Positions 1 through 38,495 of a stretch of DNA of 38,495 nt are shown in pieces. The stretch comes from Patescibacteria group bacterium (GTDB lineage Bacteria > Patescibacteriota > WWE3 > UBA101185 > UBA10185). The stretch spans positions 1-38,495 of the forward strand of contig BPJL01000010.1 of the NCBI GenBank assembly GCA_026004595.1. The letters are read 5' to 3'. The translations under genes and the position numbers were made by a program. Each line of letters begins with the position of its first letter. Positions within the stretch are counted from its first letter, which is position 1. Below the pieces are notes generated by a model. It was given only the letters and a program-made list of their open reading frames with translations, had not been told where the DNA came from and made no database searches.

Positions 1-125
1 GGTACTTAAAAGATTCAAGACACCCTCTTCCTTCTTATAGAATCAGTAAAAAAACAATCCTCATAAATGAAGAAGAATTGATGCAATGGATAGAAGAAAA
101 AGATAAGATAAATAAACATGAATAA
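1..125 (+). CDS. Excisionase/HTH_17-like DNA-binding protein, 5'-partial
   Basis: Own translation from base 3: ...YLKDSRHPLPSYRISKKTILINEEELMQWIEEKDKINKHE*; matches the Xis-type wing plus C-terminal helix pattern. Confidence 0.6.
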   Translation, partial: YLKDSRHPLPSYRISKKTILINEEELMQWIEEKDKINKHE

Positions 126-500
126 ACCTAATGATTTTGAAAGATTGCTTCTTAGCGAAAAAGAAATTGATTTTGATGCCCCAATAGCCAATATAAATAA
201 AGAAAATCTTACTAATATCTCTAAAAAGAAGAAGAATATAATTCCAATGTCCTTATATAAAAAAAATAATATCTTATTAGAACAAATAAAAACAAACGAG
301 GGAAAACTTGGCTTGACAAATTAAGATTAAAAGCAAAAAGATTTGAGAACAAGTTAGATAGAAAAAAAATGGCAGAGAAACTGTTAAATGATATAAAAAA
401 TCCTTCTTTTGTCGAAGTGTACACAAAAATGGATGCCTTAAATGAAGAAATTAGGAAATTAGAGAAACAATACAATCAACCACAAAAGTATGAAATATGA
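118..500 (+). CDS. Hypothetical protein (ORF 118-324 probably continues to 500 via a frameshift near 305)
   Basis: Adding one A in GGAAAACT gives ...EGKTWLDKLRLKAKRFENK...QKYEI*, whose stop overlaps the next ATG (ATGA at 497). Confidence 0.5.
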
Positions 501-727
501 GTTATATCTACATAAACAAGAAAGGCGAAATTAAGCTTCGCAGGGGAACTAAACTTTGGAAACAAACCTTAAAAAAGAACTGGATTAAGATTCTGCATCG
601 GCGACTTGAAACTATGCCTAAAGAATTTAAGCACGATTATACTTGCCCAGAAAAAAGTAAAGAAAAAGAGATTTGGCTTAACCTAAATTTACCTATTGAC
701 AAAAATAAAAATGGTTGTAATATATAA
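497..727 (+). CDS. Hypothetical protein
   Basis: 76-aa ORF coupled by an ATGA overlap. Confidence 0.55.
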   Translation: MSYIYINKKGEIKLRRGTKLWKQTLKKNWIKILHRRLETMPKEFKHDYTCPEKSKEKEIWLNLNLPIDKNKNGCNI

Positions 728-729
728 TT

Positions 730-1050
730 ATGGATATTAATAATATTGAAAAAGAACTTCAAAATATCTCTGACCGCATAGTAGAATTTCTAATAGAAGG
801 GCTTAAGAATGAAAAATTGAGAGTAGAAGTTGATTATTATGTAGCAAAAGTTGTATTGGGTAATTTAGTTTTTAATTTTTGGGTTGCTAATGGTATTACT
901 TCTCTTGAATGCTATGAAAGTGAAAAAAATTCTGTTGATTTATTCCTTTCTGATTCTCAAAAATTAAAATTATGGGAATCATTAATTCCTTATATTGATA
1001 AACAAAGAAATAACAAATATATTTTTGAAAGCAAAAACTATGAAAAATAA
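730..1050 (+). CDS. Hypothetical protein
   Basis: 106-aa ORF abutting its neighbours. Confidence 0.65.
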   Translation: MDINNIEKELQNISDRIVEFLIEGLKNEKLRVEVDYYVAKVVLGNLVFNFWVANGITSLECYESEKNSVDLFLSDSQKLKLWESLIPYIDKQRNNKYIFESKNYEK

Positions 1051-1459
1051 TTTATTATCTTGGTCATTCTACTCTTTGTGGAATGAAGGAATACTTGAAA
1101 CAAGAAAAGAAAGAAAAAACGAACCCAGACATCATATTTGGGCTTCTGAATTGGGCAAGAGTTTCATTGATGTCTTCCTTACATTAAAAGGTGAAGAACC
1201 TTCCAATGATTTTACTGAAACTGCATTAAGGAAATTTGAGGCGGGTAATATCTGGGAGAAAATTCTTGAGGTTGTTCTTGTAAAATCAGGTGTACTGATT
1301 CAAAGCCAAGAATATGTAACTTACGAGATTGACGGTTGTTTACCAGTTACGGGTAGGCTTGATTTTCTAGGCGGGGGTAAAATTAACAAAGAAAAAGCAA
1401 TGAAGAAATTAAAAGATTTTACTTGGCTTCCTGAAAATATCTTGTCTGTAATGCCCTAG
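1040..1459 (+). pseudogene. PD-(D/E)XK (Cas4/RecB-like) phage exonuclease, C-terminally truncated
   Basis: HIWASELG, FEAGNIWE and VTGRLDF motifs present; no ExK motif before the ORF runs into the convergent methyltransferase near 1445. Confidence 0.6.
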
Positions 1460-2220
1460 CGTTTTTAGTAATTTTTGTTTCCTTTGTTGATAAATTAACG
1501 GCATATAACCCTGTTTTTCCCCCTAGTCCTCCTGCGTTTTTAGCAAGTGTTGACGATATTCCTTTGCTATCATATATCCTTTGGCCTTGACTAAACTCTC
1601 TACTCATGTGTTTTTCTCCTTTAAGCCATTTTTTTCTTTGGCCAACGATTCCCGCAAAGTAGGTAAGAGTACCCGAACTGATTTGTCTGATAGGAAATAC
1701 TTGTCCTCTACTTTTTCCTCCAAAATGTCCAACAATGAACACTCTTTCCCTGTTTTGGGGAACTCCAAAGTGCTTGCTATTAAGAACCTGCCATTCAACT
1801 CTATACCCCAAGTCGGAGAGAACCCCAAGTATTGTCTGGAGAGTTTTTCCCTTGTCATGACTAAGCAAACCTTTGACATTTTCAAGTAATAAATATCGGG
1901 GTCTTTTGTGCTTTGCAATCCTAGCGATTTCAAAAAAGAGAGTCTCTCTGGTGTCCCTCAAATCTAAGTCTCTTTCCAGCGACACTAAACGCTTGACAAG
2001 GAAATCCAGCACAGAGTAAATCATGGTCTGGGATTTCATCAGGATTAACTGTTCTGATGTCTCTCGTGTCGATCTCCCCCCAATGCTTTCGGTAGATTGC
2101 TGAGGCGTATTTATCCCACTTGTTTGAATAGATGCATTTATATTCTTTTGATGCCTTTTCAAGTCCATACCTAAACCCTCCTATTCCAGCAAATAGGTCT
2201 ATGAATCTTATTGTTTTCAT
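1419..2220 (-). CDS. dcm: DNA (cytosine-5)-methyltransferase, main chain; frameshift near 1956, C-terminus truncated
   Basis: Motif I DLFAGIGG and IV AGFPCQAFS in ORF 1930-2220; VI LLENVKGL and VIII PQNRERVF in ORF 1419-2168; motif X absent. Confidence 0.9.
1604..1933 (-). CDS. Overprinted alternative-frame polypeptide, M.EcoHK31I beta-subunit-like
   Basis: 109-aa ORF nested in the MTase in another frame, with EFPKTGKECSLLDILEEKVEDKYFLS. Confidence 0.6.
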   Translation of the reverse strand: MKSLGLQSTKDPDIYYLKMSKVCLVMTREKLSRQYLGFSPTWGIELNGRFLIASTLEFPKTGKECSLLDILEEKVEDKYFLSDKSVRVLLPTLRESLAKEKNGLKEKNT

Positions 2221-2372
2221 TTTTCATTTTTTCTCTTTTTCAAAGAATTTTTTTTAATCTTTGTTGTTGCTCTTGGACAGCAGCATTAAAGCCCCACCTC
2301 AGCCACCATAGCGTTGAATAATGTTTTCTTTTCAACACTTCTCGCCTCCGCTGTGGTTTTGGCTATCCCGCT

Positions 2373-2636
2373 TTAAGACAAAATCTCATTTTTCCTCTTT
2401 TTTTGGAGATGATAATCCTTTCGAATAAAGGCCGGTATGTCGAGATAATCTTCTTCTTTGACTAACCAAGCTATGGTTTTGAATTTTATTTTTTTTTCCA
2501 TTTCTTGTTTTTTTTCATAATTTCTATTTCTCTTTTTTCAGCTGGTAGCCAACCTTTTTTTTACCCATTTAAACAGTCTATAATAGTTTTGGCCGTATTT
2601 TTTTGCTAATTCTGATATTCTCATTATTCTACTCAT
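2373..2636 (-). CDS. MerR/excisionase-type winged-HTH protein with an FtsZ-tail-like peptide (interrupted at poly-A runs)
   Basis: Own translation MSRIMRISELAKKYGQNYYRLFKWVKK(G)WLPAEKRE...AWLVKEEDYLDIPAFIRK; continuous if one A is removed from each of three A8/A9 runs; 2501-2373 is an open 42-aa ORF as sequenced. Confidence 0.6.
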
Positions 2637-2686
2637 ATAATACGAGTCAGCCTATCCCCTGCATTATCAGCTGACTCGTCTTATAT
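2635..2686. other. Long stem-loop in the leader of the HTH gene
   Basis: ATATAA-t-ACGAGTCAGC / GCTGACTCGT-c-TTATAT inverted repeat with an 18-nt loop. Confidence 0.7.
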
Positions 2687-2702
2687 AAATAGACATAGGT
2701 AT

Positions 2703-2731
2703 ATGATATTGTTGTTTTATTTTTTTGTCAA
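2703..2731 (-). promoter_or_regulatory. Sigma70-type promoter
   Basis: TTGACA-17-TATCAT on the minus strand. Confidence 0.7.
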
Positions 2732-2916
2732 GGTGTTTTTTTTCTAATTTCTGACAAAAAAAACAAAGTGGCCGGCCAAAAAACTTGGTACTGTATATTA
2801 GTTGTTTTTTTGGTCATTGTCTTGAAGCATAGAGAACAAGTCTCGTTGCTCCATCCGCTAAATTTTGTTTGTTTTGTTACCGCCCCTTTGGGGGGGCGGT
2901 AACTGAAATTAGCCAT
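2728..2916 (-). CDS. Small hypothetical protein with CxxC
   Basis: ATG 2916 overlaps the upstream stop and follows GGAGG; CSLC motif. Confidence 0.4.
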   Translation of the reverse strand: MANFSYRPPKGAVTKQTKFSGWSNETCSLCFKTMTKKTTNIQYQVFWPATLFFLSEIRKKTP

Positions 2917-3444
2917 TCTTTCTTTCCTCCTTTTCTTCAATTGTATCGGCTGAAACCTCTTCAGCGGATACCTCCCCGCCTCCAACCAGATTAGAAACTG
3001 CCCGATTGAAGGCTCTGGTTTCAGCTGTTGCTCTAATGTTGTGAATAGAATTGGGATTTGCCGGTCTTCCGAACTTATCTACATACTCGCCGTTTTTCTT
3101 GAATGCTTTCTCAAAAGCATCACAAGATCCAACACCGATAGCACTTCTACCATTAGGGGCTATAGCTCGGCAAGTAAAATGCCAAACAAAGGTCTTCCCT
3201 ATCTTTTCGCATCTTTCTTCCACCACCTCGACTGAGAGATTGAAAAATGTTGCTATTTTCCGCCAGTAACTTTTTTTCAAAAATTCTTTCCCTTCTATTT
3301 TATGTACGTCCTGGGGTTCAATTATTGCTTTTTTTAAGTTTTTGGTAGTCTTGCCATGCTTTTATAGCTTCATCGGGTGAAACTGCCGGCAAGACAATGT
3401 TTGTTGTTTTTGTTTCAACTATTTTTTGTTTTTTTTTCCGCCAT
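2909..3444 (-). CDS. Putative single-strand annealing/recombination protein (Rad52/Sak/ERF-like), frameshifted in the N-terminal part
   Basis: Strong RBS AAAGGAGGTGA before ATG 3444; RAIAPNGRSAIGVGSC and ATAETRAFNRAVSNLVG...VSAEE motifs. Confidence 0.55.
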
Positions 3445-3462
3445 GTTTTTCACCTCCTTTCT

Positions 3463-4005
3463 TTATATATTCATACATTTTCCCGCTGTCCATCTTTTAA
3501 AAGTTTTATTGTCGTTTAGATACATCCGGTATGCATAATCTATGTTGGTTTGCCAATTGAAGGCTTCATCGTCTGTTAGCGGGTGGTATTTGTTATTGAT
3601 TTGAAATATGCCCCTGTCTCTGCTTCCGTCTTTGTTGACATTGACTGCGTAGGGGTCAAGATTGGGATTTTCACCTCCACATTGACCATCACCTCGAAGC
3701 AGAAGCATTGCTTTTTCATAATCATCTTTGAATTTTATTTGGATATAATCTTCTATTTCTTCTTTTTGTGTTTTCTGACGTTCTGTATTGGATTCTAACG
3801 GGTCTTGTTGTTTTTGATTGACCATCCCATTATCTTTTGGTTTTTTCGCGGTTTCTGATTGATTTGGTGAGGTTTCAACCTCACTATAATTTGCATATAT
3901 TTCTTCTGGGTGTTTCATCCTTTGAATATCCCACCCCCAAAAGGCTACTGTGATGAATATAGATATGATTATCGGTAGTTCTTTTTGTAGTTGTTGGTTA
4001 ATCAT
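3463..4005 (-). CDS. Membrane-anchored lytic transglycosylase (lysozyme-like/SLT)
   Basis: N-terminal hydrophobic helix; GEN...AVNVNKDGSRDRGIFQIN...NIDYAYRMY...W lysozyme-fold motifs. Confidence 0.8.
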   Translation of the reverse strand: MINQQLQKELPIIISIFITVAFWGWDIQRMKHPEEIYANYSEVETSPNQSETAKKPKDNGMVNQKQQDPLESNTERQKTQKEEIEDYIQIKFKDDYEKAMLLLRGDGQCGGENPNLDPYAVNVNKDGSRDRGIFQINNKYHPLTDDEAFNWQTNIDYAYRMYLNDNKTFKRWTAGKCMNI

Positions 4006-4012
4006 TAACTAT

Positions 4013-4090
4013 ATAATAATACATATTGTGATTTTGTCAAGTGGTAAAATTAGTGGTTGACAAATTATTAAGTGTATTGTATATATAATA
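4013..4090. promoter_or_regulatory. Divergent back-to-back sigma70 promoters
   Basis: TTGACA on - at 4040-4035 (16 bp to TATTAT) and TTGACA on + at 4057-4062 (17 bp to TATATA), between divergent operons. Confidence 0.6.
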
Positions 4091-4092
4091 CA

Positions 4093-4263
4093 ATGATTAC
4101 AAAAAGTAAAAAAATAAAAACGAGATTCAAAAGACTTTCAGTGATACTCTCAATTAGATTCACTCCACAAATTTATGAAACATTACAAAAAAAAGCAATT
4201 GAGCAACAGAGACCAATCTCCGAGATCGTAAGAGAAGCTGTAGAAAAATATATTCAAGTATGA
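4093..4263 (+). CDS. Ribbon-helix-helix (CopG/Arc-like) regulator
   Basis: LSIRFTPQIYETLQKKAIEQQRPISEIVREAVEKY RHH pattern. Confidence 0.8.
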   Translation: MITKSKKIKTRFKRLSVILSIRFTPQIYETLQKKAIEQQRPISEIVREAVEKYIQV

Positions 4264-4979
4264 AAAAGCAAAAAAAACAAACAACAGGATGGTGTTTAAT
4301 CCCGCCTTATATATTGGCAAGAGAAGACCTAACTATGAGTGAAAAGGTGGTTTATGGGCGCATTTTGGGCTTGGTTAACAAAAAGGGATACTGCTATGCA
4401 ACAAATAAATGGTTAGGTAAGCAAGTTGGTTTAGCCTCTGGGACTATAGCTAATATAGTATCCAAACTAAAGGATAAAAAGCTGGTTTATGTAGAAGTTA
4501 TCAGGGACCAAAACAATAAAGTAACAGAAAGACGCATTTTTGTACCTAGTTTCATTCCTGAGTGGGGAGGTATTCACTCAGGAGTGAATAGGGGTATTCA
4601 CTCAGAAGTGAAAGAGAGTAATAGAGATATAGAGGGTAGAAAAGAGTATATATATTATCAGCAGCAAGCTGCTGACGAAGATAAAAATTCTTTTAATAAT
4701 GTAAAAGGATTTTCTACCTTACGAGAATCTCTTTCTTCCATTGATCTCTCCAAAAAGACCTCTCATGGCGGAGCACACTACGAGTGGCAAGACCACGCAA
4801 TAAGAGCAGCTAAATTTCTTGGCTTTAAACCAACAAAAAGTTGGTTCAAACTTTTCCGTGAAGCATATAAAAAGGGACAAAAAGGACTCATTTTGTCAAC
4901 CTTTGCGACGGTTGCAGATGCTGCTAATGCAAATGATCCAGAGAGGTATTTTTATAAGGTTTTTAACTCAAAATCATGA
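4260..4979 (+). CDS. Phage replication initiator (N-terminal HTH, lambda O-like organisation)
   Basis: IPPYILAREDLTMSEKVVYGRI...GYCYATNKWLG HTH; internal iteron repeats. Confidence 0.8.
   Translation: MKKQKKQTTGWCLIPPYILAREDLTMSEKVVYGRILGLVNKKGYCYATNKWLGKQVGLASGTIANIVSKLKDKKLVYVEVIRDQNNKVTERRIFVPSFIPEWGGIHSGVNRGIHSEVKESNRDIEGRKEYIYYQQQAADEDKNSFNNVKGFSTLRESLSSIDLSKKTSHGGAHYEWQDHAIRAAKFLGFKPTKSWFKLFREAYKKGQKGLILSTFATVADAANANDPERYFYKVFNSKS
4551..4660. repeat. Iteron-like repeats, probable replication origin
   Basis: GGTATTCACTCAG(G/A)AGTGAA at 4569-4588 and 4593-4612, a degenerate copy at 4551-4564, then a purine/AT-rich tract. Confidence 0.7.
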
Positions 4980-5188
4980 CCAAAATAGAAGAAATAAAAC
5001 AAAAAATGAATAAACTAGTAAAAAAATGGCAAGGAAAGCCAGAAGCACCATTCATGTCCAAGGAATACATCGAAAGAAGAATGGACAGGATTTTATACCG
5101 AAAACTACTTGCGAAGCTAAATCAGTTAGAAAAACAAACAGAAATTATTGAAGAAGCCAAAAAGATTTTTGAGATAGGGGAGAAATGA
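4976..5188 (+). CDS. Hypothetical protein
   Basis: 70-aa ORF, ATGA coupling at both ends. Confidence 0.65.
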   Translation: MTKIEEIKQKMNKLVKKWQGKPEAPFMSKEYIERRMDRILYRKLLAKLNQLEKQTEIIEEAKKIFEIGEK

Positions 5189-5409
5189 AAATTTTTAACC
5201 GATTCAAAAAAAGAAAGAGACTATATACCGTTTTGCTCACTGAAGACCAGCTGAAATTTTTAATGAAATATTGTCCATCAGGAGGTTGGTTTGGGGAGTA
5301 TTGTAAAAACAGCGAACTTTTCAAGGATAGAGTCTGTAAACAAAATGGTGCTAAATATAAAGCGGGAGAGGTTTGCGTATGTTTTCAGAGACAAGAAAAC
5401 AACCAATAA
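5185..5409 (+). CDS. Hypothetical Cys-rich protein
   Basis: 74-aa ORF with several Cys, ATGA coupled. Confidence 0.55.
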   Translation: MKIFNRFKKRKRLYTVLLTEDQLKFLMKYCPSGGWFGEYCKNSELFKDRVCKQNGAKYKAGEVCVCFQRQENNQ

Positions 5410-5499
5410 ATATATGAAAAACTTTTTGGACAAAACATCAACAAAAATGAAAACAATAGTTATAAAAAACGAAATGGCAAATTTGATAAAACAAAACAT

Positions 5500-5577
5500 G
5501 CAAGTCCGATGATGTTTGCTTGGTTTGTTTGGGAAAAAGGGTTTAGGGGCGAGCCTGTTATCAGATGGTTAGATTAG
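5500..5577 (+). pseudogene. Orphan C-terminal fragment resembling phage DNA methyltransferase-like proteins
   Basis: Reads SPMMFAWFVWEKGFRGEPVIRWLD* with no recognisable N-terminal part. Confidence 0.45.
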
Positions 5578-5682
5578 AACATATTTTTTACCAAAAAAGA
5601 GGGTGAAATTATGTCAGATTTAATAGACAAAGAAATCTTGGAAGATATAGTTGGTTATACATAAAGAACTAAAGGAGGAAAA

Positions 5683-5922
5683 ATGAAATATAGCACAACT
5701 GATGGCAGAGAGTGGTTTAAATCAGACATGTGTTTTTGTTGTCGAGTGGATACCGCCGGGAATCACGAATTGAATTGTCCGAATAATTTTAGTAGGGAGA
5801 AAAATGAAAAGAAGGGGGGTGAAATTATGTCAGAAGGAGGAAAAATGAGCAAGAACAAAGCGGAGTTTAATTTTACCGTTTTTGTTTATGTAAATACAGC
5901 TCATATTCTTTATAAAACCTAA
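5683..5922 (+). CDS. Hypothetical protein (CxCC..H...C)
   Basis: RBS AAGGAGG; putative Zn-binding N-terminal half. Confidence 0.45.
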   Translation: MKYSTTDGREWFKSDMCFCCRVDTAGNHELNCPNNFSREKNEKKGGEIMSEGGKMSKNKAEFNFTVFVYVNTAHILYKT

Positions 5923-6379
5923 TCAGCCCTTTTATGTTTCTGTTTTTAACATCTTCTCTGATTTTTTTCAACTCTTCAGCCGTCCATTCCCTAAATTGAT
6001 TTTTAGCAAACAAGAGGTAGTCATATCTTTCAGGGTATTTAGCTTTGAACCACTCCATCGCTTCAAGTGGAGAATCGTGCCAAAACCAACGGTGGCAACG
6101 GGAATCCATCGGCAAAACATTTAAGAAGTCAAATCTCAAGTGGTCGCAACTCCCACGAGAGAGGACATGGGAACAGTCCATCTTTTCAAAATACTTACCG
6201 CAATAAGCACATGGTTGTCCTTCGGTTATCATTCGATTGAATTCAATTTGAATTTGTTTTTTGAGAATTTTGATGTCATTTTCAAAGTAAAGGGTTTTGT
6301 GTTCCTTTGAGCAGAAGTGTTTTTTACCCTTTTTGTAGGGACATTTTGAACGCTTGAGGCAGTAGGCACACTTTTTCAT
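5873..6379 (-). CDS. NinG/Rap-like HNH endonuclease with N-terminal Zn finger
   Basis: CAYC...FCS..H finger; PCAYCG...MDCSHVLSRG...LRFD..N....CH NinG pattern. Confidence 0.8.
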   Translation of the reverse strand: MKKCAYCLKRSKCPYKKGKKHFCSKEHKTLYFENDIKILKKQIQIEFNRMITEGQPCAYCGKYFEKMDCSHVLSRGSCDHLRFDFLNVLPMDSRCHRWFWHDSPLEAMEWFKAKYPERYDYLLFAKNQFREWTAEELKKIREDVKNRNIKGLIRFYKEYELYLHKQKR

Positions 6380-6666
6380 AGGCTTTCTCGTAATTTACTC
6401 CAGCTTATGTTTTTCCCAAACGGGAGCAAGTCCAAATCTGGATATTTCTTATAAAATAAAATTTCATCCTACAATTCGTCAACTTCAACATCTAGAAATT
6501 TAGCAATCATTTAATTCTTGTAAAGGTTTATCCATTTTTCTTAGTCTGCGACGCAATAAACACTTCAATGTAGCATTAGAGTCGCATAGATTGTGCCTTT
6601 TTCATGGTCTTTTTTCTTTCTTGCGACGCTGCTACGTTATTTATGGCTTTAGAATAAAAATACCAC

Positions 6667-6695
6667 TTGACAAAATGACTAATATATATTATGAT
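6667..6695 (+). promoter_or_regulatory. Sigma70 promoter, likely leaderless mRNA
   Basis: TTGACA-17-TATGAT, then 6 nt to ATG 6702. Confidence 0.7.
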
Positions 6696-6701
6696 TGAAT
6701 C

Positions 6702-7361
6702 ATGAAAACAAAATTGAAAAAAGCAGCAGAAAAATTGAATGCTGCGCTGAGTAAAAAAAGAAAAATAATTATCATAAACAAATGGGATCAATTATGGTCT
6801 GATCTAAGCTGCGGATCTTTGCCCGATCTTAAACCGCCCAGTTGGGAGGAGTTAGAAAGTGAAATATGGCATGAGCTAAAATCTGAATTTTTTTCAGAAA
6901 TAGAAAAAGAAATAGGACAAACAGCGTATATACAACTTGAAAGAGAATTTTTTTCACAATTATGTTGTGAAAAAGAATTGTGGTCAGAATTGAAAAAAGA
7001 ATTAGATTATGCATTAGAACCCGAAGATCCAGACGATATAGGGTCAGAAACCTGGAAATATTATGACAATGATTGGGTTCTGTTTGCGCTACAACGATAC
7101 CCCCACTTATCAGTATTCCAAAAAAACAAAGAAAAAGTTGAGGCTATCAGAGATATAGTTGAGGCTGGTAATGCTTATATTTGGCTCAGTTCGGAGAGAA
7201 TGTATCTTTTGCCGATGCCGGAAGAAATTCACAGAAATGACCAAAAAAAGCTCCATAATGAACAAGGTTATGCCCTGAGTTGGGCGGGTCAAAAAACTTA
7301 TTGGTTGAATGGAGTGAAATTAGAAAAAACCATCTGGGAAAAAATGAGGAGAAAAAATTAG
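6702..7361 (+). CDS. Hypothetical protein, DUF6745-like C-terminal domain
   Basis: KLHNEQGYALSWAGQKTYWLNGV motif preceded by L(W/F)S(E/Q)L repeats. Confidence 0.6.
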   Translation: MKTKLKKAAEKLNAALSKKRKIIIINKWDQLWSDLSCGSLPDLKPPSWEELESEIWHELKSEFFSEIEKEIGQTAYIQLEREFFSQLCCEKELWSELKKELDYALEPEDPDDIGSETWKYYDNDWVLFALQRYPHLSVFQKNKEKVEAIRDIVEAGNAYIWLSSERMYLLPMPEEIHRNDQKKLHNEQGYALSWAGQKTYWLNGVKLEKTIWEKMRRKN

Positions 7362-7445
7362 AAGCAATTAATAGGATGAGATTATGTATTGTCTCACTTC
7401 TTTGACCATCTTATTTGTGCGGCTTTTTTAGCCATTTTTTTGAGT

Positions 7446-7901
7446 TTATCTTTGTTTTTTTTTGGCATTGACTAAACCCGCTTTGCGGGCTTTTTCACGG
7501 CGGGATACTTCTAGCCAAGTATTCCATATCAAATCAAGAAGAATTAACATTATAGGTTGCCAAAATAGCCAACTAGTCAATGCACCAGTTGATAAAATGT
7601 AGCTTTTTTCTTTTGCTAATTCTTTAGTTGTCATTTTTTGAAATCTTTTTTTTAAAATCGGTAGGACTTTTTTTTTGATTTTTACAATGAACTTTTTTTT
7701 ACTTTTTTTGATTATTTCTTCTTTAATCTCTAACTTTTCGAGAGTGCTTAATTTATTCCACTCATGGTGTGGGATATCAGGAGGAATATAGTCGTCATCG
7801 CTGATTTTGTTTTCTTCCCTAATATATTTATAAAATTGTTCTTTGAATTCGGGGAATTTTTTGAGAAATTCTTTATTTTTTTGTATGTGTTGTATGATCA
7901 T
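7446..7901 (-). CDS. Hypothetical Lys-rich protein
   Basis: Likely start ATG 7901 (MIIQHIQK); the upstream extension in the track overlaps the 8027 gene. Confidence 0.55.
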   Translation of the reverse strand: MIIQHIQKNKEFLKKFPEFKEQFYKYIREENKISDDDYIPPDIPHHEWNKLSTLEKLEIKEEIIKKSKKKFIVKIKKKVLPILKKRFQKMTTKELAKEKSYILSTGALTSWLFWQPIMLILLDLIWNTWLEVSRREKARKAGLVNAKKKQR

Positions 7902-8026
7902 GGTTTTATAGTCTTGGGGCGAGCCGTATGCACCGGTAATTACTACTCCATACCAGCTCGAACAGAAACTGGGGCAACTTTTGATTTTCCTTGCCAATAA
8001 AAAGAAGAAAGGGGGTGGGTTTGTCG

Positions 8027-8326
8027 ATGCAACCAACCTATAAGGAGGAGTGGATTGTGAAAGTTGGCAAAGAGGCTTTTGTTCTTGACGAGAGGCAGAT
8101 TGTTGTCTTGAAGGAAGCAATGAAGACAAACAACAGGTGGGTAAGTTTTGAAAAATTTATTATTTCTATACCACATATTGAGTGTATTTATCTAAACAGA
8201 AGAGAAGTTGCAAACCAACTGCCTGAAGGCAAGAAAGAAGATGAGAACTTTAAGCCCATTCCATCCGAGAAGTGGAAGAAAATGAAGGAGGAAATTTACC
8301 AAAAAGCGGGAAGGAGTGTTGCTTAA
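8027..8326 (+). CDS. Hypothetical protein
   Basis: GGGGGTG RBS-like sequence, ATG 8027, 99 aa. Confidence 0.6.
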   Translation: MQPTYKEEWIVKVGKEAFVLDERQIVVLKEAMKTNNRWVSFEKFIISIPHIECIYLNRREVANQLPEGKKEDENFKPIPSEKWKKMKEEIYQKAGRSVA

Positions 8327-8545
8327 TCGTGGGGCTGTGCTTGAAAAAATAGAGGAATCAAAATGAAAAAACAAAATAAAGAGATATGAAAACTATGACA
8401 AAAAGCGATAGAACAAAGAGAACTTAAAATAGTTAAAGAAAAATTGGGTCTCATTAGGGCCTTTTTAGACTATTCTTAAGGTTTAAGACTATGAAAGGAG
8501 ATGTAGAACAGTTTAAACTTTTGCGTCCTCAATTAAGTAATTTTA

Positions 8546-8800
8546 ATGAAAACTAAATATCCATTAGTCTATCTTGAGTGGGAAGATGCCAATTCTATGT
8601 CTTCGTGGGAGACTAACGAGCAGATAGATAAATGGCTAAAAACGAATGAAGATTATGGGCAAGTAGAGCAAGTCGGTTGGCTCATTAGGGAAACTAAAAC
8701 TTGTATAATTCTTGCCTCTCGGCACGCACCAGAAAATGATTATCAAGATGAGCATTGGGGAAATTTGCAGAAAATTCCTAAAACTTGGATTATCAAATAG
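8546..8800 (+). CDS. Conserved phage hypothetical protein
   Basis: VYLEWEDA...VGWLIRE...IILAS...IPK pattern common near terminase genes. Confidence 0.65.
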   Translation: MKTKYPLVYLEWEDANSMSSWETNEQIDKWLKTNEDYGQVEQVGWLIRETKTCIILASRHAPENDYQDEHWGNLQKIPKTWIIK

Positions 8801-8833
8801 GGAAGTAGACTTATCTGCTATAATAGGGTTGAT

Positions 8834-9187
8834 ATGTCAGCTTCACTTGACACTTTTGACAAGAAAAAAAAGTTTATTGAGTTTTACTCCCGCCCCGAAG
8901 TGCAAGGAAATATCTCAATGACTTGTGATGCAGTTGGAATAACCCGCCAGACTTACTACAATTGGTTGGAAAAAGATAAGAAGTTTAGAGAAGAGATGTA
9001 TGAGGCAAAGATGAAGATGTGCGATGAGATGGAGCAGATACTTATCAGTAGAGCGGTTGAGAAAAGTGATACAGCTTTAATTTTTTGGTTGAAATATAAT
9101 CACCCACAGTATAAGGAAAATCCTCAGGTTCAAATCAATCAACAATTTATCTTTAACAAGCTAAAAGAGAAATATGGCGAACTTTAG
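8834..9187 (+). CDS. terS: Terminase small subunit (HTH)
   Basis: GNISMTCDAVGITRQTYYNWLEKD HTH and DTALIFWLK; directly upstream of the large terminase; extended -10 TGcTATAAT at 8816-8824. Confidence 0.8.
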   Translation: MSASLDTFDKKKKFIEFYSRPEVQGNISMTCDAVGITRQTYYNWLEKDKKFREEMYEAKMKMCDEMEQILISRAVEKSDTALIFWLKYNHPQYKENPQVQINQQFIFNKLKEKYGEL

Positions 9188-10008
9188 AGACAAAGCCCAA
9201 ACATATGTTAATTTTATCAAAGATAATTTTATGCTTGTTGCCAAAGATGGGACGGTTAAAAGATTTTATGATGACCAAAACCATTGGAGAATTCAAGAAG
9301 ATTTTATCCTAAACAAAGCGACAGGACGGGATGTAATTTTAAAATCAAGACAATTAGGTTTTTCATCCATCATTCTTGCCATTTTCACAACAGACTTTTT
9401 ACTCAAAGATAACTCCTATTCAATGGTAATAGCTGATAAATCAGATAATGCTGAGGATTTACTTTCAAGAGTAAAGTTTTATATCAAGTCATTTGAGGAA
9501 ATAAACCAAGTAAAACTAAACTTAAAATACAATTCAAAATATGAACTTTATAATGAACAGTTAAACTCTACTTATAAGATAGGAACCGCAGAGAACAAAG
9601 AGGTTGGAAGAAGTAAAAGTTTAACGGGACTTCATTTATCGGAATTTGCTTTCTATCAAGACCCTGAAGCAATCTTACGCTCTGCTTTACAGGCAGTGGT
9701 TCCGGACGGAAAAATATTTATTGAAACAACAGCCAACGGCTTCAACTTTTTCAAGACTTTTTGGGAAGAGTGTAAAAGAGGGGAGCGACCATTTAATCCT
9801 TTATTTTATGGTGCAAGTCAATTTTATTCATCCGAGTTTTTTGGAAAACAAAAAGAAGGAACTAAAAAATTACTACCCTCAAGAATATCCGGAAACGGAT
9901 ATTGAAGCATTTATTTCAAGTGGACAAAACTATTTTGACAAGCAGGCACTAAAATGGTATTTGGATAACATAAAAGAACCCATTAAAAATGATTTAATCT
10001 ATGTTTAA
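9174..10008 (+). CDS. terL: Terminase large subunit, ATPase domain (frameshift at T6, 9837-9842)
   Basis: Walker A ILKSRQLGFS, Walker B GLHLSEFAF, motif III IETTANG, QEYP in the shifted frame. Confidence 0.9.
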
Positions 10009-10645
10009 ACAATACCGACAAATAGAGCGAGGTGAGTTTATTGTTGTTGGTGTTGATACCGCATCAGGCGGTGGTGATTATACTGCCGCCCAGTTTTTAT
10101 CAAAAACAAAAGTAGATGTTCCTTTAGTTTATCATTCGCCGATAACTACTACCGAATTTACCAATCTTTTAGTGCCTGTTCTTGAAAAGATTTCAGATAC
10201 AACAGGAATAAAGCCAGTTGTTGCTTATGAGCGAAATAATGGCGGAGCATTTGAGATGGATAGGCTGGCGGCAATGAATAGGCTTAATAAATACGACTTA
10301 TTTAAGATGCCATCCTTTGGAAGAGAAAATCCGCCAGAGGCGGTTCAATACGGCTGGATAACTTCTACGGCAACCCGCCCCAAAATGCTTCAAGACCTGA
10401 AACAGGCAATAGATAACAAAATTCCAATTCTGTACGATAGTGCAACCATAAACGAGATGTATTCTTTTGTGGTTGTTCAAACATCATCAAGTTGGAAAGC
10501 ACAAGCCGATAAGGGGGCAAAAGATGATTTGGTTATGGCACTGGCGATTGCTTGGCAGTTGAATAACAACCTCGAAGAAAGAAGTTTGTCTCAATCTTAC
10601 CACCCTATCTATGCGGGTGAAAAGAAAAACTGGAGTTTAGTATGA
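10001..10645 (+). CDS. terL: Terminase large subunit, RNase H-like nuclease domain
   Basis: VVGVDTASGGGDYT, ERNNGG, KDDLVMALAIA. Confidence 0.9.
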   Translation: MFKQYRQIERGEFIVVGVDTASGGGDYTAAQFLSKTKVDVPLVYHSPITTTEFTNLLVPVLEKISDTTGIKPVVAYERNNGGAFEMDRLAAMNRLNKYDLFKMPSFGRENPPEAVQYGWITSTATRPKMLQDLKQAIDNKIPILYDSATINEMYSFVVVQTSSSWKAQADKGAKDDLVMALAIAWQLNNNLEERSLSQSYHPIYAGEKKNWSLV

Positions 10646-10977
10646 GAAATTCTTATGTTACGCCCTCTATAACCAAAATGCTTTACGGCTGGAGTAAGTG
10701 GGGGCGGGGCAACTTTGGCATTTTCAGGGAAATAACTGAAGAGTGGAATTGCCAGATTTGTGGGGAAAGACAAATAATAGGATTGCCACAATATTTTTTT
10801 CCAATGGACGACTCAAGAAGAGATTTTATTCGGGTGTGCCCATCTTGTTGGCACGATTTACGAGAGGCGGATATTCACACTTATGAGGAATTAGATAAAA
10901 AATTAGGCATTGAAAAATTTAAAGAGCAAATCAGACTCAAAATAATAGAGGTTAAGATGAAATTGAAAACCTCTTGA
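10642..10977 (+). CDS. Zn-ribbon hypothetical protein
   Basis: CQICG...CPSC; ATGA coupled. Confidence 0.65.
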   Translation: MRNSYVTPSITKMLYGWSKWGRGNFGIFREITEEWNCQICGERQIIGLPQYFFPMDDSRRDFIRVCPSCWHDLREADIHTYEELDKKLGIEKFKEQIRLKIIEVKMKLKTS

Positions 10978-10993
10978 AGGATTACTTTATAAT
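10963..10993 (+). promoter_or_regulatory. Late-class promoter 1 (portal)
   Basis: TTGAAAACCTCT, 19-bp spacer, TATAAT, 6 nt to ATG. Confidence 0.8.
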
Positions 10994-10999
10994 CTAGCT

Positions 11000-13026
11000 A
11001 TGAGTGATTTAATTGAGGAGCTAAATTCCCATTATCAAGACTGGAGTGAAGATATAACCCAACGCATCGAACGCAAACTTGGCTGGAAAGATGTTACCGA
11101 TACTTACTACGGTGTTCTTCCCGATGATTGGCCGTATGAGAGTCGTGTGGTTGACCCCAGAGTTAGAACCATCTTAATTGAAAAGAATTCAAGACTTACA
11201 GGGGGAAGAATAAGTGGCAGGGTTGTTCCAGTTGAGAATGCCGATGTTATCAAGGCTCGTATTCAACAAGCCTTACTTGAATATCAATGGAGAATGGCTG
11301 ATGAGGGAGGCTCAATGCAAACCAAACTTTCAATCTCTGATATGGATGCAAGACTTTACGGTTCAAAGTTTGTCCTGATTGAATGGAGGGTAAGGAAAGA
11401 TAAAGACGGTAAAGTTGTTTATGAAGGTAATGAATTCAAGCCTCTAGATATCAGAGACTGCGGGATTGACCCAACCGCCTCACACATAAGAGACGCTAAA
11501 TGGTTTCAACACAGGCAATGGGTTTATTTAGAAGACCTAAAGAAGGCAGTTGACGCTAAAGGCAAACCGCTTTTCAAGAATTTGGGCGAGATTGAAAAAA
11601 GACTTAAAGATAAAATCTCCGACACAAGGATTGAATACAACCCCAGAATACTTGAGATACAGGGGGCGAGAGGACAGAATGGGTAAGGATATTGCCTTCC
11701 CGATGATTAAGATTGTTACCGAGTATAGAAAAGATAGATGGATTACCTTTTCTCCGACTTATAAAGTAATTCTAAGAGACATAGCAAATCCCTATAATCA
11801 CGGCAAAATTCCAATTGCGCAACTTCGCTATCACGCCTTACAAGACGACCCGTTGGGCGAAAGTGAGGTAGAGCCAGTAATTATGCTTTGGAGAGCAATT
11901 CAAGCTGTCTTGTGTGGTTATATGGACGAAGTAGTCTTGAAGATGAATTCACCTCTTATTGCTGTTACTAATACCTATCGTCCTGAAACAATCAATTTTG
12001 CCCCTCGCGCTATCTGGGAGGTGGACAGACCTGATGCTATTACTCCTTTCAGGTTTGACGCAAACTCAATCCAATACTTTCAATCCACCTACCTTGCCCT
12101 AGTTTCAGCCCTTAATACGGCAATGGGAGCGATGAGTCAAGGAGTCTCAAACATTGACCCGACACAATATAAAAAGACTGCTACCGAGATTAGGACTTCT
12201 ATGAGGCAACAGACCCGCCGTTGACCAGAAGAACCTCACCGACTTAGGGGAGTTTTTACGAGATGTTATTTCAATGTGGATAGCTAATAATCAACAATTC
12301 CTCTTTTCAGACGAAAGCAAACATTACTTGATAGTTAAAGTAATAGGCAAGGATAATTGGGAATTCTTCAAGAAGGCGGGATTTGCGGACACCGATGTCC
12401 CAATTGAGGCACAGAAAATCATTGCTGATATTCTTATACAAAATCCCGACACAACAGAGGCTCAATTACAAGAGATGTTAGAAGCTGCCAAAATGCCAAA
12501 GAATGCCGTTGTTCTTAATCCTCGCGAGAAAAATCCACTTAAGTATAAGTTTGCACCAAAGCTCTCGTTGAAAGAGATGGGGGACGAGGGAGATTTATAC
12601 ATCACCAAAGAGGACATACAAGGACAATACGATTTTATTCCTGATATTAGGCTTATGACTATTACCGAAAGCGAAGAAAGACAAGCGGGAAGGCAAGCAG
12701 CTCTTCAAACTTTGACAACCAACCAATTAGTGCTACAATTATTACAAGATGAAGGTTATAAACCGAAAGTTAAAGAGCTTTTGGAAGCGACTCTTGAAGA
12801 CACAGGTCTTAAAGACCCTGAAAGGTTTTTTGAAAAGATAGAGAAAATAAATGAAAACATCCAAACGCAAAGAAATGCTTCAGGAACGCCTGAGGTTTTG
12901 GGAGGCACTATCCCGAATATCCAAAATGGAGGAGTGGCAACGCCACCTGAAGCCATACCTCCTCTCGAAAACCAACAACCAATGGCTACAGCCGGACAAA
13001 TTCAACAACCTCAAGGAATTTCATAA
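11000..13026 (+). CDS. Portal protein (P22/SU10-like); frameshifts near 11664 and 12221
   Basis: Three consecutive ORFs join by deleting single bases; NPYNHGKIP, PLGESEVEP and KTATE portal motifs; lies after terminase. Confidence 0.85.
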
Positions 13027-13156
13027 GGCATACGTTGAAGAATACGCTAGAGCTCTTGCCTCAAAGACTCTCGTAGATGAAATAGACAATGCCGACGAGA
13101 TGATTATTGAGATTAAAAAGCAGTTAGAGTTACCCGACAAATCTTATGGTATCTGA
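12851..13156 (+). CDS. Small helical protein following the portal
   Basis: 101-aa ORF overlapping the portal 3' end by 176 nt and coupled to the next gene. Confidence 0.65.
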   Translation: MKTSKRKEMLQERLRFWEALSRISKMEEWQRHLKPYLLSKTNNQWLQPDKFNNLKEFHKAYVEEYARALASKTLVDEIDNADEMIIEIKKQLELPDKSYGI

Positions 13157-13385
13157 TGAACCAATTAAAGGCGAAGATAAATTTATCTTTCATCACCACA
13201 AAGACAAATTAGAAGAAGATGTTGAAAAATTTGATGCAAAATCTTTTAAAACCGAAGTTAATTTCAAAAAGTGTGACCACTCCCAAGCCAAGTTTGTTAA
13301 TGGTGAAATAAGATGTGTCTGTGGTGCGGCCTGGAGAGGACCAAATTTGGCTATTCTATTTGACAATTTGACAAAGAAAAAATGA
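13146..13385 (+). CDS. Hypothetical protein (C-x-H...CxCG)
   Basis: 79-aa ORF in operon context. Confidence 0.6.
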   Translation: MVSDEPIKGEDKFIFHHHKDKLEEDVEKFDAKSFKTEVNFKKCDHSQAKFVNGEIRCVCGAAWRGPNLAILFDNLTKKK

Positions 13386-13396
13386 AGTGCTATATT
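13368..13396 (+). promoter_or_regulatory. Sigma70 promoter for scaffold gene
   Basis: TTGACA-17-TATATT with extended TG. Confidence 0.65.
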
Positions 13397-13407
13397 TTTA
13401 ACTAGCT

Positions 13408-14325
13408 ATGCCTAACTTAAAGGATAGAATTAAACAAGTTCCCCCATTTGACCCCCAAGAGGAAACGCCTGAAGTTTCTGAAGAAAAGCAGGAAGAAATC
13501 AAAGAAGAACAAGTTGTTGAGGAAAACCAAGAACAATTACAAGAACAACCACAGGAACAACCACAGGAACAACCTGTTGAAGAACAGAAAGAAGAGCCAA
13601 AATTACCCGATGAGACTAAAGAAAGAACTAAAGAACAATTTGAAAAGCTAAAGCAAAGCAATCAGGAGTTGAAGGAAACTGTAAAGAAATATACTGATGT
13701 TTTGTCATCTCTTCAACCACAGGAAGTAGCACCACCCAACCAATTTACTCCCGCTTTTGAACCGATTTTGACCAACCAACCACCCGCCACTTATCCGGGG
13801 CTTACCCAACAGCAGATAAAGGACACTTTTGAAAATTTGATTGACTCCGAAGGATATGTTGATGTTAATCTTCTAAAAGAAGAGCTTGAAAAGCAAAGAC
13901 AAAGGGCTGAAATTGCAGAGCAAAAAGCCAGAGAAGCCGAAGAAGCCGCTAAAAAAGCTGTCAAAACCGTAGATGACTTTCAAAGAACACAGAAGATGAG
14001 GGAAATTCACGCTAAGTATCCAATGCTTGACCCAGAGTCTCCTCAATTTGATGAAAGAATGTGGGAAGCAGTTAGAAATGAAATTGTGGGACAGTGGGTT
14101 ACAACAGGAACCGAAGATGTCGAAGCGGCAGCCAAGAAATGGTATGATATACTCTATCCAATGGCAAAAGACAAGGAGGCTGATAAAAAAGCTCAAATCA
14201 ACGCAATTCCTACTCAACCAGTGTCAACCTCTTCTACTTTTGAAGACCATCAAGCCCTCGTAGAGGCTACCAGAAAAGGCAAGAAAGGTGCTTTAGCGGA
14301 AAGACTTAAAAGAGCTGGCTATTAA
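13408..14325 (+). CDS. Capsid scaffolding protein
   Basis: Acidic Glu/Gln-rich N-terminus with EQPQ repeats, coiled coil, directly before the capsid gene. Confidence 0.75.
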   Translation: MPNLKDRIKQVPPFDPQEETPEVSEEKQEEIKEEQVVEENQEQLQEQPQEQPQEQPVEEQKEEPKLPDETKERTKEQFEKLKQSNQELKETVKKYTDVLSSLQPQEVAPPNQFTPAFEPILTNQPPATYPGLTQQQIKDTFENLIDSEGYVDVNLLKEELEKQRQRAEIAEQKAREAEEAAKKAVKTVDDFQRTQKMREIHAKYPMLDPESPQFDERMWEAVRNEIVGQWVTTGTEDVEAAAKKWYDILYPMAKDKEADKKAQINAIPTQPVSTSSTFEDHQALVEATRKGKKGALAERLKRAGY

Positions 14326-14331
14326 GACAAT

Positions 14332-14372
14332 AAGCGGGAAATCCCACATGCTTTAGGGGTGGGAGGATGTCA
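14332..14372 (+). mobile_element. IS200/IS605-like terminal hairpin remnant
   Basis: AAGCGGGAAATCCCAC-atgctttaggg-GTGGGAGGATGTCA; hairpin with a CTTTAG loop followed by GGAGGATGTCA. Confidence 0.5.
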
Positions 14373-14377
14373 GTCTC

Positions 14378-14408
14378 TTGAAAACCTCTTATAACTTCTA
14401 GATAAAAT
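14378..14408 (+). promoter_or_regulatory. Late-class promoter 2 (major capsid)
   Basis: TTGAAAACCTCT, 19-bp spacer, TAAAAT. Confidence 0.75.
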
Positions 14409-14422
14409 CAAGTAAACCAAAG

Positions 14423-14490
14423 GTAGTCTGATGCTCCGACTATAAACCGAGCACGATTTCTAAATCCTTGATGGGTTTAGAAAGGGGGTG
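14423..14490 (+). ncRNA. Structured 5' leader of capsid mRNA (H-type pseudoknot plus hairpin)
   Basis: TAGTC/GACTA stem; loop TGCTC pairs with GAGCA at 14449-14453; 11-bp hairpin 14457-14483 abuts the RBS. Confidence 0.45.
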
Positions 14491-14496
14491 ATTAAG

Positions 14497-15426
14497 ATGG
14501 CTTGGGGAAAAACAACTTATCAGGCACCAAACGAAATGAGAGAGTCCCTTTTAGATATTATCAGGGACATATCTCCTAATGAGGACAATTATTTTGTCTC
14601 AAACCTTGATAAGGGAGCTCCTGCTCTTCAAACCTATCACGAGTGGAATATCTTTCACGAGGATAGGGTGTCTTCTGTTACAGCAAACACTGAAGGAGCA
14701 GATACATCATATCCTGACCTTCAGGCTGAAAGCCGAGCTGGCAACTACACAGTTATTGTGGATTCTCCAGTCAAACTTTCAAGAACTAAAGCATCTATTG
14801 CGATGGTAACAAAGCAAGATGCTTTGGCTGTAGAGAAGGAAAGAGCCTTGAGGAGACTCAAGAACAAAATGGAGTTTCTTCTTATCAACGGCTCATTAGC
14901 AGCTGGTGCAACAAACTCCGCTCGTGGTATGGCGGGAATTGATGCCTTCATTACATCAAATGTTACCGCCTATTCCTCTGGACAATCATTCACAGAAGCA
15001 ATCTTGAATGATATGGCAAAGACAAGCTGGGACAATGTTGGTTCAAGCTATGTGGCTTCCACACTGGTTGCTCCTGCTGTTATTAAGCAAAGAGTAGCAA
15101 CCTTTGGAACCAACCTTACCCGCAATGTTAGAGCCGAAGACAAGAGGCTTATCAACGAGGTTCGTGTGTTTGACACCGACTTGGGTGTAACGGTTAAAAT
15201 CCTCGCTCACAAAGATGTCAGGAAAGCTGCAGGAACAGTTACAGCATTGCTCATTAACGAAGACCTGCACGAAATGTCCTTCTTGGTCAATACTGGTGAA
15301 CCTCACTGGGAAGACCGAGCAAAGGCTGGCGACTATGTGGCTGGGGTATATATTACCGAGTTCACTCACGTTGCGTATAACGAAAAGGCTGATGTAAAAC
15401 GTACCGGATTCTCGGCTTCGTTGTAG
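14497..15426 (+). CDS. Major capsid protein (SU10/DUF5309-like, HK97 fold)
   Basis: RESLLDII..ISP, HEW, NYT.I, RGMAGI motifs; about 309 aa; follows the scaffold; GGGGGTG RBS. Confidence 0.85.
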   Translation: MAWGKTTYQAPNEMRESLLDIIRDISPNEDNYFVSNLDKGAPALQTYHEWNIFHEDRVSSVTANTEGADTSYPDLQAESRAGNYTVIVDSPVKLSRTKASIAMVTKQDALAVEKERALRRLKNKMEFLLINGSLAAGATNSARGMAGIDAFITSNVTAYSSGQSFTEAILNDMAKTSWDNVGSSYVASTLVAPAVIKQRVATFGTNLTRNVRAEDKRLINEVRVFDTDLGVTVKILAHKDVRKAAGTVTALLINEDLHEMSFLVNTGEPHWEDRAKAGDYVAGVYITEFTHVAYNEKADVKRTGFSASL

Positions 15427-15443
15427 TTTTAGCCTAAGTAGTT

Positions 15444-15491
15444 AGAAGAAGGCTGGCGAAAGGTTTATCCGAGTAGCCAGCTTTCTTTTTT
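15444..15491 (+). terminator. Intrinsic terminator after capsid gene
   Basis: AAGGCTGGC/GCCAGCTTT stem followed by CTTTTTT. Confidence 0.75.
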
Positions 15492-15516
15492 GACTAGAAG
15501 TGCTAAAATATGCTTG

Positions 15517-15912
15517 ATGGGAAAAATAAACCTTCAAGATTATGAAGTAATACCTCCTCACCTATCTACTCTTACCTCTTATATCACTAACCTTTGGGAA
15601 GGATTAGGAAGGCCTACCGATCCTCTGTCCTCTCAAGGACAAAAGCTTGTCAATTTTATTTTTGACGCCTACAAGGAACTTTACCCCGAAGAATACAAGG
15701 CTTGGCGGGAAATGATTAAAGAATATCAATCAGCCGAAAAATCAATTCACGAGCAAGTCAAGTACCACACAGGCAGAAGTCTTATATCATATCCCACGTG
15801 GGTTTATCATATCTTGCGAAAAGTCTTTCCAGGCTTTAACTTTCACAAACGAGAGAACGCAATGAAAATGGCAAAAACCTTTAGACAATTTCAGGTGGCA
15901 AATAAAGTATAG
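15517..15912 (+). CDS. Hypothetical protein
   Basis: 131 aa from ATG 15517, preceded by extended -10 TGcTAAAAT. Confidence 0.7.
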   Translation: MGKINLQDYEVIPPHLSTLTSYITNLWEGLGRPTDPLSSQGQKLVNFIFDAYKELYPEEYKAWREMIKEYQSAEKSIHEQVKYHTGRSLISYPTWVYHILRKVFPGFNFHKRENAMKMAKTFRQFQVANKV

Positions 15913-15924
15913 GAGGTGGTTAAT

Positions 15925-16056
15925 ATGTCCAAAATCTTATTTGTGTTAAATATTGTGCTTTTAATAGTCGTTTCTTTGTTGCTTGTTAAGGCTAGATGTC
16001 TAGAGAAGGAAGTAAAATCGGCTCAATGTATTCCCTGTCATATATGGTTAAGATAG
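15925..16056 (+). CDS. 43-aa single-pass membrane protein with CxxCH
   Basis: RBS AGGAGGTG; MSKILFVLNIVLLIVVSLLLVKARCLEKEVKSAQCIPCHIWLR*. Confidence 0.6.
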   Translation: MSKILFVLNIVLLIVVSLLLVKARCLEKEVKSAQCIPCHIWLR

Positions 16057-17807
16057 CTTTATCTATTATCACTAAAGGTGATGAGGAGTTAGACAACCTT
16101 AAAAAGTGTGTCGCCTCATTTTTGCCTGCTGTTGACGGGGTGTTTATTACCGCCAATGGTAAGAAGACAAAAGAGACCGAGAAGTGGTGTAAAGAAAATG
16201 GCTTTAATTACTCTTATCTTGCTTGGAACGATGATTTTTCAGCCCAAAGAAATTTTAACTTCTCACAGATTAAGGGATTTGACTGGATTTTGTGGGCGGA
16301 TAGTGACGATATTTTAGTCGGTGCAGACAAATTAAGAGATGTTGCTGATATTTCTTACAAGAACGGTTTTGATTGTGTTTTCTTTACCTATTATTACGGT
16401 TGTCTTTTTGATGGCGAACCCAGTTTTGAGAATATAAAACAAGTTGACTTAATCCAAAAGCGGGAAAGACTTTTAAAACCAGGTGTTTTTGTTTGGAAGG
16501 GAAGACTGCACGAAACACCAGTTCCTGTAAATAATTATCAGCCAAAATACACTTATGTCCCTTATTCTGAAGAATTCCCCATTGTCTGGGTGCACACCGA
16601 AGCTGATAGAAATCCCAATGCCCCTAAAAACATAGAACGAATGGAGAGAAATAAAAGAATTCTTGAGCTTCAGTTGAAAGAGGAAAGAGAAAAAGGAACA
16701 GCAGACCCACGAACCTTACTTTATCTGATGAAAATCTATGTAGAGCTTCCCGAACAGGAATTGTGGCAAAAATGTATTGAGATGGGGTATGAGTATTTAT
16801 CAAAATCGGGTTGGGACGAAGAGCGAGCCATCGCTTATCAGTTAATAAGCAAGTGTTATAGCCAGTTGGGAGACAACAGGAAAGCCGAAGAGGCAATAAG
16901 AAACGCCATCAAAGAATATCCTTACGAACCCTTGCTTTATCTTTACTTGGCAAAATACCTCTTTAATCAAAACAAATACAACGAGATGGAACACTGGCTT
17001 AAACTGGCGGTCTCAATGGAAGAGAAGGACACAACCCAAATGAATAATGAGATGGAAAAGAAAATCCTAGCCGCAGAACTCACTTTTAAGCTGGAATTTT
17101 ATGTTAAGCGAGATGTCAGAAAAGCATATCGGGCAATAAAATACCTCTACGATATAGCTCAAACCGAAGAGGCGTTGGTGCTCTTAAAAGAGGTTGAAAG
17201 ATTAAAAGAATTAGACGAGGCTTGTGAGGACACACACAAACTAATTAAATACTTTGAAAAAGAGGATAAAGAAGAAAGGGTTATCCCCTTAATTCAGTCT
17301 TTGCCTCTTGAAATCTCCAATCTTGAGTTTGCCTATCACTACTTTAACAAATACAAAAAACCAAGAGTTTGGAAGAAAAATGAGATTTGCTACTATGCTT
17401 ATCTTGGTCCGCACTTTGAGAAGTGGTCTCCTTTATCATTAAAAACAGGAATTGGCGGCTCTGAAACTGCGGTTATCAGACTTTCTCAAGAATGGGCAAA
17501 GAAAGGTTATACAGTAGTCGTCTATGCCGATGTCTTAAAAGAGGGCATTTATGATAATGTTATCTGGCTTCCTGCTTACAAGTTTAATCCTCGTGATAGA
17601 TTTAATGTCTTTATTCAATGGCGGTCTTCTTCTTTGGCAGGAAAAATCAAAGCCAAGAAGTTTTTAGTTGACTTGCACGACTTATATTCTCCGCAGGCTA
17701 TTGACTGGAATAAAATAGACTTTGCTATGGTTAAAAGTAAGTATCAAAGAAACCTAGCAAAAGATATTCCTGATAGTAAATTTAGGATAATTTCAAATGG
17801 CATATGA
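16044..17807 (+). CDS. GT2 glycosyltransferase + TPR repeats + N-terminal half of a GT4 (GT-B) domain
   Basis: WNDDFSAQRNF, WILWADSDD, WKGRLHE; TPR helices; GIGGSETAVI...ISNGI. Confidence 0.85.
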   Translation: MVKIALSIITKGDEELDNLKKCVASFLPAVDGVFITANGKKTKETEKWCKENGFNYSYLAWNDDFSAQRNFNFSQIKGFDWILWADSDDILVGADKLRDVADISYKNGFDCVFFTYYYGCLFDGEPSFENIKQVDLIQKRERLLKPGVFVWKGRLHETPVPVNNYQPKYTYVPYSEEFPIVWVHTEADRNPNAPKNIERMERNKRILELQLKEEREKGTADPRTLLYLMKIYVELPEQELWQKCIEMGYEYLSKSGWDEERAIAYQLISKCYSQLGDNRKAEEAIRNAIKEYPYEPLLYLYLAKYLFNQNKYNEMEHWLKLAVSMEEKDTTQMNNEMEKKILAAELTFKLEFYVKRDVRKAYRAIKYLYDIAQTEEALVLLKEVERLKELDEACEDTHKLIKYFEKEDKEERVIPLIQSLPLEISNLEFAYHYFNKYKKPRVWKKNEICYYAYLGPHFEKWSPLSLKTGIGGSETAVIRLSQEWAKKGYTVVVYADVLKEGIYDNVIWLPAYKFNPRDRFNVFIQWRSSSLAGKIKAKKFLVDLHDLYSPQAIDWNKIDFAMVKSKYQRNLAKDIPDSKFRIISNGI

Positions 17808-19360
17808 GAAGGCATAAACTATTTTGGGGTTCAAGTTATGATAGGGGTTTGCAATATCTCCTTTATATGTGGCCTGATATTAAAAAGGTGTATCCCGATG
17901 CAGAGCTTCATATCTGCTATGGTTGGCAAATTTTTGACAAGGTTGCGGCAAGTAATGTCGAGCGTCAGGAATGGAAACGAGGAATGGAGCTTTTAATGCA
18001 ACAAGATGGAATTTATCATCACGGAAGGGTGGGCAAGGAAGAATTAAAAAAAATTAGACAATCTTGCGGGATATGGGCTTATACTACTGATTTTTTGGAA
18101 ATAAATTGCATCACAGCTCTTGATTGTCAAAGGGACGGTTGTGTCCCCGTTACAATGTCTCTTGCCGCCCTCAAGGAAACTGTCGGGGCGGGAATTCTTA
18201 TTGATGGAGATATTAGAGACAAAAAGGTTCAGGAAAAATACCTCAAAGAGCTTCTTTCCTTAATGGGAGACGAAAAAAGATGGAAGGAATTATCCGAGAA
18301 AGGCAAAAGATTTGCAAGCAAGTTTTATTGGAACAAAATTGCCGATAAATGGATTGATGTTTTCAATGAGCCGATAGAAGATGTTAAAGTCTCAATCATA
18401 ACCCCCACCATAAGGGAGGGTTTTTGGGATAGTATGGCAAAAAACATTGCTTCGCAGACCTACAAAAACCTTGAGTGGATAATTGTTGATGACTATAAGG
18501 AGAACCGAGAAAAAATAGCCGAGAAATATGCCAAAAAGTATAGCCTTGATATTAAATACATCTGGGGCGATAAAGCTAAAGGAATTTACAAAAGAAGGTT
18601 GGGGCTTGTGAGGGCAAACAACCTTGCGTGGAAAGCCGCAACTGGCGAGCTTTTAGTTTGGCTTCAGGATTTTGTTTATATGGATGAAGACGCCATTGAA
18701 GCGTTAGTTGATTTATACCGCCATAATAAAGATTGTCTCATTGCACCAGTTGATATTTATTATGAGCCGATAAATGTTAACAAAAACAATAAAGAAGACT
18801 GGTTTAATGGACAAGATTATCAGGGGAAAAAGGTTTGGAAGAATGTCAGGGTGCAATATCACGGTATCAGAGAAAGCACAAATCCCTATGATTTTGAGTT
18901 AAATTTTGGAGCAATTCCTAAACATATTCTGGATAGGCTCAATGGGTTTTGGGAGTTTTTTGACGAAGGGCTGGGTTATGATAACACTGAAATTTGTCTA
19001 AGAGCGATGAAACTTGGTTATAGACTTTTAATAGACGATAGCATTATTGCTAAATGTCTTAATTTATGGCAGGTGATAAAAGGAAGCCCCCTTAATATAT
19101 CAGGACGTGATAGGCTTCTTAATCCACCACGTTATCTATGGATGATAAGACAAATAGAGAAGGGGAAATTACCGATTGTAAGAGATGAAAAAATAGATGA
19201 CAAAATCAATCTTTATTACGAAATTCCAAAAGAGATAAAAGACGAGGACTGTGCTAAATGGATTGAGAACCACTCGCAAGAGATAGTAAAATCTTGGGAG
19301 GAGGTGAAAAAATATGGCAAAAATGAAACCAAAAGGCAAAAGAGGCAGAGCAATGGTTAG
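17804..19360 (+). CDS. C-terminal half of a GT4 domain + GT2 glycosyltransferase
   Basis: SSYDRGL, EINCITALD...ALKETV; VSIITPT, EWIIVDD, WLQDF, GLGYDN. Confidence 0.85.
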   Translation: MRRHKLFWGSSYDRGLQYLLYMWPDIKKVYPDAELHICYGWQIFDKVAASNVERQEWKRGMELLMQQDGIYHHGRVGKEELKKIRQSCGIWAYTTDFLEINCITALDCQRDGCVPVTMSLAALKETVGAGILIDGDIRDKKVQEKYLKELLSLMGDEKRWKELSEKGKRFASKFYWNKIADKWIDVFNEPIEDVKVSIITPTIREGFWDSMAKNIASQTYKNLEWIIVDDYKENREKIAEKYAKKYSLDIKYIWGDKAKGIYKRRLGLVRANNLAWKAATGELLVWLQDFVYMDEDAIEALVDLYRHNKDCLIAPVDIYYEPINVNKNNKEDWFNGQDYQGKKVWKNVRVQYHGIRESTNPYDFELNFGAIPKHILDRLNGFWEFFDEGLGYDNTEICLRAMKLGYRLLIDDSIIAKCLNLWQVIKGSPLNISGRDRLLNPPRYLWMIRQIEKGKLPIVRDEKIDDKINLYYEIPKEIKDEDCAKWIENHSQEIVKSWEEVKKYGKNETKRQKRQSNG

Positions 19361-19502
19361 GAAACTGGGCAGAACTTACAAGACGGGTGGTTTTGCTAAA
19401 ATAGCTAGAAAAGCAGCCAAAAAATATGGTTCTATTGCTGTTGGTCGTCGTGTAGCTGGAGCGATTTTCCAAAGAATGGTAAGAGCTAGAAAGAGGGGGT
19501 GA
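19314..19502 (+). CDS. Very basic 62-aa protein
   Basis: RBS GGAGGTG; K/R/G/A-rich with no acidic residues. Confidence 0.7.
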   Translation: MAKMKPKGKRGRAMVRKLGRTYKTGGFAKIARKAAKKYGSIAVGRRVAGAIFQRMVRARKRG

Positions 19503-19506
19503 GACT

Positions 19507-19620
19507 ATGCCGTTTCACAGTCTAAAGCAACGCACTTGGATGAAAATCAACAAACCCGAAATATACAGGCGGTGGAAAAAGAAGTATGGAACGAAAATTC
19601 GCAGGGTGGGTAAAAAATAA
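19507..19620 (+). CDS. Basic 37-aa protein
   Basis: RBS GGGGGTG; MPFHSLKQRTWMKINKPEIYRRWKKKYGTKIRRVGKK* (not in ORF track). Confidence 0.65.
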   Translation: MPFHSLKQRTWMKINKPEIYRRWKKKYGTKIRRVGKK

Positions 19621-20107
19621 ACTAAAAAGGGGAATACTACTTGATATAGGAAGTGGCAACCCAGCATCAGGCGAAAATCAGCCACAAGGCTATGTGCTTC
19701 AGGATATTGAACCCTATCAAAATATAGATTTAGTATGTGATATAAGGGATTTGCCTAAATATATTCCCGATGGTTATTGTTCGGTTATAAGAGCCAGCCA
19801 CGTTTTGGAACACTTTGGAACGAAAGAAACACAAGAAGTGATAAAAATGATTTATAGATTACTTGAGAAGGGGGGCAAATTTATAATCTTTGTTCCTAAT
19901 TTTAGATGGCACGCCCAACTTGTAGCTCAGGGACAAGATGAGATGGCGGTTCACTATGCTTTTGGCGGGCAATTAGACGAATGGGATTATCACAAAACTG
20001 GTTATACTCCTAAAATACTAAGAAAATATCTAGAACAAGCGGGATTTGAGATTTTAACTTTAGACGAAGCAAGCAGTATTGAATGCCACGCAATTAAAAA
20101 TTATTAA
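19586..20107 (+). CDS. Class I SAM-dependent methyltransferase
   Basis: LDIGSG, ASHVLEHF, RLLEKGGKFIIFVPN. Confidence 0.85.
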   Translation: MERKFAGWVKNKLKRGILLDIGSGNPASGENQPQGYVLQDIEPYQNIDLVCDIRDLPKYIPDGYCSVIRASHVLEHFGTKETQEVIKMIYRLLEKGGKFIIFVPNFRWHAQLVAQGQDEMAVHYAFGGQLDEWDYHKTGYTPKILRKYLEQAGFEILTLDEASSIECHAIKNY

Positions 20108-20110
20108 AAA

Positions 20111-20141
20111 TTGAAAACCTCTCAATCTTCTACTTTATAAT
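20111..20141 (+). promoter_or_regulatory. Late-class promoter 3
   Basis: TTGAAAACCTCT, 19-bp spacer, TATAAT, 8 nt to ATG. Confidence 0.8.
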
Positions 20142-20149
20142 CTTCTTAT

Positions 20150-20773
20150 ATGGATACTCTTGAGGAAATATTAAAATCAGCGTCTTCCATTCTTGACTTA
20201 TCTTATTCGTTGCCAACCGGCGATGAGTTGACGACAAGAACAAATTTTGCCAACCAAGCAATTAAGGACGCCTGTGATTTTGGCAAACTTCCTGACTTTA
20301 AAAAAGAATATGTTATTTATGCGACAGGTGCTACAATTCCGCTTCCTGCCGATTTTAGGGAGCTTCACGAAAACCCAAGAGTTTGGGATACGGCTTGGAT
20401 AGAGTATCCTGAAATTGAAGCTGAGGAAAAATACGAAAAAGACTCGGCAGATAAATACTCCTATGTGCTAGGAAACCCACAAGATGGCAAATATCTTTAT
20501 CTTAACAACTTTGACGGCGGCACAGTCTCAATCATTTATCAGAAATACCCCGACGGGTTTGCTACCTTAACCGACAAATGCGAATTATCCTCTTCTTCTT
20601 ATGTGGTTCAAAGGATTGTTTATTATGTCCTTTACTCAAGGGGTGATGACAAATTCCCGCTTGCCAAAGCCGAAAGCGAGAAAATTCTTGCTAATATGAT
20701 GAGTAGAAAAAATTTGACAGCGGGTGGACAAGGAAAAGTAGCGGGTGTTAAGTTTAACAATCCTTTAAAATAA
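20150..20773 (+). CDS. Putative head-tail adaptor
   Basis: 207 aa, helix-beta-helix layout, first gene of the tail module. Confidence 0.6.
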   Translation: MDTLEEILKSASSILDLSYSLPTGDELTTRTNFANQAIKDACDFGKLPDFKKEYVIYATGATIPLPADFRELHENPRVWDTAWIEYPEIEAEEKYEKDSADKYSYVLGNPQDGKYLYLNNFDGGTVSIIYQKYPDGFATLTDKCELSSSSYVVQRIVYYVLYSRGDDKFPLAKAESEKILANMMSRKNLTAGGQGKVAGVKFNNPLK

Positions 20774-20779
20774 AATGCT

Positions 20780-22720
20780 ATGCCTATCTTTGACACACGG
20801 GTTCCATCTTTTAGAAAAACAGGAGAAGTCTCTGTAGAGTGGAAAACCTTTAGAAAAGGTCTAAATCTTCTTTTGCGTCCCACCGAAATAGGTTTTAATG
20901 AGATGGCAGAAAGCGTCAATCTTATTCTTACGGGTTCGGGTGTGCCAACAGGAAGGTGGGGAACAGAGCTTTATTTTGACACTTTGGTTGACGGAAACGT
21001 GGGTGGACTTGGTAGTTATGTCTCCAAAGACGAAAGCCAAAGAGATTTACTTGCGCTAACTTATGACGGCAAAATTGTCAAAAAAAGCGGACAATCTTAT
21101 TCCCTAATCGCGGGGCAATCTTACCCAACGGGTTCAATAGCCAGATTTGAGCAGTTAGGAGGCAAAACTTATATTGTTAATGAAGATGTGCCTTTTGCAG
21201 AGTATGACGGCACCAATTTATCGGTTTATGCAACTATCTCTCCACCCACAGGACTTTCGGCCACTAACTATTCTGGTGTGACTGGTTCAAACAGGGTCTC
21301 CTATAAGGTGGTTTTAGTTTCAGCTAATGGGGGACAAACAACGCCATCAACTAATTATGTCCTAAACAATTTACCCACCGATTTAAGTAAAACCGAAGTA
21401 AGGCTTTTCTGGACAGCTCCCTCTTGTGCTACTTATTCAGGTTTTGAGATTTATAGAGGCAGAGAAGGAGACGAAACGTTTTTGGCTTCAACTGATGCTG
21501 GGGTAACTTATTTTGTAGATACTGGTGCTCCCGCTTCAGAGACAATCCTTCCTCCAGTTACAAACACCACGGGCGGTGTTAAATCAAAAATCATTGCTAA
21601 GTATAAGGATAGACTTTTAGTCGTTCCCGCCGACGATCCCAATATGCTTATGATTTCTGGTAGATACCCCAATCACTACAAGTTTAGTTGGTATGATGGC
21701 GGCGGATATATTTATATTGATCCTGATTCGGGTGATTCAATCACGGGGATTGCCGTTCAGCCCATTGCTGATAGAATTGTCGTTTACAAAAATCACTCAT
21801 CGTACCTAGTCAACCTGGATATAATTCAAATAGGAAACTATTATGTTCTTGACCCACAATACTCACCAATTTCAACCTCAATCGGAGCTTCTAACCCCGA
21901 TACGCTGGCTACAGTTGAAAATGATACCTTCTATTTTGGAACTGATGGACTTTATGTAACGGGTTACGAGCCAAATTTCTTAAACATCATTAGGACAAAC
22001 GAAATATCAGCTCGTATTAGGCCATATCTTGATTTGCTTTCAAAAGATGATTATCAAACCGCTTGCGCGATGTATGTTAATAAAAAATATCTCCTCTCGT
22101 TCCCATTAAGGAAAGAAATTGTAGTTTATGACAGAGAGCGTGGTTGTTTTGCCTCAATTTGGAAACTTCCCTTTGGGGTAGTTAAGATGACTAAATTTTA
22201 TGAGGATAACGGAGATGAAAAATGGGTTTTGGGACTAGACGATGGGCGGGTGGTTGTTTTTAACAGATATCTTAATAACGATTTGGGTTCAACGATTGAA
22301 AAGAAGTTAAGGACAAACAAAACCGATTTTGGAGATTGGACGACCCTACAAACGATAGAATACTTTTACTTCCTATTCAGAAACATCATAGGTTCAACCG
22401 ATGTTACAATCTTGCTTGAGAACAGAAGCGGTGAGACTTCGGGGGTTAAGATATTTACCATTTCAGGTGCACAAACTGCAGGTTATACTGGATATGGCAC
22501 TGATAAATATGGAACTGCTAAATACGGACTTTCTAATTCAACAACAGTTAATATAACTTCAGATGAAATACCGCGATGGGGAACTCTCTTTAAGGTTGGA
22601 AAACTGCTTCAGATGGAGGTTGCCTCGACCGCCGCAAATAGCAACTTTGAGCTTTTGAAAATTAAGGTTACTGGCAAAAAGCATCAGAGGGGTAGCTTGG
22701 ATAGTGGAAGTAGAGTTTGA
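20780..22720 (+). CDS. Putative tail nozzle/DNA-stabilisation protein (P22 gp10/T7 gp12-like) with FN3-like insert
   Basis: 646-aa beta-rich protein; GLN..L.PTEI...E.....N N-terminus; PPTGLSA...YRG module. Confidence 0.65.
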   Translation: MPIFDTRVPSFRKTGEVSVEWKTFRKGLNLLLRPTEIGFNEMAESVNLILTGSGVPTGRWGTELYFDTLVDGNVGGLGSYVSKDESQRDLLALTYDGKIVKKSGQSYSLIAGQSYPTGSIARFEQLGGKTYIVNEDVPFAEYDGTNLSVYATISPPTGLSATNYSGVTGSNRVSYKVVLVSANGGQTTPSTNYVLNNLPTDLSKTEVRLFWTAPSCATYSGFEIYRGREGDETFLASTDAGVTYFVDTGAPASETILPPVTNTTGGVKSKIIAKYKDRLLVVPADDPNMLMISGRYPNHYKFSWYDGGGYIYIDPDSGDSITGIAVQPIADRIVVYKNHSSYLVNLDIIQIGNYYVLDPQYSPISTSIGASNPDTLATVENDTFYFGTDGLYVTGYEPNFLNIIRTNEISARIRPYLDLLSKDDYQTACAMYVNKKYLLSFPLRKEIVVYDRERGCFASIWKLPFGVVKMTKFYEDNGDEKWVLGLDDGRVVVFNRYLNNDLGSTIEKKLRTNKTDFGDWTTLQTIEYFYFLFRNIIGSTDVTILLENRSGETSGVKIFTISGAQTAGYTGYGTDKYGTAKYGLSNSTTVNITSDEIPRWGTLFKVGKLLQMEVASTAANSNFELLKIKVTGKKHQRGSLDSGSRV

Positions 22721-22726
22721 AGACAC

Positions 22727-22757
22727 TTGCAAACCTCTGATGGCTATTTTTTATAAT
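22727..22757 (+). promoter_or_regulatory. Late-class promoter 4
   Basis: TTGCAAACCTCT, 19-bp spacer, TATAAT. Confidence 0.8.
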
Positions 22758-22767
22758 TCAGTTAAAT

Positions 22768-23895
22768 ATGGCACTAATATATGGTTCATCTCTAACAGAC
22801 CCACGCGCTGCTAATTATGGGGGTTCGTATCTGGCTCCCATGTCAAGCGATACTAATCCCTATGCCGCAAACTATCAAGGGAGGATGGCTCTCCCACCTG
22901 CTCTACGATCAAGTGTTCGGGTAGCCACGAGTCCTTCTCAAGTCGGGCAGCCGATTGGTTCTGTTTTGGGCACCTCAACGAGTAGTGGTGGAACAGGCGG
23001 TGGCTCACAACCCGTTCAACAGGAGCAACCACAGGAAGACCCGCAAGAAAGAATTAGGCGTGAGGTTGAAGCAATCTATTCTCCTTTAATGAATTATCTT
23101 AATCAGGCAGAAAGTGCGGTAACTAGCGAATATCAACGCTATGTTCCCGAACTTGAACAGCAATACGCAACCTCTCTTTCAAACATTCAAAATCAAAAAA
23201 CACAGGGCGAAAGAGAATTGGCCTCTCAAGAACAAGCGGCAGGGGTGAGAAGAGAAGACGCCTTGTCTGCCGCGAGGAGACTTTATGATGAATTAAGGCG
23301 TGGTGGTCTTCAAAGATTTGGTGGTGCTTCTTCAGCAGGACAGGCCTTTACCGAGTTAACCGCCCAAGAACAGCAAAGGCAGTCGGGTAATATTTGGCAG
23401 GTTTATCAGCAAACGCTTGATAATCTTAATAAATATAGAGCTAATCTTTTAGATAATTTTGCTCAAGCTCAAAAAGAGTTGGAACTAGCAAAAACTTCTG
23501 CTTTACAACAGGCATACGACAACTATCAAAACAGACTTAATGAAATCAGAGCTAAGAAAGGAGAAACAGAAAGTCTTAAGGCAAAAGCACTTTATGACGA
23601 GCTCCAAAATTTAAGAAATCAGGTTTATCAGATTAATCTCCAATCTCTCAATCTTGCTCAACAGCTAGCTTATAATAAACAGATGGCATTAAGCACGGTT
23701 GACCAGTATTCACAAAAAGTAGCTCAAAGCATACTTGGTGGCTCAACCTCTTATCAGAACTTGGTCAACGCCACCACAACCAGACCAGTAAGTAATTTAA
23801 CAGTTGGTGGACAGCCTACCACAACCACAACACAAACTGGAGTTATCCAACCCACATACAGAAGACCTGAAGAATACTTGAATTATCTGTATTAA
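22768..23895 (+). CDS. Putative ejection/internal virion protein
   Basis: Gln/Ala-rich coiled coil after tail genes. Confidence 0.55.
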   Translation: MALIYGSSLTDPRAANYGGSYLAPMSSDTNPYAANYQGRMALPPALRSSVRVATSPSQVGQPIGSVLGTSTSSGGTGGGSQPVQQEQPQEDPQERIRREVEAIYSPLMNYLNQAESAVTSEYQRYVPELEQQYATSLSNIQNQKTQGERELASQEQAAGVRREDALSAARRLYDELRRGGLQRFGGASSAGQAFTELTAQEQQRQSGNIWQVYQQTLDNLNKYRANLLDNFAQAQKELELAKTSALQQAYDNYQNRLNEIRAKKGETESLKAKALYDELQNLRNQVYQINLQSLNLAQQLAYNKQMALSTVDQYSQKVAQSILGGSTSYQNLVNATTTRPVSNLTVGGQPTTTTTQTGVIQPTYRRPEEYLNYLY

Positions 23896-23904
23896 GGACT
23901 TTAA

Positions 23905-23935
23905 TTGAAAACCCCGCTTAATTTTGGTCTATAAT
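23905..23935 (+). promoter_or_regulatory. Late-class promoter 5
   Basis: TTGAAAACCCCG, 19-bp spacer, TATAAT, 8 nt to ATG. Confidence 0.8.
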
Positions 23936-23943
23936 CTTCTTAT

Positions 23944-26900
23944 ATGGACTTAATATCTTCTGTTGTTAATAAAGTCAAAGAGGTCGCAAGAAATATGGGT
24001 AAAAAGGTTAGCGACGATGAAGGATTTATCCGTCAGGGACAATTTACTCCTGTTCAGGCTGTAAGAGATTACTTTAATCCTACTTATAATCAAGGACAAA
24101 ATTTTTGGAGCACGCCAGCGGCACAAGGTTTGGCTAGTTTACAGACTACTTTAGAAAAATCAAGATATGAAATGCCAAAGGTTAGCCTAGAAAGTGTTAC
24201 TCCACAAATTAAAACTCCTTATAAACCAGTAAATTTGGTTGCTAATTTACCCATAAATTTAGCAAGAGGCATAGCTGAAGGAATTATCAATGCTCCAGTA
24301 AATGCTTGGCAAACTGTAGCGAGGATTGGTTATGATATTGTTAATGTTCCTCGTGGAGAAGTTAAATTAACGCCGCAAAGAGTTTTGTCTGATATTGCTC
24401 CTGGACTTGAAGCATATTTATCTGTCGCTGGTTTGGGATTGGGAAAACAAGTAATTAAAGAGGCAGGAAAAGAACTAGCTAAAGGGTCTGTTAAGCAGGC
24501 AATTAAGAAAGGAGCATTAGAGGGATTTTTATATGGTGGAGGATTTGGCTTAGCGGAAGCGGCTTCCTCTAAAGAATTTGCCGAAAAACAAAATGTTGGT
24601 TCGTTGGTAGAACCGACTTTAACTGGGGCGGCAGGAGGAGCGTTGATTGGGGCAGCAGCAAGAGGTGTGCCAGCGGCAATAGGAGCACTCTTTAATAAAG
24701 TAAAATCAGCAATAAGGGAAATTCACCCCAACCAACCCCCTGAATGGGTAGACAAGCAAGGAAGAACCTTTGTTAGAAATGAACTAGGAAGATTTGTCGG
24801 TCTTAAGCCGTTAGTTAAAGAGGAAAAAATTCCAATTAAACAAGGTGAAAAAATTATTGGTTATATTACTAGAAAAAGAGTTTATCCATCCGGGAAAGAA
24901 CCTCGTTGGTATGGGGATGTAAGAGAAAAAATTGGATTGCCAAGAGAAGGATTAACTTCAGAAAACATCCCTTTTGGGTTATCGGTTAAAACAACAAAAG
25001 ATGAGAATGTTAGGATGGTATCACAAGCAGTCAAACAAGGTCATATTACCGCAGAGGAAGGACAGGCAATTTTGGAAGAGTTAACAAAGCAGGGTGGAAA
25101 GATTAAACTAAAAGGCTCTGTAGAACCACAACCTATGGCAGAGGGCAGTCAAATCGGCATACCTCAATCTTCGCAAAAAATAGAAGGTAAATTACCGAAA
25201 GAAGAACTACAAACCAATATACCTTCACAGACCAATGCATATACTAACATTGTATCAAACAAAGTCAAAAACGGAGAACCGCCGACCGCTGATGAGGTTG
25301 GAAAGAGTATAGAGGAAAGATTAAACGCCTTTACCGAGAAGGTTTTAGGCTACAATCCTCAAGATATTCAGGGCGGGCAAAAAGGAGCATCTTTCTTTAC
25401 AAGGACTTTGCGAAAAGGACAGGAAGCGGTGTCAACCACAGTTGAAAAAGGATTGGCAAGTCAATTTACACCAGTTAGGCTTGCTTCACAACTTCTAGAA
25501 GGATTTTTCAGGGGCATAGGTATGTCGCCCGAAAGAGCACAGGCATCAGCGACCCTCAGGGGGGGTATTAACTTGGCTCAAGAAAGAAGTTTCAATATAG
25601 GACAGGCATTATACGATTTACTTGGAGAAGACCGAAAATCTCTCGCAAGAATAAATGCGGTTCTTGACCCAGAATTGGCAAAAACTAAAATATCTTTTAA
25701 TGATTTAACACCAAAAGAAAAACAAGTTTATAATCTTATACGGGAAGGGTTAGATTTGGTTCACGATATCTCATATGCCAACGGGTTTTTATCTCCTGAA
25801 AAATATTTAGCTAATAAAGGAAAATACACTCCCCGCCTTTATGAACCAATGGAGCTGCCACCAGAGGTTAATGAATTTGTTAAACAGGCCTCAAAGAAAC
25901 TAAACTTTGATATTTTTAAGAAAAGGAAAGATGTTGACGCATGGAAGATAGAAAACTCACTTAATAATCCTATTTATGGACTTGCCAAAAGACTGTCGCA
26001 GGTTCAGATGAATATGGAGGTTAAGAAATATACTGATTTTCTTGCATCAAATAGTCGGTATGTATCAGACACCCCCAAAGCAGGATTTGTTAAATTATCA
26101 GAAAGTCCTGTATATGGCAAATTAAGCGGGAAATATGTCTTAAATAGTGCCGCAGAGGACTTAAAAGGATTTTTCTTCTCAAACGAATTGACACAGAAGT
26201 TATATGATGTTTTTAGGGTTTATGATAGATTACCCGTTAGACAGCTCCAGAAAAAACTATTAACCGTGTTTAATCCAACCACTAATGTCGGTAATATAGT
26301 GTCAGATAATGTCTTTGGTTTTCTAACTGGAGTTGACCCATTGACTCTTAATAAAAACATTCTTGAATTGAAGAAAAATCCGCAAGAATATAGAAAACTT
26401 GTTGATTATCTGATGAGTAAAAATGTCATTGGAACGGATATAACAAGGACAGACTTTGTCAGTCAGCTTGCCAAAGTAGATGAGCTTGCAAATATCGGAG
26501 CTAAACAGAAACTAAAAGGTGTTGCTTCTAAAGTAGAGAAATTTTATGGCGGAACAGATGATATCTATAAAACAGCGGCTTTCAAAGCCCTTCTTGATAA
26601 AGGATATTCTCTTGAGGAAGCGACAAGACTGGTAGCTGATGGATTTCAGAATTACGCAAATGTCGGCAAATTCTATGATTTATGGGCAAAAACACCTATT
26701 ATTGGAGAACCTTTTATTAAGTTTCAGGGCGATTTAATAAGAATAATTAAGAATGCTGCAGTTAATAGACCCCTTCATTTAATAACCTTTTTGGCTACAC
26801 TAAAAGGCATTGCTTATCTATTTAGCAAACTTTCAGGAGAAAGCGAGCAGGACAGAATAACAAGAGAGCAGAGATATGCCGCACCATATATTCCCGGACT

Positions 26901-28179
26901 TAATATACCCCTAACTTGGCAAACTCCGTTGGGTGAAATAAATGTTGCTCGTTATATGTCGCCAACCTTTGCTAACCGCGATACTTCAACCCTTGTTGGT
27001 AAAATGTTGCCTTTTACGCCAGAAATGAGTAAATATGGAAAAGACAACGCCACCTTTATAGCTCAAAATATCAGCGACCCATTAGTTGCTCCTTTAGTTC
27101 AGGGGTTGGTGTTAAACAGAGACTTTAGAGGAAAACCGATAGCAGATGTTAACGAAACTAAATATAAACCATCAACGCTTACACCAGAAGAAAAACTTGT
27201 AAATACTGCTACTTTTATAGCAAGGGGTTACACGCCGCCGCCAATAAATAGTGCTATTGATGTTGTAAGAGCTTTTCAAGGAAAACCTAATATGTATGGA
27301 GCCAAACAGACACCCGCTCAAGCAATGGCAAGATTGTTTGGTATTAAAATTCAGAAGTTTGGGCCAGAAGAAGCACAACAACAAAGGGAGAAGGATTTGG
27401 AATTTTCAGCCCAACATAACGAATTTATTGATAGGCAAATAGACTCGGTTTATAAGCAATTATTAAATAAAGAAATTACCCAAGAGCAGGCAGATAAAAG
27501 AATAGCAAACCTTGAGAAGCAGAAAAAATCGCTCCCCAATGTTCCCCAAAGTGGAGATAAAATAAGACTACTTGATAAAGACGGAAAATTAAAAACAATT
27601 GATTTGCTTGACATTACTCCGCTTGAGACAGACACCAACTATCAAAAAGCCTTAAAGCAGAAAAAAGCCTTCTCTTATGTAGATGATATTTTAGACAGCG
27701 AGATGCCGGTTGACGAGAAGGGACAGGCACTAGCCAAACTTGGAATAGACCCCGAAGATGCTGCTTACTACAATGTCGCAAGACAAGATAACGATATTAA
27801 AGATATTTATGTCAGAGACGAAATAGCTAAATATGGCGACAACAGGCAAGAGATGCTTTTGGGACTTGTCAAACTAAGAAGAGAAGTAAACGGAAAGATG
27901 ATTTTGGCTGATAAGGTAATAACCTCTTTATATGAGGATGGTATCATTAGTTATGATGAGGCAAAATGGCTCAAAAATGCCAAATATACAAAGGATGGAC
28001 AAGTTAGGGTAAAATTATCAGGAAGGGGAAAATCGGCAAAGCTCAAATCTGTTACTTATAGAGCTAAAAAGCTGTCTTATAAAGTCCCGAAGTTAAAGGC
28101 TATCAAAGTTGGCGGGGTTAGAAAAGGAATATCGGGAAGGGGTAGAATATTCAAAACCAGAAAAGTAACTTTTAAGTAA
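23944..28179 (+). CDS. Large ejection/DNA-transfer protein
   Basis: 1411 aa, Gly/Ala-rich hydrophobic helices, helical core, very basic C-terminal tail. Confidence 0.65.
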   Translation: MDLISSVVNKVKEVARNMGKKVSDDEGFIRQGQFTPVQAVRDYFNPTYNQGQNFWSTPAAQGLASLQTTLEKSRYEMPKVSLESVTPQIKTPYKPVNLVANLPINLARGIAEGIINAPVNAWQTVARIGYDIVNVPRGEVKLTPQRVLSDIAPGLEAYLSVAGLGLGKQVIKEAGKELAKGSVKQAIKKGALEGFLYGGGFGLAEAASSKEFAEKQNVGSLVEPTLTGAAGGALIGAAARGVPAAIGALFNKVKSAIREIHPNQPPEWVDKQGRTFVRNELGRFVGLKPLVKEEKIPIKQGEKIIGYITRKRVYPSGKEPRWYGDVREKIGLPREGLTSENIPFGLSVKTTKDENVRMVSQAVKQGHITAEEGQAILEELTKQGGKIKLKGSVEPQPMAEGSQIGIPQSSQKIEGKLPKEELQTNIPSQTNAYTNIVSNKVKNGEPPTADEVGKSIEERLNAFTEKVLGYNPQDIQGGQKGASFFTRTLRKGQEAVSTTVEKGLASQFTPVRLASQLLEGFFRGIGMSPERAQASATLRGGINLAQERSFNIGQALYDLLGEDRKSLARINAVLDPELAKTKISFNDLTPKEKQVYNLIREGLDLVHDISYANGFLSPEKYLANKGKYTPRLYEPMELPPEVNEFVKQASKKLNFDIFKKRKDVDAWKIENSLNNPIYGLAKRLSQVQMNMEVKKYTDFLASNSRYVSDTPKAGFVKLSESPVYGKLSGKYVLNSAAEDLKGFFFSNELTQKLYDVFRVYDRLPVRQLQKKLLTVFNPTTNVGNIVSDNVFGFLTGVDPLTLNKNILELKKNPQEYRKLVDYLMSKNVIGTDITRTDFVSQLAKVDELANIGAKQKLKGVASKVEKFYGGTDDIYKTAAFKALLDKGYSLEEATRLVADGFQNYANVGKFYDLWAKTPIIGEPFIKFQGDLIRIIKNAAVNRPLHLITFLATLKGIAYLFSKLSGESEQDRITREQRYAAPYIPGLNIPLTWQTPLGEINVARYMSPTFANRDTSTLVGKMLPFTPEMSKYGKDNATFIAQNISDPLVAPLVQGLVLNRDFRGKPIADVNETKYKPSTLTPEEKLVNTATFIARGYTPPPINSAIDVVRAFQGKPNMYGAKQTPAQAMARLFGIKIQKFGPEEAQQQREKDLEFSAQHNEFIDRQIDSVYKQLLNKEITQEQADKRIANLEKQKKSLPNVPQSGDKIRLLDKDGKLKTIDLLDITPLETDTNYQKALKQKKAFSYVDDILDSEMPVDEKGQALAKLGIDPEDAAYYNVARQDNDIKDIYVRDEIAKYGDNRQEMLLGLVKLRREVNGKMILADKVITSLYEDGIISYDEAKWLKNAKYTKDGQVRVKLSGRGKSAKLKSVTYRAKKLSYKVPKLKAIKVGGVRKGISGRGRIFKTRKVTFK

Positions 28180-28180
28180 T

Positions 28181-28546
28181 ATGGATATAAAGGTCGTCAA
28201 TCAACAAGGAGAAGAAATTAAACAGGAATATAAGGAGGCCAAAGAGCCCGAAACCATTGCCGTTAAACTTGATGAGTATATGCTTCCGTCGATCGCTTCA
28301 ATTTTTGACCTGAAACCAAATGAGGTTGACCAATATAAGGAAGAGCTTAAAACCTTATACGAGTATGCCAAAACTCAAACTGAAGAAAGAACACCCGAAG
28401 CTCTTAAATGGGTTATTCGTTCACTACAAGGGCAAATAGGCTCACCGCCTTTTGGCGAGAGATGGATAACCTATCTTAACAGGTATGTTAAACTTAGAAT
28501 GGAAAAAAATAAAATAGAGGAAGAAATTAAAAGTTTTGAAAAATGA
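28181..28546 (+). CDS. Hypothetical protein
   Basis: 121-aa ORF tightly coupled to neighbours. Confidence 0.7.
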   Translation: MDIKVVNQQGEEIKQEYKEAKEPETIAVKLDEYMLPSIASIFDLKPNEVDQYKEELKTLYEYAKTQTEERTPEALKWVIRSLQGQIGSPPFGERWITYLNRYVKLRMEKNKIEEEIKSFEK

Positions 28547-28884
28547 GCAATATCATTACAGACCTATACCAACAATTGTTTGGAAGAAAGGGAATTGCCG
28601 ATGGCAATGTCATTGATATGGCCGAACACGGGAGGGCGGGTGGTGTTTCAACAGGACAGCCCTTCAAATTTACACGCAAGGTGGATGAGAAGGTTTTAAT
28701 AGATGAGGTTGACAGCGCCACAACATATATAGGCAAGGCAAAAATGGGGGCTTCTACTTCTGACTCTGTCTGGCAAATTCAAAAGATTGTTACAACAGGA
28801 ACAGTAACAGAGATTTTGTATGCCGATGGGGACGATAGCTATAATAAAAAATGGGACGATCGCACTCTTTATTCATATAGTTAA
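28543..28884 (+). CDS. Conserved phage (probably virion) protein
   Basis: YIGKA...VWQIQKI...YADG...WDDR..YSY pattern. Confidence 0.7.
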   Translation: MSNIITDLYQQLFGRKGIADGNVIDMAEHGRAGGVSTGQPFKFTRKVDEKVLIDEVDSATTYIGKAKMGASTSDSVWQIQKIVTTGTVTEILYADGDDSYNKKWDDRTLYSYS

Positions 28885-28888
28885 AATC

Positions 28889-28919
28889 TTGCAAACCCCC
28901 TTGGGGGCAATAATATAAT
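28889..28919 (+). promoter_or_regulatory. Late-class promoter 6
   Basis: TTGCAAACCCCC, 19-bp spacer, TATAAT. Confidence 0.8.
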
Positions 28920-28940
28920 CTTACAAAGAAGGTAAATAAT

Positions 28941-29498
28941 ATGGCAACCTTTACTTGGACTGCACAATTAACGACAGGAACGCTCACAATCGGAGCAACC
29001 GACAAGGTTGGTTTCTATGGCACAAACTTTGGAGACGCCATTACTGTCAATTCTTATCAAGACTCAACTCATATTGAAAATTCCTCTGGAACGCACCTCT
29101 GCACAACCAACCACGTTAACAACACCAAATACCTAACCTCAACCACCGTTTCCATCAATGGTGGTGGTTCTCAAACTCTTGGTGCATCAGTTCCAACCAC
29201 AGCACAATGTCCTTTAAAAATCAACTTTTCTCATACTTCGGCTGTTGCTACCTCTGCTGGCAAATTTTGGGCTGACAATGGAAGCGATGTAAATACCGCA
29301 CCTACTGATGTAACATTTCAGGCAGGGGAACAGTCGGATACAAGCTGGACAGCCGCCGCACCCAAAAGTGCTGCTGTCACTCTCACAGATCAAGCATCGG
29401 CAACATCACACGACTTTTACATCTTTTGCTCGGCATCCCCGACAGCAGTTGGTGACAAAACAGCATTTAGATTGGGAATTGAGTTGACCTACCAGTAA
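28941..29498 (+). CDS. Thr/Ser-rich beta structural protein
   Basis: 185 aa, composition typical of a decoration/fibre protein. Confidence 0.65.
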   Translation: MATFTWTAQLTTGTLTIGATDKVGFYGTNFGDAITVNSYQDSTHIENSSGTHLCTTNHVNNTKYLTSTTVSINGGGSQTLGASVPTTAQCPLKINFSHTSAVATSAGKFWADNGSDVNTAPTDVTFQAGEQSDTSWTAAAPKSAAVTLTDQASATSHDFYIFCSASPTAVGDKTAFRLGIELTYQ

Positions 29499-29499
29499 T

Positions 29500-29703
29500 A
29501 TGGAAAAAGAAAAAATTTATACAATCAAAGAAGTTTTAGATTTAGTTGAAGCTGATAAAAAGTATTACAAAATGGCGGGAAAGGGATTGGTTGTCGGCGG
29601 TATTAACGTAGCCGACCTTGAACAGACTATTAGAATTCCTAAAAGTGCTGAAAAGTTAGTTATCTTTGCACCTAAACTTGAAACTATTGAAATAGAGCTT
29701 TAG
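29500..29703 (+). CDS. Hypothetical protein
   Basis: 67-aa ORF in operon. Confidence 0.6.
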   Translation: MEKEKIYTIKEVLDLVEADKKYYKMAGKGLVVGGINVADLEQTIRIPKSAEKLVIFAPKLETIEIEL

Positions 29704-29719
29704 TCTTGGTGATGAACCA

Positions 29720-30166
29720 ATGAAAAAAGTTGTGAGCCGATGGCTCGCTTCGCTTAGCGACGGAAGCGTTGCCATTGAAGGCAAACCACCATTTGAAGAA
29801 ATTCCTAACGAACCCTCGCCTTGGCAGAGGCTTCTCCTTCATTTAGCCAAAAACAAACTTGAAATTACAGGACTTCGCATTCAAATTGAGAAGGAGGGAG
29901 AACCCGTGAGAACCTTTAATCTCCCTTCAAAGTCTCCTAAACAGAAATGGGCTGACTTAAAACCTCTAATTCCCGTCGGATTTAATTACTTCAGGCGTAT
30001 TCAAAGAAGTATGGAGCCAATAGAGGGTGATTTTGGTAATTTGAGGCTTGGAAACGAATATCATTTTATTGAAATTCACGCAATTTATAACGACTTTGAA
30101 TTAGTCTTAATAGTAGACGAGGATACAGGTAACGAAACATGGGCTTTTATATTGCCTAAAAACTAG
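29720..30166 (+). CDS. Hypothetical protein
   Basis: 148-aa ORF in operon. Confidence 0.7.
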   Translation: MKKVVSRWLASLSDGSVAIEGKPPFEEIPNEPSPWQRLLLHLAKNKLEITGLRIQIEKEGEPVRTFNLPSKSPKQKWADLKPLIPVGFNYFRRIQRSMEPIEGDFGNLRLGNEYHFIEIHAIYNDFELVLIVDEDTGNETWAFILPKN

Positions 30167-30199
30167 TGTAAACGTTCACTATGACAATACAATATAACT

Positions 30200-30412
30200 A
30201 TGGCGACACTAGGAGTAACAACTATTGGCTCGCTAACGCAAAGTACCAACAATGCGCTTATTATGAGCAAGGCTACGGCCGGCGAGAGCTTTACGGCCGT
30301 AGATATGTATGTCTACATTGACCCTAATAGCCCCTCGAGTACCGCACTATCAGTATCTATATTTAGCGACAATGCCTGGACCGACGACGGTGAAATAAGA
30401 TTACAGGGCTAA
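30200..30412 (+). CDS. Short structural-type protein, possibly a deletion remnant
   Basis: MATLGVTTIGS... start typical of longer fibre-associated proteins; only 70 aa. Confidence 0.5.
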   Translation: MATLGVTTIGSLTQSTNNALIMSKATAGESFTAVDMYVYIDPNSPSSTALSVSIFSDNAWTDDGEIRLQG

Positions 30413-30413
30413 T

Positions 30414-31988
30414 ATGGCAATAAGTTATAACTCAAAATCAGTAAGCAATACTAATTCCAGTTCGTTTAGCCATACACTTCAGGCAGGGGAAAACATTGTA
30501 GGAATAGTAGCGGTTGTATTGCGCGACGGTACGGATAGCGTAAGCGGTATTACATGGGGCGGCCAAGCAATGACCAGAACGCGTACTAAGGTTACTGGTA
30601 ATGGACTAGGCATAGAGGTATTTCATATAATAAATCCACCCTCGGGAACGCAAACTATATCAGTTAGCGGAACATTAAACGGCGATTATAAGTGTTATTC
30701 GGCCGCATTTAATGGCCTAAATCAAACTACACAGCCGGACGTAACAGCTACAGCAACCGGTGTTAGTAGCTCGGCTTCGGTAGATATCACACCAACGGCC
30801 GCAAATAGTGCAATTTTTGGAGTAGTAGCTACAGAGGACGGTAGCGCACCCACTACCGGTTCGGGTGAGATTTCATTATATAACCACGATAACGGTACTT
30901 GGGCTTCGGGTTCAAGTTGGGTAAATAAAGCAGGCACTACGGCACATACCGTAAATTGGAGTATTGGTAATGAGACTTGGATAGTTTTAGCAGTAGCGCT
31001 AGGTGAAGCGACGACAGGAACGGAAACTAGCGACACCAGAAACGCAAAAATACACGGTAAAGCTACTACGAGTGATAGCCGGGGCGGCAGAATAAAGGGT
31101 AAAGCTACTACTACAGATACTAGAAACGCCATAACTAAAGGTATAACAACAGTAATAACATCAGATACAAGAGGAGCAAGAACCAAAGGACAGGAAACTT
31201 TAACAGACAATCGTTCTACAAGAACGAAAGGCGTAGCAACTACTTCCGATACAAGGAGTGCTAGAATAAAAGGGCTTCTTACTACTTCGGATACTAGAAG
31301 TGCAAGGACGAAGGGTGTTGCCACCGCCTCAGATACAAGGAATGCAAGGGTTAAGGGTTATCTTGCTACATCGGATACTAGGAATGCCCGCACAAAGGGA
31401 ATGGCTACTATCTCCGACACTCGTGGGGCTAGAACGAAAGGAATTTCAACAACTTCTGATACGAGGAATGCCAGAACGAAAGGTGTGGCTACTACTTCCG
31501 ATACAAGAGACGCCCGTGTTAAAGGGCAGATAACCACATCGGACACAAGGAACGCAAGAACTAAGGGTCAGGCGATAACATCAGATACAAGAGCGGCTAA
31601 AACTAAAGGAGTTAGTATTAGCGTAATTTCAGACAACAGAGATGCACGCATAAAAGGCTTGGATACTTTATCCGACAATCGGGGTGCGAGAACTAAAGGA
31701 TTTGATATTGCCGGAGAAACTAGAAACGCAAGAACTAAAGGTTATCTTACAACTTCAAACACAAGAGACGCTAGGATAAAAGGTGAATTAACCGCATTAG
31801 ATTTTAGAGATGCATACATTAAGGGAAGTGCAACAACCTCAGACACAAGGGGGGCAAGGTTAATTGGAGCAATAGCAAGTTATAGAAACGCAAAAGTAAA
31901 AGGGCCGGAACCCAATTATCCTAAATTTATCTTTGTGGATGGAGAACTGGCAATTCATCTTTTTGGCAAGTTTTATATGAAAGTATGA
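30414..31988 (+). CDS. Fibre protein: N-terminal beta domain plus 14-aa repeat shaft
   Basis: About 200-aa beta-sandwich-like head followed by about 21 TTSDTRxARxKG repeats. Confidence 0.75.
   Translation: MAISYNSKSVSNTNSSSFSHTLQAGENIVGIVAVVLRDGTDSVSGITWGGQAMTRTRTKVTGNGLGIEVFHIINPPSGTQTISVSGTLNGDYKCYSAAFNGLNQTTQPDVTATATGVSSSASVDITPTAANSAIFGVVATEDGSAPTTGSGEISLYNHDNGTWASGSSWVNKAGTTAHTVNWSIGNETWIVLAVALGEATTGTETSDTRNAKIHGKATTSDSRGGRIKGKATTTDTRNAITKGITTVITSDTRGARTKGQETLTDNRSTRTKGVATTSDTRSARIKGLLTTSDTRSARTKGVATASDTRNARVKGYLATSDTRNARTKGMATISDTRGARTKGISTTSDTRNARTKGVATTSDTRDARVKGQITTSDTRNARTKGQAITSDTRAAKTKGVSISVISDNRDARIKGLDTLSDNRGARTKGFDIAGETRNARTKGYLTTSNTRDARIKGELTALDFRDAYIKGSATTSDTRGARLIGAIASYRNAKVKGPEPNYPKFIFVDGELAIHLFGKFYMKV
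31023..31903 (+). repeat. Degenerate 42-bp coding tandem repeat (about 21 units)
   Basis: Protein consensus TTSDTRNARTKGxx; codons highly diverged between units. Confidence 0.9.
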
Positions 31989-32000
31989 AAGTTTGAATTC

Positions 32001-32031
32001 TTGAAAACCCGCCTACTTACTCTTCTATAAT
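32001..32031 (+). promoter_or_regulatory. Late-class promoter 7
   Basis: TTGAAAACCCGC, 19-bp spacer, TATAAT, 8 nt to ATG 32040. Confidence 0.8.
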
Positions 32032-32039
32032 TGGGTTAT

Positions 32040-32969
32040 ATGGCAGAATTGAAATACCCACCACTTTATAATGGGCTTCAAAAGACTTTGGATGCCCAAT
32101 TGAATGTTGGGGTTACATCGCAAATGACCCTTAACAACACCACGGGTGTTCAGAACAAGCCCGGTGTTGTAGTTATAGATAGGATTGATACTTCAGGGGC
32201 AGAAAAAAGCTCGGTTGTTAGAGAGTATATTTCTTATACAGGAGTATCAGGAAATAACCTTATAGGGCTTACAAGGGGATTGGGTGGCTCAACAGACCAA
32301 GACCACGCTGTCGGTGCGATTGTAGAGTTTATACCAGATGTTACAGTTTTTCAGGCAATTAACGATGTTATAACTACAGAGCACAATCCAGATGGGACAC
32401 ACAACTTACCTGCTAATACGTCCCTTACCACTCCCAAAATAGTAACTTCTATCAAGGATGCTAATGGTAATGAAGCAATAGAAATTCCCGCTACTGCCTC
32501 TGCGGTAAATCAGGTGAAAATCACCAACGCCGCAACAGGTTCTGCGCCAGAGGTGGCTGGGTCTGGAGACGATGCAAATGTTGGCTTGAAACTAAATACA
32601 AAAGGAACAGGGCTTATTGAAAGCGTTAAGGGGCATAAGTTTGATACAGAGGCAGTTTTTGACGCCGAATATGACAACGGAAATTCTGGGGCATCTGCAA
32701 CAATCAACTGGACAAATGGAAACAAACAAAAACTAACCTTGACAGGAAATGCAACTCTTACTTTTACAAACCCCTCTGGGGCATGCAATCTTATATTGAA
32801 GCTGGTACAGGACGCAACAGGGGGGAGATCCCCCACCTTCCCTTCCTCTGTTAAATGGGTGGGAGGTAGTGCGCCCACTTGGAGCACGGCAGCCAATGCT
32901 GTAGATATAGTTGCACTTTATTTTGACGGAACAAACTATTATGCACAGGCTGGTATAGGTTTTGCCTAA
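32040..32969 (+). CDS. Tail fibre/spike protein
   Basis: TRGLGGS.DQDHAVGA.VE, EHNPDGTH, QDATGGR...VKW.GG..P modules typical of fibre proteins. Confidence 0.7.
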   Translation: MAELKYPPLYNGLQKTLDAQLNVGVTSQMTLNNTTGVQNKPGVVVIDRIDTSGAEKSSVVREYISYTGVSGNNLIGLTRGLGGSTDQDHAVGAIVEFIPDVTVFQAINDVITTEHNPDGTHNLPANTSLTTPKIVTSIKDANGNEAIEIPATASAVNQVKITNAATGSAPEVAGSGDDANVGLKLNTKGTGLIESVKGHKFDTEAVFDAEYDNGNSGASATINWTNGNKQKLTLTGNATLTFTNPSGACNLILKLVQDATGGRSPTFPSSVKWVGGSAPTWSTAANAVDIVALYFDGTNYYAQAGIGFA

Positions 32970-32971
32970 AA

Positions 32972-33583
32972 ATGGGGAAAATATATAAACAAATATGTAA
33001 AGAATGTGGAACCTATTACGAGGGAAGGGGGATGTATTTTTGTTCTGTTAAGTGTTCTGGTAAAAACGAAGATAGGATTAGAAAGCATGCAGAAGCAATC
33101 AGAGGCCGTCCGTCTTGGAACAAAGGGTTAAAAGGGTGGAAATCAAACGATGCGCTAAAGCAGTGGTGTTTGAATGGAGGAAAGCCGTGGAACAAGGGAC
33201 TGAAAGGAATCCACTTTTCTCCTGATACAGAATTTAAGAAAAACGACCCCCGTATAACAGGCAAAAACAATCCGAATTGGAAAGGGGGGGTGTCGGAAGA
33301 AAATAGAAAATTAAGGAAAAGAAAGGAATATATTGAGTGGAGAAATGCTGTATATGCTAGAGACGGTTGGGCCTGTAAAATTTGTAAGAAAAAATTACAA
33401 GCTGGAAATATAGTTGCCCACCATATTAAAAGTTTTTCAAACCACAAAGACAAGAGGTTGGATGTTGATAATGGAGTAACACTATGTCGTTCCTGCCATG
33501 CGCTTATACACAATCCTAAAAACAAATTTATAAAGGACGCTAATGAGTCGTATTTTGGACAATCGGTAGCTAACTTTAACTAA
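32972..33583 (+). CDS. HNH homing endonuclease with PWNKG (NUMOD-like) repeats
   Basis: CKEC...FCS finger, PSWNKG/PWNKG, NPNWKGG, RDGWACKIC...AHHI...NGVTLCRSCH. Confidence 0.9.
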   Translation: MGKIYKQICKECGTYYEGRGMYFCSVKCSGKNEDRIRKHAEAIRGRPSWNKGLKGWKSNDALKQWCLNGGKPWNKGLKGIHFSPDTEFKKNDPRITGKNNPNWKGGVSEENRKLRKRKEYIEWRNAVYARDGWACKICKKKLQAGNIVAHHIKSFSNHKDKRLDVDNGVTLCRSCHALIHNPKNKFIKDANESYFGQSVANFN

Positions 33584-33638
33584 TGAATAACAAAAAAACT
33601 ATTCATAGACATTATCACTAAATTTTAGCTAAGTAAAA

Positions 33639-34343
33639 ATGGCAGCAAATACAAAATCACTACAATTCGGCACAAGCGGAACAAGAGATATACCGCACCA
33701 GTCTTACATAAACTTTGGTAGCGGTTCTTATACCATCTCTTTTTGGTTCAAAAAATCTTCCGTTCCGTCTGCCAGAGCACCACTTTTTCATAAAATAAAC
33801 TCAGGTAATAACTGGCCTTTGGATTTGTCTATTAGAGAATCAGGGAGTGGTGTAGCTGGATATATAGAAGTACAACAATGGAACGGCACGACTAATCCTA
33901 TATGGAGAACCCAACAAAATGTGTGTGATAACTCATGGCATTATATTACCATTGTTCTGAATGATAGCGGAACTAACCGAATAGCTGTTGACGGAGTTGA
34001 AAAATCAACAGCTACACATTTGGCGGTAACAACCGCCAATAATGTGAGATTGAATAGTGATTCTACCGGTTCATCTCCTAGTGGGTTTTTTATTGATGAG
34101 CTGGTTATTTATAATGTTGTACTATCAATCTCAGAGGCTTATTCCAGAAGAAACCACGATCATGCGGCAAGGGGCTACTCGAACTTGCAGGGGTATTATA
34201 AGTTGAACGACAACACTAACGATGATTCTGCCAATGCCAATCACATGACAGGCACTGGTGGGTCTTTTGTTACTGATGTGCCGTTCAGCACTTATGAAGA
34301 GCCAGGAGGAGACATGGCAATCTTTTTTGGTTCTAATTTTTAG
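33639..34343 (+). CDS. LamG/concanavalin A-like lectin domain protein (possible receptor binding)
   Basis: YTISFWFK, DNSWHYITIV, VDG, IDELVIYNVVLS, LQGYYKLND. Confidence 0.8.
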   Translation: MAANTKSLQFGTSGTRDIPHQSYINFGSGSYTISFWFKKSSVPSARAPLFHKINSGNNWPLDLSIRESGSGVAGYIEVQQWNGTTNPIWRTQQNVCDNSWHYITIVLNDSGTNRIAVDGVEKSTATHLAVTTANNVRLNSDSTGSSPSGFFIDELVIYNVVLSISEAYSRRNHDHAARGYSNLQGYYKLNDNTNDDSANANHMTGTGGSFVTDVPFSTYEEPGGDMAIFFGSNF

Positions 34344-34345
34344 GT

Positions 34346-34633
34346 ATGAAAAAAGACGAAATCATTCAAAACTTAATTGAGCTAAATACCAAAACAAATA
34401 CCGTTTTGGAAAGGGTGGCTGATGCAGTTGAAGATATGAATGAAAAATCAGAACTTCACACACGAGCCCTAGACGCAAACTCTAAAGCGGTTCAAGAGAT
34501 AGCAAGGTCTATTTCAGAAAACACCCAAGCCATAAACAAGATTATTTTCTTTGTTGTTTTTGCTTTGGTTTTGGCAATCATAGTTCTAGCTGGTGCAGAA
34601 AAGGTCTTAAAATTCATCAATGTTGGTATTTGA
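34346..34633 (+). CDS. Coiled coil plus C-terminal TM protein (holin/XhlA-like)
   Basis: Hydrophobic IIFFVVFALVLAIIVLAG; precedes the endolysin. Confidence 0.6.
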   Translation: MKKDEIIQNLIELNTKTNTVLERVADAVEDMNEKSELHTRALDANSKAVQEIARSISENTQAINKIIFFVVFALVLAIIVLAGAEKVLKFINVGI

Positions 34634-34910
34634 TATTTTGCGAAGTATATTGTATTTAGCAGTGGGCACAAATGCCTTTATTGCTGCTTATATGTTTTAC
34701 AGGGCGGACTACAAACGTTCAAGGTTTGCCCGCTCTTTTGTACATTTATTGGTTACTTTGGGTCTTTATTCCTTTATGGCTTTGGGGATTACATTTTTCA
34801 GGGAAATTGCTTTGAATGTTGCTGTTTTTTTTGCGAATTTTCTTTTTATTCCACAGTTTTTGCTTTTTGTTGCACTTTGGAGGTTTATTCAGGAAGTTAC
34901 AAAAAACTAA
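34620..34910 (+). CDS. Three-TM membrane protein
   Basis: Three hydrophobic segments; lysis module. Confidence 0.65.
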   Translation: MLVFDILRSILYLAVGTNAFIAAYMFYRADYKRSRFARSFVHLLVTLGLYSFMALGITFFREIALNVAVFFANFLFIPQFLLFVALWRFIQEVTKN

Positions 34911-34953
34911 AAAGATTGACAAAAATAACAAATATTATCAAAATAAATAAAAA

Positions 34954-35839
34954 GTGTTAAAAATTATCAAACCAAGCCCGAACCGCATAACCCAAGGGTA
35001 TTCTAACACCCATAAAGGTTATGATTTTTCAGGACGGGGCGATAAAAACGCATATTGTGTTGTGTATGGCAAAGTTGTTCAATCTAAGAATTCAGAAACA
35101 AGGAATTGGCAGGCTTTCAAAAATTCAGACCCGTATAAAAAAAACGAGAAATGGCAAGCTTATCACGGAGGATTACGGAAATTATTGCAAAATCAGGGGA
35201 GAAATTGAAGGCAAAAATTATTATTTTTTATACGCACATCTTGAAGCGGGCAGCGTCTTGCCTGTCGGGTCTGAAGTCAAGGTGGGTCAAGTAATTGGTC
35301 AAATTGGCAACACTGGCAACAGCACAGCGCCCCACCTACATTTTGAAGTCAGAGACGAAAACAATAACAACATACCAGTTGAATTTGTTGATGATATGCC
35401 AAAAAATCAAGAATTAGTATCAAAAGAACAAATCATCATAGACGCTTACAAAGCAGAAACTGGAGAGTTCCCTACCGACGATGAAAAGAAATGGAGACTT
35501 CAACAAAACCTCAACACAATTCAGCTAATCGAGAGTCTTCATCAGGATTCTAGGTTTTATGAAAAGTGGGTAAAACCCAACATCCCCGACAAAGATATAA
35601 GCTGGCATGAAACTGCTCTTTTGTATCAAGAATCTTTTGAGAAGATTAAAGAACTTTTGGGTGCTGCTCCTGCAGAAAACACAGAAGAAGTAATCGGCAG
35701 AATTAAAAAACTCATAGAAAGAAACAAAGAATTAGAAAAACTTCAAGAGCCTAAAACGATATACAAATATGAGAATAAAGACTATGTTCCGTTGATAAGG
35801 CTATCCAATATCATTGTTGCCATTCAAAAGGAGACATAG
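34954..35839 (+). CDS. M23 peptidase endolysin (frameshift at A8, 35137-35144)
   Basis: HKGYDF (HxxxD) in the first ORF; [22 protein letters not shown] in the second. Confidence 0.85.
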
Positions 35840-35853
35840 CTGTTTTAACAAAA

Positions 35854-36030
35854 ATGATTAGGTATATTATTTTGACTATAAAACACCTTAAAATGGCTCT
35901 GGTGAGCTTACAAAGCATATCTCAAAAAATAATGTGGTTTTTCATGGATAAATGCACAAAATGTGGGGGAGAATTGTATATCTGGAGTGCAAAAAAGGCT
36001 CATTGCATAAAATGCGGAGCTAAAAACTAA
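35854..36030 (+). CDS. Small Zn-ribbon protein
   Basis: Own translation ...DKCTKCGGELYIWSAKKAHCIKCGAKN*. Confidence 0.55.
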   Translation: MIRYIILTIKHLKMALVSLQSISQKIMWFFMDKCTKCGGELYIWSAKKAHCIKCGAKN

Positions 36031-36047
36031 AAGGAGGTGATAAAAAC

Positions 36048-36254
36048 ATGAACTGGAATTCTTTGCCAAAATGGGTGCGGGTCATTCCTTATGTTGCTGC
36101 ATCTGGTGCATTAACAGCAATTATTGACCATCTTTCACACATTCAAGTAAACGATGCTGTGTTGATGGCAGTTATCAATGTTTTGATTGTGATGCTAAAA
36201 GAAATAAAAATCCCAGGAGGTGAGAAAAATGAAAGAAAGACCAGAAGACCATAA
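36048..36254 (+). CDS. Putative holin
   Basis: RBS AAAGGAGGTGA; two hydrophobic helices and a basic tail. Confidence 0.6.
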   Translation: MNWNSLPKWVRVIPYVAASGALTAIIDHLSHIQVNDAVLMAVINVLIVMLKEIKIPGGEKNERKTRRP

Positions 36255-36393
36255 ATTAGAAGAATACAATGAAAACGACTTGAGTTATCTTGGATATTTG
36301 TCTGAAGAGGAGATTCTGAAGATGACACCAGAGGAATTATCTGAGTTGGCAGACCTGGTTGCCATGATAGACAGAAAACTTCTAGGTTCATGA
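36229..36393 (+). CDS. Acidic 54-aa protein
   Basis: RBS AGGAGGTGA; MKERPEDHKLEEY...DRKLLGS*; ATGA overlap with the next gene. Confidence 0.6.
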   Translation: MKERPEDHKLEEYNENDLSYLGYLSEEEILKMTPEELSELADLVAMIDRKLLGS

Positions 36394-37334
36394 AAGAAAG
36401 AAGAATAAAAGCGGTAGATAAGAAAGATACTAATGTGTCTTTTAATCAGTGGCTTGAAGAGCTTAAACACAGACAAGATTTTGAACATAAAATAGACCCA
36501 ACCCAGAAAGAAGCAACAGTATATGTGTACGGGGAATATCCACACATACCGATTGGTATTTCTTTCTTAACTGATGTTCATTTTGGCAATTATGGTGTTG
36601 ATTATCATAGCCTAGATAAGCACCTTACGATTATTAAAGAAACACCTAACATGTTCATGTTTATGGGCGGGGACATGATTGACGCTTTTTCACCAACTAA
36701 ACACCCCACAGGAATGATGAATGACATCATGCCCCCAGATGAGCAGGCAGATATTATGCTTGGGGTTCTTGAGGATTTTGACCAACAGTCTAAGTTAGTT
36801 GGAGTGCTATTAGGGAATCATGATCATTTCATAAATGAGGCAGGATATAGATTTGAAAAATTTTTATCCAGAATAAAAGCCCCAGTATATCAGGGGGCGG
36901 GTAATCTGAACATTCTGGTAGGAGAAGGCGGTGAAAAATACAGGATTTTTGTCAGCCATACCCACTGGGGGTCGTCAAAAATCAACATCACAAATGCGGC
37001 AAAAAGAGCGTTGCAATTCACTAGCCCCGATGCAGACATGGCGTTTTTGGGTCATACTCATCAGGCTTCTTGTGAGATTTATCACATAGGTGGTAAACAC
37101 AAAATAGCCCTTGTGGGAGGCACATACAAAGTTGATGATAAATGGCTACAAAAATGGGGGAGTTTAGAAAAACCACTGGGTGGGTTTACAGTTTTCTTTT
37201 ATCCAGATAAACATCACATGGAAGTCGTCAGATACCCAGACATTGCTAGAGATGTAATACTAAGTATGATAAAATATGATAATAGACCAGACCCGTATAC
37301 TGAGCTAATCAAAAAACTCAAAAAATCCAAATGA
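36390..37334 (+). CDS. Calcineurin-like metallophosphoesterase
   Basis: DVHFG, GGDMID, GNHD, H, GHTH motifs. Confidence 0.9.
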   Translation: MKERRIKAVDKKDTNVSFNQWLEELKHRQDFEHKIDPTQKEATVYVYGEYPHIPIGISFLTDVHFGNYGVDYHSLDKHLTIIKETPNMFMFMGGDMIDAFSPTKHPTGMMNDIMPPDEQADIMLGVLEDFDQQSKLVGVLLGNHDHFINEAGYRFEKFLSRIKAPVYQGAGNLNILVGEGGEKYRIFVSHTHWGSSKINITNAAKRALQFTSPDADMAFLGHTHQASCEIYHIGGKHKIALVGGTYKVDDKWLQKWGSLEKPLGGFTVFFYPDKHHMEVVRYPDIARDVILSMIKYDNRPDPYTELIKKLKKSK

Positions 37335-37613
37335 GAAAAGAAAGAATCTACACCAACACCAACCCCAAAAACTTCACTGACGCAATAGATGAAAAAATAG
37401 ACCGCGAGAATATGCTCAGGCAGTTGTTACAAGAATTACCGGTTCAACAAAAACGCGTTGTTGTTGTTACGATTAAGCGGGTGGACAGATAAAGAGATAC
37501 AAGAAGAATACGATATTGTCAATCCTTCGTATTATTTATACATAGTCAAAAAAAAGGGTAAGAAACTTGCCGAAGATACAGGATATATAGAAAATAATCT
37601 TGACAAAAAGTAA
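37331..37613 (+). CDS. Sigma70 region 4-like HTH protein (frameshift near 37450)
   Basis: Removing one base gives LLQELPVQQNALLLLRLSGWTDKEIQEEYDIVNPSYILY...; ATGA-coupled start. Confidence 0.55.
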
Positions 37614-37627
37614 AAACTTGTTATACT
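37600..37627 (+). promoter_or_regulatory. Strong sigma70 promoter
   Basis: TTGACA-16-TATACT with extended TG. Confidence 0.75.
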
Positions 37628-37647
37628 AATATAAAAGTATAAATTGC

Positions 37648-37755
37648 ATGTACACCACATGCGGGTGTATATCCAATTTCTACTTTTGTAGATTAAATAA
37701 TAATATAGACATCCTCCGGGGAGAGGTGAAACCTTGGGTTATTCTACCTCTCCCC
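37648..37755 (+). CRISPR. Solitary type V-A (Cas12a) repeat unit / single-crRNA gene
   Basis: AATTTCTACTTTTGTAGAT at 37675-37693, 24-nt segment 37694-37717, flanking hairpins 37648-37672 and 37718-37755. Confidence 0.85.
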
Positions 37756-37767
37756 ACTCACCAAAAA

Positions 37768-38082
37768 ATGAAAGAAATCAAAGAAACCCAACCACTACGA
37801 GACGGGGATAATCTTGTTTATGTTTTTGACAAAAAAACTTTTGAATCCTCTATTAAAGATAAAGTCGGGTTAATGTTAGTAAGAGAAGAGATTGTCAGAC
37901 ATATGGCTACGATTCTGCCCATATTTAAGCCACATTTAGTTGATAAAGATTCTTATGATATTGTAATTAGAGTTCCAGATATAGGATACAGAATAAGCGG
38001 GTGGTACTTCACAGATGATGCAGAAATACAAAAACTCCAACAAGAGGAAGACTTGTATTTTATGACTATAGAAAAAGCTTGA
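37768..38082 (+). CDS. Hypothetical 104-aa protein
   Basis: Likely start ATG 37768; the track's longer start runs through the structured RNA. Confidence 0.65.
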   Translation: MKEIKETQPLRDGDNLVYVFDKKTFESSIKDKVGLMLVREEIVRHMATILPIFKPHLVDKDSYDIVIRVPDIGYRISGWYFTDDAEIQKLQQEEDLYFMTIEKA

Positions 38083-38085
38083 AAA

Positions 38086-38495
38086 ATGAAAAAAGAACTT
38101 CTGGCTATACCTGTTGCTCTGGGTGTTCTCTCCGCTGTTTTATCCAATTCAGACAATTCTTGTTCTCAAGTTAGATTCTTAGCTAGTAACAATAATCCAA
38201 GACCATCAAAACCCCTTATTAACCCAATAATCCAAGTAGAAGAAACTAGAGATGTATACAGAAACGGGCGGTGGGAAGTAGAAACCAGAATTGTATCCAA
38301 GGGTGTATTATATCCACCATATAGACGATTAGACCCGAATGTATGGGATGGTCATGACTTGGCTGTATGCATGCACGAAGAAGGAGGGGCAACGGTAATA
38401 GACAGAAACGGGAGGACATTGAATGTGCCGGTCAGAATGGCGCATCATATATATGACTATAATCGTGAATATCACATTATTAGGTTTTATGTAGT
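38086..38495 (+). CDS. Secreted/membrane-anchored hypothetical protein, 3'-partial
   Basis: MKKELLAIPVALGVLSAVLS signal-like N-terminus; open to the window end. Confidence 0.65.
   Translation, partial: MKKELLAIPVALGVLSAVLSNSDNSCSQVRFLASNNNPRPSKPLINPIIQVEETRDVYRNGRWEVETRIVSKGVLYPPYRRLDPNVWDGHDLAVCMHEEGGATVIDRNGRTLNVPVRMAHHIYDYNREYHIIRFYV

What the first reader, a model, noticed from the sequence alone, without database searches (positions are those of the whole stretch)
2373..2636. Unannotated HTH protein carrying an FtsZ C-terminal-tail-like peptide
Seen: 2459-2418 (-) encodes KEEDYLDIPAFIRK. It sits in an open 42-aa ORF (2501-2373) and joins MRISELAKKYG...KWVKKGWLPA (MerR/Xis-type HTH) if three poly-A runs each lose one base. 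Established: the E. coli FtsZ tail is KEPDYLDIPAFLRKQAD, the docking peptide for FtsA, ZipA, MinC and ClpX; SepF binds the equivalent peptide in other bacteria. Inference: a phage mimic that blocks division, or tethers phage DNA to the divisome or membrane. Caveat: WLVKEED also fits the ordinary Xis helix, and the peptide is 14 residues from the C-terminus.
Basis: partly seen in the sequence, partly recalled or inferred. Interest (0 to 1): 0.7.

Follow-up and report, generated by a model that had tools for sequence, protein, structure and literature searches.

The report
Phage HTH protein with FtsZ-tail motif
A small DNA-binding protein of an uncultivated phage, whose gene is broken in this assembly, ends in a conserved copy of the short peptide that the bacterial division protein FtsZ uses to dock on its membrane anchor FtsA, so it may jam or hijack host cell division, though binding is untested.

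Summary
The peptide KEEDYLDIPAFIRK is at 2459-2418 (-), as reported. Its 42-aa ORF (2501-2373) lies in the same frame as the HTH-like ORF 2636-2538, with one TGA between them. The middle of the gene (GWLPAEKREIEI) reads in another frame.

Ten intact homologues of 65-102 aa show this is one gene of a rare phage family. They come from metagenomes, an IMG/VR phage contig and an Omnitrophota MAG contig. The protein is an Xis/MerR-type winged helix followed by E-[ED]-[DS]-[FWY]-L-x-I-P-[AT]-F-[ILV]-R and a basic tail; I, P and R are invariant.

A second, also broken copy lies on contig C9, a related phage contig of the same genome. A profile built from homologues alone retrieves FtsZ C-termini from the PDB and from genomes of the host phylum. 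In six frames of the whole genome the strict motif occurs three times: at the FtsZ end and in the two phage genes.

FtsA is the only known tail-binding partner found in the host. However, the first half of the motif is the last helix of the Xis fold, with fixed spacing and confident AF2 structure, so exposure is unproven. The complex predictor was unavailable.

Verdict: FtsA-docking mimic about 0.5; structural coincidence about 0.33. Earlier unchecked notes of this scan report FtsZ-tail peptides on other phage proteins.

The parts
2703..2731 (-). Promoter-like site TTGACA-17-TATCAT upstream of the gene
   Evidence: 11 of 12 consensus matches. The region had 4 promoter-like sites against a mean of 2.2 in shuffles. 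This is a consensus match only.
2628..2693 (-). 24-nt inverted repeat between the promoter and the coding start, overlapping the ATG at 2636. Possible operator or leader hairpin.
   Evidence: Arms 2628-2651 and 2670-2693 are 88% complementary with 18 nt between them. As RNA it folds at -31.8 kcal/mol, z -5.96, and 0 of 200 shuffles fold as well. Its function is untested.
2556..2636 (-). N-terminal piece: (MSRI)MRISELAKKYGQNYYRLFKWVKK, the helix-turn-helix. The start is at 2636 or, by homologues, more likely 2624.
   Evidence: It aligns to the N-termini of all intact homologues. Its Pfam hits are weak and below cut-off: MerR_1 at 15 bits against a cut-off of 21.6.
2555..2562 (-). A8 run where the frame is lost. 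One A too many, relative to homologues.
   Evidence: The four best of the seven open readings (85.2-94.9 bits) drop one A here. The alternative frame KKGWLPAEKREIEI matches HMM positions 21-50 at 15.9 bits.
2489..2554 (-). Middle piece (the wing of the winged helix), read in the neighbouring frame as GWLPAEKREIEIMKK... The nominal frame has a TGA at 2540-2538. A8 2515-2508 and A9 2497-2489 are the likely places where the frame returns.
   Evidence: The only public run holding this DNA has word depth of about 2, and its contigs stop at 2496 and restart at 2556.
2373..2501 (-). C-terminal piece, the 42-aa ORF MEKKIKFKTIAWLVKEEDYLDIPAFIRKDYHLQKKRKNEILS. It holds the last wing strand, the motif and the basic tail.
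   Evidence: (P0001).
2418..2459 (-). The FtsZ-tail-like peptide KEEDYLDIPAFIRK
   Evidence: The same columns are conserved in all homologues. The family profile aligns these columns to FtsZ tails in the PDB and in 16 of 29 loci fetched from the host phylum.

Best explanation
The locus is one early gene of a roughly 38.5-kb phage contig binned with a 1.04-Mb small-genome bacterium. Its reading frame is broken in this low-coverage assembly by one-base indels in poly-A runs.

The intact protein is about 82-84 aa. It is an Xis/MerR-type winged helix-turn-helix whose C-terminal end has become a copy of the FtsZ conserved C-terminal peptide (E-E-D-x-L-D-I-P-A-F-I-R-K) followed by a lysine/arginine-rich tail.

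Proposed mechanism (inferred): the peptide occupies the FtsZ-tail site on FtsA, the only known tail-binding protein found in this host. This would have one of two effects. (a) It competes with FtsZ for its membrane anchor and so delays host division during infection, as phage lambda Kil and prophage DicB do by other means. (b) Because the same small protein also binds DNA, it tethers phage DNA to FtsA at the membrane or division site.

Shown here: the gene, its family, conservation of the motif, its equivalence in sequence to FtsZ tails, its early-module position, and the presence of FtsA in the host. Inferred: exposure of the peptide, binding to FtsA, and any effect on division.
For: (1) Family. 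An HMMER scan of 1.84 billion representatives found 6 proteins at E<=0.001: the window's own 42-aa piece and 5 intact homologues. A profile search added 3 more. IMG/VR gave L005 (84 aa) and a MAG contig gave L006 (80 aa).

(2) Conservation. I, P and R are invariant in the 8 intact proteins of alignment A2. All 10 intact members and both copies in this genome carry [ED][EDQYS][DS][FWY][LF]x[IV]P[AT][FW][ILV]R, followed by 6-22 mostly basic residues.

(3) Checks that do not use the window.
- The A2 profile against all PDB sequences gives only 4 hits at E<=10. Three of them are FtsZ C-tails: KEPDYLDIPAFLRKQ in 9isk and 8h1o, and DDTLDIPTFLRNRNKR in 2vam. Their E-values are 1.6-1.7, so not significant on their own.
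- The same profile against 401 genomes of the host phylum hits 58 genomes. In 16 of the 29 loci fetched, the match is the C-terminus of a 366-446-aa ORF with the GGGTG[ST]G signature, for example SEEDELDIPAFIRKKMK*.

(4) Within this genome the strict motif occurs only at the FtsZ end and in the two phage copies, 3 hits against 0.033 expected.

(5) The motif is not a general feature of small HTH_17 proteins.
- The 13 other fetched loci have no such motif.
- In one of them (L064), and in a further hit in this genome (G000 contig C16), the match is an ordinary HTH_17-type ORF ending ...EFNKFLRKASTK* or ...ELDKFIQKQKV*, which lacks the L-D-I-P-A insertion.

(6) Partner.
- FtsA (418 aa) lies just upstream of FtsZ in the host.
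- SepF, MinC, the ClpX zinc finger and ZipA were not found in this 93.8%-complete genome.
- 29 of 30 FtsZ proteins of relatives end in P[ATS]FLR.
- The host tail FDIPTFLRQK matches the C9 copy LDVPTFLRKK at 7 of 10 positions.

(7) Context.
- The gene has its own promoter-like site.
- It lies in the replication/recombination module in C10, C9 and L005.
- Lambda kil lies in the same operon as the red recombination genes (PMC3961180, passages).

(8) Established knowledge. The E. coli tail DYLDIPAFLRKQAD binds ZipA, FtsA, MinC, ZapD, ClpX and SlmA, and a 14-residue peptide suffices for binding (PMC4117426, passages).
Against: - The motif is not a free peptide on a flexible linker. It follows the last wing strand with fixed spacing and no indels in 12 rows.
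- In both AF2 models EEDWLE is a helix and the block holding the motif has pLDDT 84-85. Only the basic tail falls to 51-64.
- The best structural matches, all Xis/MerR-type, align through model residue 69-75, that is through the motif. Examples are Pukovnik Xis 4j2n (Z 6.3, rmsd 2.1, 51 residues aligned, model 1..69 on chain 2..53 of 54), BldC, Tn916 Xis and MerR N-domains. The hydrophobic residues that FtsZ uses to bind partners may therefore be packed in the fold.
- Ordinary HTH_17 proteins already end in aromatic-x-x-F-[LI]-[RQ]-K. Part of the likeness is thus inherited from the fold, and only the L-[DE]-I-P-[AT] insertion is special.
- The C10 copy matches its presumed host's own tail at only 5 of 10 positions.
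- The host assignment rests on binning alone.
- The family is rare. It was found in no other genome of the 133 others searched in the host class, nor among the 29 loci fetched and read from the phylum sample of 400 other genomes, so host-tail covariation could not be tested.
- In this assembly the gene is not open.
Confidence: 0.5

Rival explanations
1. This is an ordinary Xis/MerR-type DNA-binding protein (regulator, excisionase-like or recombination accessory factor). Its C-terminal helix-kink-helix is a structural part of the winged-helix fold, and the likeness to the FtsZ tail is a coincidence built on the aromatic-x-x-F-L-R-K ending that such proteins already have.
For: - The fold matches Xis/MerR domains through the motif.
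- The motif region is confidently structured in two AF2 models.
- Spacing to the wing strand is fixed.
- Canonical HTH_17 neighbours end ...EFNKFLRK....
- The PDB hits to FtsZ tails are not significant, E 1.6-1.7.
- A 24-nt inverted repeat in its own leader would suit an autoregulating DNA-binding protein.
Against: - No motif of this kind was found in the 13 fetched loci without an FtsZ match, and the two ordinary small HTH ORFs read lack the I-P-[AT] insertion.
- An invariant proline inside a supposed packing helix is unusual.
- The match to FtsZ tails of the same phylum runs over 12-13 consecutive positions (EEDxLDIPAFIRK) and includes the basic tail after it.
- The profile's top non-self hits are FtsZ tails in two independent databases.
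Confidence: 0.33
2. The peptide is a functional docking motif, but for a partner other than FtsA. It could be a degradation or recruitment tag, since in E. coli the FtsZ tail is also read by ClpX, MinC, ZapD and SlmA, or a site for another phage protein.
For: The tail of E. coli FtsZ binds at least six different proteins (PMC4117426, passages). Motif conservation alone does not say which partner is used.
Against: MinC, the ClpX zinc finger, ZipA and SepF were not found in this 93.8%-complete genome, while FtsA was. No candidate phage partner was identified.
Confidence: 0.08
3. In this phage the gene is a true pseudogene, or only the 42-aa ORF is made, so nothing functional is encoded at this locus whatever the family does elsewhere.
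For: - The frame is broken at least twice.
- The C9 copy is broken too.
- The terminase large subunit, portal and Dcm methylase genes of the contig are also split.
- The Dcm break is not at a long homopolymer.
Against: - Breaks in essential genes (terminase, portal) on a full-length phage contig, at word depth of about 2, point to assembly error rather than decay.
- The pieces still score 94.9 bits once three poly-A runs are shortened.
- No Shine-Dalgarno-like sequence is evident before the ATG at 2501 (read).
Confidence: 0.06
4. The in-frame TGA at 2540-2538 is read as an amino acid (an alternative genetic code, or read-through), which gives an 87-aa protein without any frameshift.
For: The two ORFs are in one frame with a single TGA between them. 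The unedited frame still scores 69.4 bits against the family HMM.
Against: - TGA ends 165 of 604 frames of >=200 aa in the rest of the genome and 9 of 24 in this contig, and long frames are intact under code 11.
- The segment after the A8 run fits homologues only in the other frame, 15.9 bits.
- Edited readings gain 23-25 bits.
Confidence: 0.02

Closest known systems
FtsZ conserved C-terminal peptide (the tail that docks on FtsA, ZipA, SepF, MinC, ZapD, ClpX and SlmA)
   Same: The sequence is the same. The family consensus E-E-D-F-L-x-I-P-A-F-I-R-K plus a basic tail compares with KEPDYLDIPAFLRKQ and DDTLDIPTFLRNRNKR in solved FtsZ entries, and with SEEDELDIPAFIRKKMK* in FtsZ of the host phylum. 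The local conformation predicted (a break at I-P, then a short helix) is like the tail's helix as I recall it from the ZipA and FtsA complexes.
   Different: It sits on an 80-aa DNA-binding protein, not on a tubulin-like GTPase. There is no long disordered linker before it; instead it abuts a folded domain. Six to 22 residues follow it, against 2 to 4 in most FtsZ proteins of the host class, up to 6. Binding is untested.
Xis/MerR-type winged-helix proteins (Pfam HTH_17 PF12728; mycobacteriophage Pukovnik Xis 4j2n; BldC; Tn916 Xis; TorI)
   Same: The size and predicted fold agree: strand, two helices, a beta wing and a C-terminal helix. VIA-align gives Z 6.3, 5.6, 4.0 and 3.3 respectively. It occurs in phages. 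Phage lambda Xis also uses a C-terminal tail as a protein-docking peptide, for Int (recalled, not from a call).
   Different: It falls below Pfam's cut-off: the best hit is 24.4 bits against 27 for HTH_17, in 1 of 8 members. It has a much longer wing, and a conserved L-x-I-P-[AT] insertion that the ordinary small HTH proteins read lack. No integrase was found next to it in the loci read.
Phage and prophage division inhibitors: lambda Kil, Qin DicB, P1 Icd, e14 YmfM
   Same: These are small early phage proteins that stop FtsZ-ring function. kil lies in the operon of the red recombination genes, and DicB works by mimicking a host division protein, MinD (PMC3961180, passages; P1 Icd and YmfM from abstracts in the listings).
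   Different: There is no sequence relation: no PHROGs or Pfam family hit for this protein. The proposed target is the tail-binding site of FtsA rather than FtsZ itself, and the protein also has a DNA-binding domain.
DNA-to-cytoskeleton adaptors with MerR-like winged helices (B. subtilis RacA; pSK1 Par)
   Same: The DNA-binding domains of RacA (5i41, Z 4.5) and pSK1 Par (8csh, Z 5.0) are among the structural matches. That RacA joins such a domain to a region docking on a division or polarity protein (DivIVA) is recalled, not from a call.
   Different: Those proteins use long coiled coils or other domains for docking, not an FtsZ-tail copy. A tethering role here is only a reading that the evidence does not exclude.

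Membership tests
Pfam HTH_17 (PF12728) / MerR_1 (PF13411), Xis-MerR-type HTH | Scores over the family's curated cut-off | tested here: not met
   Window pieces: MerR_1 at 15.0-15.2 bits against a cut-off of 21.6. Homologues: HTH_17 at 24.4 bits (P0009) and 14.7 bits (P0002) against a cut-off of 27; the other 6 of 8 have no HTH hit.
Pfam HTH_17 (PF12728) / MerR_1 (PF13411), Xis-MerR-type HTH | Winged helix-turn-helix fold of the Xis/MerR N-domain type | tested here: inconclusive
   AF2 models have mean pLDDT 79.0 and 75.6 with strand, two helices, wing and C-terminal helices. The best PDB matches are all of this type, but Z is only 4-6.3. Foldseek found nothing at E<=0.001.
Pfam HTH_17 (PF12728) / MerR_1 (PF13411), Xis-MerR-type HTH | Binds DNA | not testable with these tools
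   Inferred from the fold only. The 24-nt inverted repeat at 2628-2693 is a candidate site.
FtsZ C-terminal conserved peptide (functional motif class) | Core sequence [DE]-[IV]-P-x-[FY]-[LIM]-[RK], preceded by acidic residues and followed by a short, often basic, end | tested here: met
   Window DYLDIPAFIRK; C9 DWLDVPTFLRKK; all 10 intact homologues. The profile aligns to FtsZ tails.
FtsZ C-terminal conserved peptide (functional motif class) | Presented at the end of a long disordered linker, free to dock | tested here: not met
   The motif starts 3-4 residues after the last wing strand with no length variation. It is predicted helical at pLDDT 84-85.
FtsZ C-terminal conserved peptide (functional motif class) | Binds FtsA subdomain 2B (or ZipA, SepF) | not testable with these tools
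   The complex predictor never accepted the job and was then declared unavailable. The host has FtsA.
FtsZ (tubulin-like GTPase) | Tubulin/FtsZ GTPase domain with GGGTG[ST]G | tested here: not met
   These are 65-102-aa proteins without that domain. The genome's FtsZ is at C6:32069-33265.
Known phage division inhibitors (Kil, DicB, Icd, gp0.4 families) | Sequence membership in a described phage protein family | tested here: not met
   No PHROGs family at E<=0.001 for the window pieces, or at E<=0.01 for L005 and L006. tblastn of P0002 against 50,697 phage records found no match at E<=1.

The most novel reading that the evidence does not exclude
A family of phage DNA-binding proteins carries a working copy of the FtsZ tail. 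It uses the tail to hitch phage DNA to FtsA at the membrane or division site (for replication anchoring or segregation of the phage genome), or to shut off host division by evicting FtsZ from its only anchor. Taken with other FtsZ-tail-like peptides that earlier unchecked notes of this scan report on unrelated phage proteins, this would mean that copying the FtsZ docking peptide is a general, undescribed phage strategy.
Probability: 0.2. Interest if true: 0.85.

Novelty: new variant of a known kind. Interest (0 to 1): 0.6.

Why it matters
Phages are known to stop host division with small early proteins. In six full-text searches I found none described as copying FtsZ's own docking peptide.

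If the peptide binds FtsA, several things follow:
- It would be a natural competitive inhibitor of the FtsZ-FtsA link, which is an antibiotic-target interface.
- It would be a first handle on phage-host biology in ultra-small uncultivated bacteria, where FtsA appears to be the only FtsZ anchor.
- It would be an example of a short linear motif being grown out of the last helix of a DNA-binding fold.

If it does not bind, the case is a useful warning that an 8-13-residue likeness, even a conserved one, can arise inside a fold.

Tried and rejected
No complex was folded, so binding is untested.
- **Word-index homology search with the 87-aa TGA=W reading.** No candidate.
- **Metagenome contig scan with A3.** Repeated with A2, 31 stretches matched the pattern and none was a relative.
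- **Phage records.** Megablast of window 1-12000 gave no match. tblastn of P0002 gave no match.
- **IMG/VR search with the C9 Cas4-like exonuclease, to find sister phages.** Only one 17-residue match, not useful.
- **FtsZ tail of the Omnitrophota MAG holding L006.** No FtsZ_C match in that genome, so no host-tail comparison was possible.
- **Host class (133 other genomes).** No other family member; the one other hit matches the N-terminal HTH only.
- **Host phylum sample (400 other genomes).** The one near-full-length hit (G064), read, is an ordinary HTH_17 protein. The further hit in this genome's own contig C16 is one too.
- **Foldseek against the PDB.** Nothing at E<=0.001.
- **ESM Atlas.** Only unnamed clusters, and one cluster with HTH_17 on 34% of its members.
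- **Reads.** The single public run holding the DNA (probably the source sample) is kept as contigs of word depth about 2. These agree with the window at 1800-2496, 2556-2742 and 2806-3334 but do not cover 2497-2555, so the poly-A lengths could not be checked.
- **TGA recoding.** Rejected.
- **Strict DNA pattern for [DE][LF][DE]IP[AT]F.[RS]K in IMG/VR.** 27 loci, none a member of this family.

Full report
**1. What is in the sequence**

On the minus strand, 2459-2418 encodes KEEDYLDIPAFIRK inside the 42-aa ORF 2501-2373. ORF 2636-2538 encodes MSRIMRISELAKKYGQNYYRLFKWVKKRLATS*.

The two ORFs are in the same frame, separated by one TGA at 2540-2538. The stretch KKGWLPAEKREIEIMKKNKKWKKK* reads in the neighbouring frame. 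Five poly-A runs of 6-9 bases lie between 2604 and 2489.

**2. The source**

The window is the whole contig C10 (38,495 bases) of an 18-contig, 1.04-Mb genome, 93.8% complete.
- Thirty relatives have genomes of 0.6-1.4 Mb.
- Earlier notes of this scan call the organism a WWE3 (CPR/Patescibacteria) bacterium (not checked here).
- The genome uses the standard code. TGA ends 165 of 604 long frames outside C10 and 9 of 24 in C10.
- C10 is phage-like. It has a small terminase, a large terminase in three pieces, a portal in two pieces, a major head protein, tail proteins, an endolysin-like peptidase, a replication initiator, NinG and a Cas4-like exonuclease, plus a Dcm methylase in two frames.
- The only public run that holds this DNA has word depth of about 2. 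Its contigs stop at 2496 and restart at 2556.

Broken essential genes at this depth point to indel errors in the assembly rather than decay, but this is not proven.

**3. The family**

- The word-index search found nothing.
- An exhaustive HMMER scan of 1.84 billion representatives found 5 intact homologues of 65-90 aa.
- A profile search added three more. Two of the eight are named only as hypothetical proteins of an Endomicrobia MAG.
- IMG/VR gave one locus, L005 (84 aa, on a 29-kb viral contig). The species-representative genomes gave one, L006 (80 aa, on a 3-kb contig of an Omnitrophota MAG).
- A second copy lies on contig C9 of the same genome. C9 is a related phage contig with NinG and Cas4-like exonuclease homologues. 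That copy is also frameshifted, reading ...RISELAKKYGVSYRTLYRF / HKYGMPSKK...REVLMVREEDWLDVPTFLRKKIRKK.
- The family is rare. I found no other member among the 133 other genomes of the host class, or among the 29 loci fetched and read from the sample of 400 other genomes of the phylum.

**4. The reading of the broken gene**

An HMM of the 10 intact members matches the nominal frame over positions 3-81 at 69.3 bits. It matches the neighbouring frame (GWLPAEKREIEI...) over positions 21-50 at 15.9 bits.

Among the 7 open, in-frame combinations of one-base changes in five poly-A runs:
- Two-indel versions score 92.3 and 92.2 bits.
- The unedited frame with X at the TGA scores 69.4 bits.

So this is one gene of about 82-84 codons.

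**5. The motif is conserved and is FtsZ-like**

In the 8 intact proteins of A2, I, P and R are invariant. All 10 intact members and both copies in this genome have acidic residues, then [FWY][LF]x[IV]P[AT][FW][ILV]R, then 6-22 mostly basic residues.

Two checks do not use the window.
- The A2 profile against all PDB sequences returns 4 hits at E<=10, and three are FtsZ C-tails. The E-values of 1.6-1.7 are not significant alone.
- The profile against 401 genomes of the host phylum hits 58 genomes. Of the 29 loci fetched, 16 carry the match at the C-terminus of an ORF with the FtsZ signature, such as SEEDELDIPAFIRKKMK*. The other 13 show no such motif. One of them (L064), read, is an ordinary small HTH_17 ORF.

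In the six frames of the whole genome, the strict motif occurs three times against 0.033 expected: at the FtsZ end and in the two phage copies.

The E. coli tail DYLDIPAFLRKQAD and its partners ZipA, FtsA, MinC, ZapD, ClpX and SlmA are taken from passages of PMC4117426. The B. subtilis DIPTFLR plus NRNKRG is taken from a passage of PMC6657595.

**6. The host side**

- FtsA (C6:30775-32031, 418 aa) lies just upstream of FtsZ (C6:32069-33265), whose tail is ...GDYGTGFDIPTFLRQK*.
- SepF, MinC, the ClpX zinc finger and ZipA were not found. The genome is 93.8% complete, so absence is not proven.
- 29 of 30 FtsZ proteins of relatives end in P[ATS]FLR.
- The C9 copy matches the host tail at 7 of 10 positions, and the C10 copy at 5 of 10.

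**7. Structure**

Two AF2 models, of the L005 protein and of P0002, have mean pLDDT 79.0 and 75.6. Both give a strand, two helices, a long beta wing, a helix EEDWLE, a break at I-P, and a short helix (TFIRNKW or AFLR). pLDDT is 84-85 over the motif block and 51-64 in the basic tail.

Foldseek found nothing at E<=0.001. The Foldseek-independent search puts Xis/MerR-type domains on top:
- Pukovnik Xis 4j2n: Z 6.3, rmsd 2.1, 51 residues aligned, model 1..69.
- A phage small-terminase HTH 7lxs: Z 5.9.
- BldC: Z 5.6.
- pSK1 Par: Z 5.0.
- RacA: Z 4.5.
- Tn916 Xis: Z 4.0.

These Z values are modest, but the list is coherent. The alignments run into the motif. The first half of the motif is therefore the last helix of the fold.

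Ordinary HTH_17 proteins end ...EFNKFLRK.... What is special to this family is the L-[DE]-I-P-[AT] insertion that turns that ending into an FtsZ tail.

**8. Context**

- The gene has a near-consensus promoter-like site (2731-2703, 11 of 12).
- A 24-nt inverted repeat (2628-2651 and 2670-2693) folds strongly as RNA (-31.8 kcal/mol, z -5.96).
- In L005 the gene follows a weakly Cas4-like gene, in a block with a replication-initiation O-like protein and a primase/helicase.
- In C9 it lies two genes after a clear Cas4-domain exonuclease, separated by a 122-aa ORF and a 98-aa ORF.
- In C10 it lies between a 123-aa gene and the Dcm gene, near a replication initiator.
- Lambda kil likewise lies in the operon of the red recombination genes, and DicB acts by mimicking MinD (PMC3961180, passages).

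**9. Interpretation**

The most likely reading (about 0.5) is a phage winged-helix protein whose end has been shaped into a copy of the FtsZ tail and docks on FtsA. It would either compete with FtsZ or tether DNA.

The main rival (about 0.33) is a purely structural helix-kink-helix whose likeness is coincidental. That reading is helped by the F-L-R-K ending common to such proteins.

Minor rivals are another partner (0.08), a true pseudogene here (0.06), and TGA read-through (0.02).

**10. Novelty**

Six full-text searches listed known phage division inhibitors (Kil, Icd, YmfM, CbtA, Gp53) but no phage protein described as carrying an FtsZ-tail copy. I read listings and abstracts, plus passages of three papers.

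Earlier unchecked notes of this scan report FtsZ-tail-like peptides on other phage proteins in other genomes. My one partial test of that idea was a strict DNA pattern in IMG/VR. It gave 4 FtsZ ends and 23 tiny frames ending ...DFDIPTFLSKT* in prophages of isolate genomes, not clear protein genes.

Noticed in passing
G000 contig C9:36150-37050 (locus L070:6150-7050): This is the second, also frameshifted copy of the HTH/FtsZ-tail gene. As assembled, it runs on in frame into a membrane-anchored lysozyme-like (SLT_3-type) gene. An ATGA start/stop overlap after ...FLRKK is visible if one A8 run is off by one, which would end the protein only a few residues after the motif. The homologous lysozyme-like gene is at window 4005-3463 (-) and L005:3811-4395.
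   Followed up: partly
window 9174-10645, 11000-12224, 1419-2220: The large terminase (three overlapping ORFs), the portal (two) and the Dcm methylase (two frames) are all split by frameshifts. The Dcm break is at a GG, not at a long homopolymer. The only public run with this DNA has word depth of about 2.
   Followed up: partly
window 2628-2693: A 24-nt inverted repeat (88% complementary, 18-nt spacer) lies between the promoter-like site and the start codon of the HTH gene. As RNA it folds at -31.8 kcal/mol, z -5.96. It is a candidate operator for autoregulation, or a leader hairpin covering the first ATG.
   Followed up: partly
L074-L099 (IMG/VR UViGs from isolate genomes), match at about 1501-1530 of each locus: Twenty-three prophage loci hold a tiny stop-to-stop frame of 25-34 aa ending ...GIFRDFDIPTFLSKT* or ...SVLRDFDIPAFLSKAE*. 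This is an FtsZ-tail-like end with S in place of R, and no ATG is visible. It may be a micro-peptide or conserved non-coding DNA.
   Followed up: no
L044-L068 (FtsZ genes of 16 genomes of the host phylum) and L010-L039: Twelve of the 16 FtsZ tails retrieved from the phylum (a sample biased by the profile) end [DE]-L-[DE]-[IV]-P-A-F-I-R-[KR]-K-x-K, with I rather than L after F. The host's own class has F/Y-D-I-P-[AT]-F-L-R. The window's peptide is of the former type and the C9 copy of the latter.
   Followed up: partly
window 15996-19360: Two large glycosyltransferase-like genes (603 and 518 aa) lie between the head and tail genes of the phage contig.
   Followed up: no

Follow-up and report, generated by a model that had tools for sequence, protein, structure and literature searches.

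The contig BPJL01000010.1 (hereafter C10), whose 38,495 nucleotides form the window analysed here, is a podovirus with an SU10-type capsid that was binned with a Patescibacteria genome of about 1 Mb. The binned genome has 1,038,159 bases in 18 contigs, 16 of which are host, with a sister phage contig (C9) belonging to the same bin, and it is binning alone that links C10 to this host. The feature under study is a box, TTGMAAACCY, with a -10 hexamer that follows its first six bases at a distance of 19 bp. The sites that carry it, together with one variant, are referred to as box promoters, and are as follows.

10963 to 10993, + strand: box promoter 1, TTGAAAACCT, 19-bp spacer, TATAAT; ATG at 11000, 6 nt on; gene in the portal position
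14378 to 14408, + strand: box promoter 2, -10 TAAAAT; leader of ~88 nt; capsid gene with ATG at 14497
19263 to 19292, + strand: eighth, variant box promoter, TTGAGAACC, 18-bp spacer, TAAAAT
20111 to 20141, + strand: box promoter 3, SU10-type adaptor gene; ATG at 20150, 8 nt past the -10
22727 to 22757, + strand: box promoter 4, upstream of a 375-aa gene with ATG at 22768
23905 to 23935, + strand: box promoter 5, upstream of a 1411-aa gene with ATG at 23944
28889 to 28919, + strand: box promoter 6, upstream of a 185-aa gene with ATG at 28941 and a Shine-Dalgarno-like leader; the sole palindromic spacer
32001 to 32031, + strand: box promoter 7, upstream of the tail-fibre gene with ATG at 32040

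Downstream of the variant site at 19263 there is a Shine-Dalgarno sequence and then a small ORF (19314-19502), and the counterpart of this site in the relative G002 has the canonical box. A contig from an RNA library of a relative spans 14428-15215 only, a weak hint for box promoter 2 that cannot reveal a start.

The box occurs eight times in the window, seven times on the + strand at the starts of box promoters 1 to 7 and once on the - strand (17845), where 0.97 copies are expected and eight were reached in 0 of 100 shuffles. The composite TTGMAA-N19-TAWAAT, which is equivalent to TTGMAAACCY-N15-TAWAAT, is found at those same seven + strand starts (expected count 0.18; seven reached in 0 of 100 shuffles), and the seven in C10 are the only copies in the whole binned genome, with none on the 16 host contigs and none for the reversed control. 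A preliminary description of this DNA had reported these seven sites, all of which are present, and had rightly given TAAAAT as the -10 hexamer of a single site, that at 14378, with TATAAT at the other six. In all seven the -10 hexamer has A as its second and T as its sixth base, as looked for in a sigma-70 promoter, where the hexamer lies 6-8 nt before the start; a -35 element of TTGACA at 17 ± 1 bp is found at none of them, the hexamer being TTGMAA and the spacer 19 bp throughout, and none has a TG extension.

Each site had also been placed before a virion gene, and for three of these genes profile matches agree, namely the capsid (PF17236, E 1.8e-49), the adaptor (PF24175, E 1.2e-7) and the fibre (phrog_9017, E 4.4e-10). 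The names portal, ejection and decoration-like are not supported by families, as these genes match no PHROGs family and no Pfam family above cut-off and owe their names to position and size only, with the genes at 22768-23895 and 23944-28179 giving only sub-cut-off Pfam rows at chance level.

Ordinary promoters of the phages and the host

Promoters of more familiar kinds are also apparent in the window.

6667 to 6695, + strand: canonical early promoter, TTGACA-17-TATGAT; ATG at 6702, 6 nt on
696 to 723, 13368 to 13396 and 37600 to 37627, + strand: TTGACA-16/17 promoters similar to that at 6667
4040 to 4013 and 2731 to 2703, - strand: TTGACA-16/17 promoters similar to that at 6667
8816 to 8824, + strand: host-type extended -10 promoter, TGCTATAAT, before terS (ATG at 8834)
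15501 to 15509, + strand: extended -10 TGnTAnAAT promoter, TGCTAAAAT, before a 131-aa gene
4042 to 4050: extended -10 TGnTAnAAT promoter

The earlier view that the other promoters of the window are ordinary therefore holds, those listed being either TTGACA with 16 or 17 bp or TGnTAnAAT. The non-virion promoters examined in C10, C9 and the related phage G001 are TTGACA-16/17 or TGn promoters that are likewise leaderless, one TTGACA promoter of C9 having an 18-bp spacer. In the host itself the tRNA promoters are TGnTATAAT, and TAnnnT lies exactly 6 nt upstream of 95 of the 1517 start-proximal ATGs, which is five times the rate at internal ATGs. Among those 95 sites T is found at -15 at a frequency of 0.59 and G at -14 at 0.52, and 59 of them lack the TG. 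In this group a TTG begins at -35 in 14 cases, which gives a 17-bp spacer, at -36 in three and at -37 in one. As the region 4.2 helix of the host primary sigma is of the standard kind, TTGACA at 17 bp should be the optimum of this sigma.

The ACC of the box follows none of the 107 host promoter-like TTG[AC][ACT]A sites. When sites are scored with a weight matrix, the 13 of C10 and C9 come out on top (19.9-30.5), ahead of the best host match at 19.5. Across 60 related host genomes there are 21 copies of the composite motif and 22 of the reversed control, no more than chance would give. These counts support the claim that the sites are a class distinct from host-type promoters and limited to virion genes, and that they are not the housekeeping promoter of the host.

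Conservation of the box in related phages

The motif and its geometry are conserved in related phages and contrast with the promoters of the host. The box was surveyed, as TTGMAAACC or TTGATAACC, in 1.28 Mb from 63 related phage sequences, where 172 copies lie on the gene strand and 22 on the other. A hexamer of the form nAnnnT follows at a spacer of 17-20 bp in 130 of the 161 distinct gene-strand contexts, the spacer being 18 bp in 76, 19 bp in 49, 17 bp in three and 20 bp in two, and its length is uniform within 28 of the 37 sources. The TG extension is found in four of these 130 contexts. An ATG stands 5-10 nt past the -10 in 95 of the 130, with a peak at 6 nt (n=50), thus most box-promoter transcripts are likely to be leaderless, judging by these predicted starts.

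It is apparent that the form of the box is linked to the clade, with TTGATAACC in the clade of L091, L109 and L094 and a looser TTGnnAAsCG in G005, and that in every clade the box opens with TTG. AAACC is retained in phages that share 40-97% identity in their capsid proteins, and relatives without 49 bp upstream still have the box directly after the stop codon.

How the box promoters may be read

The sites are probably genuine promoters of the virion-gene module, and there is in our view about an even chance that they form a class of late promoters in need of a phage factor. From the sequence we infer promoter activity at these sites, late timing and the need for such a factor. The host primary sigma would read the nAnnnT hexamer through its region 2, and transcription would begin at the ATG or a few bases before it, so that most late mRNAs would carry no leader. 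A phage-family-specific 9-bp box, TTG(A/C)AAACC, would take the place of the -35 element with its TTG 18 or 19 bp from the -10, compared with the usual 16-17 bp of host and early phage promoters, and the TG extension, which appears to be the element that host promoters depend on most, is missing. As the spacing is wrong and the TG is missing, the box promoters would be expected to be poor without help. The help may come from a phage-made factor that reads the box, including the ACC found at no host promoter, and that holds or replaces sigma region 4, which would give the late timing.

Four genes of C10 need to be considered as the source of this factor.

37331 to 37613, + strand: sigma-region-4-like ORF, present as two ORFs in different frames with a +1 frameshift near 37458
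2373 to 2636, - strand: MerR/HTH_17-like ORF with an in-frame TGA at 2538-2540
10642 to 10977, + strand: gp111, a four-cysteine zinc-ribbon protein; its 3' end contains box promoter 1
15517 to 15912, + strand: gp131, a conserved helical protein with its own host-type promoter in the clade of C10

Against a dedicated factor it has to be said that, when 13 near-full genomes were compared in a BLAST pan-genome, no DNA-binding protein common to all box-bearing phages emerged, the only genes in common being those for virion and packaging proteins, glycosyltransferases, gp111 and gp131. The small HTH proteins differ from phage to phage, with the region-4-like ORF in C10 only, Mor-like proteins in C9 and G007, and HTH_17 proteins in G001, G002 and G005, and in G006, which is 95% complete, there is no region-4-like, Mor-like or HTH_17 protein. 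The main rival does away with the factor altogether: the host sigma-A holoenzyme alone would read TTGMAA as a -35 at a long spacer, with strength and timing set by DNA topology, template copy number or competition. This is a possible reading, if a doubtful one, since the box has a TTG at its start in every clade and looks like a -35 hexamer, and it would fit with the A2 and T6 retained in the -10, with the standard region 4.2 of the host sigma-A, with late promoters that are conserved even though the early regions are mosaic and without a common regulator, and with one TTGACAACC in the upstream region of the host 16S gene. It is harder to reconcile with a 17-bp spacer at just three of 130 sites when the host TTG peaks at 17 bp, with AAACC being kept over such a range of capsid identity when ACC is at none of the host sites, with the TTGACA-16/17 promoters that the same phages use for non-virion genes (18 bp once, in C9), or with the missing TG on which the host relies. 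It might also be argued that a box longer than a -35 hexamer lies outside any promoter, as a repressor operator or as a DNA- or RNA-level signal unrelated to initiation. This is scarcely credible given the fixed distance from the box to nAnnnT and to the ATG at those 95 of 130 sites, the hexamer-6-nt-ATG geometry that also marks leaderless genes of the host, the strand bias, and the boxes kept directly after a stop codon.

Should a phage factor be at work, the preliminary description had proposed either the region-4-like protein or the MerR-like HTH, and neither proposal has fared well, it being very improbable that one of them is the late factor. The 93-aa product obtained by reading through the frameshift does reach the cut-off for Sigma70_r4_2 (PF08281; 25.9 bits against 25.7, E 7.7e-6) and matches ECF-sigma models below threshold. 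AAC, the core of -35 elements of the ECF type, is present within the box, and a TTGACA-17-TATCAT promoter lies upstream of the MerR-like ORF. However, the region-4-like ORF is frameshifted in this assembly, its separate pieces giving E 0.092 and no match to PF08281, the protein itself has no match in C9 or in the five related records searched, no relative with the same box has such a protein, PF08281 being above cut-off in 0 of 15 related records, and G001 has the same seven promoters without such a gene. The MerR-like ORF is broken by its TGA, and its N-terminal 32 aa reach only E 0.027 for MerR_1, with all HTH scores sub-threshold. MerR-type promoters have a 19-20-bp spacer with the operator dyad inside it, and a 19-bp spacer is what all seven window sites have. 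The spacers of the window nevertheless lack a shared dyad, as had been noted before, with an inverted repeat of at least 4 bp in one of the seven (28889) and no invariant column except the T directly preceding the -10; the relatives mostly use 18 bp, and the phage has no intact MerR-family protein. A classical MerR mechanism, which the preliminary description had also disfavoured, thus seems unlikely at the box promoters. Still within the reading that invokes a phage factor, gp111 or gp131, two small non-virion proteins whose genes lie within the structural module, might read the box or reposition sigma region 4, which we regard as improbable. gp111 is in 12 and gp131 in all 13 of the near-full genomes, and the gp111 HMM matches 42 of 61 loci, mostly those with a capsid at least 46% identical. 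Both lie behind host-type promoters in the window, those at 8816 and 15501 (such a promoter precedes gp131 in eight of the 12 other genomes), therefore their production could precede the firing of the box promoters, and a known family or fold match was found for neither. Yet 17 kb of late sequence from the relative L079, which retains both, contain no box, and this also speaks against a phage factor in general, and in the TTGATAACC clade gp131 sits after a box promoter. No DNA-binding fold was detected in either, the predicted structure of gp111 being weak (mean pLDDT 64.8) and the fold comparison of gp131 giving no informative match, and their location in the packaging and head module fits a role in assembly.

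Comparison with known phage promoters

The middle promoters of T4 use a MotA box together with AsiA, in what is termed 'sigma appropriation' (PMC2988021, PMC6755090), with the box centred near -30 and 12 ± 1 bp from the -10 (PMC2988021). They are like the box promoters in joining a host sigma-70-type -10 to an asymmetric, phage-specific box of ~9-10 bp that replaces the -35, and in lying in many copies before one temporal class of genes, with early promoters that are host-like. They differ in that the box of the C10 family ends 15-16 bp from the -10 and keeps the TTG, and in that TGn is found in about half of the T4 middle promoters compared with four of 130 in this family. No Pfam family named for MotA or AsiA was matched in 106 ORF entries (42 + 20 + 44), a kind of scan that small divergent proteins can escape.

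In phiEco32 and phage 7-11 the late promoters are read by a phage sigma (PMC8948821). Both are podoviruses whose capsid module is related (SU10-type), and they likewise have several promoters of phage-specific consensus before late blocks and use host sigma-70 for early promoters. However, their sigma has a region 2, whereas sigma region 2 (PF04542, E <= 1) has four matches in the binned genome and none in C10 or C9, and their consensus sequences, tAATGTAtA and GTAAtg-16-aCTA, are unlike the box of the C10 family with its ordinary sigma-70 -10.

In phage Mu, C binds as a dimer. A 'C dimer' is named in a figure legend of a published account (PMC4461284), according to which C activates the late promoters and Mor the middle promoter. 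The same source gives two likenesses, late promoters with suboptimal elements that are 'out of phase' at Pmom, and an activator site that overlaps or abuts the -35 element (PMC4461284). A further likeness is a Mor-family HTH encoded by C9, from the same bin, and by G007, these being the only two of 16 records above the cut-off for PF08765, with no match in C10. Unlike the target of a dimer, the box of the C10 family has no dyad.

In this family of uncultivated phages, binned with tiny Patescibacteria, the box stands before most virion genes, one or two bases too distant from the -10 for host spacing, and therefore a factor probably switches these genes on.

Two promoter classes in the phage contig

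The box TTGMAAACCY, which stands in place of a -35 element, occurs eight times in the window, seven times on the forward strand and once on the reverse strand (17845), where 0.97 copies are expected and none of 100 shuffles reached eight. With a 19-bp spacer and TAWAAT required downstream, exactly seven matches are found against 0.18 expected (seven reached in 0 of 100 shuffles), so that all seven sites of the preliminary description are indeed present. The window is one entire contig (C10) of a genome of 18 contigs and 1,038,159 bases, in which the seven are also the only copies of this composite pattern; the reversed control gives none. A scan with a weight matrix adds an eighth site at 19263, which reads TTGAGAACC, has an 18-bp spacer and TAAAAT, and has a counterpart in the related phage record G002 that carries the canonical box.

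Box sites and the gene behind each
10963 (+), portal-position gene
14378 (+), capsid gene
19263, variant site, small ORF
20111 (+), adaptor gene
22727 (+), gene for a 375-aa protein
23905 (+), gene for a 1411-aa protein
28889 (+), gene for a 185-aa protein
32001 (+), fibre gene

It had been proposed that a virion gene lies behind each of the seven sites, and the capsid, adaptor and fibre genes are recognisable as such; the portal, ejection and decoration-like genes match no PHROGs family and no Pfam family above cut-off, and owe their names to position only. When the seven sites are aligned the invariant columns are limited to the box, the -10 hexamer and four scattered positions, and an inverted repeat of at least 4 bp is found in only one of the seven spacers, in keeping with the earlier observation that the spacers share no dyad. 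None of the seven has a TG extension, five have an ATG 6-10 nt past the hexamer and two have a leader with a Shine-Dalgarno-like sequence. A contig from the RNA library of a relative covers 14428-15215, and a second contig labelled 'RNA?' begins within the box at 14383, both being assembled contigs in which the transcription start is not visible.

Among the genes that are not part of the virion, some are preceded by TTGACA, a spacer of 16 or 17 bp and TAnnAT, with the ATG mostly 6-7 nt later, and others by TGnTAnAAT (8816, 4042 and 15501).

Other promoters in the window
696, TTGACA-16/17
4040 (-), TTGACA-16/17
6667, TTGACA-16/17
37600, TTGACA-16/17
2731 (-), TTGACA-16/17, before the MerR-like ORF
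8816, TGnTAnAAT, before terS
4042, TGnTAnAAT
15501, TGnTAnAAT, before the 131-aa gene
13368, TTGACA-17 with TG, before the scaffold-position gene

The same split is seen in the second phage contig of the bin (C9), where one TTGACA promoter has an 18-bp spacer, and in the related record G001. It appears from these sequences that the phage family has a second, conserved promoter class for its virion genes.

Gene content and the capsid-gene leader

The contig belongs to a podovirus-like phage, in which the major capsid protein (PF17236, E 1.8e-49) and the adaptor (PF24175, E 1.2e-7) are of SU10 type; also recognisable are genes for small and large terminase, tail fibre, M23 peptidase, NinG/Rap-like nuclease, replication initiator and cytosine methylase. 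A nucleotide search of a phage collection with the window gave no match. An ORF runs off the start of the contig (3-122, +), and its end is similar to the C-terminal half of the HTH_17 family (E 0.005); the genome is thus not closed, and the contig end truncates a regulator gene.

The standard genetic code is the best fit for the contig; alternative codes (table 25; TAG=Q) were rejected, as they do not mend its split genes.

Genes split by frameshifts
9174-10645, large terminase
11000-13026, portal-position gene
1419-2220, cytosine methylase
37331-37613 (+), region-4-like ORF
C5:59000-59540, host ECF sigma gene

As the contigs of relatives have one base fewer at 11662 and at 12214, the splits are likely to be caused by indel errors of assembly.

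A host-type promoter precedes a group of genes in the structural module (15517-20107), which comprises the 131-aa gene, a methyltransferase gene and two large genes for glycosyltransferases, one of them with TPR repeats. Relatives have extra glycosyltransferase and epimerase-like genes there; this may point to glycosylation of the virion. The ORF at 33639-34343 encodes a lectin domain of the concanavalin-A-like type (Laminin_G_3, E 1.8e-17) and more weakly matches the Pfam family that bears the name of the clostridial neurotoxin receptor-binding domain (E 1.3e-5); its product is probably a receptor-binding tail protein.

The 5' leader of the capsid gene (14425-14458; alignment A4) is a conserved leader RNA. 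AGTC at 14425-14428 pairs with GACT at 14438-14441 to close a near-invariant loop (UGAUGCUCC in the window). Downstream of the hairpin come an A-rich stretch (AUAAAC in the window) and an invariant GAGCA, whose pairing with the loop would form a pseudoknot; this possible second helix never varies. Among 21 distinct phage leaders compensatory changes occur in all four pairs of the stem, with 97.9% of cells paired, and the covariation score was reached in 0 of 500 shuffles. The leader belongs to no Rfam family, its only rows being at chance level, and Rfam gave nothing at gathering score on the window. In some relatives the leader lies before the scaffold-position gene instead of the capsid gene.

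The box in relatives and in the host

The second phage contig of the bin (38,621 bases; loci L072 and L073) is related to the first, with structural proteins that are 38-81% identical, and is heavily frameshifted. Each of its six boxes has a spacer of 18 bp and a -10 that reads cAyAAT, and the ATG follows after 6 nt. The box is kept on the gene strand in ten IMG/VR loci found by a capsid protein search, and a profile search for relatives gave 61 loci. In the family-wide tallies, which cover 63 sequences and 1.28 Mb in total, 172 boxes lie on the gene strand and 22 on the other. The gene-strand boxes fall in 161 distinct contexts, 130 of which have nAnnnT at 17-20 bp; the spacer is 18 bp in 76 of these, 19 bp in 49, 17 bp in three and 20 bp in two, and is uniform in length in 28 of 37 sources. 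A TG extension is present at four of the 130 sites and an ATG within 5-10 nt at 95. Variants of the box are specific to clades, with TTGATAACC in one clade and a looser TTGnnAAsCG in G005, and the exact box becomes scarce once capsid identity falls under about 50%.

The motif is not the normal housekeeping promoter of the host, a possibility allowed for in the preliminary description. Most host contigs have 0.2-0.9 copies of the box alone per 10 kb, compared with 2.3 on the window's contig and 1.6 on the second phage contig; no copy on the host contigs of the bin has a suitable -10 beside it, and in 60 related genomes the composite motif has 21 copies and the reversed control 22. The 13 sites of the two phage contigs come first in the weight-matrix scan, as ranks 1 to 13. 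ACC follows none of 107 host promoter-like TTG[AC][ACT]A sites, the region upstream of the host 16S gene holds one TTGACAACC, and the box is absent from the roughly 250 bases examined upstream of the host ECF sigma gene. The sole host site found to resemble the phage architecture is at C6:5755-5796, before a response-regulator gene, with one mismatch in the box (TTGAACACC, an 18-bp spacer, TAGTAT, 6 nt, ATG).

On host contigs, with both phage contigs left out, TAnnnT lies exactly 6 nt before 95 of 1517 start-proximal ATGs (6.3%) as against 1.2% of internal ATGs, which argues that leaderless mRNAs are common in the host. At these 95 sites T-15 has a frequency of 0.59 and G-14 of 0.52, with a weak -35 region (T-35 at 0.55); of the 59 sites without TG, 14 have a TTG that begins at -35 (a 17-bp spacer), three have it at -36 and one at -37. 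The tRNA genes of the host have a recurring TGnTATAAT upstream, near the gene. The host thus seems to rely on promoters with an extended -10 and a weak -35 at 17 bp, and to have many leaderless mRNAs.

On binning alone, the phage host is probably a patescibacterium. The primary sigma of the bin is closest to that of a candidate division WWE3 MAG (88% identity), then to those of MAGs labelled Candidatus Saccharibacteria (66-68%); a relative of the capsid protein is found on a contig of a Saccharibacteria-labelled MAG, and a relative of gp111, the zinc-ribbon protein encoded at 10642-10977 (+), is named after a CPR3 bacterium. The region 4.2 helix of the host sigma is an ordinary one. The bin of about 1 Mb contains two sigma genes of the primary type (C1:67920-69173 and C16:686-1804), which are 51% identical and have identical region 4.2 helices; contig C16, which also duplicates a tRNA-Asn, may belong to another organism.

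The reading of the box

The box sites are taken to be real promoters, with a -10 that would be read by the host primary sigma, because their geometry of hexamer, 6-8 nt and ATG is that which marks leaderless host genes, and because of their strand bias and conservation; that they are not promoters at all is extremely unlikely. As a whole they resemble the middle promoters of T4 (PMC2988021), but in T4 a distance of 12 +/- 1 bp separates the box from the -10, and the factors are known.

Alone the box promoters would be poor, and a factor that reads the box would be required. The need for such a factor is argued from the box being phage-specific, from its three bases beyond the -35 hexamer, and from a spacing that exceeds the host optimum by 1-2 bp in promoters that lack the TG extension. 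The case for a phage factor driving these promoters, taken to include every candidate considered below, is finely balanced. Host sigma-A might instead read TTGMAA unaided, which is rather unlikely, and the main argument for it is that no regulator is common to the box-bearing phages. A BLAST pan-genome of 13 near-full genomes has no common early regulator, and the small HTH proteins differ by phage, being of the Mor family in C9 and G007 and HTH_17 in G001, G002 and G005.

The two candidates put forward at the outset fared poorly, and either is very unlikely to be the factor. The region-4-like protein proves to be split over two ORFs that lie in different frames; joining them by a one-base step yields a product of 93 aa, which scores 25.9 bits for Sigma70_r4_2 against a cut-off of 25.7 and has sub-threshold ECF-sigma matches. 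It has no counterpart in C9, in five relatives (protein search) or in 15 related records (Pfam model), and gives no BLASTP alignment with the Mor-like protein of C9. The MerR-like ORF (2373-2636, -) has an in-frame TGA and only sub-threshold matches.

The only small non-virion proteins common to the pan-genome are gp111 (12 of 13) and the helical gp131 (15517-15912, +; 13 of 13). The former has no Pfam or NCBIfam family, its structure model is weak (pLDDT 64.8), Foldseek gives nothing in the PDB at E <= 0.001, and the protein atlas has only unnamed clusters. The model of gp131 is good (pLDDT 82.4), with nothing from Foldseek, a best Z of 4.0 in a wide VIA-align search and no usable match in the atlas. 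It is conceivable, if improbable, that one of the two, neither of which has known fold relatives, acts as a late-promoter specificity factor of a new type. Its gene lies within the structural module under a host-type promoter, and the protein would recognise TTG(A/C)AAACC and keep host sigma region 4 in a position shifted upstream by one or two bp. However, L079, an IMG/VR contig of 20,574 bases with 62% capsid identity, keeps both proteins without any box in its 17-kb late region, where the genes follow Shine-Dalgarno-like sequences. Were gp111 or gp131 the factor, phages of the candidate phyla radiation would show sigma remodelling of a new form.

Almost nothing is known of transcription start in the Patescibacteria (CPR) and their phages, and literature searches showed no paper on initiation in either among the matches listed. 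The box motif has a practical use as a marker of late operons and of exact start codons in more than 40 uncultivated phage sequences, and the window with its relatives offers a testable picture of transcription start in these phages and their host. If a factor is needed it lies outside the usual recognisable regulators, and its discovery would be that of a new way of redirecting host RNA polymerase.

Follow-up and report, generated by a model that had tools for sequence, protein, structure and literature searches.

A phage binned with a CPR-like bacterium carries a short RNA gene that probably encodes a crRNA-like anti-CRISPR RNA of the Racr/Cracr class, with a predicted activity against type V-A systems. 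Elements of this kind are already known from the Racr and Cracr RNAs. The window, i.e. the whole stretch of DNA that we analyzed (38,495 nucleotides), is a complete 38.5-kb tailed-phage contig. The promoter, leader hairpin, Cas12a handle, 24-nt guide and 3' hairpin described in the initial annotation were all recovered on the forward strand (Table 1). The origin of the repeat, the promoter, the structured flanks, the phage context, the accessory location, the presence of V-A systems in the phylum, the recurrence of the design and the literature all fit this reading.

Table 1. Coordinates of the RNA element and of the adjacent genes within the window
Feature	Position	Strand	Basis or remark
Calcineurin-like metallophosphatase	36390..37334	+	PF00149; phrog_7339 'DNA repair exonuclease', E 4e-30
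Sigma-70-type promoter	37600..37627	+	Sequence; 11/12 score
TTGACA	37600-37605	+	Sequence
TATACT	37622-37627	+	16 nt after TTGACA; TG before it (extended -10)
Predicted transcription start	~37634-37636	+	Inferred from promoter
Leader with hairpin	37634..37674	+	Hairpin at 37648-37672
Leader hairpin ATGTACACC/GGTGTATAT	37648-37672	+	9 bp, including one G.T
Repeat-derived leader end GGTGTATATCC (11 nt)	37664-37674	+	In-register match to G420:C12 repeat
Cas12a (type V-A) 5' handle AATTTCTACTTTTGTAGAT	37675..37693	+	19/19 identity
Spacer-like guide TAAATAATAATATAGACATCCTCC, 24 nt	37694..37717	+	Sequence
3' hairpin	37718..37756	+	Perfect 10-bp GC-rich stem, 18-nt loop
3' hairpin stem arms GGGGAGAGGT and ACCTCTCCCC	37718-37727; 37747-37756	+	Sequence
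Orphan gene, 104 aa	37768..38082	+	ORF from ATG 37768; first gene downstream

Phage setting and architecture of the element

The contig encodes an SU10-type major capsid protein (E 2e-49), tail functions, an endolysin-type peptidase and a methylase, and is circularly permuted relative to a 38.8-kb relative in IMG/VR. Since the genome is circularly permuted, the end of the contig does not mark a junction with host DNA, and the earlier concern that the element might lie on the host side of a prophage boundary falls away: it sits inside the variable block of a whole phage (33000-38495 plus 1-8800). The metallophosphatase gene marks the phage accessory region. Its 314-aa product has a 29% identical copy on C9, the contig of a second, related phage in the same bin, and no close relatives in IMG/VR; with a cutoff of E 1e-10, none of 133 other genomes of the class had a match, so that the copy on C9 is the sole one outside the window. 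The RNA element is absent from C9 and from all five related IMG/VR records (six related phages), as expected of an accessory counter-defence gene. We dropped the idea that it had been inserted into a conserved junction between a promoter and its gene, as the C9 promoter aligned poorly and the downstream genes were unrelated. On C9, a promoter that looks similar to that of the element is directly followed by a gene.

The promoter lies upstream of the handle at a distance of 47 nt and scores highest among the 11 promoter-like sites detected in a scan of positions 35800-38495. Over the whole window, sites scoring at least 11/12 numbered five on the forward and two on the reverse strand, compared with 0.77 per strand in shuffled sequences. 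The other promoters of the window have an ATG within ~7-12 nt, and the 140-nt structured leader found here is therefore exceptional. For the 134-nt transcript that begins at the predicted start, the folding energy is -43.6 kcal/mol (z = -5.5), and none of 200 shuffles was equally stable. Two stable hairpins bracket precisely the handle and 24 nt, and neither recurs in the bin or in any fetched locus. The Rfam search returned no match at the gathering score in the window, and nine weak unrelated matches around the element at E up to 10.

According to the folding predictions, the leader hairpin can be extended by pairing between AAAGUAUAAAUUG and CAAUUUCUACUUU, and this pairing masks the handle in its 5' half; this possible occlusion may count against an active RNA. 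Release of the handle from the leader is predicted to cost 1.8-5.2 kcal/mol, varying with the start site. For transcripts that begin at or after 37636 the probability of the handle stem is at least 0.5. With a start at 37634 or earlier, half of the handle is predicted to be taken up in pairing with the leader; in the processed RNA the stem is predicted to form.

The 3' hairpin is followed by ACTCACCAAAAAATG and not by a U-tract, and it is missing among the terminator-like sites in the scan of 35800-38495. Because it has no U-tract, transcription probably continues into the next gene, and the RNA may be just the 5' UTR of that gene. A further point against an RNA gene is the possible coding overlap, as the gene-caller version of the downstream orphan is a 144-aa frame that starts from ATG 37648 and reads through the element. 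The ATG at 37768 has the context aaaaATGaaa, which resembles neighbouring gene starts. The orphan has no Pfam, PHROG or atlas match, and its 144-aa call found only itself among 5.8 billion proteins. The neighbours are family-less orphans that Pfam, protein and atlas searches did not recognise as acr or aca, and they are uninformative about the function of the element. Among public sequencing runs, part of the stretch was found in one DNA run labelled as a hot springs metagenome (X1), whose contigs span 36400-37636 and end before the handle, and in no RNA run.

Repeat origin and type V-A systems in the phylum

The handle 19-mer has a single copy in the window at up to three mismatches (0.04 expected; any match in 4 of 100 shuffles), and the pattern TCTAC-N3-5-GTAGAT has no copy beyond this one in the whole 1.04-Mb bin. 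No second repeat was detected in the window or the bin, and the guide sequence occurs once. The same 19-mer forms the repeats of arrays adjoining cas12a genes in the same phylum. When the repeat was compared with arrays, as the initial annotation had proposed, 28 of 30 nt of the element proved to match the first (leader-proximal) repeat of a V-A array in genome G420 (contig C12) of this phylum, with GGTGTATAT identical and in register. In addition, ATCC plus the handle is common to the element and the repeat of genome G312. Taken alone, an exact 19-mer could conceivably arise a single time at random, given how much sequence was scanned; since the 11 nt upstream also belong to the 28/30 match, a chance origin is excluded, and the promoter and structured flanks likewise rule it out. 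Judged from these sequence matches, the element was derived from a type V-A repeat.

The possibility that the element is the eroded end of an ordinary array was rejected, with one handle in the contig and bin together, flanks made up of phage genes, and neither a second repeat nor a cas gene on the contig. We also considered a fragment of a host V-A array, comprising its first repeat and one spacer, that was gained by recombination and is now inert, serving solely as the 5' UTR or 5' coding end of the orphan gene. The leader-proximal position of the closest array repeat agrees with such a relic, as do the frame from ATG 37648, the missing terminator, the lack of the element in sister phages and a bin without Cas12a. 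However, relics decay and this handle is intact at 19 of 19 positions; it directly follows a strong promoter, and unique stable hairpins delimit exactly the handle and 24 nt behind an exceptionally long structured leader. Together with the gene-start context of ATG 37768, these features make an inert relic very unlikely.

The binned host has a CPR-like genome of ~1 Mb (bin 93.8% complete), in which no Cas12a was detected by a search method validated on array-bearing genomes. It encodes a type II system with a Cas9 of 1668 aa, Cas1, Cas2 and 78 repeats. None of its 77 Cas9 spacers matches this phage (C10), C9 or their relatives, so that nothing but binning links the phage to this host. The handle pattern is present in 20 of 401 genomes of the phylum, and the TIGR04330 model identified Cas12a in all five array-bearing genomes tested. 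The handle is absent from all 40 nearest relatives of the bin, and the bin's own family includes one genome with the handle, with a TGTT loop. Both the Cas12a-free bin and the rarity of V-A systems among its close kin count against an anti-Cas12a function.

One of 123 V-A spacers, from G312, matches a phage of this family over 24 of 26 nt, and none of the reversed-spacer controls came nearer than four mismatches. This match points to a possible exposure of these phages to Cas12a, with the reservation that ACAA occupies the TTTV position, and the expected PAM is thus missing. Compared with the bin, 128 V-A spacers from eight genomes gave partial matches of 13-19 nt and nothing more. G420 also has a solitary handle beside cas12a (on contig C69), identical to that of the phage. 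In the cas12a promoter region, TTTG is followed by a 12-nt match to the seed of the guide behind this solitary handle. We regard the unit as a CreR-like, putatively self-regulating repeat.

Guide targets and relation to known RNAs

Window and bin searches bear out the earlier observation that the window holds no second repeat, no cas gene and no target of the guide. Within the bin, including C9, nothing came closer to the guide than five mismatches. The five related IMG/VR records contained one 18-mer match with three mismatches (reversed control 2), and a guide 20-mer was absent from IMG/VR. Altogether, 79 loci combine TTTV with 15 nt of the guide; the best of them, in a giant-virus MAG, matches at 21 of 24 positions, which is at chance level. 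The handle followed by a 15-nt seed had zero occurrences in IMG/VR. The metagenome and genome collections were scanned for handle plus seed alone. The handle with the same 9-nt seed was recovered at 23 loci (three in IMG/VR, four in species genomes and 16 in JGI metagenomes), of which 21 were unrelated palindromes and two were ordinary array spacers; none was a CreR or Cracr.

Searches for the seed next to TTTV in the bin, in viruses and at Cas12a loci, which the initial annotation had suggested as a way to find the target, revealed none. No TTTV with at least 9 nt of seed was present at any cas12a promoter in the 81.8 kb of Cas12a loci from eight genomes, and the bin had no such site, as compared with 1.54 under the null. 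Three sites with TTTV and a 10-nt seed were found in five V-A genomes, none of them at a cas locus (reversed control 2). Two weak matches were observed. In G312, GTTA plus a 9-nt seed coincides with the -10 box of a promoter for a small RNA, which lies upstream of the cas12a ATG by ~170 nt; the small-RNA-like element there has no Rfam family. In G278, TTTC plus a 9-nt seed (17/24) lies ~1 kb past the array of that genome. Both are at chance level (~0.1 expected).

These results bear on two roles in which the guide would have a target. A Cracr-type repressor would pair its PAM-proximal 9-12 nt next to TTTV in the promoter of cas12a or another defence gene of the true host, and Cas12a would then bind without cutting and silence its own gene, copying the host CreR. 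The architecture, in its repeat-like and spacer-like units, is the same as that of CracrVA1 as described in the available text of the preprint (bioRxiv 10.1101/2024.10.29.618823), the AT-rich guide resembles promoter sequence, and G420 provides a CreR-like element with an identical handle; the weak seed matches in G312 and G278 would also point in this direction. Against it stand the chance level of those two matches, the palindromes and array spacers that account for all 23 same-seed handles, the empty cas12a promoters, the lack of seed sites in the bin and the near-control frequency of 10-nt sites in V-A genomes. We consider this role unlikely, although worth keeping in view.

The second role is that of a working single-spacer crRNA, a mini-array cut down to one repeat, through which the phage would use the host Cas12a against a rival phage or plasmid. 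A full-length 24-nt guide behind a perfect handle would be suited to this, and in the available text of the preprint a Cracr-type scaffold cuts DNA when given a full guide match (bioRxiv 10.1101/2024.10.29.618823). A potential rival, the related phage C9, shares the bin, and viral mini-arrays with V-A repeats were found by sequence search (L013; G158/L034). However, no protospacer was detected in the bin with C9, in the five related records or in IMG/VR, where matches stayed at chance level, and the role is accordingly rather improbable. Viral mini-arrays contain two repeats or more, and their spacers match related viruses; those described by Faure and by Medvedeva in 2019 are reportedly used between competing viruses. 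The element shares with them a CRISPR repeat on a virus without cas genes of its own; it differs by its single repeat and by a guide that had no match to a related or competing virus in the searches run.

Two published groups of RNAs come closer. RacrVA1-3 inhibit MbCas12a, as stated in the accessible part of the report (PMC10651486, Camara-Wilpert et al., Nature 2023). By their description there, the element resembles them in being virus-borne, in lying outside a CRISPR-cas locus, in mimicking a solitary V-A repeat in both sequence and hairpin, and in its expected action, a Cas12a sequestration that is predicted for the phage element. Unlike RacrVA1-3 as described, it has no recognisable acr gene adjacent and a neatly delimited 24-nt guide-like part. 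Racrs often occur together with acr genes, a feature that supports membership of the class and does not define it. CracrVA1, from an uncultured phage, consists of one repeat-like and one spacer-like sequence and a terminator; in the available preprint text, Cas12a processes it to a 19-nt handle and a 21-nt guide, and it prevails over crRNAs in competition (bioRxiv 10.1101/2024.10.29.618823, Liu et al.). As far as that text describes CracrVA1, the element is like it in the type of carrier, in having a promoter of its own and a location outside CRISPR-cas loci, and in its parts: an intact V-A handle within a single repeat-like unit, one stretch resembling a spacer, with an AT-rich promoter-like guide, and a hairpin on the 3' side. 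In contrast to CracrVA1 as described, its 3' hairpin has no U-tract and a 41-nt structured leader precedes the handle. It also departs from Cracr in the test that defines them in this text, as in the loci searched at least 9 PAM-proximal nt of the guide were neither shared with a CreR nor matched to a cas promoter, including that of cas12a. The available preprint text names three phyla, none of which is that of the host.

In the preprint, CreR is a host crRNA-like autoregulator of cas12a. The CreR-like element of G420 shares with the phage element its identical 19-nt handle, its solitary state and a guide of similar length. They differ in that CreR adjoins cas12a and matches its promoter, while the phage-borne element has another guide and no cas gene nearby. 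The single-repeat design recurs in IMG/VR, where 17 distinct loci have one exact copy of the 19-mer. In four of these 17, a T-tailed hairpin follows, with a distance of 23 to 46 nt between the handle and the beginning of the terminator stem; a second repeat is present in one. These distances, and the 21-nt mature guide of CracrVA1, bear on the suggestion of the initial annotation that the 3' hairpin may set the guide length.

Proposed action and significance

By the published rule, as given in the accessible preprint text, an RNA without a match of at least 9 nt to CreR or a cas promoter is 'likely Racr' (bioRxiv 10.1101/2024.10.29.618823). The element is best read as a decoy because no such match was found. 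We infer that it is transcribed, bound and processed by Cas12a, and inhibitory. The RNA driven by the strong constitutive-type promoter would begin with a leader hairpin and continue through a perfect Cas12a handle and a 24-nt pseudo-spacer to a stable hairpin on the 3' side. In a Cas12a-bearing host, the nuclease would bind the handle and remove the leader by a cut just 5' of AAUUUCUAC, and host RNases would shorten the 3' side towards the hairpin or the protein. The product would be a crRNA look-alike of 40-45 nt that occupies Cas12a instead of immune crRNAs. The core idea of the initial annotation, a solitary repeat built to be loaded by Cas12a, is retained, as it fits the tests and matches Racr and Cracr RNAs as described in the available sources. 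In contrast, none of the roles it proposed (decoy, guide against a host locus, weapon against a rival) was confirmed: no target was found, and the binned host has Cas9 and not Cas12a.

A different use of the guide is suggested by its first 17 nt, which are the reverse complement of GTCTATATTATTATTTA, a sequence like the 5' part of a V-A repeat. Their inverted-repeat score was reached by none of 201 array spacers. Among composition-matched shuffles, 125 of 5000 scored as high (p ~0.025 after composition control), as did 10 of 5000 17-mers of the window. The guide can also pair with its own repeat-derived flank, in an alternative fold predicted at 2.8 kcal/mol above the minimum. The cognate repeat pattern GTCTA-N3-5-ATTATTTAATTTCTAC had 0 occurrences in IMG/VR, and genome G346 itself was the sole match among the 26 genomes of its family. 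Rather than a plain decoy, the element might combine an 'anti-repeat' with a Cas12a-responsive 5' UTR of the downstream orphans. As an anti-repeat, guide nt 1-17 would complement the 17-nt 5' part of the V-A repeat (GTCTA...ATTTA), and the RNA would pair with each repeat of a host pre-crRNA in a tracrRNA-like manner, blocking its processing or exposing it to RNase III. As a UTR, Cas12a would cut and stay bound at the 5' end of the orphan mRNA, where the lack of a terminator after the element would retain it, coupling expression to the presence of Cas12a. We rate this combination as highly improbable.

If the predicted decoy is active, it would extend RNA anti-CRISPRs to phages of ultra-small CPR/Patescibacteria-like bacteria. 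For these uncultured bacteria, sequence is the sole source of knowledge on conflicts between phage and host. With an active decoy, phages would also prove to be armed against a CRISPR type that is missing in the co-binned host, and this mismatch, if true, bears on both host range and the trust placed in binning. Promoter, leader hairpin, handle, guide and 3' hairpin together form a compact unit, a natural single-guide design for Cas12a. The published picture of Racr and Cracr RNAs is unchanged in its basics by this element. On the host side, the CreR-like candidate autoregulator of G420 suggests that self-repression of cas12a is widespread.

Anatomy and origin of the repeat unit

We read positions 37000-38495 of the phage contig, and the unit described in the initial annotation, a solitary Cas12a repeat with its own promoter, guide and protective hairpins, is correct base for base. 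The handle 19-mer has a single copy in the window at up to three mismatches (0.04 matches expected), its core occurs once in the whole 1.04-Mb bin, and neither hairpin of the element has another copy in the bin or in all fetched loci. The promoter score (11/12) is the highest among sites in 35800-38495; seven promoter-like sites of such strength occur in the window, and shuffled sequences give 0.77 per strand.

Features of the element and of the phage contig that carries it
Feature	Position	Strand	Details
SU10-type major capsid protein	14488-15426		E 1.8e-49
Virion structural protein
Minor tail protein
M23 peptidase			endolysin-like
HNH nuclease
C5 DNA methylase
Metallophosphatase	36390-37334
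Promoter -35	37600-37605	+	TTGACA; sequence reading
Promoter -10	37622-37627	+	TATACT, 16 nt after TTGACA, TG just before; sequence reading
Leader hairpin	37648-37672	+	ATGTACACC/GGTGTATAT; sequence reading
Cas12a handle	37675-37693	+	AATTTCTACTTTTGTAGAT; sequence reading
Guide	37694-37717	+	TAAATAATAATATAGACATCCTCC, 24 nt; sequence reading
3' hairpin	37718-37756	+	perfect 10-bp stem GGGGAGAGGT...ACCTCTCCCC; sequence reading
Segment after 3' hairpin		+	ACTCACCAAAAA, then ATG 37768

The chance of an exact handle 19-mer, estimated from base frequencies, is about 2e-6 per window, so that one chance match is conceivable when a few hundred thousand windows are scanned. However, the proposed comparison of the repeat with CRISPR arrays extended the likeness upstream of the handle: GGTGTATAT is in register with the leader-proximal repeat of the type V-A array of phylum genome G420 (GGTTAGGTGTATATTA followed by the handle), with 28 of 30 positions identical. 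In genome G312 the repeat ends in ACATCC followed by the handle, and ATCC is common to this repeat and the window. Judged by this upstream flank, which sets a chance origin aside, the element is a derivative of a type V-A (Cas12a) repeat.

Predicted RNA and phage setting

The predicted 134-nt transcript has a folding energy of -43.6 kcal/mol (z = -5.5), far more structure than in shuffled sequences. With a start at 37632-37634, folding extends the leader hairpin, AAAGUAUAAAUUG pairs with CAAUUUCUACUUU and half of the handle is occluded, at a cost of 2.8-5.2 kcal/mol for freeing it. For starts at or beyond 37636, the handle stem is predicted to form with a probability of 0.5 or more, stacked on the leader hairpin. 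When the leader is removed, only the handle and 3' hairpins remain as predicted structures, leaving the guide single-stranded. No U-tract follows the 3' hairpin, which was not scored as a terminator in the terminator scan; transcription from the element probably runs on into the orphan gene at 37768. A gene caller chose an open frame of 144 aa from ATG 37648 that crosses the element, which may thus overlap coding sequence; ATG 37768 is the preferred start, because its aaaaATGaaa context is the same as at neighbouring starts.

The window is a complete contig (C10) of the bin, and it encodes virion and lysis-type proteins (see table). Contig C9 of the same bin, nearly equal in size (38,621 bp), represents a related phage that is circularly permuted relative to C10 and syntenic with 9195-32774 at 52-76% amino-acid identity (block means). 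The 214-aa product of 10001-10645 has counterparts with 79-93% identity at 13 IMG/VR loci; in the best of these records (G510; 38,833 bp, 91% complete) the sequence runs collinearly with 8800-32942. The ends of G510 map within a continuous stretch of C10 (12077/12081), which shows circular permutation. This comparison, together with the location of the element inside a variable phage block (33000-38495 plus 1-8800), removes the earlier caveat that the unit might lie on the host side of a prophage boundary. The variable block has no DNA similarity in any of five related records, and the Cas12a handle is absent from C9 and all five; two of these carry unrelated TCTAC...GTAGA palindromes with other loops.

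Two overlapping ORFs of 53 and 51 aa (37331-37613) lie in different frames, with their junction at a run of GTTGTTGTTGTT (37461-37472). On visual reading they resemble a single helix-turn-helix protein that a frameshift has split; Pfam gave no match for either. Contigs of X1, a public DNA run labelled hot springs metagenome, break exactly at 37458/37459.

Guide searches and possible mode of action

All searches for a target of the guide were negative or at chance level. In the bin, the full guide had no match under five mismatches, the sole exact 15-nt match lacked a PAM (TACC), and TTTV plus a seed of at least 9 nt gave 0 sites versus 1.54 for shuffled seeds. The best matches in the V-A loci (81.8 kb, 8 genomes; about 0.1 chance matches expected by estimate) were TTTC plus 9 nt (17/24) in G278, away from cas12a, and GTTA plus 9 nt in G312, where the match falls on the -10 box of a small structured RNA that lies some 170 nt upstream of the cas12a ATG. 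Five V-A genomes contained three sites with TTTV plus 10 nt, versus two for the reversed control, and none of the three was near cas genes. The handle plus a 9-nt seed was found at 3 loci in IMG/VR, 4 in species genomes and 16 in JGI metagenomes; these 23 loci comprise 21 unrelated palindromes and 2 ordinary array spacers. IMG/VR had 0 matches to the guide 20-mer and 79 loci with TTTV plus 15 nt; the best of these, a 21/24 match in a giant-virus MAG, is at the level predicted by chance. The five related phage records gave one 18-mer match at up to three mismatches, versus two for the control.

Conversely, among 123 distinct V-A spacers compared with the phage family, one from the G312 array stands out. 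It matches a relative in IMG/VR (L085, 6093-6118, minus strand) at 24 of 26 nt, and reversed-spacer controls never came closer than four mismatches; in place of the expected TTTV PAM, the flank of the site reads ACAA. This match is suggestive of past contact between the V-A system and the phage family, and of no more.

Nucleotides 1-17 of the guide (37694-37710) are the reverse complement of GTCTATATTATTATTTA, which shares its length (17 nt), GTCTA start and ATTTA end with the 5' part of phylum V-A repeats. Scores as high as that of the guide were reached by 0 of 201 array spacers, 10 of 5000 random window 17-mers and 125 of 5000 composition-matched shuffles, and by these counts the inverted-repeat likeness is marginal. 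No cognate repeat was found: the repeat pattern is absent from IMG/VR and, within 26 genomes of the family of G346, matched G346 alone. A further possible partner of the guide is the upstream flank of the unit itself, GGGUGUAUA. An 'anti-repeat' role of the guide is therefore speculative, and targeting of array DNA is unlikely, since the guide site in an array would be flanked by AAAT and not TTTV.

According to a 2023 report in Nature (PMC10651486), viruses carry solitary repeat units that act as RNA anti-CRISPRs (Racrs), and RacrVA1-3 inhibit Moraxella bovoculi Cas12a. A preprint (10.1101/2024.10.29.618823) describes CracrVA1 of an uncultured phage, a single repeat-like sequence with a spacer-like sequence and terminator, which Cas12a processes into a 19-nt handle and a 21-nt guide. 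Its 10-nt seed with TTTA matches the cas12a promoter, and CracrVA1 has two effects, repression of cas12a and competition that displaces crRNAs; units that lack such a match are there considered likely Racrs, and 219 candidates are directed at hosts in three phyla. The design is recurrent, as the same 19-mer stands in a single exact copy at 17 distinct IMG/VR loci; at four (L003, L005, L010, L017) a T-tailed hairpin starts 23-46 nt downstream, and one of the 17 has a second repeat. The present element is best explained as an RNA anti-CRISPR by which the phage would counter type V-A systems, a reading that we consider moderately probable from sequence. A decoy mode is favoured over promoter repression only because no guide target was found. 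This kind of element is already known; unusual here are the structured leader, the missing U-tract, the position in the 5' UTR of an orphan gene, the possible inverted-repeat guide and a co-binned host with Cas9. Full-text literature searches yielded no relevant report on a Cas12a anti-CRISPR in Patescibacteria or on a solitary repeat in a CPR phage, and published supplementary candidate lists may contain related entries.

CRISPR systems of the bin and the phylum

The bin looks like a CPR/Patescibacteria member, given its 1.04-Mb size (sampled genomes of the phylum span about 0.4-2.1 Mb) and the missing ribosomal protein uL30, an absence that is a CPR hallmark; uL30 was not found in the bin, and 13 of 14 control genomes score. 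A model search for Cas12a in the bin was negative, which is meaningful because the same model is positive in 5/5 phylum genomes that bear arrays. Instead, the bin contains a type II locus (L179, C15:110-11778) with Cas9 (1668 aa), Cas1, Cas2 and 78 repeats of about 37 nt, and none of its 77 spacers matches C10, C9 or relatives. Within the bin, C12:1669-1691 is matched by one of the spacers (23/23 nt), which means either self-targeting or that C12 is a mobile element. The guide scan also produced repeated near-matches in a long tandem array on C7 (about 14500-17400, period about 289 nt), probably a gene for a repeat-domain protein.

The 40 nearest relatives of the bin lack the handle pattern, which occurs in 20 of 401 sampled phylum genomes, the bin included. 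Among them, G290 (of the same family, with a TGTT loop), G152, G278, G312, G346 and G395 have arrays, and several others have single copies. Exact solitary 19-nt handles lie at G061:C1:623183, G293:C30:6008 and G139:C1:99279; Cas12a was not found in these three genomes (86-100% complete), and the handles may be further mobile-element units of the same kind. Type V-A systems require no tracrRNA. In G312, a highly structured RNA of about 120 nt (L074, C13:4595-4722, minus strand) with promoter TTGCAT-17-TATAAA and a clean terminator lies directly upstream of the cas12a promoter; Rfam gave no family for this RNA (best E 0.36). The G420 genome has a solitary handle (L078, C69:4795-5060) about 215 nt upstream of cas12a in divergent orientation, with a guide that matches two sites next to TTTG: one over a 12-nt seed in the intergenic cas12a promoter region, the other over a 10-nt seed within cas12a. 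This unit looks like CreR, a host crRNA-like cas12a autoregulator, and bears the CreR signature as given in 10.1101/2024.10.29.618823. A V-A mini-array in G158 (L034, C8, about 5190-5300) has one complete repeat, followed by a spacer of 26 nt and a second, degenerate repeat, AATTTCTGCTTTTTAGAT. Two IMG/VR contigs (L006/L018) carry solitary handles whose upstream flank is homologous to that of the mini-array, which is thus probably a viral element within a genome bin.
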